DNA from: Isurus oxyrinchus
Taxonomy: Eukaryota
Assembly: GCA_026770705.1 (NCBI GenBank)
Contig: JANJGN010000010.1
Location: 39,928,001 to 39,992,000 of the forward strand
Reading direction: 5' to 3'
Length of the DNA: 64,000 bases
Position numbers and translations under genes: made by a program
Shown: positions 1 through 64,000 of the stretch, one piece after another
Layout of the letters: every line of letters starts with the position of its first letter
How positions within the stretch are numbered: position 1 is the stretch's first letter
Notes under the pieces: model-generated
The model's database searches: none
Told to the model about the DNA's origin: nothing
What the model saw: the letters and a program-made list of their open reading frames with translations, nothing else

Positions 1-149
1 CTCGCTTTTAATCTGCTTTCTGCAGCTTTTGTCACTTTGAATCTGAAGCTTGGGACCTTTCTCTCTGCCTCTCACTCTTAACTTCACTTAAGAGGACCTT
101 TTCCAGGTTCTTGTCCTTCCTTTTGACTAAAATGTCTGATTAGGACTTT

Positions 150-951
150 CACAGAATCACACAGAGCAGAAAAAGCCTTTTAGCCCATCAAGTCTGCATC
201 GATACGTGAGAAACACCTGACCTACCTACCTAATCCCATTTACCAGCACTTGGCCCATAGCTTTGAATGTTATGACGTGCCAAGTGCTCATCCAGATACT
301 TTTTAAAGGATGTGAGGCAACCCGACTCCACCACCCTCCCAGGCAGTGCATTCCAGACTGTCACCACCCTATGGGTAAAAAAGATTTTCCTCACATCCCC
401 CATAAACCTCCTGCCCCTCACCTTGAACTTATGTCCCCTCGTGACTGACCCTTCAACTAAGGGGAACAGCTGCTCCGTATCCAGCTGTCAATGCCCCTTA
501 TAATCTTGTACACCTCGATCAGGTCGCCCGTCAGTCTTCCCTGCTCCGATGAAAACAACCCAAGTCTATCCAACATCTCTTCATAACTTAACTGTTGCAT
601 TCCAGGCAATGTCCTGGTGAGTCACCTCTGCACCTCCTACAGTGCAATCACTTCCTATAATGTGGTGACTAGAACTGCACACAGTACTCCAGCTGTGGCC
701 TCACCAAGGTTCTATACCACTCCAACATGACCTCTCTACTTTTGTAATCTATGTCTCGATTGACAAAGGCAAGTGTCCCATATGCCTTTCTCACCACCCC
801 ACTAACATGCCCCTCCGCCTGCAGAGATCTACGGACACACACGCCATGCTCCCTTTGTTCCTCAGAACTTCCTAGTGTCATGCCGTTCATTGAATACTTC
901 CTTGTCAAATTACTCCTTCCAAAGTGTATCACCTCACATGTTTCAGGGTTA
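150..951 (-). mobile_element. CR1 LINE 3' fragment (duplicate of 14021-14822)
   Basis: ORFs 669-932 and 230-421. Confidence 0.9.
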
Positions 952-2435
952 ATGTCCCCTGTTTCACTCCCCTGGATTTTGGTGACTTTTCTTTAGCTTT
1001 AGACTTGCTATCTGTCCTTTTTCTTCCAGTCTCTCTCTGGGAGCTACTTTCAACCAATCTTAGCTTGAGACTGGATACCTGTCCCTTTTTGGTGGCTTCT
1101 CTTTGGCAGCTGTATTCAAAACCAGTTCAACTCCAACCGCTTCCAAAACAAACTTATTTTTTCCTTCTTCTGTGTGTGTCTGTGGGTGGGGTCTGCCTCT
1201 CTGGACCCCTGTTGCTTGGCAATGGAATTTTTTTTCTACTTCTGCTTTTTTAATTTTTAATTTAGCTTACAGTCATAAAATTCTCTTCAGAAATGCAAGC
1301 ACATTTTCAAGTGGAGCTAAAACCCAATTTGAATTTTCTTAACACACCCATATGGAAATGCAAATCAAATAAACTTTAAAGCTAAAACTCATTCCTAATA
1401 CCCAAAAAATACAAATATAACTTACTTAAACTAACTCTAATTCCTAACACTTGCTTGGGCTACTTGATGCCATACTTGGTCAAATGCCGCCTTGCTGTCA
1501 AGGGCAGTCACTTTCACCTCACCTCTGGAGTTCAGCTCTTATGTCCATGTTTGAACCAAGGTTGTAATGAGGTCAGGAGTTGAGTGATCCTGACAAAACC
1601 CAAACTGAGCATCAAGTCCACTTGATTGCACTATTGATGAACCCTTCCATCACTTTGTGATGATTAAGAGCAGACTAATGGTGTGGTAATTGACTGGATT
1701 GGTTTTGTTCTGCTTTGTGTACAGGACATACCTAGGAAATTTTCCACATTGCTGTGTAAATGCCAGTGTTGTAACTGTACTGGAGTAGCTGGGCTAGTGG
1801 GCAGCAAATTCTGGAGCACAAGTCTTCAGTACTATTGCTGGAATATTGTCAGCTTTTGCAGTATCCAGTGCCTTCAGCCATTTCTTGATATCACGTGGAG
1901 TGAATCGAATTGGCTGAAGACTGGCATCTGTGATGCTGGGGGCCTCCGGAGGAGTCCGAGATGGATCATCCACTTAGCACTCCTGGCTGAAGATTGTTGT
2001 AAACGCTTCCACCTTATCTTTTGCACTGATGTGCTGGGCTCCTCCATCAGTGAGGATGGGGATATTTGTGGAGCTATTGTTTAATTGCCCACCAACTGGA
2101 CTGGATGTGGCAGGACTGCAGAGCTCAGATCTGATCTGTTGGCTACGGGATTGCTTAATTGTGTCTATTGCATGCTACTTATGTTGTTTGGCATGCAAGC
2201 AGTCCTGTGTTGTAGCTTCACCAGATTAAAACCTCATTTTTAGGTAAGACTGGTGTTGCTCCTGGCATGCCCAATGCAGCTCCTGACAAGCCCTCCTGCA
2301 TTCTTCATTGAACCAGGGTTGATTCCCTGACTTGGTGCTAATGGTAGAGTGGGAGATATGCCAGGCCACGAGGTTACAGACTGTGGTTGAGTACAATTCT
2401 GCTGCTGCTGAAGGCTCACAGCGCCTCATGAATGC

Positions 2436-4136
2436 CCTGCGGGAACAGGGCCTTTGACCTTTTTCCAGATGCCCTTTCTCTCAAGGAGTTGGTTAGGGGC
2501 TGTCAGGTACAAAACAGGGGAGCAGCCTCAGTTGGACACCCAGGGCCATCCACTCAAGGTGATGCAAGGGTGTCCAGCCATTCCAAATCCCCTCGGCCAG
2601 AGACCCCATCAACTCCAATTGGTCAGACAGAGTAGGTCGACCTGCCCCCCAGCTGGTCACCTTTAGCAGGACAGGGCACTTCAGGCCTCAGCGCTCCAGA
2701 GGACACCAACTAAAGTCATCCCAGACAATAGGGCATAGCTATCAGCAGGCTGCCTGCACTTCTGATGCACAGGCATCTCCATTCACCCAGGAGAATAGAG
2801 GTTTGCAGCTGCGAGTTGACTGCCAATCACCAGCATGCACTTTGTAGGCATCCCCTTCCTTCTCTCCCATCATCACTAGCTCTGACTGCAGCCGATGGAA
2901 AATGGCTGAGTGTGAATAGCAGCTCTGCAGCTTTCTGCGATCTCGATGTTATGAGAGCCCTCTGGGTCAGACAGGCTGCTGTGTGGGCCTCACCAGATAC
3001 TGAGGATTTCAAATGACCATAGCTCTCACAGTTTTTCCATGATTTTTAGGGTGTTCCTTTCATTGTCCAGTTGTGCTGACCTTGACCTCCATCCACCTGA
3101 GAAGAGCCTCTTCCCACCTGAATGTTTTGCAATTGGACATCGAGGGCATTGTCTTGCTATTGAGCTGCCTTTCTGTAGTAATGGTTCAGGTTACTTTTCA
3201 TACCCACTCAACCACCTTTTACCCTCCCCCTGTCATTCACCAACTTCCCCCCCACCCCAGCACCATCGACCCCCCTAATGTGACTTTCACTCTCCCCTCT
3301 GTAACCCTTCAACCTCCCCATTACACTGTACCTATCATTATCAATCTTCACCTGCCTTCCCTCCCTGCAAAGACTACACCCGTTACTGCACCCATGCCCA
3401 CTTGCCCACTCCCCTTTTTGGTGCCAACTTTGTTGTCCCCTTCAATGACCCTCCTGATGAGCATTACACCCACCAAACACACACCCTGACGCTCCCACCC
3501 ATCCCTTCTTGCCATCAGCGCCCTCAGTTCTACCCCCAGTACTTTGTCATCGACACTGCTGACCACACCCTATAACACACTGTTCCACACTCCCTGCTCA
3601 CTCCATCTACTTTGTAGCCTTCCACTGCCCCTCCTGCAGACTGACAACACCTTCATCTCTTCCAATCCCGCTTCATGCCCCCAACATCCCCTTCCCGTGC
3701 CTTCCACACCTTCTTTCCATGTGTACCATCTGTGATGGTGGCTCCCGTCACCCACGAGAAGACTGATCCTCCTCAATGGGGAAGGCAGCATCGTGTGCCT
3801 GCTAAGTCCTGGAAGTCACCCTCGCTCTGCACTTGCCACATTAGTTCATTCGTGAAACAGAACAGTATAAATTCCCGCTAACAGTGTGGTGGATTTGATG
3901 GGGGTGCAAGATCCTATTCATTTGGTCTGGTAATTTGCATTCTGGAGATGCAAAATGGGTTCCTGACGTTCACCAGCGGGAAAGTCGACCCACCATTTAC
4001 CTGCCACGAAAGGTCGGGTGAACAAGATTCCAACCTGATCTCCCGATATCAGAAAACTGATCTTTGGACTCTCGTCACATCTCCTGCTTCCACCCACTAC
4101 GATTCTCCCCGGTGGTGGGAGGGGACGATTTCGTCC
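2436..4136. mobile_element. Decayed Harbinger-like element fragment (copies at 16307-18007 and 24404-25670)
   Basis: GC-rich composition and layout like the other Harbinger-type copies. Degenerate right TIR gatttcgtcc. Intron homology resumes at 4137. Confidence 0.45.
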
Positions 4137-4347
4137 AATGACTTTCTCCAGTACACCTGAAATATTGACACCTTCCAACAGTGTGTTCTAATCCAACTTT
4201 CCAATGATTTTATAATCCAGAGTTAAAGTTTCAAAAGTTGCTCTCCCATTGAAATCCATCCTGAGACTATCTGTATGCTTATTGTAACAGACTATCTGAC
4301 TGAGTGCACAATAAGGATAGAAATTATATACTTGGCATGGTGTTTAC

Positions 4348-4425
4348 CTCTTTCAGAGGGAGCAGTCTTGTTTTCAGGAAGTATTCTTTCAGTATCACCT
4401 TCATTTTCTTTTGGTTTTTGTTGCC
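4348..4425 (-). CDS. Cytoplasmic spacer exon S5 (same peptide as S3/S4)
   Basis: 78-nt duplicate, offset 13871 from S4. Confidence 0.55.
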
Positions 4426-7400
4426 CTTAAATAACAACAAGGTCAATATATATTATCCAGCAGACAAATTGATCTGAATCAATACCATTTGAACCTCAAT
4501 CTGGCATTATCACAAATAGATCATTCTAACTCTTGTTCAAGTTACTTCTACTAGGAATTTTTGAAAGCTGACAAGAGCACTTATATTCCAACTTTCTCTC
4601 TTGCATTCTGGTTAAAACACAAATTATGAACCGATCTGATAGCAATATGTTTTGAACAATTAGGATTGTTTGGTTTTCATTTGCTGCTGACTCACTTTCT
4701 CAAACTACTTGTGCGCTGTGCTCAAATTGTGTTCTCTTTGTTCCTAACTTTTTTATTAATAAGCTGCTGGACCACTGTTCCAGCCACTTTAAAGGATGAT
4801 TTGACATTACACATTTGGTGCCAGCTTTGTAAGTAATGCTGGTTTTTGCTCCAGTAGAATTAATGAACTGAAAGTTCATTTGGAGATCAAAACTATGGGA
4901 ATCATAAACTTTATTGTGTAGATACATACAAAGTGCTCTGCTTTAATGTTTACTGGGTTATTGGGTTGAGTAGATCAGGATGGCCAGATAGTTCTTAATT
5001 ATAAGATAAGAAATCCAGAAGTAATTTGATACTCAGTAGCCTATAATGTAATGCTGAATGGGGTGTGTCACGCTCACGCGGTACAAACCTATTAATTGTA
5101 AATATGAACTTATGGGGCAGAATTTTAACCTGGGCATGCGAGGTCAGTGTGGGCGGTCGGGAATCCAAATGCCACCTGAGATTGGCAGCGCTCTGTGAAT
5201 AAGGCCAGCCTAGTGTGATCCACAGCCTGGAATGTGTGCGAAGGAGCAGCTGGGGGGCGGGGCCATGATGTCCACCTTGTCCAATGGCGACCCGGCGGCG
5301 GATTCTAATGTGGCCTCGGCAGACCCTGGAAGGCTGCCACCAAGGGACACGGAAATGTTGCCAATGGAGACCATAGTGGGTGCACACGGCAGGAAGAAAG
5401 GCAGCAAAGTTGGGCAGTCGGCCCCGTGTTTTTCGGAAGTGGCAGGGAGGGGAGAAATCCTTGTCCCCAGGGACAGGAGGAGGATGCCCCCTCACCTCAC
5501 CAAAATGACCTTAGAGGTGTTGAAATTGAGGGTCAGCAACCACGACGCGGTGAGATGCACATGGGTCCAGTGGTGTAAGTGCTTCAACGATCTGCTGCGA
5601 TTGGAAAGGGTGAGTCCCATGTTGGCATGGGTCACTTTACAGAAGAGTTAAGGGCTGGCCACCCGCCCGCCCTTGTGTACCTCAGAGGTGTTTGAGTGTG
5701 AGTGGCAAAGGTCAATGAGGCAGGATCTGGCCAGGAGGGTGAGCCCTGGCTGCTTGGGCTGAGTGCCATGTGGCCCCAGGGTCAGGAATTGGCTTAGGCA
5801 TGCAAGGTGTTCCTCAGGTGGGATTAGACAGGCAGCAATGATCCTGCAGGTAGAGAGTGGACTAATCAATGCTCCTCTGCCCTTTCAGGAGAAAACATCC
5901 CATAACAATGCAGAGAGGTCGCAGACTGGAGGGGGACCCTCACACCTCATCATCCTCTCGCATTACAAGCAGGAGGCCCTGAAGCTGGGGAGGCACCATG
6001 CACCTCGATCAAGCAGCCGTGGTGAGGTTGGGCTGCCAGAGGGAGGTAAGAGTGCAGTGCACTGAGGTCAGAATATCAGTAATTGATACCATCCCAGAGT
6101 AATCTCTATATTGATGCGAGCCTGGAACCTGGAATCCCCACTGATAATCGAAAGACAAGGGCACCATGATGCAAATCTCTGTTGCACCAGGTGCCAGGCA
6201 TGAACAGTGACAGTTTCATGACTTAAACTAAGGACATGTCCTTCTTCCCCCTTTTAGGCTCACCAGCAGTTCTTTAGGAATAGCCTGAAGGCCAACCTCT
6301 GACCCCTGAGGACCACAATGCTGAGCACACACCAGCGTCACATCCACTCTGCCAAGCAAGTATCAGCACAGATACCAGCACCTCGGTGGGCATAACATTG
6401 CTGGGTACTCTATCAGTGCACATTGGTGAGAGCACTTCACACTCACTTGAGGTGCAGGCGGAGGCAAGAGTCCCCAGAGCGTCGGCTGTCGGAGAACTGC
6501 TGGGGACCAGGACAATGCTCAGTCAATGGCTGATGATGGGCTTCTGGAGTCGTCCATGAGGCAGCAGATTCTGGATATCCAGCAGAGTGTGTGGGAGGAT
6601 CTGGTGGAGATACATGAGGGAATGCGTGCCTTGGTGTCCATTGTGGAGGAGTCCATGCAGAGCATAAACACTGTGTTTGGCTCTCATGTCCAGAAGCAAT
6701 GCCTCCTTCATGGAGAGGAAGGTGATTCCCATGGAAAGGCTCCTCCATGGGACTTAATCAGGGGTTCCTAGGAATGTGCTCAGACCTGCAAGCCCTCACA
6801 CCGGCAATGACCTCAGCTGGTCAGTGTCAGTGTGGGAGATGGATTGGGCACCCAGTCTACCTGCTAGGTGCCCGTTCATCAATGAGCAGGGAGGTCCAAA
6901 GCGTTGGCACACGACGTTTGCAGACAAGCTGCCTGTTATCTCTGCGGGCTCCTTTCAGGGCGCTCTGGATGATAGCAGAGGCTCTTCTGCCCCAATGCCA
7001 GTGACATGGTATCTGAAGAGGCTGCAGTGACTGAGGAGTTGCCAGTCATGGCACTGGCCATGCCTTTCCCGGCGAAGCCAGCAAGGCTCCACGATCAGAG
7101 GACGCTCGCCAAGGCCATCAAGGCCAACAGGACAGCAGAGTGAGCAGGCTGTCTCCAATGCCGGTGCCAGCGAGGGGGAAGCACCTAGACGGAGCACTTG
7201 CAAGCGAAATCTTAAAGGACATGAAGCACAACACAGCCTGATCACCGGTGATATTTGGTTCTCCCATTTTTCTTCATTTTTAATGGTGTGATGAAAACAC
7301 TGGTTCATGTTCATTTCTGCTATTTTTAACCTTCACAAGTAAATGAGATGTTATTTTGTGCAACTGGCCTCTGTATGCTTCATTTGGATACATCAGGACA

Positions 7401-10400
7401 CAGTGTAATGGAGCAGGGAATGTAGAAACCGTCAGATGTATGTTGTAATTCTGGCACCTCAGCACTTAAGGAATTCTCTTTCTTGCTTAAATCTAATGCA
7501 TTTTTGAGGGGACGAGTTACTCTTTGGTCCTGATAACTGCTCTGCTGAAATTTCCCAGTGAAATAAATTCTTTGCTTCCTGCTCCCCTTTCCTCTTCACA
7601 GATGTAACAATGTGCACCACTTCTGGACTGAACACAGTAACTTCCCAACTCAGATTGGTTTCCTCACCATCTATGATTTCACGAGGTTTCTTGATATCAC
7701 TAATTGAAGGTGGAGCTGGAAAACAAAAGATATTATTGAGATATAAACTCTTATGTTCCAACTTCTTCTATTTATTCTTATTTAGACACAAATTAGGAAC
7801 TGAACAAACAGGAATGTTTATTGAACAATTAGACGGACAATTAATAGGTTCTCAGTTGCAGATGTCCCACTTTCTCTAAACTACATACAAGTTCTGCGCA
7901 AACTGAGGTCCCTTCATCATACTGGGCTATTAACGAGCTAATGAACCACTGTTTGAGCCTCTTCGAGTGAATGACTTGTTGTTACTCAACTTGTGGCAGC
8001 TCTGTAAGTAAAGTTAGTTTCAGCCAGCAGGATTAGTGAACTGCAAGTTCTAGTGTACAGCCACCCTATGGGAATCGTGAACTTATTTTGGAGATGGACA
8101 GGTGGATTCAATTATTGCAGTCCATGTTGGGACCAACAACATGGTAAAGAGAAGGAAAGAGATCCTATTCGGAAACTATCAAGATCTAAGAGTTAATCAA
8201 AGGACAGCATCTCAAAAGTTATAATCTCTGGATTATTTCCCAAGCCACATACAAAACGGCATTGGGATAAATTAATTAGGGAGATGAACACATCATTGAA
8301 TGGGTGGTGTGGGAAAGAGGGCTTCTTGAAGGACCTCCCGAGTCACTTCAGAGCATGAGCCAGTTTCTTGATCATATGTTCCAGGAGGTGACCACCTCAT
8401 AGGCAGAAAGAGTTCAGGATAGTAGATGGGTGATCATCCAGAAGAGTTGGAAGAGAGAGGAAGTGCAGGCCTCTTCAGACTATGTGCCACTCTGAAACCG
8501 GTACTCATTATTGGAGACTGCTGGGTGCCAACACCCTGAAAGAGTGCACTCCAGATCATGGCACCAATGGGCAAAGGATTGCATGGGGGAAACAGCAAAA
8601 TTTAGCAATGCAGTATAGGAGATTAAATAGTTAGGCAGGCAGATAGCATTTCTGTTACCCTCATCTCGAGTTCCACATAGTATGGGTATTGGAACTAGAT
8701 CTCAACAAGACTGGGGGAGGATGTGAGAGAGGAGCAGTGGGGAGCGTTGTGCACCAGAATTTCGAAGTAGAAAAGTGGAATAAAGGAGTGACAGTGTTGG
8801 ATAGTACTGGAAAAGGAAATAGGAGCATATTAGATAGGAACAAGCTAAGAAGGACTATGAGGAACACAAAGATAGCTTGACAGGGCATGCATATAAAGAC
8901 ACAAAGTATGGTGAAGAAGCTTTGTGAGCCACAAGCAAAATATCCGTGTGAGAACTTGATGTAGTGGCAACAATGGAAGCGTGACTTTAAAAAAATGAAA
9001 ACTGGGGACTTAATATTCACAGATCCAAAGTGGTCGGAAGAGATAGGGAAGGAATAAAGGAAGTCAGGTGGTATAACTGATTAGGAAGAGATTGCAGTGT
9101 TGGAAAGAAAGATTGTCCTTGAGGGGGTAAGCACTGAATCTACTTGATTGGAGTTGAGAAGGAAAAAGTGTATGGCCTCCAAATAGTGAGTGAGAGAGTG
9201 AGATGGAGGGGCAATTCTGGAGGAAAATCTTAGAGCTGTGTTAGAACTGTAGCATTGTTATATTGGGGTACTTTTGTTGAACAAATATTGACTGGGGTAT
9301 TGTTAAGAGTGAAGGGTAAAGAGGGGGAGGACTTTTTGAAACATGTCCAGGAGAATTTCCTTGATTGGTATGTTTTTCGTCCAATTAGAAATGAGGCATT
9401 GCTGGATCTGATGTTGGGGAATGATGTTGGCCAATTAGATCAAACATCTCTGGGGGAGCAATTGTATAAGTGTGATCATTATATCATAAGTAATGAGAAA
9501 GAACAAGGAACAATCTAACACAGAACTTCTGATTTGGAAGAGGGCTAACTTCAATGGGCTGAGAGAGGATTTTGCCAGGGCAAAATGGAACCAAAGTTTG
9601 ACAAAAAAAATGCAACTACAACAGAACAATGGGTGATCTTTAAAGAAGAGATATCAGCTAGATATACTCCAACAAAAAGGTAAGGCAGGAGAACCAAAAC
9701 CTCGGATTCTTGGATGGCAAGAACAATAGATAATATGATGAAACAAAAAAATAGGGTGTATGATGCATATCAGCTGAATTCCTCAAGTGAGAACCGAGTT
9801 AAATATAATAAGCTGAGAAGAGAAATGAAGAGGAAAATAGGATTCGCAAAGAGAGAACATGAGAATAGAATTGCAACTAACATGTACAATGACCCCAAAA
9901 TTTTCTTCTTTAAAGTAACATTGAAAGCAGCACTGGTCAGGAGATAACAATCAGGGTAGATTACTCAAACTAAAATAGAAATTTGTAACAGAGAGGTTTA
10001 AGAGTTGCAGCAATGTTCCCCAGGATGAAGCCAGTAAGACTGTCAGGGGATGAAGTCAATCCACATAAATTGTGGCGCCTTGTTAAGAAATCATTATCTT
10101 TTGCCACAGTTGTGAACAATAACCTCAGGGTGGAGAATAGTAGAAATATAAGGAACAGTGTTTTACTTACTCACTGAACTGATAGTTAGCTTGACTGCGT
10201 GTATCATGGATGTTTTTGTGTCAAAGTGCAAGACTGTCAACAACAATCAGGAATAATTTCTACAGACAGAGAAGCAACGCAATGGGGAATGACACAAATG
10301 GAGAGAAGATGTCAGAATTTCACAAAGCCTGACCTGCAAACACTTTATGGAACATCATGAGTATGATGAAACCTCCATTCATGGATGAATGCTATGAGGA

Positions 10401-13400
10401 ATCAACTACAGTTTCGTTCATGATTCATGCTTAGTTATGACATATATGTAAGCACACAATCAGATTGTTCATCCTACTCTGGGTCTTGGTTTGTTAAGGA
10501 TTCTAGGGGTGGCTGCAGGATTCAGGATTTAATTTGTTCCTTTCTGTCTCAGGTTTGTGGCATCTAAGTTGCTAAGCATGCCATTGATAAATATCTGTTT
10601 ATTAATGGCCAATTGAAAGGCGGCACAGCAAATGTAAAATACAAACAGGGAACATTAGCAGAAGCCCCCAAGGATTACATGTAGAAATTAACACCTGTCA
10701 ACTCTATTCTTGTGTTTTTCACACGTTAATTCCTACAAGAAGTCATTGACTTTCTTAAATTGGGACTGACTTCCGTAATAATTATAGTGATTCCTATAGT
10801 ACCAACATAAGAGAACAAATCACTTCTGACCAAATTATTACACTGTTGTTTGATAAATCATATCTATGCAGGATTTGCTAAATTTAAGGGTAATAGTATT
10901 TCAAACTCTCTCTATGTTGATGTCATGATTTCCAGCTGAAGTTTTTCATAATCATATGTCCCATAAGTTTGTGTGATGTACAAAATGTAGAAATTACCTG
11001 CTGTGACCTTCAGTAGTGTGCTTTTAGTACAAGTTTCCTCACTGGTGTCCTGTTTAACTTCAATAATTAACTCAGCATCATCATCCTTGGATACATCAGG
11101 ACACAGTGAAATGGAGCAGGGAATGCGGAAACCGTCAGATGTACTTTGTAATTCTGGCACCTCAGCACTGAAGGAATCATCTTTCTTGCTTAAATCTGAA
11201 AGATTGTTGAGCGGGCCAGTTACTCTCTTTGGTCCTGAGAATTTCTCCGCTGGCATTTCCCAGTGAAATAACTTCCTTGCTTTCTGCTCCCCTTTCCTCT
11301 TCACGGATGTAACAACATTCACCTTTCCTGGACTGAACATGATAACTTCCCAACTCAAATTGGTTTTATCACCAGCTATAATTTCATCCGGTTTCTGAAT
11401 ATCACCAATTGAAGGTGGAGCTAGAAAAAAAAAAGGCATTAATATGATCTCTCCTATGCATTCTTGTTTAGATACAAATTACAAACTGAACTGATAGCAA
11501 CATTAATTGAACAATTAGATGATGATTAATTGGTTCTCATTTGCTGCTGTCTCACTTTTCTAATGAGCATCTGAGTTGTGTTCAAATTGACTTAGTTCCA
11601 AAATAGTTTACTAATGGGCTGATGAACCACTGTTCGAGCATCTTTGTATGGGTGACTTAACATTACTCAGTTGGTGGCAGCTTCATAATTAATGCTGATT
11701 TGAGCCTGGAGGATTTGTGAACTACAGATCAACCCTATGGGAATGATAGGCTTTACTGTGTCAATACACACAAAGTGCTGCTATATTGTTCACATATGGG
11801 CATATGGCCAGACACTGTTTAGTGTGAGATGATAAGAAATCCTGAGGAAATTTGGCGTTCAGTAGCCTATGATGTGATGGTGAGTGGAGTGTATTCACCA
11901 TTGTGACTATTTTGTTTAAGCCTGTCACCAAGAGCTATCTACAGATTCTTCAGTTATCCAGTTGGTTCAATAGGTAGAATTTTTGCTTTTCGGTCTTAGA
12001 TTGTCGAACTAGATTCATTGCATGACTTGAGCATGGAATCCAGGTGAAACCCCTGTGCTTTTATTCATTCATGTGGTATGGGCATCGCTGACTAGGCCAG
12101 AAATTAGTGTTCATCCCTAATTGCTTAAGAAGGTGGGGGTGAGTTGCATTCATGAAGAGCTAGACTCTATCTGATGTAGGTACCACACCCACACTGCTGT
12201 TAGGGAGAGAGTTCCAGGACTTTTGACCCAGCGACAGTGAAGGAACGGTGATGTATTTCCAGCTAGGGATGGTGTGTGACTTGGAGGGGAACTTCCAGGG
12301 TGTGGTGTTCCCATCTGTCTGCTGCCCTTGTCCTTCTAGTTTGAATGGTTGTGGGTTTTGATGATGCTGCCTAAGGAATGCTGGTGAATATCTGCAATGC
12401 AACTTGTAGTTGGTACACACTGCTGCCACTGTGCATCGGTGATGGAGGGACTGAATCTTTGGGATGGGGTACCAATCAAGTGGGTTGCTTTGTGCTGGAT
12501 GTTGTTGGAACTGCACTCATCCAGGCAAGTGGAGAGTATTCCATCACAGTCCTGACTTGTGCCAGGCTTTGGGAGTCAGCAGGTGAGTTATTTGCCGCAG
12601 GATTCCTAGCATCTGACATGCTCTTGTAGCCACAATGCCTATATGGCTAGTCCAGTTCAATTTCTGCTCAATGGTAATCGCCAGGATGTTGAAAGTGGGA
12701 GTTCAGCGATTGTAATGCCATTGAATGTTAAGGGGCAATGGTTAGATTCTCTCTTGTTGGAGATGTTCATTGCCTGTCACTTGTACGTGGTATGCCTGAC
12801 ACAAATGTTACTTGCCACTTGTCAGCCAAAACCTGGATATTGTCCAAGCCTTGCTACATTTGGACATTGACTGCTTCAGGATCTGAGGAGTTGCAAATAG
12901 TGCTGAATATTGTGCAATCATCAGCGAACAATCCCAATTCTGACCTTATGATGGAAGGAAGTTCATTGATGAAATAGCTAAATATGGTTGGGAAACCTTT
13001 TCCATGGCCATAGCACTACCCTGAGGAACCCCTGCAGTGATGTCCTGGAGCTGAAATGATTGGCCTCCAACAATCACAACCATCTTCCTTGGTGTGAGGT
13101 ATGACTAGAAACCAGTGGAGGGCTTTCCCCCTAATTTCCATTGACTCCAGTTTTGTGTTATGGTCCCAGCTGAGTTTACCCCTGGACGAGCCTGATGTCA
13201 GGGCGGAACCCAGCTTGATAGATCCTAACTTTTATTTGTTTGTATAGATATGTGGAGAGTAGCTACTGAACACAGTCACAGGAGTCAGCTGATGAACTTT
13301 TAACAAAAGAATAAAATGCTTATTCAACAAGAACGGATGAACTAGATTACAATACTCCTTCACCCACAGCTATATACAGATTTGTAAAGATAAGACAAGT

Positions 13401-16400
13401 TACAAAATCTACCTTATACTTTAATGTCCATAGTAAATACACAGTCCATGTAAATCTAGGGCGACCTGTGGCCAGACACACCCCACTCTGAAACCAAGTG
13501 ACCGACGGCACCCGAAACAGATGCTATGGAACTTTCATCAATTCCCCCAGATTCTTGTCACACTGTGAGACAACTGGTCTCACTGCATCTTTCACACGAG
13601 GGTTTCCAATCTCCACTTTCCAAGAGCTCACCTCGGAATCTTTTCCCAAACCGACGCTTTCTCTCAGACGCCTTCCCCAAGGGTTCACCTCCAGGATTTC
13701 AAAGTCTCCTGGTGCTCCTCTTCCCTGGGTTATCACATGCCCTCAAGCTGTCTTCCATACACTGGCTCTCAGCAACCCAGCCATCAACACTGTCACTGCT
13801 TCACATGGCCACAGCAAAGATTTACAGACCTTCAGTTCTCTTTTTGGACCTCTTGCCTCTTGCAAGCTGTTCTCGCTTTTAATCTGCTTTCTGCAGCATT
13901 TGTCACTTTGAATCTGAAGCTTGGGACCTTTCTCTCTGCCTCTCACTCTTAACTTCACTTAAGAGGACCTTTTCCAGGTTCTTGTCCTTCCTTTTGACTA
14001 AAATGTCTGATTAGGACTTTCACAGAATCACACAGAGCAGAAAAAGCCCTTTAGCCCATCAAGTCTGCATCGATACGTGAGAAACACCTGACCTACCTAC
14101 CTAATCCCATTTACCAGCACTTGGCCCATAGCTTTGAATGTTATGACGTGCCAAGTGCTCATCCAGGTACTTTTTAAAGGATGTGAGGCAACCCGACTCC
14201 ACCACCCTCCCAGGCAGTGCATTCCAGACCGTCACCACCCTATGGGTAAAAAAGATTTTCCTCACATCCCCCATAAACCTCCTGCCCCTCACCTTGAACT
14301 TATGTCCCCTCGTGACTGACCCTTCAACTAAGGGGAACAGCTGCTCCCTATCCAGCTGTCAATGCCCCTTATAATCTTGTACACCTCGATCAGGTCGCCC
14401 GTCAGTCTTCCCTGCTCAGATGAAAACAACCTAAGTCTATCCAACATCTCTTCATAACTTAACTGTTGCATTCCAGGCAATGTCCTGGTGAGTCACCTCT
14501 GCACCTCCTACAGTGCAATCACTTCCTATAATGTGGTGACTAGAACTGCACACAGTACTCCAGCTGTGGCCTCACCAAGGTTCTATACCACTCCAACATG
14601 ACCTCTCTACTTTTGTAATCTATGTCTCGATTGACAAAGGCAAGTGTCCCATATGCCTTTCTCACCACCCCACTAACATGCCCCTCCGCCTGCAGAGATC
14701 TACGGACACACACGCCATGCTCCCTTTGTTCCTCAGAACTTCCTAGTGTCATGCCGTTCATTGAATACTTCCTTGTCAAATTACTCCTTCCAAAGTGTAT
14801 CACCTCACATGTTTCAGGGTTAATGTCCCCTGTTTCACTCCCCTGGATTTTGGTGACTTTTCTTTAGCTTTAGACTTGCTATCTGTCCTTTTTCTTCCAG
14901 TCTCTCTCTGGGAGCTACTTTCAACCAATCTTAGCTTGAGACTGGCTACCTGTCCCTTTTTGGTGGCTTCTCTTTGGCAGCTGTATTCAAAACCAGTTCA
15001 ACTCCAACCGCTTCCAAAACAAACTTATTTTTTCCTTCTTCTGTGTGTGTCTGTGGGTGGGGTCTGCCTCTCTGGACCCCTGTTGCTTGGCAATGGAATT
15101 TTTTTTCTACTTCTGCTTTTTTAATTTTTAATTTAGCTTACAGTCATAAAATTCTCTTCAGAAATGCAAGCACATTTTAAAGTGGAGCTAAAACCCAATT
15201 TGAATTTTCTTAACACACCCATATGGAAATGCAAATCAAATAAACTTTAAAGCTAAAACTCATTCCTAATACCCAAAAAATACAAATATAACTTACTTAA
15301 ACTAACTCTAATTCCTAACACTTGCTTGGGCTACTTGATGCCATACTTGGTCAAATGCCGCCTTGCTGTCAAGGGCAGTCACTTTCACCTCACCTCTGGA
15401 GTTCAGCTCTTATGTCCATGTTTGAACCAAGGTTGTAATGAGGTCAGGAGTTGAGTGATCCTGACAAAACCCAAACTGAGCATCAAGTCCACTTGATAGC
15501 ACTGTTGATGAACCCTTCCATCACTTTGTGATGATTAAGAGCAGACTGATGGTGTGGTAATTGACTGGATTGGTTTTGTTCTGCTTTGTGTACAGGACAT
15601 ACCTAGGAAATTTTCCACATTGCTGTGTAAATGCCAGTGTTGTAACTGTACTGGAGTAGCTGGGCTAGTGGGCAGCAAATTCTGGAGCACAAGTCTTCAG
15701 TACTATTGCTGGAATATTGTCAGCTTTTGCAGTATCCAGTGCCTTCAGCCATTTCTTGATATCACGTGGAGTGAATCGAATTGGCTGAAGACTGGCATCT
15801 GTGATGCTGGGGGCCTCCGGAGGAGTCCAAGATGGATCATCCACTTGGCACTCCTGGCTGAAGATTGTTGTAAACGCTTCCACCTTATCTTTTGCACTGA
15901 TGTGCTGGGCTCCTCCATCAGTGAGGATGGGGATATTTGTGGAACTATTGTTTAATTGCCCACCAACTGGACTGGATGTGGCAGGACTGCAGAGCTCAGA
16001 TCTGATCTGTTGGCTACGGGATTGCTTAATTGTGTCTATTGCATGCTACTTATGTTGTTTGGCATGCAAGCAGTCCTGTGTTGTAGCTTCACCAGATTAA
16101 AACCTCATTTTTAGGTAAGACTGGTGTTGCTCCTGGCATGCCCAATGCAGCTCCTGACAAGCCCTCCTGCATTCTTCATTGAACCAGGGTTGATTCCCTG
16201 ACTTGGTGCTAATGGTAGAGTGGGAGATATGCCAGGCCACGAGGTTACAGACTGTGGTTGAGTACAATTCTGCTGCTGCTGAAGGCTCACAGCGCCTCAT
16301 GAATGCCCTGCGGGAACAGGGCCTTTGACCTTTTTCCAGATGCCCTTTCTCTCAAGGAGTTGGTTAGGGGCTGTCAGGTACAAAACAGGGGAGCAGCCTC

Positions 16401-19400
16401 AGTAGGACACCCAGGGCCATCCACTCAAGGTGATGCAAGGGTGTCCAGCCATTCCAAATCCCCTCGGCCAGAGACCCCATCAACTCCAATTGGTCAGACA
16501 GAGTAGGTCGACCTGCCCCCCAGCTGGTGACCTTTAGCAGGACAGGGCACTTCAGGCCTCAGCGCTCCAGAGGACACCAACTAAAGTCATCCCAGACAAT
16601 AGGGCATAGCTATCAGCAGGCTGCCTGCACTTCTGATGCACAGGCATCTCCATTCACCCAGGAGGACAGAGGTTTGCAGCTGCGAGTTGACTGCCAATCA
16701 CCAGCATGCACTTTGTAGGCATCCCCTTCCTTCTCTCCCATCATCACTAGCTCTGACTGCAGCCGATGGAAAATGGCTGAGTGTGAATAGCAGCTCTGCA
16801 GCTTTCTGCGATCTCGATGTTATGAGAGCCCTCTGGGCCAGACAGGCTGCTGTGTGGGCCTCACCAGATACTGAGGATTTCAAATGACCATAGCTCTCAC
16901 AGTTTTTCCATGATTTTTAGGGTGTTCCTTTCATTGTCCAGTTGTGCTGACCTTGACCTCCATCCACCTGAGAAGAGCCTCTTCCCACCTGAATGTTTTG
17001 CAATTGGACATCGAGGGCATTGTCTTGCTATTGAGCTGCCTTTCTGTAGTGATGGTTCAGGTTACTTTTCATACCCACTCAACCACCTTTTACCCTCCCC
17101 CTGTCATTCACCAACTTCCCCCCCACCCCAGCACCATCGACCCCCCTAATGTGACTTTCACTCTCCCCTCTGTAACCCTTCAACCTCCCCATTACACTGT
17201 ACCTATCATTATCAATCTTCACCTGCCTTCCCTCCCTGCAAAGACTACACCCGTTACTGCACCCATGCCCACTTGCCCACTCCCCTTTTTGGTGCCAACT
17301 TTGTTGTCCCCTTCAATGACCCTCCTGATGAGCATTACACCCACCAAACACACACCCTGACGCTCCCACCCATCCCTTCTTGCCATCAGCGCCCTCAGTT
17401 CTACCCCCAGTACTTTGTCATCGACACTGCTGACCACACCCTATAACACACTGTTCCACACTCCCTGCTCACTCCATCTACTTTGTAGCCTTCCACTGCC
17501 CCTCCTGCAGACTGACAACACCTTCATCTCTTCCAATCCCGCTTCATGCCCCCAACATCCCCTTCCCGTGCCTTCCACACCTTCTTTCCATGTGTACCAT
17601 CTGTGATGGTGGCTCCCGTCACCCAAGAGAAGACTGATCCTCCTCAATGGGGAAGGCAGCATCGTGTGCCTGCTAAGTCCTGGAAGTCACCCTCGCTCTG
17701 CACTTGCCACATTAGTTCATTCGTGAAACAGAACAGTATAAATTCCCGCTAACAGTGTGGTGGATTTGATGGGGGTGCAAGATCCTATTCATTTGGTCTG
17801 GTAATTTGCATTCTGGAGATGCAAAATGGGTTCCTGACGTTCACCAGCGGGAAAGTCGACCCACCATTTACCTGCCACGAAAGGTCGGGTGAACAAGATT
17901 CCAACCTGATCTCCCGATATCAGAAAACTGATCTTTGGACTCTCGTCACATCTCCTGCTTCCACCCACTACGATTCTCCCCGGTGGTGGGAGGGGACGAT
18001 TTCGTCCAATGACTTTCTCCAGTACACCTGAAATATTGACACCTTCCAACAGTGTGTTCTAATCCAACTTTCCAATGATTTTATAATCCAGAGTTAAAGT
18101 TTCAAAAGTTGCTCTCCCATTGAAATCCATCCTGAGACTATCTGTATGCTTATTGTAACAGACTATCTGACTGAGTGCACAATAAGGATAGAAATTATAT
18201 ACTTGGCATGGTGTTTACCTCTTTCAGAGGGAGCAGTCTTGTTTTCAGGAAGTATTCTTTCAGTATCACCTTCATTTTCTTTTGGTTTTTGTTGCCCTTA
18301 AATAACAACAAGGTCAATATATATTATCCAGCAGACAAATTGATCTGAATCAATACCATTTGAACCTCAATCTGGCATTATCACAAGTAGATCATTCTAA
18401 CTCTTGTTCAAGTTACTTCTACTAGGAATTTTTGAAAGCTGACAAGAGCACTTATATTCCAACTTTCTCTCTTGCATTCTGGTTAAAACACAAATTATGA
18501 ACCGATCTGATAGCAATATGTTTTGAACAATTATGATTGTTTGGTTTTCATTTGCTGCTGACTCACTTTCTCAAACTACTTGTGCGCTGTGCTCAAATTG
18601 TGTTCTCTTTGTTCCTAACTTTTTTATTAATAAGCTGCTGGACCACTGTTCCAGCCACTTTAAAGGATGATTTGACATTACACATTTGGTGCCAGCTTTG
18701 TAAGTAATGCTGGTTTTTGCTCCAGTAGAATTAATGAACTGAAAGTTCATTTGGAGATCAAAACTATGGGAATCATAAACTTTATTGTGTAGATACATAC
18801 AAAGTGCTCTGCTTTAATGTTTACTGGGTTATTGGGTTGAGTAGATCAGGATGGCCAGATAGTTCTTAATTATAAGATAAGAAATCCAGAAGTAATTTGA
18901 TACTCAGTAGCCTATAATGTAATGCTGAATGGGGTGTGTCACGCTCACGCGGTACAAACCTATTAATTGTAAATATGAACTTATGGGGCAGAATTTTAAC
19001 CTGGGCGTGCGAGGTCAGTATGGGCGGTCGGGAATCCAAATGCCACCTGAGATTGGCAGCGCTCTGTGAATAAGGCCAGCCTAGTGTGATCCACAGCCTG
19101 GAATGTGTGCGAAGGAGCAGCTGGGGGGCGGGGCCATGATGTCCACCTTGTCCAATGGCGACCCGGCGGCGGATTCTAATGTGGCCTCGGCAGCCCCTGG
19201 AAGGCTGCCACCAAGGGACACGGAAATGTTGCCAATGGAGACCATAGTGGGTGCACACGGCAGGAAGAAAGGCAGCAAAGTTGGGCAGTCGGCCCCGTGT
19301 TTTTCGGACGAGTGTCTTTCAGCCCTACTGGAAGAAGTGGCAGTGAGGAGAGAAACCTTTGTCCCAAAGGAACAGGAGGAGGATGCCTCCTCACCTCACC

Positions 19401-22400
19401 AAAATGACCTTAGAGGTGTTGACACTGAGGTTCAGCAGCCACGACGCCGTGAGATGCACATGGGTCCAGTGGTGTAAGTGCTTCAACGATCTGCTGCGAT
19501 CGGAAAGGGTGAGTCCCATGTTGGCATGGGTCACTTTACAGAAGAGTTAAGGGCTAGCCACCCTCCCGCCCTTGTGTACCTCAGAGGTGTTTGAGTGTGA
19601 GTGGCAAAGGTCAATGAGGCAGGATCTGGCCAGGAGGGTGAGCCCTGGCTGCTTGCACTGAGTGCCATGTGGCCCCAGGGTCAGGAATTGGCTGAGGCAT
19701 GCAAGGTGTTCCTCAGGTGGGATTAGACAGGCAGCAATGATCCTGCAGGTAGAGAGTGGACTAATCAATGCTCCTCTGCCCTTTCAGGAGAAAACATCCC
19801 ATAACAATGCAGAGAGGTCGCAGACTGGAGGGGGACCCTCACACCTCATCATCCTCTCGCATTACAAGCAGGAGGCCCTGAAGCTGGGGAGGCACCATGC
19901 ACCTCGATCAAGCAGCCGTGGTGAGGTTGGGCTGCCAGAGGGAGGTAAGAGTGCAGTGCACTGAGGTCAGAATATCAGTAATTGATACCATCCCAGAGTA
20001 GTCTCTATATTGATGCGAGCCTGGAACCTGGAATCCCCACTGATAATCGAAAGACAAGGGCACCATGATGCAAATCTCTGTTGCACCAGGTGCCAGGCAT
20101 GAACAGTGACAGTTTCATGACTCAAACTAAGGACATGTCCTTCTTCCCCCTTTTAGGCTCACCAGCAGTTCTTTAGGAATAGCCTGAAGGCCAACCTCTG
20201 ACCCCTGAGGACCACAATGCTGAGCACACACCAGCGTCACATCCACTCTGCCAAGCAAGTATCAGCGCAGATACCAGCACCTCGGTGGGCATAACATTGC
20301 TGGGTAATCTATCAGTGCACATTGGTGAGGGCACTTCACACTCACTTGAGGTGCAGGCGGAGGCAGAGAGTCCCCAGAGTGTCAGCTGTTGCAGAACTGC
20401 TGGGGACCAGGACAATGCTCAGTCAATGGCTGATGATGGGCTTCTGGAGTCATCCATGAGGCAGCAGATTCTGGATATCCAGCAGAGTATGTGGGAGGAT
20501 CTGGTGGAGATACATGAGGGAATGCGTGACATGGTGTCCATTGTGGAGGAGTCCATGTACAGCATAAACAGTGTTTGGCTCTCATGTCCAGAAGCAATGC
20601 CTCCTTCATGGAGAGGAAGGTGATTCCCATGGAAAGGCTCCTCCATGGGACTTAATCAGGGGTTCCTAGGAATGTGCTCAGACCTGCAAGCCCTCACACC
20701 GGCAATGACCTCAGCTGGTCAGTGTCAGTGTGGGAGATGGATTGGGCACCCAGTCTACCAGCTAAGTACCCGTTCATCAATGAGCAGGGAGGTCCAAAGC
20801 GTTGGCACATGACGTTGGCAGACAAGCTGCCTGTTGTCGCTGCGGGCTCCTTTCAGGGCGCTCTGGATGATGGCAGAGGCTCCTCTGCCCCAATGCCAGT
20901 GACATGGTATCTGAAGAGGCTGCAGTGACTGAGGAGTTGCCAGTCATGGCACTGGCCACGCCTTTCCCGGCGAAGCCAGCAAGGCTCCACGATCAGAGGA
21001 CGCTCGCCAAGGCCATCAAGGCCAACAGGACAGCAGAGTGAGCAGGCTGTCTCCAATGCCGGTGCCAGCGAGGGGGAAGCACCTAGACGGAGCACTTGCA
21101 AGCGAAATCTTAAAGGACATGAAGCACAACACAGCCTGATCACCGGTGATATTTGGTTCTCCCATTTTTCTTCATTTTTAATGGTGTGATGAAAACACTG
21201 GTTCATGTTCATTTCTGCTATTTTTAACCTTCACAAGTAAATGAGATGTTATTTTGTGCAACTGGCCTCTGTATGCTTCATTTGGATACATCAGGACACA
21301 GTGTAATGGAGCAGGGAATGTACAAACCATCAGATGTATGTTGTAATTCTGGCACCTCAGCACTTAAGGAATTCTCTTTCTTGCTTAAATCTAATGCATT
21401 TTTGAGGGGACGAGTTACTCTTTGGTCCTGATAACTGCTCTGCTGAAATTTCCCAGTGAAATAAATTCTTTGCTTCCTGCTCCCCTTTCCTCTTCACAGA
21501 TGTAACAATGTGCACCACTTCTGGACTGAACACAGTAACTTCCCAACTCAGATTGGTTTCCTCACCATCTATGATTTCACGAGGTTTCTTGATATCACTA
21601 ATTGAAGGTGGAGCTGGAAAACAAAAGATATTATTGAGATATAAACTCTTATGTTCCAACTTCTTCTATTTATTCTTATTTAGACACAAATTAGGAACTG
21701 AACAAACAGGAATGTTTATTGAACAATTAGACGGACAATTAATAGGTTCTCAGTTGCAGATGTCCCACTTTCTCTAAACTACATACAAGTTCTGCGCAAA
21801 CTGAGGTCCCTTCATCATACTGGGCTATTAACGAGCTAATGAACCACTGTTTGAGCCTCTTCGAGTGAATGACTTGTTGTTACTCAACTTGTGGCAGCTC
21901 TGTAAGTAAAGTTAGTTTCAGCCAGCAGGATTAGTGAACTGCAAGTTGTAGTGTACAGCCACCCTATGGGAATCGTGAACTTATTTTGGAGATGGACAGG
22001 TGGATTCAATTATTGCAGTCCATGTTGGGACCAACAACATGGTAAAGAGAAGGAAAGAGATCCTATTCGGAAACTATCAAGATCTAAGAGTTAATCAAAG
22101 GACAGCATCTCAAAAGTTATAATCTTTGGATTATTTCCCAAGCCACATACAAAACGGCATTGGGATAAATCATTTAGGGAGATGAACACATCATTGAATG
22201 GGTGGTGTGGGAAAGAGGGCTTCTTGAAGGACCTCCCGAGTCACTTCAGAGCATGAGCCAGTTTCTTGATCATATGTTCCAGGAGGTGGCCACCTCATAG
22301 GCAGTAAGAATTCAGGATATTAGATGGGTGATCATCCAGAAGAGTAGGAAGAGAGAAGAAGTGCAGGCCTCTTCAGACTATGTGCCACTCTGAAACCGGT

Positions 22401-25400
22401 ACTCATTATTGGAGACTGCTGGGTGCCAACACCCTGAAAGAGTGCACTCCAGATCATGGCACCAATGGGCAAAGGATTGCATGGGGGAAACAGCAAAATT
22501 TAGCAATGCAGTATAGGAGATTAAATAGTTAGGCAGGCAGATAGCATTTCTGTTACCCTCATCTCGAGTTCCACATAGTGTGGGGTATTGGAACTAGAAC
22601 TCAACAAGACTGGGGGAGGATGTGAGAGAGGAGCAGTGGGGAGCGTTGTGCACCAGAATTTCGAAGTAGAAAAGTGGAATAAAGGAGTGACAGTGTTGGA
22701 TAGTACTGGAAAAGGAAATAGGAGCATATTAGATAGGAACAAGCTAAGAAGGACTATGAGGAACACAAAGATAGCTTGACAGGGCATGCATATAAAGACA
22801 CAAAGTATGGTGAAGAAGCTTTGTGAGCCACAAGCAAAATATTCGTGTGAGAACTTGATGTAGTGGCAATAATGGAAGCGTGACTTAAAAAAAATGAAAA
22901 CTGGGGACCTAATATTCACAGATCGAAAGTGGTCAGAAGTGATAGGGAAGGAATAAAGGAAGTCAGGTGGTATAACTGATTAGGAAGAGAGTGCAGTGTT
23001 GGAAAGAAAGATTGTCCTTGAGGGGGTAAGCACTGAATCTACTTGATTGGAGTTGAGAAGGAAAAAGTGTATGGCCTCCAAATAGTGAGTGAGAGTGTGA
23101 GATGAAGGGGCAATTCTGGAGGAAAATCTTAGAGCTGTGTTAGAACTGTAGCATTGTTATATTGGGGTACTTTTGTTGAACAAATATTGACTGGGGTATT
23201 GTTAAGAGTGAAGGGTAAAGAGGGGGAGGACTTTTTGAAACATCTCCAGGAGAATTTCTTTGATTGGTATGTTTTTCGTCCAATTAGAAATGAGGCATTG
23301 CTGGATCTGATGTTGGGGAATGAGGTTGGCCAATTAGATCAGACATCTCTGGCGGAGCAATTGTATAAGTGTGATCATTATATCATAAGTAATGAGAAAG
23401 AACAAGGAACAATCTAACACAGAACTTCTGATTTGGAAGAGGGCTAACTTCAATGGGCTGAAAGAGGATTTTGCCAGGGCAAAATGGAACCAAAGTTTGA
23501 CAAAAAAAATGCAACTACAACAGAACAATGGGTGATCTTTAAAGAAGAGATATCAGCTAGATATACTCCAACAAAAAGGTAAGGCAGGAGAACCAAAACC
23601 TCGGATTCTTGGATGGCAAGAACAATAGATAATATGATGAAACAAAAAAATAGGGTGTATGATGCATATCAGCTGAATTCCTCAAGTGAGAACCGAGTTA
23701 AATATAATAAGCTGAGAAGAGAAATGAAGAGGAAAATAGGATTCGCAAAGAGAGAACATGAGAATAGAATTGCAACTAACATGTACAATGACCCCAAAAT
23801 TTTCTTCTTTAAAGTAACATTGAAAGCAGCACTGGTCAGGAGATAACAATCAGGGTAGATTACTCAAACTAAAATAGAAATTTGTAACAGAGAGGTTTAA
23901 GAGTTGCAGCAATGTTCCCCAGGATGAAGCCAGTAAGACTGTCAGGGGATGAAGTCAATCCACATAAATTGTGGCGCCTTGTTAAGAAATCATTATCTTT
24001 TGCCACAGTTGTGAACAATAACCTCAGGGTGGAGAATAGTAGAAATATAAGGAACAGTGTTTTACTTACTCACTGAACTGATAGTTAGCTTGACTGCGTG
24101 TATCATGGATGTTTTTGTGTCAAAGTGCAAGACTGTCAACAACAATCAGGAATAATTTCTACAGACAGAGAAGCAACGCAATGGGGAATGACACAAATGG
24201 AGAGAAGATGTCAGAATTTCACAAAGCCTGACCTGCAAACACTTTATGGAACATCATGAGTATGATGAAACCTCCATTCATGGATGAATGCTATGAGGAA
24301 TCAACTACAGTTTCGTTCATGAGTCATGCTTAGTTATGACATATATGTAAGCACACAATCAGATTGTTTATCCTACTCTGGGTCTTGGTTTGTTAAGGAT
24401 TCTCTCCCATCATCACTAGCTCTGACTGCAGCCGATGGAAAATGGCTGAGTGTGAATAGCAGCTCTGCAGCTTTCTGCGATCTCGATGTTATGAGAGCCC
24501 TCTGGGTCAGACAGGCTGCTGTGTGGGCCTCACCAGATACTGAGGATTTCAAATGACCATAGCTCTCACAGTTTTTCCATGATTTTTAGGGTGTTCCTTT
24601 CATTGTCCAGTTGTGCTGACCTTGACCTCCATCCACCTGAGAAGAGCCTCTTCCCACCTGAATGTTTTGCAATTGGACATCGAGGGCATTGTCTTGGAAT
24701 TGAGCTGCCTTTCTGTAGTGATGGTTCAGATTACTTTTCATACCCACTCAACCACCTTTTACCCTCCCCCTGTCATTCACCAACTTCCCCCCCACCCCAG
24801 CACCATCGACCCCCCTAATGTGACTTGCACTCTCCCCTCTGTAAACCTTCAACTCCCCATTACACTGTACCTATCATTATCAATCTTCACCTGCCTTCCC
24901 TCCCTGCAAAGACTACACCCATTACTGCACCCATGCCCACTTGCCCACTCCCCTTTTTGGTGCCAGCTTTCTTGTCCCCTTCAATGACCCTCCTGATGAG
25001 CATGACACCCGCCAAACACACACCCTGACGCTCCCACCCATACCTTCTTGCCATCAGTGCCCTCAGTTCTACCCCCAGAACTTTGTCATCGACACTACTG
25101 ACCACACCCTATAACACACTGTTCCACACTCCCTGCTCACTCCACCTACTTTGTAGCCTCCCACTGCCCCTCCTGCAGACTGACAACACCTTCATCTCTT
25201 CCAATCCCGCTTCATGCCCTCAACATCCCCTTCCCTTGCCTTCCACACCTTCTTTCCATGCGTACCATCTGTGATGGTGGCTCCTGTTACCCAACAGAAG
25301 ACTGGTCTTCCTCAATGGGGAAGGCAGCATCGTGTGCCTGCTAAGTCCTGGAAGTTACCCTCGCTCTGCACTTGCCACATTAGTTCATTCGTCAAACAGA

Positions 25401-28400
25401 ACAGTATAAATTCCCGCTAACAGGGTGGTGGATTTGATGGGGGTGCAAGATCCTATTTGGTCTGGTAATTTGCATTCTTGAGATGCAAAATGGGTTCCTG
25501 ACGTTCACCAGCGGGAAAGTCGACCCACCATTTACCTGCCACGAAAGGTCGGGTGAACAAGATTCCAACCTGATCTCCCGATATCAGAAAACTGATCTTT
25601 GGACTCTCGTCACATCTCCTGCCTCCACCCACTACGATTCTCCCGGTGGTGGGAGGGGACGATTTCGTCCAATGACTTTCTCCAGTACACCTGAAATTTT
25701 GACACCTTCCAACAGTGTGTTCTAATCCAACTTTCCAATGATTTTATAATCCAGAGTTAAAGTTTCAAAAGTTGCTCTCCCATTGAAATCCATCCTGAGA
25801 CTATCTGTATGCTTATTGTAACAGACTATCTGACTGAATGCACAATAAGGATAGAAATTATATACTTGGCATGGTGTTTACCTCTTTCAGAGGGAGCAGT
25901 CTTGTTTTCAGGAAGTATTCTTTCAGTATCACCTTCATTTTCTTTTGGTTTTTGTTGCCCTTAAATAACAACGAGGTCAATATATATTATCCAGCAGACA
26001 AATTGATCTGAATCAATACCATTTGAACCTCAATGTGGCATTATCACAAGTAGATCATTCTAACTCTTGTTCAAGTTACTTCTACTAGGAATTTTTGAAA
26101 GCTGACAGGAGCACTTACATTCCAACTTTCTTTCTTGCATTCTGGTTAAAACACAAATTATGAACCGATCTGATAGCAATATGTTTTGAACAATTATGAT
26201 TGTTTGGTTTTCATTTGCTGCTGACTCACTTTCTCAAACTACTTGTGAGCTGTGCTCAAATTGTGTTCTCTTTGTTCCTAACTTTTTTATTAATAAGCTG
26301 CTGGACCACTGTTCCAGCCGCTTTAAAGGATGATTTGACATTACACATTTGGTGCCAGATTTGTAAGTAATGCTGGTTTTTGCTCCAGTAGAATTACTGA
26401 ACTGGAAGTTCATTTGGAGATCAAAACTATGGGAATCATAAACTTTATTGTGTAGATACATACAAAGTGCTCTGCTTTAATGTTTACTGGGTTGAGTAGA
26501 TCAGGATGGCCAGATAGTTCTTAATTATAAGAAATCCAGAAGTAATTTGGTACTCAGTTGCCTATAATGTAATGCTGAATGGGGTGTGTCACGCTTATGC
26601 AGTACAAACCTATTACTTACAAATATGAACTAATGGGGCAGAATTTTACCCTTGGGGTGCGGGGTCAGTGGGGTGGCCAGGAATCCGACTGCCACCTGAG
26701 ATTGGCAGTGCTCTGCCAATTAAGGCCAGCTTAGTGTAATCCACAGCCTGGAGTGTGTGCGAAGGAGCAGGTGGGGACGGGGCCATGATGTCCACCGGGT
26801 CCAATGGCGACCCGGCAGCGGATTCTAATGTGGCCTCGGCAGCCCCTGGAAAGCTGCCACCAAGGGACACGGAAATGTTGCCAATGGAAACCGTAGTGGG
26901 TGGAAACAGCAGGATGAAAGGCAGGAAGGTTGGGCAGTCGGCCCCATGTTTTTTGGACAAGTGCCTTTCAGCCTTCCTGGAAGAGGTCGCGGTGAAGAAA
27001 GAAACCTTGTCCCCAGGGACAGGAGGAGGAGGCCCCCTCCCCTCAGAAAAAAGGCCTGGGAGGAGTTGACACTGAGGGTCAGCAGCCACGACGCGGTGAG
27101 ATGCACATGAGTCCAGTGGTGTAAGCGCTTCAACGATCTGCTGCGATCAGGAAGGGTGAGTACCATGCTGGCATGGGTCATTTTGCAGAACAGGTAAGGG
27201 CTGGCCACCCCCCACACCCCCCACACCCCTCCACAGTGGACCTCAGAGGTGTTTGAGTGTGAGTGGCAAATGTCAATGATGTGAGCCTCAAACCCGGAAT
27301 CCCCATTGATAATCTGAAGACCAGGGCACCCATTCAAATCTCTGTCTTATCAGGGTGCCGGGCATGCACAGTGACAGTTTCATGATTTAAACTAATGACA
27401 ATGCCTTCTTCCCCCTTTTAGGCTCACCAGCAATTCCTTATGTGGAGCCTGAAGACCCAGCCCTGACCCCTAAGGACCAGCATGCTGAGCACGCACCAGC
27501 GTCACGCCCACTCTGTCAAGCTGGCACCAGTGCGATACCAGCACCTCGGTATGCATAACATCACTGTGTAGTCTAACGGTGCACATTGGTGAGGGCACTT
27601 CACACTCACTTGCGGTGCAGGCGGAGGCAGAGAGTGCCCAGAGCGCAGGCAATTGGAGGACTGCTGGGGACCAGGAACATGCTCAGTCAATGGCTGATGA
27701 TGAGCCTCTGGGGTCATTCATGAGGCAGCAGATGCTGGATGTCCAGCAGGGTGTGTGGGAGGATCTGGCAGAGATACATGAGGGAACGTGTGCCATGGTG
27801 CCCATGATGTAGGAGTCCAAGCGGTGCATAAGCACTGCGTTGGCTCTCATGGCCAAGTGTAGTGCCGCCTCCATTGAGAGAATGGTGACTCTCATTGAGA
27901 GGCTACTCCAGGGATTCAAACAGGGATTCCTGGGAATGTGCTCAGACCTGCAAGCCCTCACACTGGCAATGACCTCAGCTGGTCAGTGTCAGTGTGGGAG
28001 ATTGGGCACCCAGCTAGGTGCCCGTCCATCAATGGTGAGCAGGGAGGTCCAAAGTGACCCAGCGTTGGCACACGAGCTGCCTGTCATCTCTGCAGGCTCC
28101 TCTCAGGGCACTCTGGACCATGGCAGCAGCTCCTCCGCCCTTCTGCCAGTGGCTATAGCATCTGATGAAGCTGCGGCAACTGGGGAGGGCCTAGGCAGGG
28201 CCAGCCCAGGCTCCACAGGCCAGAGGATGCCTGCCAAGGTCATCAAGGCCAAAAGGACAGCAGAGTGAGCAGGATTTCTCCACTGCCAGTGCCAGCGAGG
28301 GGGTAGCACAGCTGATTCGGCTGCCGACCTGAAAATGGAAATGACGCGAGGTGACTTTGTGAGTTCCACCCGACGTCATCCCGCAGCATTTTATGCGTCG

Positions 28401-31400
28401 GCGAGCGGGCCCCGCCCCCACTAGCTGTCCTCAATATCCTGGCCACAGTGTTCTTCTATGCTGTGCTGAGGCCATCAAGTTGTTCAGTTAATGTTTGGCG
28501 TTATATGGTAAAAAAAATCTGTTAATTTAGTAGTCAGCAGCTTATATGCTGAATGGAATTAATCATTGCTAATATCTAACAGAATCCCACATCGAGGCCT
28601 GTCTACAGGACCTTCAGTCTTCCAGTTGGCTTAGCTGGTAGCAATCTCAGTTTTAATTCATAATCTTGTGGGTTCGAGCTCCACTCTCAGGCTTGAGCAC
28701 AGAATCCAGGTGACACTTCAGTGTTCGACTGAGGGAGTGCTACATAGTTGAAGGTGCCAATTTCTCAAGCATGTATTAAACAAGGGACTATCTGATTGCT
28801 CAGGTGGATGTAAAAGATCCCTTGACACTTTTATAAGAAGAACAGGCTACTCTCTGGTTATAGTAAATCATTATTTTCTCTCAACCAATGCCACCAAAAA
28901 AGCCCAGAATAGTCTACAACATTAAAGGTGGGTGGAGGTAATGTTTTTACCCGTTTGTTAGTCTGTTTGTACGTCCGTAAACATTATATTTTTAAAAACT
29001 AATGGACAGATTTCAACAAAAATTAGTACACAGATAGGTGATGGTCCAGAAAAGAATGGATTAGTTTTTGGTGAAGATGCAGATCTGGATTCAGATCCTG
29101 TTTTGTTTAAAAAATGTATCCTTTAACATTGGGAGATAGGGAAAATCGTATTTTTTTTAAAAGAATGTTGTGAATTCTGTCAGCCACTGTGGTCATATTT
29201 GTCACAGCTATCAAAATGTGAGCAGTGTTTTCAGAGCAGCTTGTTGGATGTGCATTGGCCTAAAGCCTCCTCAGTAAGAGGCTTTAAGCTCTTTATAAAA
29301 ATATTGATATTTTCAGCTTTGTGGTTGCAGAGCATCAACCAGGCAGGAAAATGCCTCAAGGAAGAGCTGTATAATTGTAATAATGTTGAGTTCACACAGC
29401 GTTGGAGGGGTACGTGCTCTGTTGAGTCCCCTCTTCATTTGTTATTTGTTGTTTTTGAGACATGGCTGAGCATATTTCAACAATGATCTCCATTACACCT
29501 GCATTTCAGTCACTGCCCTGGAATCTCTTCTATGATGCTGAACCAACTTTTGAATCTTTGCGAGAAATAGAGTTAACGTTTCGATTCTGTATGATTCTTC
29601 TTCAGTGCAAAACATTAACTCTGTTTCTCTCTCTCCACAGATGCTGCCAGACCTGCTGAGTTTTTCCAGCATTTTCTGTCTTTATTTCAGATTTACCACA
29701 TCCGCAGTATTTTGCTTTTGTTGTTGTTGAATATATGACTGAGTGTGTTCAGATTAAACTGATAAGAATGGAAATTATGTACTTAGCATAAGTATTTACC
29801 TCTTATCAAACATCTGGTTATTATAAAATTAATACTAAGTTATAGCTGTGCGAGTTTTCTGTCCTGCAGTAGGTGGGCGTTTCTGGCCCGTGAGACCATC
29901 ACAAACGAACACAGCTACAGGACATGTATCCACCTCAAATTTCTCTGGTGCAGAATCATTGAGCTATATTGTGAAGTGGAGACACTGTGACACATAAGGG
30001 AGGAATCAATATCTGGTCAATTTTCTCTAGACTTTGGTGACATTTTATATAGAAGTACAGGCTCAGAATGCGGTTAGTGTGACCATTTATGTGCAGATTC
30101 GGGGGAACCCAGGTTAGGTAGAAACCATAGAAATTGACCCCATTTAACAGGTACAGTATACCTGCTACCAGTGTGGATAGCCAGACAGATAGGCAGAATA
30201 CAAATAATACCATCATTGGAGCAGCAGATTGTCAAAAGTGGGAGGAGGAGGAGGGAAAGCTTAGTGTGGTACTTGCACGAGATTCAATAATTAAGGGGAC
30301 AGATAGAATTCTTTGTAAGCAGGATCGAGAGTTCTATATGGTTTGATGTCTAATTAGTGCTGGGGTGAGGGACATCTCAAACTGGCATGAAATTATTTCA
30401 GAGATGGATGGGTGGATCCAATTATTGGAGTCCATGTTGGGACCAACAACATGGTAAAGAGTAGGAACGAGATCCTATTCAGAGATTATCAGGATCTAGG
30501 AACTAATTAAAGGGCAGCATCTCAAAGGTTATAATCTCTGGATTATTTCCCAGGCCACATACAAATCGGCATTGGGATAAATAAACTAGGGAAGTGAACA
30601 CATCGTTGAACAGGTAGTGTGGGAAAGAGGGCTTCATGAAGGACATGTGGAGTCACTTCAGAGCATGAGCCAGTTTCCTGGATCATATGTTAGTGCCACC
30701 TCATAGGCACTAAGATTTCATTATAAAAAATGAGTGACCATCTAGAAGCATAGGAAGAGACAAGTGCAGGCGTCTTCAGGATATGTGCCACCCTGAAACT
30801 GGTACTCATCATTGGCGACTGCTGGGTGCCAACACCCAGAAAGAATATAGTCCTAATCATGGCACCAACGGGCAAATGATTGCATGGGGGAAACAGCAAA
30901 GTTTAGCAATGCAGTATAGGAGATTCCATAGTTACGCAGGCAGACAGATGTTTCTGTTACCCTCATGGGTTCCACACTGTGTGGGGCATTGGAACTAGGT
31001 CTCAACAAGACTGGGACTAATGTCCTCAGGGGAAGGTTCACTATTTTGGTTAGGGAGGGTTCAAACTTAATTGGGAGGTGCTGGGCGGAGAAGAGCAGTT
31101 GGGAGCATTGAGCACCAGAGTATTGAAATAGAAAAGTGTAATAAAGGTGCTTAAAGGAGGGACAGTGTTCAATTGTACTAGAAAAGGAAGCATAACATAT
31201 TAGGTAGTAGCAAGCTAAGAATGATTATGAGGAATATAAAGACAGGTTGAGAATGCATGTATGTAAACACACAAAGTGTGGTGAATAAGCTTTGTGAGCT
31301 ACACGCAAAATAATTCTGTGCGAACATGGAGTAGTGGCAATAATAGAAGTCTGGTTTAAAAATAATGAAAACTGGGTGCTTAAAGCTCACAGATCCAAAG

Positions 31401-34400
31401 TGGTCAGAAGAGATAGGGAAGGAATAAAGGAATAAAACAAAAAAACTGCGGATGCTGGAAATCCAAAACAAAAACAGAATTACCTGGAAAAACTCAGCAG
31501 GTCTGGCAGCATCGGTGGAGAAGAAGAGTTGACGTTTCGAGTCCTCATGACCCTTCGACAGCACTTGAGTTCGAGTCCAAGAAAAAGTTGAAATATAAGC
31601 TGGTTTAAGGTGTGTGTGTGGGGGGCGGAGAGATAGAGAGAGAGAGATGGTTGTATGGACAAACAAGCAGTGATAGAAGCAGATCATCAAAAGATGTCAA
31701 CAACAATGGTACAATAGAACACATAGGTGTTAAAGTTAAAGTTGGTGATATTATCTAAACGAATGTGCTAATTAAGAATGGATGGTAGGGCACTCAAGGT
31801 ATAGCTCTAATGGGGGTGGGGAGAGCATAAAAGATTTTAAAATATTTAAAAATAATGGAAATAGGTGTGAAAAGAAAAATCTATATAATTTATTGGAAAA
31901 AAAAGAAAGGGGGAAACAGAAATGGGGTGGGGATGGGGGAGGGAGCTCACGACCTAAAGTTGTTGAATTCAATATTCAGTCCGGAAGGCTGTAAGGTGCC
32001 TAGTCGGAAGATGAGGTGTTGTCCCTCCAGTTTGCGTTGGGCTTCACTGGAACAATGCAGCAAGCCAAGGACAGACATGAGGGCAAGAGAGCAGGGTGGA
32101 GTGTTAAAATGGCAAGCGACAGGGAGGTTTGGGTCATTCTTGCGGACAGACCGCAGGTGTTCTGCAAAGCGGTCGCCCAGTTTACGTTTGGTCTCTCCAA
32201 TGTAGAGGAGACCACATTGGGAGCAATGAATGCAGTAGACTAAGTTGGGGGAAATGCAAGTGAAATGCTGCTTCACTTGAAAGGAGTGTTTGGGCCCTTG
32301 GACGGTGAGGAGAGAGGAAGTGAAGGGGCAGGTGTTACATCTTTTGCGTGGGCATGGGATGGTGCCATAGGAGGGGGTTGAGGAGTAGGGGGTGATGGAG
32401 GAGTGGACCAGGGTGTCCCGGAGGGAGCGATCCCTACGGAATGCCGATAGGGGGGGGTGAAGGGAAGATGTGTTTGGTGGTGGCATCATGCTGGAGTTGG
32501 TGGAAATGGCGGAGGATGATCCTTTGAATGCGGAGGCTGGTGGGGTGATAAGTGAGGACAAGGGGGCCCCTATCATGTTTCTGGGAGGGAGGAGAAGGCG
32601 TGAGGGCGGATGCGCGGGAGATGGACCAGACACGGTTGAGGGCCCTGTCAACGACCGTGGGTGGAAAACCTCGGTTAAGGAAGAAGGAGGACATGTCAGA
32701 GGAACCGTTTTTGAAGGTAGCATCATCGGAACAGATGCGAAGAAGGCGAAGGAACTGGGAGAATGGGATGGAGTCCTTACAGGAAGCGGGGTGTGAAGAG
32801 CTGTAGTCGAGGTAGCTGTGGGAGTCGGTGGGTTTGTAATGGATATTGGTGGACAGTCTATCACCAGAGATTGAGACAGAGAGGTTAAGGAAGGGAAGGG
32901 AAGTGTCAGAGATGGACCACGTGAAAATGATGGAGGGGTGGAGATTGGAAGCAAAATTAATAAATTTTTCCAAGTCCCGACGAGAGCATGAAGCGGCACC
33001 GAAGTAATCATCGATGTACCGGAGAAAAAGTTGTGGAAGGGGGCTGGAGTAGGACTGGAACAAGGAATGTTCCACATACCCCATAAAGAGACAGGCATAG
33101 CTGGGGCCCATGCAGGTACCCATAGCCACACCTTTTATTTGGAGGAAGTGAGAGGAGTTGAAGGAGAAATTGTTCAGCATGAGAACAAGTTCAGCCAGAC
33201 GGAGGAGAGTAGTAGTGGATGGGGATTGTTCGGGCCTCTGTTCGAGGAAGAAGCTAAGGGCCCTCAGACCATCCTGGTGGGGGATGGAGGTGTAGAGGGA
33301 TTGGACGTCCATGGTGCAGAGGAAGCGGTTGGGGCCAGGGAACTGGAAACTGTTGATGTGGCGTAAGGTGTCAGAGGAATCACGGATGTAGGTGGGAAGG
33401 GACTGGACAAGGGGAGAGAGAAGGGAGTCAAGATAACGAGAAATGAGTTCTGTGGGGCAGGATGTGGCAGGACCAAGCTGAGACGATTGGTCTACCGGGG
33501 CAGTTCTGTTTGTGGATTTTGGGTAGGAGATAGAAGCGGGCCGTCCGAGGTTGGGCGACTATCAGGTTGGAAGCTGTGGGAGGGAGATCCCCAGAGGAGA
33601 TGAGGTCAGTGACAGTCCTGGAAACAATGGCTTGATGTTCAGTGGTGGGGTCATGGTCCAGGGAGAGGTAGGAGGAAGTGCTGTTGTTGTCTGGCGCACT
33701 GACCTCTACTTCGCGGAGGCTGAGCGTCAACTCGCAGACACTTCCTCCTGCCTCTCCCTGGACCATGACCCCACCACTGAACATCAAGCCATTGTTTCCA
33801 GGACTGTCACTGACCTCGTCTCCTCTGGGGATCTCCCTCCCACAGCTTCCAACCTGATAGTCGCCCAACCTCGGACAGCCCGCTTCTATCTCCTATCCAA
33901 AATCCACAAACAGAACTGCCCCGGTAGACCGATCGTCTCAGCTTGCTCCTGCCCCATCCTGCCCCACAGAACTCATTTCTCGTTATCTTGACTCCCTTCT
34001 CTCTCCCCTTGTCCAGTCCCTTCCCACCTCCATCCGTGATTCCTCTGACACCTTACATCACATCAACAGTTTCCAGTTCCCTGGCCCCAACCGCTTCCTC
34101 TTCACCATGGACGTCCAATCCCTCTACACCTCCATCCCCCACCAGGATGGTCTGAGGGCCCTTAGCTTCTTCCTCGAACAGAGGCCCGAACAATCCCCAT
34201 CCACTACTACTCTCCTCTGTCTGGCTGAACTTGTTCTCACGCTGAACAATTTCTCCTTCAACTCCTCTCACTTCCTCCAAATAAAAGGTGTGGCTATGGG
34301 TACCCGCATGGGCCCCAGCTATGCCTGTCTCTTTATGGGGTATGTGGAACATTCCTTGTTGCAGTCCTACTCCGGCCCCCTTCCACAACTTTTTCTCCGG

Positions 34401-37400
34401 TACATCGATGATTACTTCGGTGCCGCTTCATGCTCTCGTCGGGACTTGGAAAAATTTATTAATTTTGCTTCCAATCTCCACCCCTCCATCATTTTCACGT
34501 GGTCCATCTCTGACACTTCCCTTCCCTTCCTTGACCTCTCCGTCTCAATCTCTGGTGATAGACTGTCCACCAATATCCATTACAAACCCACCGACTCCCA
34601 CAGCTACCTCGACTACAGCTCTTCACACCCCGCTTCCTGTAAGCACTCCATCCCATTCTCCCAGTTCCTTCGCCTTCGTCGCATCTGATCAGATGATGCT
34701 ACCTTCAAAAACGGTTCCTCTGACATGTTCTCCTTCTTCCTTAACCGAGGTTTTCCACCCACGGTCGTTGACAGGGCCCTCAACCGTGTCCGGTCCATCT
34801 CCCGCGCATCCGCCCTCACGCCTTCTCCTCCCTCCCAGAAACATGATAGGGTCCCCCTTGTCCTCACTTATCACCCCACCAGCCTCCGCATTCAAAGGAT
34901 CATCCTCCGCCATTTCCGCCAACTCCAGCATGATGCCACCACCAAACACATCGGCCCTTCACCCCCCCATCGGCATTCCATAGGGATTGCTCCCTCCGGG
35001 ACACCCTGGTCCACTCCTCCATCACCCCCTACTCCTCAACCCCCTCCTATGGCACCACCCCATGCCCACACAAAAGATGTAACACCTGCCCCTTCACTTC
35101 CTCTCTCCTCACCGTCCAAGGGCCCAAACACTCCTTTCAACTGAAGCAGCATTTCACTTGCATTTCCCTCAACTTAGTCTACTGCATTCGTTGCTCCCAA
35201 TGTGGTCTCCTCTACATTGGAGAGACCAAACGTAAACTGGGTGACCGCTTTGGAGAACACCTGCGGTCTGTCTGCAAGAATGACCCAAACCTCCCTGTCG
35301 CTTGCCATTTTAACACTCCACCCTGCTCTCTTGCCCACATGTCTGTCCTTGGCTTGCTGCATTGTTCCAGTGAAGCCCAACGCAAACTGGAGGAACAACA
35401 CCTCATCTTCCGACTAGGCACCTTACAGCCTTCCGGACTGAATATTGAATTCAACAACTTTAGGTCGTGAGCTCCCTCCCCCATCCCCACCCCATTTCTG
35501 TTTCCCCCTTTCTTTTTTTTCCAATAAATTATATAGATTTTTCTTTTCACACCTATTTCCATTATTTTAAATATTTTAAAATCTTTTATGCTCTCCCCAC
35601 CCCCATTAGAGCTATACCTTGAGTGCCCTACCATCCATTCTTAATTAGCACATTCGTTCAGATAATATCACCAACTTTAACTTTAACACCTATGTGTTCT
35701 ATTGTACCATTGTCGTTGACATCTTTTGATGATCTGCTTCTATCACTGCTTGTTTGTCCATACAACCACCTCTCTCTCTCTCTATCTCTCCGCCCCCCAC
35801 ACACACACCTTAAACCAGCTTATATTTCAACTTTTTCTTGGACTCGAACTCAAGTTCTGTCGAAGGGTCATGAGGACTCGAAACGTCAACTCTTTTCTTC
35901 TCCGCCGATGCTGCCAGACCTGCTGAGTTTTTCCAAGGTATAAAGGAAGTTGGGTGGCAGTACTGATTAGAGAAGAGATTGTAGTGTTGGAAAGAGACAA
36001 AGTCCTTAAGGGGATAAGCACAGATTCCACTTGATTGGAGTTGAGAAGCAAAAAGTGTATGGCCTCCAAATAGTGAGAGAAAGAGATGGAGGGGCAATTC
36101 TGGAGGAAAATCTTAGAGCTTTGTAGAAATGTAGAATAGTTATATTGGGTTACGTTTGTTACCTAGATATTGACTAGGATAATGTCAGAGGAAAGGGTAA
36201 GAAGGGGGAGGAATTTTTGAAATGTGTTCAGGAGAACTTCCTTGATTAGTATGTTTTTGGTCCAATTAGAAATGAGGCATTGCTGGATCTGATGCTGGGG
36301 AATGAGGTTGGCCAATTAGATCAATCATCTGTGGCAGAGTAATTGGGTAAGAGTGATCATTGTATCATAAGTAATAGAGAAGAGCAAGGAACAATCTAAA
36401 GTAGAACTTCTAATTTGGCAGAGGGCTAACTTCAATGGGATGAGAGGGGATTTTGCCAGGGTAAAATGGAACCTAAGTTGGACAGAAAAAATGTAATGTA
36501 TCAGAACAGATGTTTCAAGCATAAACCAGGTACACTCCATCAAAAGAGAAAGGCAGTGGAAACAAAACTAGGGCTTCTTAGATGGCTAGAGCAATCGAGA
36601 ATATGATGAATCAAAAAATAGGGCGTATGATCCATATCTGGTGAATTCCTCAAGTAAGAACCAGGCTAAATATAATACGTTGAGAAGAGAAATAAAGAGG
36701 AAAATAAGATTTACAAAGAGAGAACATGAGAATAGAATGGCAACTAACATATACTAAACTCAAAAATCTTCTACATTATGTAAATAATAAACAGGTGGTA
36801 GGAGGTGGGGCGAGGCCTGTTCGGGACAGTAGGGTGAATATCTGTTTAGAGGTGGCGGGCAAGGCTCAGATACTTAATGAGTACCCTTGTATTGGGGTTT
36901 ACTAAAGAAGAGGATGCTGAGGTAATGGATGTGCTGAAAATTGATGGGCAGGATGTACTGGAAAGGATGCCTATGTTTAGAATGGATAGGGTGCTTCATC
37001 TGGATGTCTTCTATCCCAGGTTATCGAAGGGGAGTGGAAATAGCAGAAAGGTTTGCCATAAGCTTCAAATCATTCCTCAATGTGGATGAGGTGCTAGAAG
37101 ATTGGAAAGTGGCAAAGGTGACACACTTGTTGATTCCTGGTAACCACAGTTGGTCAGTTTAACATCAGTGGTGGGTAAGATTTTAGAAACAATAAACAGA
37201 GAAAAATTTAAACAGGCACTTGGAGAGGTTTGATTTAATTAAGAAGATGCAGCATTGATTTGTAAAAGGCAGATCGTTTTTGACTAATTGAATCTTTTGA
37301 TGAAGAGAATGCAGTGGATGTTGTCTATATGGATTTAAAGAAAATGACAAATGCCAATTAAAAGACTGGTTAACGAAAATTGAAGTTTCTGGGGCAGGAT

Positions 37401-40400
37401 TTTGCAGCCCCCTCCATAGGATAGTGTTGGTGGGGATTTACAGAGCCTGCAGAATTAGTGAACTGAGATATGCATAAAGTGCTCTTTGTGAACTGAACTG
37501 AGAACATCAGGATGGCCAGACAGTTCTTAGCATTATATAAAGAGAGACCCTGGTGTAATGCGGTACTCAGCAACCTATAATGTAACAGTGACAGTGCATT
37601 CGCCATTGTGACTACTTAAACAAAATTTCCAAAAGTATTGACCCATGAAAGTACCACCTTCAAAATAGCATTTATCATGGTTGTTACGAATTTGCTTTGG
37701 GTAGAAGCATCAGCTAAATTACTATAATAATAATTAACAATATAATATTCAAATTCAGCCATCGCATTAAAGCAGTGGGTGAGTTGAACATTTCTGTCTT
37801 CGCTCTGAAAAACTAAATTAAGTTGATTTTTATGTGTCTGTGCCCACAACTGATTTTGTCCATGTATGAATGGCTCTTTACACAAAAAGGTTCCCCACCC
37901 CTGCCCTAAACCAAAGCCACCAAAAAGCTTCAAATAAACAAGCATTCCTTTTATAATAAAAAAGTAGCAAATGCTGGAAACATTAAGCAGGTCAGGCAGC
38001 ATCTGTGTAGAGAAACAGAGTTAATGTTTTAGACCGATGATCCTTCATTAGAACAGATGAAGTATCACAACCTGAAATGTTAACTGTATCTCTCTCCACA
38101 GATGCTGCCTGGCCTGCTGATTGTTTCCAGCATTTTCTGTTTTTATTCTAGATTTCTAGCATCTGCAGTACTTTGCTTTTGTATTTGTATTCTTTTCACC
38201 TGTTATTGGTGGGACAATGCTGTGGTTAACATGAACATTTCCCTCAGTACACCTGCAATTCTGTCACTGTCCTCGATTCTCTTCTGAGGTACTCTACCAA
38301 CTTTTCAGACTTTATGAGATTCAAAGAAAAGTTTGGAAAGCCCCTCTTACATTGAAATCCAGGCTGAGATTATATGTGTTTTTATTGTAAGAGAATATAT
38401 ACTGAGTGCCGAATGATAAGAATCAAAATTATGTACTTAGCATAAATATTTACCTCTTTTATTGTGAGGAATCATCTCAAGAACGGCACCACCAGTATCA
38501 TCTTCACTTTCTTTTGACTTTTGTTGTCCTGAACCACAATGCAGAAAAAAATATATCAGCAGGCACACAAACTGACCTGAGTTGAATCCTGAATGTATCA
38601 ATTTATGTGACATCATTCTAGATTCTCATTTAAATGCCTTGTATTAGAAATTTTTGATACCACTTTGATGAAACATTTGTTTCATTGGTCTTTCATTGTT
38701 CAAGTATAATAAAGCAGAACTAAATGTTTGCTTATTGTGAACATTGAAGTGAGAAATGTCATAATGACAACTATTTGTTAATTTCCAGCTGTTCAATGAT
38801 GTTTAATCTGTTTATTTATAATCAGTGTGCAGAATGTCACCCGAAAACATGGTAATCTATATTTAAAAGCAACAGAAACAGAATATTTGTGAGGCATGCT
38901 CAGCTGATGTCAACGTGTTTTATTTAACACTCACACATGTCCCACCTGCCAAGCTAAAAATTCTGATCATGAAGTATGAACTGAAAATGGACACTTTCTG
39001 GGAGCAGAAATGGAGCAAGAGGTCAGCCTGGAACTGTAAGCAAACTCAGCTAATTTTCATATCTAGACAATGCTTCAGAAAATCATTAACCTTCCTCCAC
39101 TAATGGCTATATTTCTCCAACTAAATAAAACACTGGGTTCACAGGATTTGGTAAATGGAAGGCAAATAGTATTTCAAACCCTCTATAAGTTGGTGTCATG
39201 ATTTCCAGCTGAAGGTTTTCATAATCATATGTCCATAAGTTTGTGTGATGTACAAAATGTAGAAATTACCTGCTGTGACCTTCAGTACTGTGCTTTCAGT
39301 ACAGGTTCCCTCACTGGTGTCCTGTTTAACTTCAACAATTAATTCAGCACCATCATCCTTGGATACATCAGGACACAGTGTAACGGAGCAGGGAATGAGG
39401 AAACCGTCAGATGTACGTTGTAATTCTGGCACCTCAGCACTGAAGGAATCATCTTTCTCACATAAATCACATACATTTTTGAGGGGACTTGTTACCCTCT
39501 TTGGTCCTGATAACTGCTCTGCTGAAATTTTCCAGTGAAATAACTTCTTTGCCTTCTGCTCCCCTTTCCTCTTCACAGATGTAACAATGTTCACCACCTC
39601 TGGACTGAACACAGTAACTTCCCAAATCAGATTGGTTTCCTCACCATCTATGATTTCACAAGGTTTCTTGATATCACTAATTGAAGGTGGAGCTAGAAAA
39701 AAAAAGTCATTATTGTGATATAAACTCTTATGGTCCAACTCTCTTCTATGTATTCTTATCTAGACACAAATTGGGAACTGAATTGACAGGAATGTCTATT
39801 GAACAACTAGGTGCACAATTAATAGGTTCTCAGTTGCAGATGCCTCACTTTCTCCAAGCTACATACAAGTTCTGCTCAAACTGAGTTCCCTTGATTACAC
39901 TGGGCTATTAACAAGCTAATGGACCACTGTTTGAGCCTTTTCGAGTGAATAATTTGTTGTTACTCAGCTTGAGGCAGCTTTATAAGTAAAGTTAGTTTCA
40001 GCCAGCAAGATTAGTGAACTGCAAGCTCTAGTGTAGAGCCACCCTATGGGAATCGTAAACTTTACTATGTAAACACACACAGGGGAGAATTTCCCCCCGG
40101 TTCGGGGGGAGATGTTCAGGAGCAGGTGCTTGCAGGTGGGCCTCCAGTCAGTGCCCACAATCAGGGCTGCGCTGCCATTTTACGTGGGCAAGCCGATTAA
40201 GTAATTAAGGCCCACCCAGCGTAACATCTGCCAGCAAGTGCTATGCGCTCCCTGTGGAAGCGGGGGGAAATCTCCTAAGTCGGGAATGCGCTCTTACGTG
40301 CATGTGCATGAAAGTGCACGCTCATCTCCCTGAGGAAAAATGCTGCCTCAGGGACATCAGCGACAAATTCAAAAATGGTAAATGCGCAAACATAAAATTT

Positions 40401-43400
40401 CCCTGACATGTCCCCTCATGTGACACTGTCACGAGTTGGCACATGGCCATCACTTTTTTCAAACTTTAAAAACAATTTTAAAACCTTGATGAAACCTCAT
40501 CCCACCCACGGATGAGGTTTTATGCTTTTTCTGAAGCCCGCCAGGTCTCCCGGCCTGACCGCCAACTTTAAGGTTGGACAGGCAAGTCCATTAACTACTT
40601 TAATTACTTTTTAAACAGCCTCAATCGGCCATTGACAGGTCGGCGGGCACACAGCTGATTCGGCTGCGACCCCACCCACCTGAAAATAGAAATGACGCGG
40701 GGTGACTTTGGGAGTTCTGCCTGACATCATCCCATGTCATTTTACGAGTCGGGCCCCGCCCCTCGCTCGCCAACCTCAATATCCTGGCCACAGTGTTCTT
40801 CTATACTCAGCTGAGGTCATCAAGTTGGTCAGATAATATTTGGCGTTATATGGCAATAAAACTCTGTTAATTTAGTATTCAGCAGCTTATACGCTAAATG
40901 GAATGTATTAATCATTGCTAATATCTAACAGAATCCCACATCGAGGCCTGTCTACAGGACCTTCAGTCTTCCAGTTGGCTTAGCTGGTAGCAATCTCAGT
41001 TTTAATTCATAATCTTGTGGGTTCGAGCTCCACTCTCAGGCTTGAGCACAGAATCCAGGTGACACTTCAGTGTTCGACTGAGGGAGTGCTACATAGTTGA
41101 AGGTGCCAATTTCTCAAGCATGTATTAAACAAGGGACTATCTGATTGCTCAGGTGGATGTAAAAGATCCCTTGACACTTTTATAAGAAGAACAGGCTACT
41201 CTCTGGTTATAGTAAATCATTATTTTCTCTCAACCAATGCCACCAAAAAAGCCCAGAATAGTCTACAACATTAAAGGTGGGTGGAGGTAATGTTTTTACC
41301 CGTTTGTTAGTCTGTTTGTACGTCCGTAAACATTATATTTTTAAAAACTAATGGACAGATTTCAACAAAAATTAGTACACAGATAGGTGATGGTCCAGAA
41401 AAGAATGGATTAGTTTTTGGTGAAGATGCAGATCTGGATTCAGATCCTGTTTTGTTTAAAAAATGTATCCTTTAACATTGGGAGATAGGGAAAATCGTAT
41501 TTTTTTTAAAAGAATGTTGTGAATTCTGTCAGCCACTGTGGTCATATTTGTCACAGCTATCAAAATGTGAGCAGTGTTTTCAGAGCAGCTTGTTGGATGT
41601 GCATTGGCCTAAAGCCTCCTCAGTTTTTAAGCTCTTTATAAAAGTATTGATATTTTCAGCTTTGTGGTTGCAGAGCATCAACCAGGCAGGAAAATGCCTC
41701 AAGGAAGAGCTGTATAATTATAATAATGTTGAGTTCACACAGCGTGGCAGGGGTATGTGCTCTATTGAGCCCCCTCTTCGTTTGTTATTTGTTGTTTTTG
41801 GGACCTTGCTGAGCATATTTCAATGATGATTTCCATTACACCTGCATTTCAGTCACTGCCCCAGAATCTCTCCTGTGATGCTGAACCAACTTTTGAATCT
41901 TTGAGAGAATCAGAGTTAATATTTCAATTTTGTATGACTCTTCTTCAGTGCAAAACGTTAACTCTGTTTCTCTCTCTACACAGATGCTGCCAGACCTACT
42001 GAGTTTTTCCAGCATTTTCTGTTTTTATTTCAGGTTTACCACATCCACAATATTTTGCTTTTATTTTGAAACTTGCAGTCTGGATAATGAAAAGTTTGGA
42101 CTGACCCTGTCCCATTGAAATTTACCTGAAATTATCTGTCTCCTAATTGTTGTTGAATATATGACTGAGTGTGTTCAGATTAAATTGATAAGAACGGAAA
42201 TTATGTACTCAGCATAAAGATTTACCTCTTGGAGATTGAGAACTCTGCTTCTCAATAAGAGCTCTGCCAGTATCATCTTCAATTTCTTTTGCTTTGCTTT
42301 GTCCTTAAACAACATAAAGCAGAACCAAACATCTGGTTATTATCAAATTTATACTAAGTTATAGCAGTGCGAGTTTTCTGTCCTGCAGTAGGTTTTTGGC
42401 CCGTCAGACCATCCCAAATGAACACAGCTACAGGACATGTATCCACCTCAAATTTCTCTGGTGCAGAATCATTGAACTATATTGTGAAGTGGAGACACTG
42501 TGACACATAAGGGTGGAAACAGTATCTGGCCAATTTTCTCTGGACTTTGGTGACATCTTATATAGAAGTACAGGCTCAGAATGCAGTTAGTGTGACCATT
42601 TATGTGCAGAATTGGGGGAATCCAGGTTAGGTAGAAACCATAGAAATTGATCCCATTTAACAGGTACCGTATATCAGCTACCAGTGTGGATAGCCAGACA
42701 GATAGGCAGAATACGAATAATACCAACATTGGAGCAGCAGATTGTCAAAAGTAGGAGGAGGAGGAGGGAAAGCTTAGTGTGGTATTTGTAAGAGATTCGA
42801 TAATTAAGGGGACAGATAGCATTTGTTGTAAGCAGGATCGAGAGTCCTGTATGGTTTGTTGTCTAATTAGTGCTGGGGTGAGGGACATCTCAAACTGGCA
42901 TGAAATTATTTCAGAGATGGATGGGTGGATCCAATTATTGGAGTCCACGTTGGAATCAACAACATGGTAAAGAGTAGGAAAGAGATCCTATTCAGAGACT
43001 ATCAGCATCTAGGAGCTAAATAAAGGGCAGCATTTCAAAGATTATTATCTCTGGATTATTTCCCAGGCCACATACAAATCAGCATTGGGATAAATAAACT
43101 AGGGAGGTGAACACATCATTGAACAGGTAGCGTGGGAAAGAGGGCTTCTTGAAGGACATCTGGAGTCACTTCAGAGCATGAGCGAGTTTCCTGGATCATT
43201 TGTTCCAGGAGGTGGCCACCTCATAGGCACTAAGAGTTCAGGATAGCAAATGAGTGACCATCTGGAAGCGTAGGGAAGAGCAGGAAGTGCAGGTGTCTTC
43301 AGGATGTGTGCCAACCTGAAACTGATACTCATCACTGGCGACTGCTGGATGCCAACACCCAGAAAGAGTGCAGTCCTCATCATGGCACCAACGGGCAAAT

Positions 43401-46400
43401 GATTGCATGGGGGGAACAGCAAAGTTTAGCAATGCAGTAGAGGAGATTCCATAGTTACGCAGGCAGACAGACATTTCTGTTACACTCATCTTGAGTTCCC
43501 GATGGTGTGGGGCATTGGAACTAGGTCTCAACAAGACTGGGACCAATGTCCTCAGGGGAAGGTTCATTATTTTGGTTAGGGAGGGTTCAAACTTAATTGT
43601 GGGGTGCTGTAGGGAGACGAACAGTTGGGAGCATTGAGCACCAGAGTATTGAAATAGAAAAGTGGAATAAAGGTGCTTAAAGGAGGGACAGTGTTCAATT
43701 GTACTAGAAAAGGAAGTAGTAACATATTAGGTAGCAGCAAGCTAAGAAGGATTATGAAGAATACAAAGACAGGTTGAGAATGCATGTATGTAAACGCACA
43801 AAGTGTGGTGAATAAGCTTTGTGAGCCACAAGCAAAATAGTTGTGTGCAAACATGGAGTAGTGGCAATAATAGAAGTCTGGCTTAAAAATAATGAAAACT
43901 GGGTACTTAATGTTCATAGATCCAAAGTGGTCAGAAGAGGTGGGGAAGGAATAAAGGAAGATGGGTGGCAGTACTGATTACAGAAGAGATTGTAGTGTTG
44001 GAAAGAGACAATGTCCTTAAGGGATTAAGGCAGATTCCACTTGATTGGAGTTGAAACTCAAAAAGTGTATGGCCTCCAAATAGTGAGAGAAAGGGATGGA
44101 GGGGCAATTCTGGAGGAAAATCTTAGAGCTTTGTAAGAAATGTAGAATAGTTATATTGGGGTATGTTTGTTACCCAGATATTGACTAGGATAATGTCAGA
44201 GGAACGGGTATGGAGGAGGAGGACTTTTTGAAATGTGTTCAGGAGAACTTCCTTGATTAGTATGTTTTTGGTCCAATTAGAAATGAGGCATTGCTGGATC
44301 TGATGCTGGGGAATGAGGTTGGCCAATTAGATCAATCATCTGTGCCAGAGTAATTGGGTAAGAGTGATCATTGTATCATAAGTAATGGAGAAGAGCAAGG
44401 AACAATCTACATAGAACTTCTAATTTGGAAGAGGGCTAACTTCAATGGGATGAGAGGGGATTTTGCCTAAGTTGGACAAAAAAATGTACCTCTAACAGAA
44501 CAATGGGTGACCTTTAAAGAACAGATGTTTCAAGCATAAGCCAGGTATACTCCATCAAAAGGGAAAAGCAGGAGAAACAAAACTAGGGCTTCTTAGATGG
44601 CAAGAGCAATCAAGAATATGATGAATCAAAAAATAGGGTGTATGATGCATATCAGTCGAATTCCTCAAGTAAGAACCAGGCTAAATATAATACGTTGAGA
44701 AGAGAAGTAAAGAGGAAAATAAGATTTGCAAAGAGAGAGCACGAGAATAGAATTGCAACTAACATATTCTAACATATGATATCGAGTGTGGGATGTGGCA
44801 AACACTGAAAATGTTACAAAGCAACTGCAAGAGAATATGGATAGACTAGTAGAATAGGCATTCAGGAGGCAAAAGGACACTAATGCACTGAAGTGCTAGG
44901 TGATGCATTTTGCTGAAGGGATAAGGAGAGACAATCTATGGCAAAGCTAGTTCCAAAGAGTGTGCAGGGACAGAGGTTCTCATGCATAGATTTTTAAAGT
45001 TGGCAGGACATATCAAAAGAGGAGTTAGCAAATCAAATGGGATCACAGGCATCATAAGGAAAGATATTGAGTACAAGAGCTAGGAAGTTATGCTGAACTT
45101 TTATGAAACTCTGGTTAGGCCACAATTAGAGAGATTTGCGAAAGGTGTAGAAGATTAAGACAAATCTAGTTAAGGTAGATTAAAAAGGCTGACAGTACAA
45201 GGACTAGATGACACAGATTTAAGGTTTTGGGCAAGAGATGCAGGGGGGATGTGAAGAAGAACTTATTTTACGCGGGGAGTGATGATGACCTGGAACTCCC
45301 TGCCTTGCATGGTGGTGTGGGAGTGGGAAGTAGTCAATGATTTCAAAAGGAAATTGGATGGGAACAAGGGAAATGAACCTGCAGGGGATACAACAGACGA
45401 GTGAGACTGACTGGATTGCTCCACAGAGAGCCAGCATGGACTCGATAGACTGAATAGCATCCTTTTGTGCTGCAAGGACTTGTGATGAAAGGATTAACAG
45501 TCCCGTGGTGAAGCCAATGATTATCATAACGAGGCCAACTAATGCTAGTCAAAACCAGTGTTAGAGAAAACAAAGCAAATCCACAAATTGTGATTCCTTG
45601 CCAAGAAATCTTTCTGTAGTTCAATACATTAACAAATATTCAATATCTTTAATAAAATTTCCAAGCAAAAATTCCAATAATCAAGTAGTTCTCACTTTAT
45701 CATTTGTAGTTTTTCCTTATGAAAATGAAAAGGACCTTACTTTTATGTTTTTTGTTCCAGAAATAATATCCCAAACATACTGCACAAAGCACAACAAAGC
45801 CACAGATGCTTCCAATAATTGGTCCTATTGGTATTTGTTCTGTTAAAGTAGAAAACACAGACAACAGTTGAAAATTTGACAATAAATAAGTTGTATCATT
45901 TTCATATATATTCATTAGAAGCCATATCTGTCCTGTTTTTTATTAATCATGTCTGTTTATTTTCTAGAAGATGTGGTAGAAATGGGTACGTATTGATGTG
46001 AAATAGATGCAATCTTGATAACCTTAGCAGTGGTAGTCTGAAGCCAATCTCATGTGCATTTGGTCTTATGCTAAATTATTCAGGCTTACTTTTTAGTCAT
46101 CCTGGAAAATGTCCTTACAATGGGCAGAATTTTCTGTTTTTCAGACTAAGGGTGGAATTTTCTGTGCCCGCTGGCATCTGGCATGTTTGGGGGCCTGAGC
46201 AGACAATATGGCGAGAAGACCAAAATCAGTTTCAAGACGTCATGAAAATGCGTTGTAATACATCTGCATATCATTATAAGCCCAGCTCGCCAGGATCATT
46301 CTCCCATACTGGATCATCCGGTCACATCGGCATGTGTTTGTTTCACAACTGAACATAAGTGACATGCACCAGGCAAGTTGCACTTCACTCGGGACTTTGA

Positions 46401-49400
46401 GGCTTGTTTGCCTACCTTGCTTCCAGCAGCACTCGCGGTCATCAGCACCAGGCTTCACAGACACAACCACATCACTTATAGGGGGGTTAAGCCAGGTCTC
46501 TAATTACCAGACTAGCCATAAGGCTTTTCAATGGCATCAGGACTAGGGCTTGCTTGGCAAAGGGGGAAAAGTGGTCTCAGGCAAGGGAAGAGGTTGCAGG
46601 GCTGTACTGTGGAAGGAGGGTACCCAGGGTTTGTGTGGGGACACATGATGATCTGTGCAAGTGGCCTCAAGAGGGTGAGGGCTGAGGAGGCAGTCTCCAG
46701 AGGAGGTGAGGCCAGGTTGAGATGTGAGGGTCTGTGTGAGACAGTGAGTAGTGATGTCCCTTGAGCCAGCAGTGAGTAAGATGCCAGTGAATGTGTGATG
46801 GGCTTGTGAGTGTGTGAGTTTACAGTGATGAAATGGCTGCCTTACTCGGGCGGCATGGATAAGATCATTCATCCTTTTTCTGCACTAGATGACCAACCTT
46901 TTCTCTGCAGCACTGGCACTGACCAACACTGTCACCACCTCCCAAGCCGGAGTGGTGACACCGATGGGCCTCCTGCAGCCAGACCGGGGGTAGAGGACAT
47001 CGCAATGCACTCCAATGGTGTCCAGAAGGCATCCCAGTGATGCGCTACGGAATTGGGAAGCTGCACTCTTCATGGCTTTTGGGGCCACTTTTACACCGGT
47101 GCCCTCCTGGGCTGGAAGCACTGAGATGTGTGCCCGTGGCTGCACTTTAAGTATGTTGCCCGGCATGAGTAAATGACAAGGTGAGGGTGAATCGGAGGCT
47201 GCCCACCAGCGAAGCAGCGTGTTTGCAGGGAATGCATGATTAATGAGGCTGGATTGGGATGCTACAGCATGAAAAGCTATCATTTTGGCCGGTGGATAAA
47301 ACGTCCTTCTTCCTGCCTGCTACCACACTCAATGTGAATCTGGGATGATTCTGCCCTAAGTGCAGTGGCAGGTGGGATAGTCGGAGGCCGGATTTTCTGC
47401 TCAAAAGCTCATTAGTTATGCATCAGAGAGCTGCTCACCGAATCACTTGGTGGGGTGGGCAGTAATTCGCCCGTCTGCCATTACCTCATGGGGTACCTCA
47501 GGCACCATATTTAAGAGGAGTCCAAACACACATTCACTCTCTGCAGGCGCACTGTATGCTGTCACCAAACACAATGTCCGTTGGGAGAAGAAAGCCCCAT
47601 GTGCTACAATTCAGCCATGACTCCCTGGTGACTGTCATCCAGGCCGTGTGCGAACGCCATGATGTCCTCTTCCTGAGGGGTGGCATCAGGAGGACAACCA
47701 TCCTGATCTTGCCGGACTGGGAGGAGTTCGCCAGGGAGGCCTGTGCCCATGGCCCACAGAAAAGAAATGCGCTGCAGCTCAGGAAGAGGATGAATGTTCT
47801 CATTCGCTCCACCAGTGTAAGTCTACCTTCCATTCACTCTAGACTCACACTCTTAAAAGGGCATCGGGCACTCTAAGGGTCACAGTCCACAGGGATTCAA
47901 ACACTATTAGCATAAGGGTCATCTTGACTGAATGTCTCACACACACTTTAACATCACCACAATCTCATGTATCATCTTGCACACTCAACATTTTCTACCC
48001 TTACTGGGGAGGGCACAGCACACACGGCAGCAATGTATGCTTCCCAACCTCTCTTCCATCTGTTCCATCACATTCCATTCCATCTGTCTTCATATAGGAA
48101 AAGCTAGCCCACAACAAGAGGGGAGATGCCAGGCTGGTGGAGGAACCCCTGAGATCCAGGATCTGACTCCCTTTGAGGAGGAGGCAGGTATGTTGGCAGG
48201 GGAGGACAGGGATCGCTCCTGTGGCAAAGGTGAGATTGGCTTCCCCCAGTTGGGTTAACCCTCCATTAGTTGGATACATCATGACCTTCACAGTGAGTTA
48301 AATGTAATGTTGGATTCTGCCTACTCAGGAACTAATTCTACCTTTTCCCTCTTTCAGCTCCCAGCAGGAGCAGGCCAGGACATATCTACAACCAGCAGCT
48401 CAACCCAGCCCACCTCAGATGATGATGCTGAGGATCCACTAGACATAGAGCCATCACTGCGTTCACCTCCACCCTCCACCAGCACAGAGACACACACCTC
48501 AGTGGGTCCTATATCTAGATTAGGGTTGGGTTCACTCTCTAAAGAACATCTCATTGACAAATCTCCCCAGCAATCGGAGGCAATGACAGCCCAGGCCCCT
48601 GGCACTCGGAGACTGTTGGGGAACAGGCCCCTCCTGAATCCGAGTCTGATGATCAGCCTCTGCAGTAGGCCACTGTACACATGCTAGAGATGCAAAGGCA
48701 GGCAGGGGAACATCAGGCAGAGCTGTCAGAGGCAGTCACCAGACTAGAACGAAGGATGGAAGACTCTGTCTGCATTCTTTCTGATGTCGTGGTTCCGGCA
48801 TGTGATCGCCTCAAGGTCTCCATGGGAAGGTGGCGGCTGCCTTGGAGACCACAGTCCAGGTGTTTTTGCCTGATTTGTGTTCGGATCATCACTCCATCAC
48901 TCTAGGCATGGATGGGATCCATCAGGGGCTTGGCGAGAGGGGTACAAGGCACCTCAAAATCACTTCAGGTGCCTTTTTCCTCAAGGAGCCAGAGAGGAGC
49001 CCTTGGGGACACAAAGGGAGAAGGAGCGTCGGCTGGACACCCGAACCATCCACACAGGACACTTCAAGGGTGTTCAGCCATTCCCAACCCCCTCTGCCTG
49101 TGACCCCATCAGCTCCAGATGCTCAGGCCAAGGAGGGTGCACCTGCCCCACAGCAGGAGGCCCAAAGCAGGCTGGGGCCCTCCGATGTCACCTCAGGCAA
49201 TATGACATGGTAGTCATACCCTTCCTGCAAATAACCGCCTCCCACAGTGATGTGTCTGTATGCACCCCTTCCCTCTCATGCTCTAATAAACCACCCCAGT
49301 TCCTCCACCCCTAGTCATTCCTCCGCAGCCCTTCCCACCCTTGTTCCTCATAATTGTACCCACCCTCAGTCATTTCTCTGCCTGCCATCCCTCACTCCCT

Positions 49401-52400
49401 TCCTTGGTCATCTGAAACCTATACACCCCCTCGCCCACCCCGGCAGGACTGTCTATTCCCCCACATCCTCCTTCCCCAGTCTGGTCTCTTCTGGTAGAGG
49501 GCAGCCATGCCTGTGCCCCACACCAGTTCCTGCAGGTAGAGTGCAGCCCTGCCAGCACTCCCCACACTAGTCTTGCCTGAGAACAGCTTTGCCAGCGGTC
49601 AGGAGTCAGAGCAGCAGCAAGAGATGGCAGCAGTGGTGCAGCAGGCAGGCTTACAATGTTGTACGCACCTTGAAGTTGTGACTCAAGTGAAGGCGGGCAG
49701 GTGCACAGAGGGTGAATGTGATTCCGGTGAGTTGTGATTTTAATAAGTATTCATGATATGCTAATACATGCAAATTGGGCTCCGGACATGGATCAGCAGG
49801 AAAGTCGACCTGCCATTAGACTGCCATGAAAGTCCTGTGGGGAAAATTCATTCCAACTTATTTTCCCGCTGGCGGATATCCCACTTTTGGCCTCATGCCC
49901 AATTTTGCGTTTCTGCCCACCACGATTCCCACCTCTGGCGGGAGCGGAAAATTCCACCCAATCAGTGGAACAGCTGCCAGCTCTGCCCTGCTTCAGAATT
50001 CTTCAATAACCCCTTCAGCTGCCAACAAAAGGCCATTTTTAAAATTTACTTTTTTTTTAAACAACTTCCTATGAGGTTGGGAGGGACACAATGACATTCA
50101 AACTCTAACCACACCCAATGTTCAATGATTAACTCCAGCCTGGAGTCCAGAGTTCAGGCATTGTAGCTGCATGGCTGACCTTGACACTCCCTATTTGTTT
50201 GCACTTGGTTAAGACAAGATGTGGTATATAAACTATCCCTAAACTTGTTATATACAAAATAGGGGTCTGCATTTGGCTGATACCAATCCTCTGAAGAGCT
50301 GGGTGAGGAAAATAGAAAAATCGAGATTCAAATAAAGGGGAAAATACTAGAACAACAGAAAAATCAAAGGGTAATTTTTTTGACTTCAGTATGACATGTC
50401 CATACCAATAACAAATGCTACAAGGTGGACAAGACAAGGTTTATATCCTGATTTCAATCAAACCAATTCTCCTATAAATTAATTTCAACTATCCTGAATA
50501 TAGAACACAAAATATCAGCCTCATTTTTGAAAAGGATTTAAAAAAAAACATTCTATCTCAGCAGTGTTCTCTTGTGCTGGGAAGACCTATTAAAGTTAAA
50601 ATCTGCTGACAAATATATTGGATGCCTGCCCCATTCACACTGTTTGCAGGGTTGGAGAAAAACACTGTGCATCACAGTAGAAAACCAGAATATACCATGA
50701 GGCAAGTTCAATTGGTCACAGATCAGCTGCTTTCACAGCACCCACAGGAACAGTATAACTGGGGGCCTGAGAAGCTAATATAATGCCTGTGCCAAAAGCA
50801 GATGATTTGTAACTATAGATGTTATGTGTGAGAAAGGTAATGAGAGCTTCACTACTGTAAAGAAATAAATAACCATAACCTGTACTCTTCTCTAACCAGA
50901 TCTTACCTTCAACTGAGTCAGCATCCAGCATAAAATTGCGAAGAAGGGTTTTATGCTTCACCACACATCTATAGTTAGTGCCATCACCCAATGTTGGTTC
51001 AATTCTTATTTTACTGGAAACACTGAATGTTCCATCACTGTTTGTAACTAAGTCATCAGTGGACTGGCTTTGTGTAACGTATTCCATTTTTCCATTTGAT
51101 AATATGAACCAACTAATATTGAGCTGTTTAGGAAAAAATTCCTGAACATCACACACCAGAAAGTGCTCTGCACCATTTACAGTTGTAATTTCTTGTCTGG
51201 ACATGCTGACTTTTGGCTGGGCTGCGTAAAAGAGAACAGTTGTTAGTTGTAAGTTGTTAATACATCATCTATACATATCAAACTAGACTTTACTGATTCT
51301 TGCTCTGGGAAACTTGAAAAATCCATCCTAGCTGTGGTATCCAAAAATCTACTGCATTGTTGCCATTTTCTTGTGTTTTTTGTTAACTTGCAGGATGATC
51401 CTTGAATATGGAGGCTGATGTGGTGGATGATGAGGATGAGGGGAACCCTATCATGATTGTGGGAGGGAGAGGAAGGGGTAAGAGCAGAAGTGTGTGAAGA
51501 TCTGACACGTTTGAGGGTCCTGTCGAGCATGCTGTGTGGGGGTTGGGGAAGGAAAAAGGAAAATATATTGGAAATGCTAGTATGGCAGATTGCATCATCT
51601 GAACAGATGTGGCAGAGAAAATGGGAGAAAGGAATAGGGGCGTTACAGGAAGCAGGAGGTGAGGAAGTGTAGTTCAGATAATCCATTTCTACAATCTCCA
51701 GCATAATGCTATCAACAAACACATCTTCCCTAGCCCTCCCCTTTCAGCAGTCCAAAGGAATTGTTCCCTCTGTGACACCCTGATCTACTTGTCAGTCATC
51801 CCCACCACCCCATTTCTATGGCACCTTTCCCTGCTAGCACAGGAGATGCAACACCTGCCCTATTACCTCCTCCCTTCTCACCATCCAAGGCCTAAAACAC
51901 TCCTTCCAAGTGAAACAGTCATTTGCTAGTATTTCTTTCAATTTAGTATACTGTATTCACTGCTGACCATGTGGTCTCCTCTGCACTGGGGAGACTGAAC
52001 ACAGACTGGGTTAACACTTTGTGAAATACCTCTATTAAGTCTGCAAGCATGACCCTGACATTCCTGTCACTTATTTCAATTCTCCAGCTTGCTCTCACTC
52101 TAGGCTTTCTGCCTTTGGCCTGCTGTGGTGTCCTAATGAAACTCAATACAAGGAACAGCACTTCCTCTTTTGACTGGGCATTCGAAAGCCTCCTGGACTT
52201 AACATTGAGCTCAAACATTTTAGATCATAACCTCTGCCTCTATTTTTTTTCTTTATTTTTGCTGGTTCATTTTTTTTCATTTGTTTTTCCATTTGTTCAC
52301 TTTGCATTTGGACCACTGCTAGCTAACCATTCACACCTCACCTGAACACATTTTTTGTTTCTTTTTATTATCCATTACCACAAAAACTTTTGTCACTTAT

Positions 52401-55400
52401 TCTCTCGTACCCTCCATCCTATCACAGACCTTCACCTTTGTTCTTCCTCCACTTCCAACCTTTCGCTTGCTCAAAACCAATTATATTTCTACCTTTCTTC
52501 AGTTCTGATGAAAAGCCATCATTGACCTTAGATGAGTTTGGAGACAGGGGGTATTTAATCAGGTAGGAGTGCTTGATCGTGGGATCCGGCACTGGAAGGA
52601 TTGAGGGAACTGAGAGGGCTGAAAGTCACCCCAAGTTCTTGCCTCCAACCCATTCCCCCCCTTCTTCCTGACCTCTGCCCCACCCTGTAATCACTCACCT
52701 CTGGCCTGGGGTCCCTTGCTGATCCTGATCCTTGGGTGAGTGCATTCTTTGCAGTGCCACCACTCCTAGTGGTGCTGACAGCAATGGAGTGCTGCCAGCC
52801 TCTGATTAGTTGGCATCACTCGGAGGGTCGGATTGTTCTCCCCACCGGGGTCTTTAATCCAGAAGAAGTCCCAACACTGACTACTTAAGTGGTTTAGTTC
52901 TTAGAAGAGTCATACAGTCTCAAAACGTTAACTCTGTCTTTCTCTCCACAGATGCTGTCAGACCTGCTGAGTCTTTCCAGCAATTTTTGTTTCGGATTTC
53001 CAGCATCCGCAGTATTTTGCTTTTATTTTTACTTAAGTGCATGATGGGCACTTAATACTGGTGGGGACATTCACCAATGGAAGCAACACGAGGCTCCTGC
53101 CCATTCTCCAGCCAGCAACAGAGACTGCCTTAGCAAGGATTAGATTCCACCATTAACTCTATTTCTTCCATTAATGCTGACCTGCTCAATATTTCCAACT
53201 TTTTTTTTCTGTTTTTATTCCATTTGCCTTTTTCTGTTCCCATTCATAACATTTTAATTACCTTTTTACAGACACCTAAGACTCTTGGAACCTCCACTGT
53301 TTCAAGCTTTTCACCATTTAGAAAATAATCTGACCTCTCCTTTCGTAGGTCCAAAGTGAATGACCTCACATTTGCCTACATTGAAATCCAATTGCCACAG
53401 TTTTGCCCATTCACTTAATCTATTAATTTGATGCTTCAATCCAAACTGCTTACAATGGTACCTTTCTTTGTGTTGTCAGCAAACTTGGATATGTGGCTTT
53501 CTATTCTATCTTCATAGTCATTAATGTAGCAAATAGGTGAAATCCTGTGGAACACCACTCGTCACATTCTGCCAATTAGAGTACTTGCCCATTACTTACT
53601 CTCGCTGTCTCCTGGTACTCAGTCAATGTTTTCGCAAGGAATAATTTACCTTCAATTCCATGAGTTTCAACTTTAGCATTAATTTTGTTAAGTCCCTGTC
53701 CCTAATTCAGTATTTGTTTCCTCGGGATGTCTGACAGGCTATTGTCTTCCTCTACTACAAAGACTGTTGCAAAATAATTATTCAACATTTCCGCTATTTC
53801 ATTATTTTTATTTACAATATCACCATTATCAGTTTTCAAGTGTCAAATTGCTCTCGAGCACTTCTTTAATTGTTATTTTTTTTAATTCATTTTGATATCT
53901 CTTCCAAGTTTGTTTTCGTACTTCCTTCTTATAGTTCTTACTGTTGCTGTCCCACCCAATGTCAGTTAACTATGTGAAAACTGCAATCTTTGTGATTTTG
54001 TCACTAACTGGTAAGCTCACTGAATCAGGAGAGCCAGAAGTTTAATATTTGGAATATATAGTTATCTTATGTACATTGCAAAAAAATATTATTGCATATA
54101 GCAGTAAATGCCCTGTTTTGAGTGTAACAGATATTTTTATAGCATATCAGAAAATGATTTAGTCTCTCTTACCTGACACTTGCATCACTGAACTCTTTTC
54201 TTCTTTATGGGGAGTAACAAAAACAATGCAGGTGTATTTTCCTTCTTCGCTGAGTTGTACATTTGGAAGGTAAAGTGAAGCATTTCCTTTCCGTAAAGCC
54301 TCATCAAAGATCTTTGCTCCTTCTCTCTTTGGAGAATGTTCTCCTCCGTCAAATACATAAACGTCTTTCTGGTTTGATTGTGATGTCAAAACCCATCGAA
54401 CAGCTATGTGTGTGAGGTCAGATTCCGGTTTATTAAATTTACACATTAGAAGAGCATCTTGGTTTGCTGAAATTTCCAATGGTGAGGGGAATATCTCCAG
54501 TTCTAAAGTTTCTTTAAAATAATTTAAAGTTTTAAAACATTAATTGACATAAAGGTAAATAATATCACATATAGATGAGGAGCTATTGTTAGGATCTTGG
54601 TAGAGATCAGTAACTTTGTTTTAGAGAAAGAGGAAATCCAAAATCCCAGTTATTTGCTAACACTAAATACTATCTTAGGTCACCTGCTATACTCTCAAAC
54701 CTAGAATCAACATCAGTTAAACATGAATTAACAGGTCAATTACAATTGATTATAATTTATAAATTACACATTACATGGCAAATAGAACTAAGACAGATCT
54801 TAGGAACTGGTGTGGCAGCCCATTCAGCATGTAAGACATCACTCTTAGTCACAAAGTAATAAGGAAGGATACATTTGAATTGGAGGCAGAGAGCAAAGTC
54901 TCACTAGATCTATCCCTGGGGTGTCCTGTGATGAGAGGATTAGTAAATTGGGTTTATATTCTCAGGAGTTTAGAAGAATCAGAAGTAATCTATTGCATCA
55001 TCTTGCAATAAAGGCCAACATGCCATTTGCTTTCCTAATTGCTTGTTGTACCTGCATGCTAACTTTCAGTATTCCTTGTATGAATGCAGCCAAGTCCCTA
55101 TCTACATCAACATTTACAAGTTTCTCACCTTTTAAAAAATATTCTGCTTTTTTATTTTTATAACCAAAGTGAATAACCTCACACAACCTGATATTATACT
55201 CCATCTCCCATCTCAGTGCCCACTCACTTAACCTATCTATCTCACTTTGCAGTCTCTTTCTGTTCTCCTCACAGCTTCATATTTCCACCTAGCTTTGTAT
55301 CATCAGCAAACTTAAATGTTACTCTCTGTCTCTTTTTCTTAGTCATTAATATAGATTGTAAATAACTGAGGGTCCAGCATTGATCTTTGTGGCACTCCAC

Positions 55401-58400
55401 TTGCCAACTTGAAAATACCTTACTATCCCTATTCTTTGCTTCCGATCCGTTAACTAATCCTATATCCATGCTATTACCCCCAACTCCACGAGTCCTTGTC
55501 TTGCTTATTAAGCTTTTGTGTGTCACTTAATTGAATGACTTTTCGAAATCCAAGTACACTACATCTACTGGTTCCTTTTTATCTAACCTATTAGTTACGT
55601 CCTTAAAAAATGCTAATAAATTTGTCAAACCTGACTTCTCTTTCATAAATGTTGACTTTTTTAAATGCATTGCTAAGACTTCCCTAATCATAGAATCCAG
55701 CCCTATCCTGATAACTGATGTCAGACTAATTGGCCTGTACTACCCTGTTTTCTCTCTCCCTCCTTTGCTGTTACATTTGCTAACTTACAATCTGCTGGGA
55801 TCATTGCAGAATCTCGAGAGTTTGGAAAATCATGAACGGGTAAAGATCTAGCAACTGGAGTATAATGTGGGCAAATGTGAAATTGTCTATTTTGGCAGGA
55901 AGAATAAAAAAAGCATATTATCTAAATGGTGAGAGACTGCAGTGTTCTGAGATTCACAGGGATCTGGGAGTTCTAGTGTATGAATCACAAAAGGCTGGTA
56001 TGCAGATACAGCAAGTAATTAGGAAAACTAGTAGAATGTTATCATTTATTACGAGGGGAATTGAATGCAAAAGTAGGGAGCTTATGTTTCAGTTGTACAG
56101 GCACTGGTGAGACCACATATGGAGCATTGAGTACAGTACTGGTCTCCTTATTTAAGGAAAGATGTAAAAGTGTTAGAAGCAGTTCAGAGAAAGTTTACTA
56201 AACTATTCCAGGAATGGGTGGGTTGTCTTATGAGGAAAGATTGGACAGGTTAGGCTTGTATCCACTGGAGTTTAGAAGAGTAAGAGGTGACTTGATCAAA
56301 ACGATTAAGATCCTAAGGATACAGACTGCATGTGGAGAGGATGTTTCCTCTTGTGGAAGAATCTAAAACTAGGGGTCACAGTTTAAAAATAAGGAGCTAC
56401 TGATTTAAAACAGTTGAGGATAATTTTTTTCTCTGAGGGTTGAGAGTCTTTGGAACTTTTCCTCAGAAGGTAGTGGAGACAGGGTCGTTGAATATTTTTA
56501 TGGCAGAGCTAGATAGATTCTTCATTAACAAGGGGATGAAAGGTTACAATCAGATTAGCCATGATCTTATTCAGTAGCGTAGCAGGCTTGAGGGGTGAGT
56601 GGCCTACCCCTGCTTTATGTTCATATGTTTCTCTGTGGCTATCTCTTTTAGAACCCAAGGACATATGTCACCAGGTAATGGGGATTTGTCAAATTTTAGT
56701 CTTGCATGCTTCTTTAGTACTTTTTCTCTGCTGACATTAATTATCTTAATTTCCTCACTCTTTTTAGTCCCTAGGTCATCCTTTCTTTCTGGCACGTAAA
56801 TTGTGTTTTCTACTGTGAATGCCGATATTAACTATTGACCAATGCCCCTGCCATTTCCTCATCCCTGAGATAAGTTCTCCTGTCTCTGCTTCTAAGGGGC
56901 TAATGTTAACTTTAGCCACTCTTCCTTTTTATATATGTATAAAAGTTCTTCCAATCTGTCTTTACATTTCTGGCTAGTTTATACTTATTACTTCTCCCTG
57001 CTGCTTTCTAAAACACCCCAAATTTTCATTCTTTGTAAGATTATAAGCCTCTTATTCTAATCTAATACTCTGCTTAACCTTCTTAGTAAATCACAGATGG
57101 ATCTTTCTTGCGGAGTTTTTGTTTTTCAAGCAAATTTTTTTAACCTTTTGAATTGTTTCTTTAAATGTTTCCAATCGTTTATTTACCATCATATCTTTTG
57201 GTCTATTTATCCAATCAACCTCATTCCTATGAACTAGCTTTACGATTCTTATTTGGGGCTCGAATGTCAATCTCAAATTTTATATAGAATTCAATTGTAT
57301 AATCTTTTACTACAAAGTTACTAATTAACCCAGCTTCATTACAGGACTAGATACAACTTAACAATCGTTTCATCACCAAAAGTAAGTGTAGGGCTGCACC
57401 AGGTTACCACTCTTAAATACATTAGGGAATACATTTAAATGGAAAATGAAAAAACAAACAATTATGATCTATTAGGATGCCCAATTATGCTGGTTGCAGA
57501 TGAATTTTAGCAGAAACTTGAAGCCTAACCAAAGAAGTGCAATTTCAAGTGTATTTTGGGTGTAACATCTTTGATTGTGACCAAAGCAGACGCCACTGCA
57601 CTTAATTTTACAAAGGTAAGTTTGGCCTAGGTTTTGCAGTAGTGATGATGCCAAAACTGTCAACATTCACCAACACTGAAATTGATAGCAACTTCTGAGG
57701 TCCACACATGTGCAGTTAAGTGCAAAAATCCAGAAGTTGCTGTCAATGCTCCCAACAGACTGAAATCATTGAACTGGCGAAAACTTGCCCTTTTGCTCTA
57801 TTAGGCTCACCATTAAAACGCTTTGCCATTGAATAAGATGCAGCTGGGTTTTTAACAGCATACTAAGTTCATAACTACTGCTGAACAGCCTCATTGTCAC
57901 TAAAAAGACTAATTTTGTATTAGTAAAATGTCAAATTTATCTACTATAATTGCCCGGATTATGTGGTCAATGGTAAAGCAAGGATGCCATTGACTTCAAG
58001 AGGCCGTCCGCAAAGATCGAGCCCTCTTTGTAGTGCAGGCTTCCCTCTTCTGATGACAGTTTAAATCTGACACCACGTTAAGGGAATCTCCAGGCACCCA
58101 AAAACAGTGATGCCATCAAGGAGGGTAAGTAGCCAATCACCTTGAAATATTTTCACAAATTGCAACCCAGGCAGTAAAAGTCACTGAATCCTTTCACTTT
58201 TTAATTTTTTTTAATTTTACTGTTAAAAATAAATGATTATGACACACAGATGCGATTAAAGTAAAAAAAAATATTATAAACATACTTTAAAATATCATTA
58301 AAATATATGGAATTTCTTATCTCAACGGAGAAATTTCAACAAATTCAACAAATAAAACATTATTGTTTTAAGACCAGGGAGGTTTTTTTTAGCAGTAATT

Positions 58401-59989
58401 ATGAACGTGGTACGGCATTAAAAGCTCAGTCAAGGTGTAACTTTTTCTATGGTTCTTACAGCAAGAGTTGAAGATCTTGTCGGTTCAATGATTTTCCTAT
58501 TGATTGCACTCCTGGGGAACCTCGACAGTGCATCGTCACGAGAAGCGCAAAATCACTCGTTTTCCATGTTTAACTGTGCATGTGAAGGCTCCAAAAAGTT
58601 TCTGTAACTTTCGGGGAAGTATTTATGGTGAACGCTTACAGTTTCACCGTAAGTACTATCGCCCATTGAACGACATTAAAAACTTAGCACAGCAACTTCA
58701 TGATTGAAAGAGTACTCATAATGGCAATAACCTTTACGTTTTTAAAAACATTCTCAATTAAGAGTAAAATGGCAAAATATACATAAAAGTATGAGTTTAG
58801 ATGGGCAAAATTCTTAAGTATCAAAAATGTAAATTAAATATGATTCTGTACTATTATATCATATTATAAGTGGTTTGTGACTTGTGCGCAATCCAGACTA
58901 AACTCCAACATTAAGTGATTTTCTTGCTAACAATGCAGTTACAGATGGTGCTTTCCTCAACAGAAACAAGAGAAGCTGAGAGCAAAAACAAAAACAAAAA
59001 TACCTGGAAAAACTCAGCTGGTCTGGCAGCATCGGCGGAGAGATGCTGCCAGACCTGCTGAGCTTTTCCAGGTATTTTTGTTTTTGTTTTCGAGTTCCAG
59101 CATCCGCAGATTTTTGCTTTTAAACTGAGAGTAAATTCGTTTTACTGAAATCAGACGGGAGGGGCGGTAAAGAGCAGAATGCCGACAGAAATCGTAATAA
59201 TTTTAGCTTCATTTCTTTAAAAAAAATCAACAGAAAATGTTCAAACTTTTGTAATTGTGCTTTCGACTTATAAAAAGAAAAAAATCAGGTCAGTAATATT
59301 CATTGGACGAAGAAACAGGCAAAATGAGAGCACACAACGATAAAATCTGGACGTGCCAACATTTTAATACCACCTCTGAAAACCTGTAGTTCATCAGTGT
59401 CTCCGAATTATTGGCTGTTTTACTTTCATCATTACACGGCTATTTATTAATATTAAGGAGAAAAATCACTTAAGAATCCGAATACCGCATTTACCCTGGA
59501 AAAAGTCAGCAGGTCTGGCATCATCGGTGGAGAAGAGCATAGTTGGCGTTTCGAGTCCTCATGACCTTACAACAGAAGGATTCTGTTCTCCACTCTTCTC
59601 CACCGATGCTGCCAGACCTGCTGAGTTTTTCCTAGTATTTGTTTTTATTTTTGTTTTGGATTTCCAGCATCCGCAGTTCTTTGCTTTTACCGCATTTACC
59701 CTTTCGCATTTGGGGATCAAATAAAAATCATGATTACAAGTACCATTACTGAAAACGCTTCGATAAATCACCGTTAAAAGATAAATCCATGCAGCACAAC
59801 AGGGGGATTAAACGTTTTGTGCGGGGTCGGAAAATTGCCTGAAGCAAACTAAAGGTCGAATCTATAATCCAGAACCTAATGGGTGACACGCTGTTTGTTT
59901 AGGGTTTCCACGCACAACCAAGAACCGCTTATCTTACCGGTTAATGAAATGGAAGACACGATGATAACACACAAAGCTAAGATCCCCAT
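4348..59989 (-). CDS. NCR3LG1: B7-H6/NCR3LG1-like type I membrane protein gene (SP-IgV-IgC1-TM plus expanded cytoplasmic exon array); 3' end not resolved in the window
   Basis: Exons 59938-59989, 54173-54511, 50907-51221, 45741-45839, 42226-42303, 39270-39692 and 38454-38528 join in one open frame with GT-AG phase-1 junctions. Further paralogous exons lie at 25882-25959, 18219-18296, 10998-11420 and 4348-4425. The IgV motif GNASLYLPNVQLSEEGKYTCIVFVTPHK resembles B7-H6 ([28 protein letters not shown]), and it is followed by a C1-set domain. Orthologue versus paralogue cannot be decided here. Confidence 0.8.
5114..7383 (+). mobile_element. Harbinger-type element with Myb/SANT-like gene remnant, right end deleted
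   Basis: Left TIR ggggcagaatttt. ORF 5232-5651 APCFS..RRMPP..RCTWVQWCKCFNDL. Abuts the truncated Ig-like exon. Confidence 0.75.
7384..7715 (-). pseudogene. Second frameshifted, truncated copy of the cytoplasmic Ig-like exon
   Basis: ORF 7459-7761. Same lesions as 21282-21613 (tandem duplicate). Confidence 0.8.
8080..9930 (+). mobile_element. Decayed CR1 LINE fragment (duplicate at 21980-23830)
   Basis: ORF 9255-9518 GEDFLKHVQENFL..PIRNEALLDLMLGN (endonuclease region) and ORF 9714-9947. Confidence 0.8.
10998..11420 (-). CDS. Cytoplasmic Ig-like exon cIg2 (141 aa, intact)
   Basis: Within ORF 10912-11439. 423 nt, same splice sites as cIg1, 33 of 141 residues differ by manual count. Confidence 0.75.
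13156..15320. mobile_element. Solo LTR (TG...CA, ~1.36 kb net) inserted in a LINE and carrying a nested CR1 fragment; partial duplicate at 1-1449
   Basis: Ends tgtta / taaca with flanks tttg / cttg (4-bp TSD, one mismatch). The interrupted LINE is contiguous across it. Confidence 0.7.
14021..14822 (-). mobile_element. CR1 LINE 3' fragment nested in the LTR
   Basis: ORFs 14540-14803 (IHFGRSN..LVRPQLEYCVQF) and 14101-14292 (FFTHRVVTVWNALP) are the CR1 ORF2 C-terminus. Confidence 0.9.
18219..18296 (-). CDS. Cytoplasmic spacer exon S4 (same peptide as S3)
   Basis: 78-nt duplicate of S3 with intact splice sites. Confidence 0.6.
18985..21281 (+). mobile_element. Duplicate of the Harbinger-type element at 5114-7383
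   Basis: ORFs 19103-19477 (APCFSDECLSALLEEV) and 19359-19550. Confidence 0.75.
21282..21613 (-). pseudogene. Frameshifted, 3'-truncated copy of the cytoplasmic Ig-like exon (possible terminating exon)
   Basis: ORF 21357-21659. Acceptor intact. A 2-nt deletion after GPK gives TGA at 21357. Homology stops after CPDVSK and the donor is lost. Confidence 0.8.
24400..28308 (+). repeat. Third partial copy of the unit (matches about 2860-7185), more diverged
   Basis: ORFs 24579, 25083 and 26234 parallel 3039, 3544 and 4700. Confidence 0.9.
25882..25959 (-). CDS. Cytoplasmic spacer exon S3 (GQQKPKENEGDTERILPENKTAPSER)
   Basis: 78 nt, tttaag acceptor, AG|GTAAAC donor, open frame. Confidence 0.65.
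26635..28444 (+). mobile_element. Chimeric Harbinger-type element (left part as 5114; right end from the 40082 MITE)
   Basis: ORF 26755-27069 APCFLDKCLSAFLEEV. Switches at about 28305 (gcac) to sequence matching 40650-40789. Confidence 0.7.
28622..28900 (+). mobile_element. tRNA-headed Deu-domain SINE (SacSINE1/AmnSINE-like); copy at 40971-41250, remnant at 11960-12060
   Basis: A/B-box-like head (tggcttagctggt..ggttcgagc) and Deu-like core caggtggatgtaaaagatccc, recognised from memory. Confidence 0.55.
28925..29440 (+). mobile_element. Possible non-autonomous Helentron-type (HINE/DINE-like) element; copy at 41275-41785
   Basis: ggaggtaatgtttt start, gtttgt/gtctgt microsatellite, gatctggattcagatc hairpin and 3' ttggagggg..gctct/gagt hairpin resemble fish HINE layout. 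Confidence 0.4.
29791..29810 (-). pseudogene. Remnant of a deleted spacer exon (donor site and last ~5 nt only)
   Basis: Aligns to 42215-42335 with about 95 bp missing (exon body and acceptor). Confidence 0.7.
31433..35939. mobile_element. Penelope-like retroelement (RT plus GIY-YIG), two 5'-truncated arms in head-to-head inverted orientation
   Basis: RT motifs MDVQSLYTSIP, GVAMG-MGPSYA and RYIDD (32434-33312 minus; 34107-34688 plus). GIY-YIG NLVYCIHC..LYIGET (31947-33131 minus). 9-bp flanking duplication ataaaggaa. Confidence 0.95.
35853..35891 (+). ncRNA. Minimal type I hammerhead-like motif in the Penelope 3' terminal region (variant core CUGUCGA); mirror copy at 31527-31565 on minus
   Basis: agtt-CTGTCGA-a-gggtc-atgag-gactc-GAAA-cGTC-aact: stem I, core, stem II and palindromic ACGT stem III. 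Penelope elements are known to carry minimal hammerheads. Confidence 0.55.
37960..38182. mobile_element. Short palindromic Penelope-tail element
   Basis: gcaaatgctggaaa...gcagcatctgtg / cacagatgctgcc...tttccagcattt inverted arms, homologous to the Penelope 3' end. Confidence 0.7.
38454..38528 (-). CDS. Cytoplasmic spacer exon S2 (GQQKSKESEDDTGGAVLEMIPHNKR)
   Basis: 75 nt, ttcag acceptor, AG|GTAAA donor. Homologous to S1, including the downstream intron. Confidence 0.7.
39270..39692 (-). CDS. Cytoplasmic Ig-like exon cIg1 (141 aa, degenerate C1-like fold lacking the canonical Cys pair)
   Basis: Within ORF 39196-39738. Polypyrimidine tract plus ctag acceptor, CAG|GTAAT donor, 423 nt open. Motifs PSISDI, GEETNLxW, FSP, SDG, DDGAELxVEVKQ and STVLKV align to C1-set strands. 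Confidence 0.8.
40082..40789. mobile_element. Harbinger-type MITE (~710 bp)
   Basis: Ends ggggagaattt / aatatcctggcc with a 3-bp aca duplication. A homologous empty site is present at about 11760-11780. Confidence 0.7.
42226..42303 (-). CDS. Cytoplasmic spacer exon S1 (RQSKAKEIEDDTGRALIEKQSSQSPR)
   Basis: 78 nt, tttaag acceptor, AG|GTAAA donor, open frame, phase 1/1. Paralogous to S2-S5. Confidence 0.75.
42350..45490 (+). mobile_element. Decayed, internally deleted CR1 LINE including ORF1 esterase-like region
   Basis: VRDSIIKGTD..CCL..AGVRDIS (SGNH-like ORF1), endonuclease remnants (ALLDLMLGNE) and CR1 3' tail. Paralogous copies at 29825-37385, 8080-9930 and 21980-23830. Confidence 0.8.
45741..45839 (-). 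CDS. NCR3LG1: Exon 4, transmembrane segment (EQIPIGPIIGSICGFVVLCAVCLGYYFWNKKHK)
   Basis: Overlaps ORF 45700-45915. About 23 hydrophobic residues followed by a basic stop-transfer KKHK. Acceptor taacag, donor A|GTAAG, 99 nt. Confidence 0.9.
46122..49959 (+). mobile_element. PIF/Harbinger-type DNA transposon with a decayed spliced Myb/SANT-like gene
   Basis: TIRs gggcagaattttc / gaaaattccaccc and 3-bp TSD AAT. ORF 47556-47876 has Myb/SANT-like FSHDSL..VCERHDVLF..WEE..RKRMN. Confidence 0.8.
46150..47356 (-). mobile_element. Nested non-autonomous Harbinger-type element (Myb/SANT remnant)
   Basis: TIRs gggtggaatt / gattctgccc, TSD TAA (46147-46149, 47357-47359). ORFs 46885-47283 and 46543-46872 (AWEVV..RKRMNDL). 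Confidence 0.8.
50907..51221 (-). CDS. NCR3LG1: Exon 3, IgC1 domain (AQPKVSMS...LVCDVQEFFPKQLNISW...NSDGTFSVSS...YRCVVKHKTL...DSVE)
   Basis: Overlaps ORF 50716-51204. C1-set hallmarks CxxxxFFP, W, NxDGTF and YxCxVxH. Acceptor cgcag, donor G|GTAAG, 315 nt. Confidence 0.93.
51330..52528. mobile_element. Older degenerate Penelope-like element with an inverted 5' part
   Basis: Minus-strand ORF 51243-51722 (YLNYTSSPPASC..IPFSHFL..ICSDD), followed by plus-strand GIY-YIG-region homology and tail agttctgatgaa. Confidence 0.75.
53270..57350. mobile_element. Cluster of nested CR1 fragments on both strands flanking the IgV exon (53270-53960; 54845-57350)
   Basis: ORFs 54998-55204 (CEVIHFG..KANGMLAFIAR), 55269-55526 (KFADDTKLGG) and 55865-56110. 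Confidence 0.8.
54173..54511 (-). CDS. NCR3LG1: Exon 2, IgV domain (ETLELEIFPSPLEISANQDALLMCKF...VRW...GNASLYLPNVQLSEEGKYTCIVFVTPHKEEKSSVMQVS)
   Basis: Overlaps ORF 54159-54479. Canonical V-set Cys, Trp and ExGxYxC. Acceptor taaag, donor G|GTAAG, 339 nt. Confidence 0.93.
58983..59122. mobile_element. Mini fold-back Penelope-tail element
   Basis: aaaaatacctggaaaaactcagc..ggcagcatc / gatgctgcc..tttccaggtattttt arms, flanked by ctgagag repeats. Confidence 0.7.
59498..59687. mobile_element. Mini fold-back Penelope-tail element with a 15-bp target duplication
   Basis: Inverted arms. taccgcatttaccct at 59483-59497 and 59688-59702. Confidence 0.75.
59938..59989 (-). CDS. NCR3LG1: Exon 1, signal peptide MGILALCVIIVSSISLT
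   Basis: ATG at 59989, hydrophobic 17-aa leader and phase-1 donor G|GTAAG. Splices in frame to the IgV exon. Confidence 0.85.
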
Positions 59990-60067
59990 CTTTCAACTGG
60001 AAAATACAACCTTTTTATCCCGGGAATAGATTCTTGAAGGTCACTTCCAAACTATTTGAATGGTGTA

Positions 60068-60083
60068 TTTCACTTTCGTTTTC
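60068..60083 (-). promoter_or_regulatory. ISRE/IRF-binding element GAAAACGAAAGTGAAA
   Basis: Three GAAA cores at 6-bp spacing, 79-94 bp upstream of the ATG. Confidence 0.7.
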
Positions 60084-60337
60084 TTAATAACGCCCACGTC
60101 GGTTTATGAAGTGATTTATAGGAGAACAAGTTGCAAAAAAAACCTAATGGAATTGCTGCACACTGACATTTTATTCGCTTTAACGTTAAATGCAAGGGGG
60201 TGTTTATTCTCTAGCGAAGACATTTTGACACGACCGTTTTTTCAATCGACTCTCAACACATGCCCGGATTCATTACAAACATTTCTCGGCACAAATGTCA
60301 CTGCAATATTTATACCATATTGTCCAATGTGAAGCCT

Positions 60338-60357
60338 GGGAGGAGGGCGGGCCGGGG
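60338..60357. promoter_or_regulatory. GC box (Sp/KLF site GGGCGGG) in the putative promoter
   Basis: gggaggagggcgggccgggg in an otherwise AT-rich, CpG-containing region upstream of exon 1. Confidence 0.4.
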
Positions 60358-60466
60358 AAACGAGAATATGCTAAAATGGAGTTGTTAAATCCAGCCTCAG
60401 AGAAATGGCAGCAGCAGCCCGTGTGACCTGACGGTGCTCATTCAAGGGGTCACCTGGTACAGCACA

Positions 60467-63400
60467 AGTTACACAGTCTGGTTTGGCTTGGCATCGACTG
60501 TTCAGTCAAAGAGAAGGAAGGCAGCTTTTACAGAAAATGCTGGCTTGGCCTAAATAGCCAAGTGGTTATGGTACTGGGTTTGTAACCCCAAGATCAAGCG
60601 ATCAAATCTCACAATGGCAAACTATGAAACAATGTAACTTCATCTGAAACAGATGGAAATGGGTTTGTGCTCGAAAGAGTATCAAGAGTTCAAATCTCAC
60701 AATGGCAAACTATGAAACAATGTAACTCCATCTGAAACAGATGGAAATGGGTTTGTACTCGAAAGAGTATCAAGAGTTCAAATCTCACAATGGCAAACAA
60801 TGTAACTTCATCTGAAACAGATGGAAATGGGTTTGTACTCAAAAGAGTTACAGCCAAATATCCTTTGGGCTTGGCCTAAATAGCCAAGTGGTTATGGTAC
60901 TGGGTTTGTAACCCTAAGATCGAGAGTTCAAATCTCACAATGGCAAACTATGAAACAATGTAACTTCATCTGAAACAGATGGAAATGGGTTTGTGCTCGA
61001 AAGAGTATCAAGAGTTCAAATCTCACAATGGCAAACTATGAAACAATGTAACTTCATCTGAAACAGATGGAAATGGGTTTGTACTCGAAAGAGTATCAAG
61101 AGTTCAAATCTCACAATGGCAAACTATGAAACAATGTAACTTCATCTGAAACAGATGGAAATGGGTTTGTACTCGAAAGAGTTACCCCCTCACCCATTAA
61201 AAACTCGAAAGAGTTACACAGTTTGGCTTGGCATCGACTGTTCAGTCAAAGAGAAGGAAGGCAGCTTTTACAGAAAATGCTGGCTTGGCCTAAATAGCCA
61301 AGTGGTACTGGGTTTGTAACCCCAAGATCAAGAGTTCAAATCTCACAATGGCAAACAATGTAACTTCATCTGAAACAGATGGAAATGGGTTTGTACTCAA
61401 AAGAGTTACAGCCAAATATCCTTTGGGCTTGGCCTAAATAGCCAAGTGGTTATGGTACTGGGTTTGTAACCCTAAGATCGAGAGTTCAAATCTCACAATG
61501 GCAAACTATGAAACAATGTAACTTCATCTGAAACAGATGGAAATGGGTTTGTGCTCGAAAGAGTATCAAGAGTTCAAATCTCACAATGGCAAACTATGAA
61601 ACAATGTAACTTCATCTGAAACAGATGGAAATGGGTTTGTACTCGAAAGAGTATCAAGAGTTCAAATCTCACAATGGCAAACTATGAAACAATGTAACTT
61701 CATCTGAAACAGATGGAAATGGGTTTGTACTCGAAAGAGTTACCCCCTCACCCATTAAAAACTCGAAAGAGTTACACAGTTTGGCTTGGCATCGACTGTT
61801 CAGTCAAAGAGAAGGAAGGCAGCTTTTACAGAAAATGCTGGCTTGGCCTAAATAGCCAAGTGGTTATGGTACTGGGTTTGTAACCCCAAGATCAAGCGAT
61901 CAAATCTCACAATGGCAAACTATGAAACAATGTAACTTCATCTGAAACAGATGGAAATGGGTTTGTGCTCGAAAGAGTATCAAGAGTTCAAATCTCACAA
62001 TGGCAAACTATGAAACAATGTAACTCCATCTGAAACAGATGGAAATGGGTTTGTACTCGAAAGAGTATCAAGAGTTCAAATCTCACAATGGCAAACAATG
62101 TAACTTCATCTGAAACAGATGGAAATGGGTTTGTACTCAAAAGAGTTACAGCCAAATATCCTTTGGGCTTGGCCTAAATAGCCAAGTGGTTATGGTACTG
62201 GGTTTGTAACCCTAAGATCGAGAGTTCAAATCTCACAATGGCAAACTATGAAACAATGTAACTTCATCTGAAACAGATGGAAATGGGTTTGTGCTCGAAA
62301 GAGTATCAAGAGTTCAAATCTCACAATGGCAAACTATGAAACAATGTAACTTCATCTGAAACAGATGGAAATGGGTTTGTACTCGAAAGAGTATCAAGAG
62401 TTCAAATCTCACAATGGCAAACTATGAAACAATGTAACTTCATCTGAAACAGATGGAAATGGGTTTGTACTCGAAAGAGTTACCCCCTCACCCATTAAAA
62501 ACTCGAAAGAGTTACACAGTTTGGCTTGGCATCGACTGTTCAGTCAAAGAGAAGGAAGGCAGCTTTTACAGAAAATGCTGGCTTGGCCTAAATAGCCAAG
62601 TGGTACTGGGTTTGTAACCCCAAGATCAAGAGTTCAAATCTCACAATGGCAAACAATGTAACTTCATCTGAAACAGATGGAAATGGGTTTGTACTCAAAA
62701 GAGTTACAGCCAAATATCCTTTGGGCTTGGCCTAAATAGCCAAGTGGTTATGGTACTGGGTTTGTAACCCTAAGATCGAGAGTTCAAATCTCACAATGGC
62801 AAACTATGAAACAATGTAACTTCATCTGAAACAGATGGAAATGGGTTTGTGCTCGAAAGAGTATCAAGAGTTCAAATCTCACAATGGCAAACTATGAAAC
62901 AATGTAACTTCATCTGAAACAGATGGAAATGGGTTTGTACTCGAAAGAGTATCAAGAGTTCAAATCTCACAATGGCAAACTATGAAACAATGTAACTTCA
63001 TCTGAAACAGATGGAAATGGGTTTGTACTCGAAAGAGTTACCCCCTCACCCATTAAAAACTCGAAAGAGTTACACAGTTTGGCTTGGCATCGACTGTTCA
63101 GTCAAAGAGAAGGAAGGCAGCTTTTACAGAAAATGCTGGCTTGGCCTAAATAGCCAAGTGGTTATGGTACTGGGTTTGTAACCCCAAGATCAAGCGATCA
63201 AATCTCACAATGGCAAACTATGAAACAATGTAACTTCATCTGAAACAGATGGAAATGGGTTTGTGCTCGAAAGAGTATCAAGAGTTCAAATCTCACAATG
63301 GCAAACTATGAAACAATGTAACTCCATCTGAAACAGATGGAAATGGGTTTGTACTCGAAAGAGTATCAAGAGTTCAAATCTCACAATGGCAAACAATGTA

Positions 63401-64000
63401 ACTTCATCTGAAACAGATGGAAATGGGTTTGTACTCAAAAGAGTTACAGCCAAATATCCTTTGGGCTTGGCCTAAATAGCCAAGTGGTTATGGTACTGGG
63501 TTTGTAACCCTAAGATCGAGAGTTCAAATCTCACAATGGCAAACTATGAAACAATGTAACTTCATCTGAAACAGATGGAAATGGGTTTGTGCTCGAAAGA
63601 GTATCAAGAGTTCAAATCTCACAATGGCAAACTATGAAACAATGTAACTTCATCTGAAACAGATGGAAATGGGTTTGTACTCGAAAGAGTATCAAGAGTT
63701 CAAATCTCACAATGGCAAACTATGAAACAATGTAACTTCATCTGAAACAGATGGAAATGGGTTTGTACTCGAAAGAGTTACCCCCTCACCCATTAAAAAC
63801 TCGAAAGAGTTACACAGTTTGGCTTGGCATCGACTGTTCAGTCAAAGAGAAGGAAGGCAGCTTTTACAGAAAATGCTGGCTTGGCCTAAATAGCCAAGTG
63901 GTACTGGGTTTGTAACCCCAAGATCAAGAGTTCAAATCTCACAATGGCAAACAATGTAACTTCATCTGAAACAGATGGAAATGGGTTTGTACTCAAAAGA
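60467..64000 (+). repeat. tRNA-derived higher-order satellite (88-bp monomer; alternating 740- and 558-bp subunits; 1298-bp period), continues past the window edge
   Basis: Marker gcatcgactg at 60491, 61231, 61789, 62529, 63087 and 63827. Monomer atcaagagttc at 60681 and 60769. Confidence 0.97.
60873..60945 (+). pseudogene. tRNA-Thr(TGT)-like head inside the satellite (representative copy; two per subunit)
   Basis: A box TAGCCAAGTGG, D arm, anticodon loop TTTGTAA and B box GTTCAAATC in tRNA spacing. Acceptor, anticodon and T stems contain mismatches. Confidence 0.75.

Follow-up and report, generated by a model that had tools for sequence, protein, structure and literature searches.

The window, a stretch of 64,000 nucleotides from Isurus oxyrinchus, contains a B7-H6/B7-H3-type gene on the minus strand, which starts at position 59989 and continues beyond the left edge of the window as a single gene. 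Its length is at least 60 kb, and most of it lies within the window. The exons were searched individually by similarity and follow the order leader, V, C1, and a 99-nt transmembrane (TM) exon, after which come units composed of a 75- to 78-nt acidic spacer and a 423-nt exon (Table 1). Each repeat unit pairs one spacer of about 26 amino acids with one exon encoding 141 amino acids, referred to below as the module. The exons described in the first-pass annotation, including the TM segment with its KKHK sequence, the spacers, and the 141-aa exons, were all recovered on the minus strand at the positions it had assigned to them.

Table 1. Exons and exon copies of the B7-H6/B7-H3-type gene, with positions counted within the window.
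Feature	Position	Strand	Description and basis
Leader (signal peptide) exon	59938..59989	-	17 codons + 1 base; gtaaga donor; located by its ATG, hydrophobic stretch, and phase-1 donor
IgV exon	54173..54511	-	339 nt, phase 1-1; Pfam V-set 1e-09, above cut-off; splice sites
IgC1 exon	50907..51221	-	315 nt, phase 1-1; Pfam C1-set 1e-13; tblastn to homologues; splice sites
TM exon	45741..45839	-	99 nt, phase 1-1; acceptor AG, gtaagg donor, reading ...WNKKHK
Spacer S1	42226..42303	-	78 nt, acidic, core ...KEIEDDTGR...; tblastn to homologue spacers; splice sites; transcript-like contigs
Module cIg1	39270..39692	-	intact open 423-nt exon, phase 1-1; predicted 141-aa disulfide-free Ig-like domain
Spacer S2	38454..38528	-	75 nt; tblastn to homologue spacers; AG/GT sites
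Spacer copy S3	25882..25959	-	78 nt; tblastn to homologue spacers; AG/GT sites intact
Broken module copy psi-B	21281..21611	-	2-nt deletion; 3' third and donor gone; tblastn frame switch, DNA alignment
Spacer copy S4	18219..18296	-	duplicate of S5 and S3; AG/GT sites
Module cIg2	10998..11420	-	intact open 423-nt exon, phase 1-1; 76% aa identity to cIg1
Broken module copy psi-A	7383..7713	-	near-identical to psi-B
Spacer copy S5	4348..4425	-	tblastn to homologue spacers; AG/GT sites

The gene displays the features of a B7-type ectodomain, namely a signal peptide, IgV, IgC, and a single TM segment. Its leader exon is similar to the N termini of the homologues P0004 and P0001, and the IgV exon shares 74% identity with zebra shark P0004 in tblastn. 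The TM exon, which matched the TM region of P0008 in tblastn, has an acidic flank ahead of its hydrophobic run and NKKHK behind it. The best PDB matches of the ectodomain were CD276/B7-H3 and NCR3LG1/B7-H6, ahead of TAPBPR, CAR, and PD-L1, with E values against CD276 of 2e-23 for zebra shark P0004 and 1.9e-16 for the V exon of the window. These matches support a B7-like ectodomain without separating B7-H3 from B7-H6; the initial proposal of a B7-H6-like ligand agrees with them in that these two proteins are the best solved relatives. An elephant shark member of the family is named NCR3LG1-like by NCBI. At the other end of the gene, the terminal exon of the homologues (...NPSQ-stop) was searched for across the window and not found. 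Thus, the 3' end lies outside the window, and the gene probably continues past position 1.

The S1, cIg1, and S2 exons are joined by splicing in mRNA: GT..AG splices from S1 to cIg1 and from cIg1 to S2 on the minus strand occurred in transcript-like contigs of four studies, with the RNA evidence covering the stretch of S1, cIg1, and S2 (at most 6000 bases). The joints, 42226 to 39692 and 39269 to 38527, came from runs X1, X5, and X7, which represent three studies, and from X2, which represents a second organism; the latter joint was found in X1, X5, and X7. The coverage by contigs from these four runs was restricted to exons and repeats, and an Rfam search of a highly covered intronic repeat at about 41950-42060 returned sub-threshold chance matches only. 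As had been anticipated, a spacer exon leads into the Ig exon, and these transcripts do not stop after S1. In one X1 contig of 992 nt, S1 is joined to cIg1 and preceded by 868 nt, a length that fits either a TM-included or a TM-skipped form. The 868 nt are consistent with the leader, V, C1, and TM exons (52 + 339 + 315 + 99 nt) together with a 63-nt 5'UTR, in which case the TM exon would be included in the module-containing mRNA of this gene.

The 141-aa module is confidently predicted to be a two-sheet Ig-like β-sandwich. The AlphaFold2 model, for which the alignment contained full-length homologues, was all-β, with a pLDDT of 90.4 and a pTM of 0.84. All structural matches found with Foldseek were Ig domains, and VIA gave a Z of 11.6 and an rmsd of 2.6 Å over 114 residues with V-type Ig domains. 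Together, the two analyses uphold the earlier description of the exon as Ig-like. In Pfam, neither cIg1 nor cIg2 reached the C1-set cut-off or matched any Ig family. A phmmer search with the module retrieved no PDB sequences, while the ESM Atlas provided weak leads only, all below 0.9 and pointing to Ig families. A two-copy complex prediction of the module scored 0.00, which gives no verdict either way on self-association.

Profile comparison shows the descent of the module from the gene's own C1-set domain. Alignment of 56 module instances to the extracellular C1 domains of the family with hhalign gave 97.6% (E 3.4e-12 over 92 columns), as compared to 22% in the control with V domains. The canonical disulfide between strands B and F is lost in the module, as is the strand-C Trp. 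At the strand-B Cys position, 37 of the 56 instances carry Trp and 14 Cys; the strand-F position retains Cys in a single instance and is occupied by Val, Ile, Leu, or Phe in the other 55, and the strand-C Trp is replaced by Thr, Ser, or Val. About 40 residues have been gained between C and D, and this insertion bears an invariant Trp. The number of cysteines was odd in 68% of class-A modules, as compared to exactly two in 23 of 24 V domains, and sequons were about half as dense as in the ectodomain and occupied no conserved column. Odd cysteine counts and few sequons are signs of what may be a reducing compartment.

A search with the module among 1.84 billion representatives recovered 27 proteins at E ≤ 1e-3, including 13 at E ≤ 1e-30, a number of matches that is not due to chance. 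The order signal peptide-V-C1-TM-(spacer-module)n was present in horn shark, cat sharks, zebra shark, sevengill shark, manta, stingray, skate, and elephant shark. Across homologues, the number of module copies ranged from one to seven or more, with seven in the horn shark protein at a period of 167 aa. Judged by homology, the module corresponds to the post-TM domain nearest the membrane in a B7-H6-like family that spans chimaeras to frogs.

The two intact modules of the window lie 28 kb apart. The broken copies psi-B and psi-A each retain the acceptor, carry a 2-nt deletion, and lack the final ~89 nt including the donor, as seen in the DNA alignment. In addition, the region contains a 10.5-kb duplication that is 98.8% identical, and module copies group by species in clustering. 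These pseudo-exons, the duplication, and the species-wise clustering show a turnover in which module copies have been born and lost, in line with the birth and death suggested by the first-pass annotation. Its "tandemly expanding array" holds for the repeated spacer-module units and the duplications but not for their spacing, as the distance between the intact modules is far from a tight tandem. The locus also offers a clean example of exon-block birth and death within one gene.

The leader scan, the NKKHK sequence, and hydropathy indicated a signal peptide and one hydrophobic segment that obeys the positive-inside rule, with no further one downstream. A scan of the window revealed neither a leader nor a TM exon between the TM exon and the module exons, which matches the earlier reading, and in homologues from many species the module comes after the sole TM segment. 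A hydropathy scan likewise found no second hydrophobic segment after the TM in any full-length homologue. By topology, the post-TM modules would be cytoplasmic. Because S1, cIg1, and S2 are spliced into mRNA, the protein probably carries folded antibody-like modules inside the cell.

With moderate confidence, we propose that the gene encodes a type I B7-H6/B7-H3-like membrane protein, whose amplified post-TM Ig modules would serve as a cytosolic docking or spacing tail. The product would consist of a signal peptide, IgV, IgC1, one TM helix, and a tail of repeated spacer-module units. In this gene lineage, the membrane-proximal post-TM domain has been amplified together with its spacer by duplication of spacer-module blocks, some copies of which have decayed. 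Translated from a TM-containing mRNA, the modules would lie in the cytosol like beads on an acidic string, where they could dock or space intracellular partners. The B7-type ligand might thereby gain an inside-out or reverse-signaling tail, by analogy with the B30.2 domain of butyrophilins. A broader extension, which we offer only tentatively, is that B7-H6-like ligands of cartilaginous fish, and more broadly of non-mammalian jawed vertebrates, may carry folded cytosolic Ig modules and act as two-sided receptors with a copy number tuned by exon-block duplication.

An unlikely competitor is a secreted isoform, in which the TM is a cassette exon and the modules belong mainly to an extracellular stalk or multimerising body, the membrane form being secondary. 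All exons share phase 1-1, and thus skipping of the TM exon would give a soluble V-C1-(spacer-Ig)n protein. Annotated isoforms missing exactly the TM segment exist in horn shark (X3, P0030, 31 aa removed relative to P0028) and in the common frog Rana temporaria (X2, P0026, 37 aa removed relative to P0048). Their occurrence in two distant species makes a secreted form with modules outside the cell possible, and the label "cytoplasmic" used in the first-pass annotation stands as a topological argument from a single TM with none after it. Moreover, from elephant shark to sawfish, canonical Cys pairs are kept in the post-TM domains that come later in sister genes, a feature more easily explained by an oxidising compartment. 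However, the modules themselves have lost the canonical disulfide in all but one instance, contain variable and often odd numbers of cysteines, and have few sequons. In addition, the TM is present in the main annotated isoforms of the homologues as well as in P0035 (UniProt V9K7L7), which we take to be derived from an elephant shark transcript assembly, and no branch was evident at the S1 acceptor in the X1 contig. For glycosylation, redox state, and protease accessibility, the membrane form and the secreted form without the TM lead to opposite expectations.

We consider it rather improbable that the duplicated blocks are neutral ballast, tolerated as a long tail without specific binding, with only the first one or two present in mature mRNA and the rest decaying. 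This reading would fit a window in which two of the four module copies are broken, a region rich in transposons and segmental duplications, a copy number that varies freely between species, and homologue tails that finish in unrelated low-complexity repeats. Yet modules of this type, with their invariant residues, have been conserved between elephant shark and amphibians, dN/dS between cIg1 and cIg2 is 0.44, the spacer sequence is conserved across sharks in tblastn, and the fold is predicted with high confidence. The assignment of the modules and the V-C1-TM exons to different genes, brought together in a chimeric model, is close to refuted. The small-spotted catshark model P0003 has modules without ectodomain or TM, but it begins mid-module and is thus a truncated model. 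Furthermore, the absence of an intervening leader or TM exon, the X1 contig that joins the sequence upstream of S1 to cIg1, and models of at least eight species in which ectodomain and modules are joined all speak against two genes. Hardly any credence is left for a PH-like domain (Pfam PH_29) instead of an Ig domain. Its colinear matches stayed below threshold (E 0.002-0.006, 17-18 bits versus a cut-off of 27), whereas the all-β AlphaFold2 model has no C-terminal helix such as PH folds possess, the top structural matches were Ig domains without exception, and the profile-profile match was to C1-set; this candidate was dropped on fold and profile evidence.

To our knowledge, the Ig domains of IgSF surface proteins are extracellular. 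Their presence after the membrane anchor, in a family that dates back at least to the origin of jawed vertebrates, would put the antibody fold to a new use. One lineage of this family has removed the disulfide from one of these domains and increased its copy number, and B7-type ligands would thereby acquire a structured intracellular half. If the cytosolic docking tail is real, the disulfide-free 141-aa module would represent an Ig domain that has become suited to a reducing compartment and serves in recognition or docking inside the cell, and the ligands could take part in sensing or signaling on either side of the membrane. We know of no such two-face sensing or signaling in this gene family other than that of butyrophilin B30.2 domains. 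The small size of the module, its high-confidence prediction, and the exact exon boundaries make the question directly testable. We found no description of Ig domains behind the TM of B7H6-like proteins in the full-text literature searched; an earlier description may exist in Flajnik et al. 2012 (Immunogenetics 64:571) or Ohta & Flajnik 2015 (Immunol Rev 267:6).

B7-H6 (NCR3LG1, the NKp30 ligand) shares the signal peptide, IgV, IgC1, and single TM, and the zebra shark homologue has an ectodomain that aligns with solved B7-H6 chains at an E of 2.5e-21. The tail of mammalian B7-H6 is unstructured, with gag-like similarity and short signaling motifs, whereas that of the shark protein is predicted to contain folded Ig-like modules with acidic spacers; the likeness is one of sequence and domain order. 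B7-H3 (CD276) is the best solved match to the shark ectodomain by sequence, and the human protein has also been enlarged by tandem exon duplication (VCVC). However, that duplication is extracellular, keeps its disulfides, and leaves a short tail, while the shark duplication is post-TM and has lost the disulfide. The nearest functional analogy would be with butyrophilins such as BTN3A1, which combine a B7-related V-C ectodomain and one TM with a folded β-sandwich in the cytosol. Their intracellular B30.2 domain mediates ligand sensing and inside-out signaling. In contrast to the modules, B30.2 (PRY-SPRY) belongs to another fold family and is present as a single copy, and Pfam found no B30.2 domain in the window gene or its homologues.

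IGSF1 is an IgSF protein with Ig loops on either side of an internal hydrophobic segment. Besides a second hydrophobic element, it possesses a C-terminal TM, and it is cleaved so that all loops are lumenal, whereas the shark family has one hydrophobic segment and none later. Serial disulfide-free Ig-like modules in the cytosol, the location proposed for those of the shark, are found in titin, obscurin, and filamin. Theirs, in contrast, are I-set or filamin-type domains of soluble cytoskeletal proteins, and phmmer against the PDB detected no sequence relation to the module. A further comparison is with the sister B7-H6-like genes (P0015, P0017, and P0035), which share the layout and whose first post-TM domain is homologous to the module and also lacks the strand-F cysteine. 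In their tails, distinct C1 domains follow one another, and several of these have canonical Cys-Cys pairs, while the window gene amplifies only the membrane-proximal, disulfide-free domain with its acidic spacer. Sister genes with canonical C1 arrays after the TM are located in the same gene cluster of this genome.

We re-derived the reading frames, splice sites and exon coordinates of the B7-H6/B7-H3-like gene and found that the first-pass annotation had placed and described it correctly. All features of the gene lie on the minus strand, where long open frames occupy 39196-39738 and 10912-11439; the plus-strand translation of the annotated intervals is closed. Every exon is in phase 1-1, and the five spacer exons, which are interspersed with the 141-aa modules, share a conserved acidic core. 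A tblastn search with the first module (window:39271-39690:-) found four copies in the window, two intact with 76% protein identity to each other and two that switch frame. DNA alignment showed that both broken copies retain the acceptor and carry a 2-nt deletion, with homology ending about 89 nt short of the donor. The terminal exon of the homologues was looked for in the window and not found; thus, the gene probably continues off the left edge. As had been annotated, no second leader or transmembrane (TM) exon lies between the modules: there is a single TM exon and no later hydrophobic segment. The structural claims on the gene are confirmed.

Positions of the exons and module copies in the window; the five spacer exons measure 75-78 nt and have clean AG/GT sites, and the two intact module exons measure 423 nt in phase 1-1
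Feature	Position	Strand	Remark
Leader exon	59989-59938	-	upstream of V exon
V (IgV) exon	54511-54173	-	
C1 (IgC1) exon	51221-50907	-	
TM exon	45839-45741	-	acidic residues before the hydrophobic run; NKKHK and gtaagg donor after it
Spacer exon S1	42303-42226	-	
Intact module cIg1	39692-39270	-	in-frame reference window:39271-39690:-
Spacer exon S2	38528-38454	-	
Spacer exon	25959-25882	-	
Broken module	21611-21281	-	frame switch in tblastn
Spacer exon	18296-18219	-	
Intact module cIg2	11420-10998	-	in-frame reference window:10999-11418:-
Broken module	7713-7383	-	frame switch in tblastn
Spacer exon	4425-4348	-	

RNA contigs from four runs, three of them (X1, X5 and X7) from one organism in three studies and the fourth (X2) from a second organism, were aligned to 38430-44429. 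There, they cover S2, cIg1, S1 and some dispersed repeats, and the remaining intron sequence is uncovered. Because the contigs lie on exons and repeats and not on the rest of the introns, they behave as transcript assemblies, the run type itself being a guess. The joint from S1 to cIg1 (42226->39692) was found in X1 and X2, and that from cIg1 to S2 (39269->38527) in X1, X5 and X7, and both read GT..AG on the minus strand; cIg1 is thus joined to spacer exons in mRNA, as the annotation had proposed. Of the 992 nt of the X1 contig that spans S1, 868 nt lie upstream of S1, and the coding parts of the leader, V, C1 and TM exons sum to 805 nt. This upstream length fits a complete 5' part, and it would equally fit a transcript that skips the TM exon and has a longer 5'UTR. 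At 39270-39366, contigs from X1, X5 and X2 carry a third module variant identical to neither cIg1 nor cIg2, with nine differences in 98 nt and four of the six listed letters in common with cIg2. The X1 contig with this variant measures 1014 nt, and its other 916 nt fall off the aligned region on the transcript-downstream side. At least one more module copy is thus probably expressed, and it may lie outside the window or in a paralogue. Within the S1-cIg1 intron, a short dispersed repeat at about 41950-42060 occurs in a very large number of transcript contigs, flanked by many different sequences, and its summed depth reaches up to about 72,000 in X1. Many mRNAs probably carry it as a SINE-like element; an Rfam search with it returned no family above threshold.

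The annotation had called the 141-aa domain Ig-like, and structure prediction bore this out. The AlphaFold2 model, built from a 22-row alignment, was all beta (pLDDT 90.4, pTM 0.84), and the leading Foldseek matches were all Ig domains; a second structural aligner matched V-sized Ig domains (Z 11.6, rmsd 2.6 A, 114-115 residues). In profile-profile comparison, 56 module instances matched the family's extracellular C1 domains at 97.6% (E 3.4e-12) and its V domains at 22%. The alignment to C1 places Trp23 of the module at the strand-B cysteine, Val119 at the strand-F cysteine and Thr, Ser or Val at the strand-C tryptophan, with about 40 extra residues between strands C and D. Among the 56 instances, the strand-F position is cysteine once and the strand-B position is tryptophan in 37 and cysteine in 14; a tryptophan within the C-D insertion is present in 55 and a strand-E cysteine in 50. 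Judged from profile and model, the module derives from a C1 domain and has a predicted Ig-like fold, but departs from two textbook criteria of the C1-set. Pfam Ig models gave no match to it, and a PH_29 identity, raised by sub-threshold Pfam matches, was rejected in view of the fold evidence. The inserted loop of cIg1 holds a Cys-x-x-Cys pair (residues 74-77, 39460-39475); cIg2 has serine at both positions and most homologues have cysteine at only one, which shows that cysteines are gained and lost freely in the module.

A HMMER search with the module against 1.84 billion representatives matched 27 proteins. The strong matches, all NCBI models, belong to horn shark, two cat sharks, zebra shark, sevengill shark, two mantas, stingray, skate and elephant shark, and the complete ones have a signal peptide, V, C1 and TM followed by repeated spacer and module. 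Module number per model is one in sevengill shark, manta and stingray, two in zebra shark, at least three in cloudy catshark, seven with a 167-aa period in horn shark, and three to eight or more in elephant shark. The weak matches comprise sister genes of skates, rays, basking shark and elephant shark, together with genes of coelacanth, lungfish, newt and frogs. In these genes, the module homologue is the first post-TM domain and further Ig domains follow, several of which Pfam assigns to the C1-set; the layout with post-TM Ig domains is also found in lobe-finned fishes and amphibians. The homologue models are public and labelled uncharacterised. A literature search, whose coverage of the most relevant work on B7-H6 evolution was incomplete, found no description of the layout.

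The birth and death of copies that the annotation had proposed is likewise supported. The region 1-10504 recurs at 13872-24403: the two copies of this 10.5-kb segmental duplication are 98.8% identical, are spaced 13.87-13.90 kb apart and each hold one spacer exon and one broken module. The duplication may be very recent, or it may reflect collapse or expansion in the assembly. Older, incomplete copies occupy 24400-28309, 28324-31432 and 40675-43959. The last two, 92-94% identical, represent an older duplication of the intron block that contains S1; in 28324-31432, the stretch expected to hold the spacer exon measures 81 instead of 258 nt, and one spacer exon has thus been deleted. Between cIg1 and cIg2, dS is 0.26 and dN 0.115; the ratio of 0.44 implies that both were constrained after their split. 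In a maximum-likelihood tree of all 56 instances, with no rows left out, elasmobranch modules form one clade (support 100/99) and copies within it group by species (window pair 89/78, cloudy catshark 100/99, zebra shark 100/100, horn shark 100/100); amphibian and lobe-finned fish instances sit on long branches that are unreliable. The grouping by species points to lineage-specific amplification or homogenisation.

The annotation had further placed the modules inside the cell. A leader, one TM segment obeying the positive-inside rule and the lack of any later hydrophobic segment argue for this topology. The elephant shark protein P0035 (UniProt V9K7L7), which we take to derive from a transcript assembly, also has the TM followed by the array. 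The module has lost the canonical disulfide; its cysteine number varies and is odd in 68% of class-A modules, whereas 23 of 24 V domains have exactly two, and its sequons are about half as dense as those in the ectodomain, with no conserved site. These indirect signs fit a reducing compartment. A location behind the membrane, in the cytosol, is thus probable, and we lean toward reading the array as a cytosolic tail.

The intracellular placement would apply to the TM-containing form; annotated TM-skipped isoforms speak against it as a general rule. Precisely the TM segment is missing from horn shark isoform X3 (P0030; 31 aa) and from Rana temporaria isoform X2 (P0026; 37 aa), in species separated by about 450 million years, which suggests a conserved membrane/secreted switch by cassette exon skipping; since all exons are in phase 1-1, skipping the TM exon preserves the frame. 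In addition, the sister genes retain canonical cysteine pairs in their later post-TM domains, in species from elephant shark to sawfish, which speaks against a purely cytosolic array. The same disulfide loss, odd cysteine counts and low sequon density make it rather unlikely, however, that the modules mainly serve in a secreted isoform.

Two further repeats were observed. In the intron after S2, a mirror-image pair of retroelement ORFs (31433-35939) forms a fold-back with reverse transcriptase and GIY-YIG-like motifs of a kind typical of Penelope-like elements. At 60467-64000, a higher-order tandem repeat has a 1298-nt period composed of 326-, 88- and 470-nt steps, and some of its copies are 100% identical.

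Follow-up and report, generated by a model that had tools for sequence, protein, structure and literature searches.

A B7-H6-like gene of Isurus oxyrinchus with C1-derived, disulfide-free and probably cytosolic immunoglobulin domains behind its transmembrane segment

C1-set domains are a hallmark of extracellular adaptive-immune proteins. What, then, is a C1-like domain without its cysteine pair doing behind a transmembrane (TM) segment? The question is raised by a 64,000-nucleotide stretch of the Isurus oxyrinchus genome (GenBank assembly GCA_026770705.1, contig JANJGN010000010.1, positions 39,928,001 to 39,992,000), here called the window, whose own numbering we use below. A reading made from the letters alone (the sequence-only reading) had marked 39270..39692 as a cytoplasmic Ig-like domain in which hydrophobic residues replace the canonical disulfide, and had proposed that a C1 exon was shuffled behind the TM and adapted to the reducing cytosol. 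The marked interval is exactly one exon on the minus strand: 423 nt flanked by AG and GT, in phase 1-1, with 140 whole codons. We refer to its domain as D1.

The exon belongs to a minus-strand gene whose internal exons are all in phase 1. The coding part of the leader exon, which encodes the signal peptide from the ATG (59938..59989), was located by tblastn with the N-terminus of a Carcharodon model (94% identity) and ends in a GT donor. It is followed by a B7-H6-like Ig V exon (54173..54511; Pfam V-set E 1.5e-10), an extracellular Ig C1 exon with the canonical Cys-Trp-Cys (50907..51221; Pfam C1-set E 8.8e-14), a TM exon of 99 nt in phase 1-1 and then the basic NKKHK (45741..45839), linker exon 1, whose acidic stretch plus LI (EIEDDTGRALIEK) is a candidate sorting signal (42226..42303), D1 copy 1, and linker exon 2 (38454..38528). 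A 992-nt spliced contig (run X1) contains V, C1, TM, and linker 1 and is joined to position 39692 over a CT..AC intron, with a short side of 46 letters. The linker 1-to-D1 joint is also found in run X3 (28 letters), and the D1-to-linker 2 joint in X1 and X5 (27 letters). That these runs derive from RNA is a guess; their joints follow GT-AG introns, and since they diverge from the window by a few percent, they probably come from relatives. This support covers V through linker 2, and no contig connects copy 1 with later D1 copies. In the spliced contigs, D1 thus follows the only TM of this signal-V-C1-TM gene with the frame kept. Near the 5' end of the D1 exon lie an overlapping cryptic acceptor and donor (39640-39655, and at the same place in other copies); in the Carcharodon and Cetorhinus models, one D1 starts or stops at that cryptic splice site.

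By structure-database matching, the ectodomain of this gene is nearest B7-H6 (NCR3LG1). The V exon alone has B7-H6 as its best single-domain PDB match (E 4.9e-11), and V plus C1 of the Mustelus homolog P0013, which stood in for a joined window protein, match B7-H6 at 9e-25 vs 6e-19 for CD276. We take the neighbors of the human B7-H6 locus to be RPS13 and KCNJ11. A partial RPS13-type match, 1 of 4 such matches, is located at C10:40.755 Mb, about 0.8 Mb from the gene, and on C10 an IRK-family match occurs only once, at 54.2 Mb.

The register of D1 was set by profile alignment to the gene's own C1 exon. The B-strand Cys is replaced by W23 (NLIWEV vs FLVCDV), the C-strand Trp by T37 (NIVTS vs NISWF), and the F-strand Cys by V119 (LIVEVKQ vs YRCVVKH); the corresponding B, C, and F residues of the intact copy at 10998-11420 are W, T, and I. 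These are the replacements that the sequence-only reading had named, and its further description also holds: the FSP/FFP and SDG motifs are retained, and the central insertion that it put at roughly 30 residues appears as about 31 unmatched columns. The domain is not Cys-poor. The copy at 39 kb has 6 cysteines (11, 74, 77, 101, 106, and 130), none of which aligns to a canonical B or F position. To place these residues in a family context, we use a position table of first post-TM domains, with 74 rows minus 8 isoform rows, leaving 66. Cys occupies the F position in 3/66 and the B position in 35/66, with Trp at the latter in 19/66; W53 is present in 60/66, P107 in 63/66, and R41 in 52/66.

The kinship of D1 with C1 domains is above chance, at the profile level only. 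Pfam on a single D1 yields no Ig family match, and the C1-set cut-off is not reached; we dismiss sub-threshold matches to PH_29 and a DUF as noise, given the predicted structure, the structure search, and the C1 profile match. Two of 17 family alignment members match Pfam C1-set at E<=1 (best 2e-4), and BLASTP of D1 against its own C1 gives E=0.001 across 34 aa. In hhalign, the 17-sequence D1 family profile matches a profile built of ectodomain C1s only at 96.5% probability (E 9.6e-10), vs 0.2% for a V profile; it reaches 99.1% against profile A2, which includes two post-TM D2 domains. The AF2 model of D1 (mean pLDDT 91.5, pTM 0.86) shows an Ig sandwich in which the insertion forms one additional strand (48-55); C1-set topology (ABED/CFG) has no C' strand. 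Structure searches with this model retrieve Ig folds with V domains on top (Z 11.3-11.6, rmsd 2.6-2.8, 112-113 aligned), and Foldseek returns V domains intermixed with MHC class II chains; V domains probably outrank C1 because of the extra strand. In the ESM Atlas, the best score is 0.89, with recognition under its threshold and Ig-type clusters, which we treat as a lead only. Profile match and confident sandwich together uphold the Ig assignment of the sequence-only reading. With W23, T37, and V119 at the Cys/Trp/Cys sites, D1 is, as judged from its sequence, C1-derived and not a canonical C1.

How widespread is such a domain? A word-index homolog search returns 21 proteins, all chondrichthyan; a search restricted to near length gave no match. 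One TM upstream of 1-8 D1 repeats and no TM downstream characterize 19 of the 21, and P0016 and P0018 are partial. Identity to the window D1 is 96% in Carcharodon, 89% in Cetorhinus, and 49% in Callorhinchus. A profile search extends the family to 236 representatives at E<=0.001, many with the layout V-C1-TM-(C1)n. The 30 named among the 150 listed matches come from sharks, rays, chimaera, bichir, coelacanth, lungfish, salamanders, frogs, a lizard, and a turtle, with no teleost, bird, or mammal among those 30; one, a toad homolog, is annotated NCR3LG1 and its alignment spans V-C1-TM-D1. Several models stand apart in layout. P0031, P0065, P0073, and P0081 (frog and turtle) combine V-C1-TM with long post-TM C1 arrays of up to about 2150 residues and form a second, more distant branch, and P0050, P0115, P0130, and P0148 have two or three hydrophobic segments ahead of D1, not one. 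The isoform pairs P0044 vs P0186 and P0180 vs P0183 differ by the TM exon alone, and secreted forms are predicted for them.

An unrooted tree of 105 domains over 119 columns, comprising 3 window domains and the domains of 19 chosen proteins (for Heterodontus and Stegostoma, only the first repeat was used), orders this diversity. All 20 ectodomain C1s fall in one group (100/99). Whether they come from cartilaginous or bony lineages, the post-TM domains cluster by position: D1 forms a group of 22 rows from chimaera to frogs (100/93), D2 a group of 13 rows (100/95), and D3, D5, and D6 likewise group by position, with D4 weaker. The Isurus window domain falls in an 8-row D1 subgroup with Heptranchias, Heterodontus, Stegostoma, and three Callorhinchus repeats (100/93). 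This tree assigns the window domain to position 1 of an array of post-TM C1 domains and rules it out as a recent duplicate of the gene's own C1 exon. The array is common to sharks, chimaera, bichir, coelacanth, lungfish, and amphibians, and since its domains group by position across both lineages, it predates the split of cartilaginous and bony fish. The same grouping indicates that a chondrichthyan subfamily, to which the Isurus gene belongs, dropped D2-D7, kept D1 alone, and tandemly amplified it.

Loss of the disulfide also differs by position. The canonical Cys pair is present in 20/20 ectodomain C1s, 1/22 D1, 13/13 D2, 14/14 D3, 0/11 D4, 2/9 D5, and 2/10 D6. Loss of the pair at 4 of 6 post-TM positions fits a cytosolic location. 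D1, behind the TM and without the canonical disulfide, is most likely cytosolic, a topology that we read from the one hydrophobic segment of the protein. The proposed adaptation to a reducing cytosol is in this respect supported by D1, D4, D5, and D6, which mostly lack the pair, but it is incomplete as an explanation: D2 and D3 retain an intact C-W-C in 27/27 domains although they too lie behind the TM, so that loss there is not forced. Loss of the bond is also described for the outside of the cell, where CD4 domains of fish, birds, and mammals are reported without a B-F disulfide, the B-strand Cys being gone (PMC4354306).

These observations allow for a different topology. The symmetric TM exon (phase 1-1 and a multiple of three) could be skipped to give a secreted V-C1-(Ig)n protein, the array would then be partly or mainly extracellular, and the Cys pattern would reflect evolution of the fold and not cytosolic redox. 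In 2/16 isoform pairs, from the toad Bombina and the stingray Hemitrygon, one model differs from the other by the missing TM exon alone, and in P0030, P0059, and P0095 D1 follows C1 directly; such models suggest that post-TM domains may be secreted too, and the uniform C-W-C of D2 and D3 points the same way. Against this, the sole contig across the region contains the TM, the pair is lost at most post-TM positions and in none of the ectodomain C1s, sequons, which hold 0.30 of Asn outside vs 0.06-0.21 behind the TM, are not enriched there, cytosol-type dileucines are enriched in D1, and the Isurus D1 has its 6 noncanonical Cys. We regard such a dual topology as unlikely, if still the main rival of a cytosolic array.

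What might a cytosolic tail of this kind do? In human B7-H6, an NKp30 ligand that is likewise a type I membrane protein with a V plus C ectodomain, the tail is described as Gag-like, with an ITIM and SH2- and SH3-binding motifs (PMC2715080). The shark tail, unlike that tyrosine-motif tail, consists of linkers and Ig repeats with almost no Tyr (1 in about 1470 residues of the Carcharodon model), and because of this it would not be expected to signal through ITIM or ITAM motifs. Its recurrent short motif is of another type. We take the acidic-dileucine consensus, presumably tied to clathrin adaptors, to be [DE]xxxL[LI]. This strict form occurs in the D1 loop of 21/55 rows outside the first 21 homologs, vs 2.7 expected from shuffles, and in 3/19 of the remaining rows, all Callorhinchus. 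A looser acidic-dileucine pattern, defined post hoc, is found in the post-TM linker of 11/12 elasmobranch subfamily genes vs 1.4 expected. Linker 1 of Isurus reads DDTGRALI, with Thr at -4, and does not match the strict consensus, nor does its D1 loop contain one. In this subfamily, the dileucine appears to have left the D1 loop for a linker exon.

We somewhat favor the reading that this gene encodes a B7-H6-family protein with a disulfide-free, C1-derived D1 in about five tandem cytosolic copies, forming a predicted scaffold-and-sorting tail. In such a protein, the V domain would, by analogy with human B7-H6, bind an NKp30-type receptor. Behind the membrane, the model places Trp23 and Val/Ile119 so that they would fill the core vacated by the disulfide and the C-strand Trp, in a sandwich with an extra C' strand. 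The acidic-dileucine motifs, which most family members have in the D1 loop and elasmobranchs of the subfamily in the linker exon, may recruit clathrin adaptors and in this manner set the amount of ligand kept at the surface. The conserved R41, W53, and P107 could support the fold or bind a cytosolic partner, and repetition of D1 would raise avidity for that putative partner. On this reading, the tail probably serves as a cytosolic scaffold that is multivalent and carries putative acidic-dileucine signals for sorting.

The Isurus genome contains 5 intact and 6 broken D1 copies. Downstream of linker exon 2 on the minus strand, the window contains a predicted linker exon of the type found in the Cetorhinus model (25882..25959), a broken D1 copy with a frameshift and 3' truncation (21282..21614), a predicted linker exon (18219..18296), D1 copy 2, which is intact and whose exon is predicted (10998..11420), a second broken copy, again with a frameshift and 3' truncation (7384..7716), and a further predicted linker exon (4348..4425), all placed by sequence. 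Three more intact D1 exons and C-terminal exons lie past the left end of the window (C10:39.856-39.926 Mb). Intact copies 1 and 2 share 78-79% amino-acid identity, with dN 0.115, dS 0.26, and dN/dS about 0.44. A 13.87-kb tandem unit of linker, broken D1, and intact D1 (1-10504 vs 13872-24403, 98.8% identity) runs on past the left end of the window and represents a recent duplication or assembly redundancy.

Such a locus could also be read without any role for copy number: the D1 repeats would be mainly a structural spacer or a by-product of unequal crossing-over, where one copy matters and the number drifts. D1 copy number does range from 1 to 8 across species, repeats are near-identical within Heterodontus (137-141 of 141 residues), 6 of the 11 Isurus copies are broken, and the 13.9-kb units hardly differ. 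However, D1 repetition is common to chimaera and several shark orders, W53, P107, and R41 are kept across the family, and dN is below dS between diverged copies. We judge this reading to be improbable, slightly more so than dual topology.

The origin proposed by the sequence-only reading fares less well. In the fullest version of it, a second copy of this gene's C1 exon arose behind the TM, lost its cysteines in adapting to the cytosol, and acquired a functional C-x4-C. The C1 and D1 exons are indeed both in phase 1-1 with FxP, DG, and DDG-type motifs in common, and ectodomain C1 adjoins D1 plus D2 in the tree, though at 99/75 and unrooted. Yet D1 groups with bony-vertebrate D1 and not with its own C1, which refutes a recent event, and D2 and D3 kept the pair. 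A C1-derived exon in frame behind the TM is what remains of the shuffling proposal; the shuffled exon being the gene's own C1 does not. As for the cysteines, each of the two intact copies in the window has C-x4-C, but PCSVTLCP itself, which had been ascribed to both, occurs in the 39-kb copy only, and the 11-kb copy reads PCSISLCP. Nor is C-x4-C a new or a conserved motif: C101 is an old family residue (51/66), C106 is rare (8/66), and the two occur together in 7/66. This scenario is, in our estimate, very unlikely in its full form. An ancient origin of D1 from an ectodomain C1 may nonetheless underlie the array, as the unrooted tree would allow.

Other cysteine arrangements were considered and set aside. 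A disulfide or metal site at C-x4-C was rejected in view of its occurrence in 7/66 and of the placement of C101 and C106 along a single extended strand in the AF2 model. CDLC (74-77) was rejected as a CxxC site, with C74 in 6/66, C77 in 11/66, and no counterpart in the 11-kb copy. A replacement B-E disulfide was rejected as well: B-Cys and C101 occur together in 28/66 and C101 without B-Cys in 23, and the bond is unavailable in the Isurus gene because its D1 has C101 without B-Cys.

As a last alternative, the cytosolic array might serve as bait for, or as a sensor of, pathogen proteins that try to strip the cell surface of B7-H6. Rapid turnover and amplification in particular lineages would then be accounted for; human herpesviruses are reported to down-regulate B7-H6 (PMC6514059), and the locus is an expanded cluster with broken copies. 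Against this, tested pairs show no sign of positive selection (dN/dS <= ~0.9, diverged pairs) and the repeats are homogenized, not diversified. We hold this alternative to be most improbable.

Several known systems invite comparison with a B7-H6-type protein that carries an amplified D1 tail. Intracellular Ig domains of the titin type in muscle are I-set tandem sandwiches that function without a B-F disulfide; they are soluble and cytoskeletal, unlike the Isurus D1, which is the C1-derived tail of an immune surface ligand. A second comparison is with uncharacterized V-C1-TM-(C1)6-7 proteins from sharks, bichir, coelacanth, lungfish, and amphibians (among them Carcharodon LOC121283083, Latimeria LOC102345720, and Callorhinchus LOC103174895), which have the ectodomain and a homologous D1 in common with the Isurus gene; neighbors of this type lie 80-250 kb from it on the same contig. 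These proteins have heterogeneous D1-D6/7, Cys pairs in D2 and D3, often a D1 B-strand Cys, and a dileucine within the D1 loop, whereas the Isurus gene repeats D1 only, has Trp for the B-strand Cys, and uses separate linker exons. Closest of all are the RefSeq models Carcharodon LOC121283378, Cetorhinus LOC144684897, and Callorhinchus LOC103174897/LOC121850342, which are orthologs or closest paralogs with the repeated-D1 layout; they are labeled "uncharacterized" and have 8, 4, and 3-5 repeats, respectively.

The family's proteins are thus already known as uncharacterized RefSeq models. In the literature searched, chiefly titles and abstract openings, none of the papers found describes B7-H6 with a cytoplasmic array of Ig domains, which does not establish its absence from print. 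New here are the D1-only amplified subfamily with Trp for the B-strand Cys, the spliced contigs, the per-position Cys table, and the apparent dileucine move. That the B7-H6 family has a conserved array of post-TM C1 domains implies that such domains were also in use at the cytoplasmic face of the membrane early in jawed-vertebrate history, and suggests that in human B7-H6 an earlier Ig tail gave way to the Gag-like one. The family also offers a natural series (both Cys, one, or none) for the folding of Ig constant domains without a disulfide, a matter relevant to designing antibody domains for use inside the cell. A broader history can be sketched only tentatively and may well be wrong: an ancestral jawed-vertebrate B7-H6 with a cytosolic array of C1 domains, a class familiar otherwise from the cell exterior, 1 cartilaginous-fish lineage in which the first, wholly disulfide-free domain became a copy-number-variable, multivalent docking polymer that tunes the clustering and trafficking of an NK-cell ligand, and a family that may toggle the array between cytosol and secretion through skipping of the TM exon.

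Between C10:39.63 and 40.08 Mb (L019-L058), there are at least 7 more V-C1 genes or remnants of the family, 5 with a TM exon and some frameshifted. In neighboring genes of this contig, V, C1, and TM exons precede different C1-type exons, some with both Cys. Immediately upstream of the leader exon, a nested tandem repeat occupies 60481-64000, with 100% identity at an offset of 1298 bases. Finally, 31950-35467 contains a pair of nearly identical retroelements that face opposite ways and have frames resembling reverse transcriptase and GIY-YIG; from these motifs, we take them to be Penelope-like.

Follow-up and report, generated by a model that had tools for sequence, protein, structure and literature searches.

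A concatemer of tRNA-Thr-like SINEs with a small local triplication, probably joined by template jumping of a Tx1-type LINE reverse transcriptase

Introduction

What kind of repeat closes the window analysed here, a stretch of 64,000 nucleotides of Isurus oxyrinchus DNA in which the repeat lies ~40 Mb along a 169-Mb contig, and how could it have arisen? A sequence-only reading had described a higher-order satellite containing a complete Pol III unit of about 395 nt, and had proposed either a transcribed satellite or a dense array of TFIIIC sites amplified from a tRNA or SINE head. The feature is real and its class was mistaken: the array consists of SINEs concatenated end to end, part of them in a small local triplication, and is no true satellite. 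As a satellite the locus would be ordinary; the interest rests on the family to which its units belong.

Results

Architecture of the array

The array runs from position 60542 of the window to 64452, that is 452 nt past the window's end, and measures 3.9 kb; no further heads were found in the ~29 kb that follow it. Inside the window lie 11 heads and the starts of 27 monomers, arranged as alternating subunits of 740 bp and 558 bp that each consist of two heads and then one to three monomers of 88 or 80 bp, which is the layout that had been described. Equally accurate were the claims that almost every monomer begins with a B box (the quoted B box was found in 24 of the 27, a variant in the other three) and that each subunit has a single T4 run (at 60526, 61266, 61824, 62564, 63122 and 63862). 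The higher-order block of 1,298 bp is repeated about three times, with 0 mismatches at this period across 60481–62979. A satellite is a long homogeneous tandem array, and the term was therefore an overstatement for 3.9 kb comprising about three 1.3-kb copies.

All features of the array lie on the forward (+) strand. Higher-order unit 1 (60468–61770; subunits 740+558, the first 5 bp longer) opens with host flank (60468–60541, with a T4 at 60526–60529), which is the template of spacer A and occurs once, free of SINE, at each of two empty paralogous sites (L025 and L026). The 5′ copy of a 13-bp target-site duplication (TSD) occupies 60530–60542 and differs by two substitutions from the 3′ copy, located after the array at window+452, and from both empty sites. 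The first SINE unit (60542–60852) has an A-box head and monomers of 88, 88 and 80 bp, of which the first carries a variant B box. It is followed by spacer B (60853–60867), read as a trailer that lay 3′ of a source SINE and was cut at a T-run, with repeats at 61411, 62151, 62709 and 63449. The next SINE unit (60868–61183) combines an intact head, including a tRNA-like fold at 60874–60945, with three 88-bp monomers. Behind it lie spacer C and a ~17-bp 3′-end fragment common to the SINE and LINE-A (61184–61218), for which a genome-wide exact search gave five matches, all within the array and none outside it. Spacer A (61213–61281), which reproduces the 5′ host flank except for a 5-bp deletion and carries a T4 at 61266–61269, repeats at 61771, 62511, 63069 and 63809; the block ends with a SINE unit (61282–61410) made of a head with a 6-bp deletion and one 80-bp monomer. 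Higher-order unit 2 (61771–63068) matches unit 1 exactly from 60481 on. Unit 3 (63069–64000) continues beyond the window, where its tail comprises a truncated monomer, a trailer derived from locus L160 on contig C9, a last head with its monomer and the 3′ TSD.

The Rfam tRNA model (RF00005) matched five of the 11 heads, including the intact one, at 34 bits (gathering threshold 29) and an E value of 4e-4, with the acceptor stem unpaired in the alignment, and ARAGORN called 0 tRNA genes in the window. These two results rule out a functional tRNA cluster. A degenerate search returned 28 matches, and four of nine distinct scanned loci were called as tRNA-Thr(TGT). The head aligns with such genomic genes over the D, anticodon and T arms, and the alignment of the anticodon loop upholds the TGT anticodon claimed for it. 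In this comparison, which covered tRNA-Thr genes, tRNA-Thr emerges as the likely donor of the head. With its A and B boxes, this tRNA-related head also has the form expected of a tRNA-derived SINE.

Empty sites and local duplication

Beyond the window's end, at 44 kb and at 132 kb, lie the two paralogous stretches that carry the empty site, and comparison with them exposes the 13-bp TSD around the array. The same comparison identifies spacer A, T4 included, as a 69-bp copy of host flank within the array. That it might be a piece of a longer mobile element was ruled out, since it is host flank found at three paralogous sites only. The ‘complete Pol III unit’ is formally there, as the first T4 lies 402 nt from the head at 60868 (396 from 60874) and such a head-to-T4 unit is present five times; its T4, however, is copied host flank, which makes the terminator incidental and the ∼400-nt unit a by-product of local duplication.

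The 69-bp flank copy could be a long TSD left by a second insertion, or else the product of a microhomology-mediated duplication, the latter being conceivable because host flank and SINE end have seven bases in common at the spacer A joint. Short TSD spacers are absent from this array. Between the 740- and 558-bp subunits there are differences in head and monomer number, and these argue for at least one true duplication. The same differences speak against the view that the chain is real and its exact three-fold 1,298-bp repeat an artefact of assembly, a view that bears on the local duplication step only. It draws on the 0 mismatches over 2.5 kb, compared with about 7–8 changes per ~125 bases between units of the family; on the other side, contig depth in run X1 is 135–185 over spacer A against 92 on the adjacent flank, a depth that is no copy number. 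An artefact here appears rather unlikely.

A dispersed SINE family that forms chains

The unit of the array, ~142 bp long and tRNA-Thr-like, is dispersed through the genome: a 45-base word from its head finds 10,036 exact matches, against 0 for the control. The earlier suggestion of amplification from a tRNA or SINE head was thus correct. When the first 100 heads of contig C1 are taken, 35 pairs of neighbours are less than 3 kb apart, where 0.85 would be expected, and 17 of 18 clusters keep to a single strand. A position-ordered set was drawn from these heads, consisting of 61 of their 65 clusters. One head is present at 28 of the 61 loci, at least two at 33 and at least four at 15, with a maximum of 29; solo ~142-bp copies account for 17 loci, and the 3′ end of a LINE is included in 12.

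TSDs of at least 10 bases (10–17) were found at 31 of the 48 loci with both flanks, compared with 61/2,256 in a cross-locus control. In 25 of these 31 the TSD starts at offset 0–1 of the SINE end motif and so inside it, which points to microhomology priming. The poly-A or microsatellite tail that is usual, if not universal, in SINEs is missing, and copies end directly in the TSD. The family is nevertheless one of SINEs, being short, interspersed, high in copy number, bounded by TSDs and possessed of a 3′ end in common with a LINE.

One host repeat recurs as a target. Its flank at locus L201 encodes a DDE_Tnp_4 transposase remnant, a domain that we take to be Harbinger-type, and the repeat is therefore called a Harbinger-type element here. 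A single site in it is used by 12 of 60 SINE loci, or exactly 20%, the criterion for target preference in PMC4494074 being over 20%.

Raw reads from a related species (run X24) cover the SINE at ~12,000-fold depth in 1,887 million letters. They contain head-to-tail joints, 794 reads for example joining 60680 to 60543, and in 1,164 reads the LINE tail stands ahead of a monomer. These joints indicate that the chains are no assembly artefacts and are common to two species. From organism B, three reads over the array flank do not separate a filled from an empty site. Run X15, which was only presumed to be RNA and consists of contigs only, contains SINE contigs in which neither level nor strand can be read, and the small share from a coral metatranscriptome carries no evidential weight.

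A search of the largely open-access literature found no description of this SINE or of the SINE/Tx1 LINE pair described below, and the family may already be catalogued in Repbase, Dfam or SINEBase. Three motifs were looked for in one supplement of PMC13343379 and none was present. In the rows consulted of a table in PMC3747384, shark SINEs are paired with other LINEs.

A Tx1-type LINE as partner

LINE fragments in the chains led to a ~7-kb element with two ORFs and with APE endonuclease and RT domains. Its ORF2, as judged from the fragment at L093, is 51% identical to Xenopus TX1 ORF2 (YTX2_XENLA) over 96%, and the TX1 149-kDa protein is its closest named relative; together, these characters point to membership of the Tx1 clade. 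A search of solved structures matched only the human L1 endonuclease, which does not separate L1 from Tx1. A word from the LINE 3′-UTR has 3,176 exact matches in the genome. Among 30 LINE ends, taken in order of position and not de-duplicated, eight carry the last 23 bases of the SINE (21/23 identical in L066), 20 run on into the 88-bp monomer (19 in full, L082 for only 12 bases) and two have neither. In the commoner LINE form, the 88-bp monomer also serves as the 3′ end.

Moreover, a same-strand SINE head lies less than 3 kb from 12 of 33 LINE clusters, against a random mean of 0.22, a maximum of 3 in 2,000 and a single opposite-strand case. LINE ends often precede the same target word as the SINE, an observation not counted per independent locus. 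The sequences show a 3′ end and insertion sites that this Tx1-type LINE and the SINE have in common.

In all five near-full LINE copies the start lies immediately after the B-box 12-mer and in register with the SINE, whereas a duplication of this 12-mer was seen, by eye, at none of nine truncated LINE 5′ junctions. This suggests that the monomer travels within the LINE RNA. LINE form B as a present-day, DNA-level inserter into SINE B boxes is ruled out by the same 5′-truncated junctions. An ancestral LINE copy may have been embedded in SINE sequence and have retained the SINE 3′ half.

Spacers as probable trailers of source loci

If a spacer is the 3′ trailer of a Pol III transcript from a source SINE, then at one locus it should enter a T-run followed by unique DNA, and its daughters should stop in the T-run; the trailer test was set up on these terms. 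Spacer B has 26 exact matches at 18 loci. At one of them, the solo SINE L119 on contig C7, it runs into a T4 and then into unique DNA; at the remaining 17 the T-run is followed by a head (16) or a LINE fragment (1). Eight different linker strings of 0–4 bases occur at the joints among the parsed heads, and the daughter arrays sit in differing TSDs. About five changes private to L119 are missing from most daughters, so this copy may be a sibling of the true source.

The array's last spacer gave 43 matches, of which 20 were examined: 14 are a host repeat without a SINE and five are daughters joined to heads. Its source is L160, a SINE chain in that host repeat with its own TSD and a T5, and the five daughters carry the extra A of this source. 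The nearest head at L160 sits behind LINE-derived T4 runs, which was counted against the trailer model. For a spacer of the unrelated array L163, 12 matches were found; the source is the solo SINE L219, with a TSD and a T5, and the other 11 are joined to a head (10) or to a LINE piece (1). One T-ending spacer of L192, one of four searched, has no other match in the genome.

The position-ordered set has 44 distinct short spacers outside the TSD class (some of which are misfiled TSD variants), and 14 of them end in a T-run; the corresponding count is 0/17 for TSD spacers and 4/48 for outer flanks. With only 14 of 44 ending in this way, the trailer model explains part, and not all, of the joints. 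Other RNAs are joined into the chains as well: in 20 chosen loci, Rfam and ARAGORN identified U6 (L190), 5S (L010), tRNA-Met (L044) and tRNA-Asp (L163), and at L180 three tRNA copies, each of them duplicated. The copies of U6, 5S and tRNA whose placement was read share the orientation of the SINE, and several have a leader and a trailer.

TSD copies as spacers

A second class of spacer consists of TSD sequence, copies of an array's own TSD lying between units in nine of 28 arrays (cross-locus control 126/9,135). Such spacers could reflect successive insertions into one site, the mechanism put forward for SINEU-3, or re-priming within one event. Six of these arrays lie outside the preferred target (seven by script, of which L046 lies inside). 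The units that flank TSD spacers are not duplicates of one another: 0 of 40 pairs differ by one change or fewer, the mean is 7.1 differences as against 8.2 across loci, and 16 of 40 have the same architecture compared with 229 of 584 across loci. The unit-difference test pooled the position-ordered set with an ‘extra’ set, which is biased in having been chosen by score or spacer, and the other fractions are from the position-ordered set. Since the architecture of units beside TSD spacers agrees no better than in random pairs, and near-duplicates are absent, unequal crossing-over is disfavoured, and as the origin of TSD-spaced units it is unsupported.

These data bear on the idea that chains grew, in the absence of template jumping, as new copies entered a regenerated target at different times, with unequal crossing-over between TSDs and the inheritance of multimeric master copies. 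Stepwise growth of this kind is proposed for SINEU-3 in the sections of PMC4494074 seen, and for blood-clam SINEs in those of PMC11481361; the 12 of 60 loci at one site of the Harbinger-type element, the own-TSD copies in nine of 28 arrays and the block duplications in the window's array and at L180 all fit it, and this mode of growth may well account for the TSD-spacer class. It offers no route, however, by which a distant trailer, cut at its T-run, comes to stand straight before a head with varied linkers; the units beside TSD spacers, which are not duplicates, and the six arrays with TSD spacers outside the preferred target also count against it. As an account of the chains this is unlikely.

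Discussion

From the sequences compared here, the chains were probably formed when scattered Pol III transcripts were joined through serial jumping of the Tx1 reverse transcriptase, the product being inserted once and, at this locus, duplicated locally afterwards. Source SINEs would lack a terminator of their own, so that Pol III reads to the first T4 or T5 of the flank, and the resulting trailer would label each SINE RNA with its source locus. The Tx1 protein would nick the target and prime through a short match to the end of the SINE; its RT would copy the RNA to the 5′ end, add 0–4 untemplated bases and then jump to the 3′ U-run of a further RNA, which may be a SINE, a pre-tRNA, 5S, U6 or the LINE. 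Monomer number would shift through inheritance of a form with a head and two monomers and through switching within the 88-bp monomer. The 558- and 740-bp subunits and the 1,298-bp unit are, by sequence, exact local copies that include the 69 bp of host flank, and would have been generated by duplication. Host function would be unnecessary in this account.

A bolder version, which we offer tentatively and with the balance somewhat against it, is iterative target-primed reverse transcription (TPRT). The Tx1 enzyme would copy the target overhang, regenerate its primer and restart, writing chains of up to ~30 units together with their TSD spacers in one event; chains would be snapshots of germ-cell Pol III output, and the main LINE form would have taken its 3′ end from its own SINE. 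If this were true, each chain would preserve the Pol III transcripts of one germ cell (active SINE sources, pre-tRNAs, 5S and U6), trailers would be barcodes of source genes, and the LINE's acquisition of a 3′ end from its SINE would be the opposite of the textbook direction.

An identical order of pieces would result if RNAs were ligated to one another before reverse transcription and the Tx1 protein copied the chimeric RNA. The cellular ligase requires a 5′-OH and a cyclic phosphate, which differ from a start bearing a triphosphate and an end in U-OH, and untemplated additions are typical of RT jumping. The joints in the chains fall at the intact SINE 5′ end, with 0–4 extra bases that vary between daughters, and the ends expected there, triphosphate and U-OH, mismatch the ligase chemistry. 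Although RNA ligation is named as an alternative for U6-transgene fusions in the portion of PMC11371274 consulted, we judge it improbable for these chains. A transcribed satellite or dense TFIIIC array maintained for host function, as in the sequence-only reading, could invoke the B boxes kept in most monomers (24/27) and the five 402-nt head-to-T4 units, and is nevertheless very improbable, as the array is only 3.9 kb long and missing at two paralogous sites, dispersed copies keep their B boxes equally, being young, the T4 is copied flank, and comparable chains are the rule in the family.

Serial template jumping appears to shape about half of the insertions of this family, which would make it a natural case of the process. 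Which SINE copies act as sources has long been asked, and the trailers would make the active ones identifiable from the genome alone; the chains may record small RNAs being made in a germ cell. Through such chains a SINE may also become a tandem repeat by a path whose first step does not depend on recombination, and a highly jump-prone RT may serve RNA library methods.

The closest precedent is the crocodilian SINEU/Tx1-Mar system, which works alike, yet the present SINE is no SINEU member, as its head is tRNA-like and not derived from U1/U2 snRNA. According to the parts of PMC4494074 that describe them, SINEU-1/2/3, with Tx1-Mar and Tx1-9_AMi, are likewise moved by Tx1 LINEs and prefer a site within a DNA transposon; they too form tandem copies that sandwich a TSD, and their repeated 5′ additions are put down to template switching. 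In the same parts of that paper Pol III is excluded for the U1/U2 heads, no common LINE 3′ end is reported, and tandems are read as a sequential insertion of two copies. Here, in contrast, a tRNA head is accompanied by Pol III-type trailers traceable to their sources, the 3′ end is common to SINE and LINE, chains reach 29 heads, and the preferred target is the Harbinger-type element, unlike that of SINEU (PMC4494074).

Both layouts given for blood-clam SINEs in the text seen of PMC11481361, TSD-(SINE-TSD)n and TSD-(SINE)n-TSD, occur here, as do internal repeats without most of the tRNA head. There, such arrays are put at 3% of copies, with highly similar units for which unequal recombination is proposed; in the present family 33 of 61 loci are involved, units are as unlike as random pairs and foreign RNAs are included. 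The SINE-derived satellites (sSat) of squamates, as far as the text drawn on from PMC10702118 describes them, are likewise tandem repeats of SINE parts at many dispersed loci, repeated up to hundreds of times, and the local 1,298-bp triplication is comparable to an early stage of them. In sSat parts of SINEs are repeated, whereas here whole units are joined via trailers, TSD copies and other RNAs.

Serial template jumping by R2 proteins in vitro (PMC11371274) and U6/LINE and other template-switch chimeras (PMC4476161) are known. In the excerpts drawn on from both papers these are in vitro products or occasional single switches, whereas about half of the loci here are multi-template chains. Finally, Xenopus Tx1L inserts inside a DNA transposon (as related in the part of PMC4494074 seen); in contrast, the commoner form of the present LINE ends in the B-box half of the SINE and, in 5/5 near-full copies, starts directly behind SINE sequence.

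Neighbouring duplications and repeats

Window positions 1-10504 and 13872-24403 form a segmental duplication (98.7% identity over 10.5 kb), with further, diverged copies as far as about position 45 kb, and exon-like frames recur. Together with an immunoglobulin C1-set domain encoded on the reverse strand at 50716-51264 (E 9e-14), the repeated frames point to what is probably an Ig-superfamily gene cluster.

A reverse transcriptase-encoding element, Penelope-like by its motifs, is present as an inverted duplication at 31481-35940 (4.5 kb, 97%; RVT_1, E 3e-6). The arms of a hairpin of about 100 bp at 58985-59090 match the ends of this element, and the hairpin is probably repeat-derived for that reason; its matches to microRNA families all fall under the gathering scores.

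Alternative ends and derivatives of the SINE/Tx1 system

Some insertions (loci L034, L113, L114 and L166) terminate at the B box and not at the true end. Since the B-box motif differs from the true end motif by one base, the B box seems to act as a second priming end. The commoner Tx1 LINE form is enclosed by SINE sequence, starting directly after the B-box 12-mer at its 5′ side and ending in the 88-bp monomer at its 3′ side (L093, L095, L099, L101 and L111). As regards its promoter, the T4 runs within the LINE would be expected to halt Pol III.

The 3′ end of the Tx1 LINE also makes up a tandem repeat with a unit of about 431 bp (L106 and L107; G000:C1:28.19-28.22 Mb), in 41 copies of about 92-94% similarity within the fetched 20 kb. 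This is a truer satellite out of the same SINE/Tx1 system.

Other SINE chains

Further trailers, the spacers behind SINE ends, are common to unrelated arrays in two pairs, L033/L051 and L095/L163. At L208 and L209, tRNA-Thr(TGT)-like copies with their trailer lie within a SINE chain and are joined to a head.

The chain at L180 comprises 29 heads and contains a duplicated block of about 2.1 kb, with captured tRNAs inside the block. Its probable history is the same two steps as that of the window array, likely reverse transcriptase joining followed by local duplication, and in both a block has been duplicated within a SINE chain.
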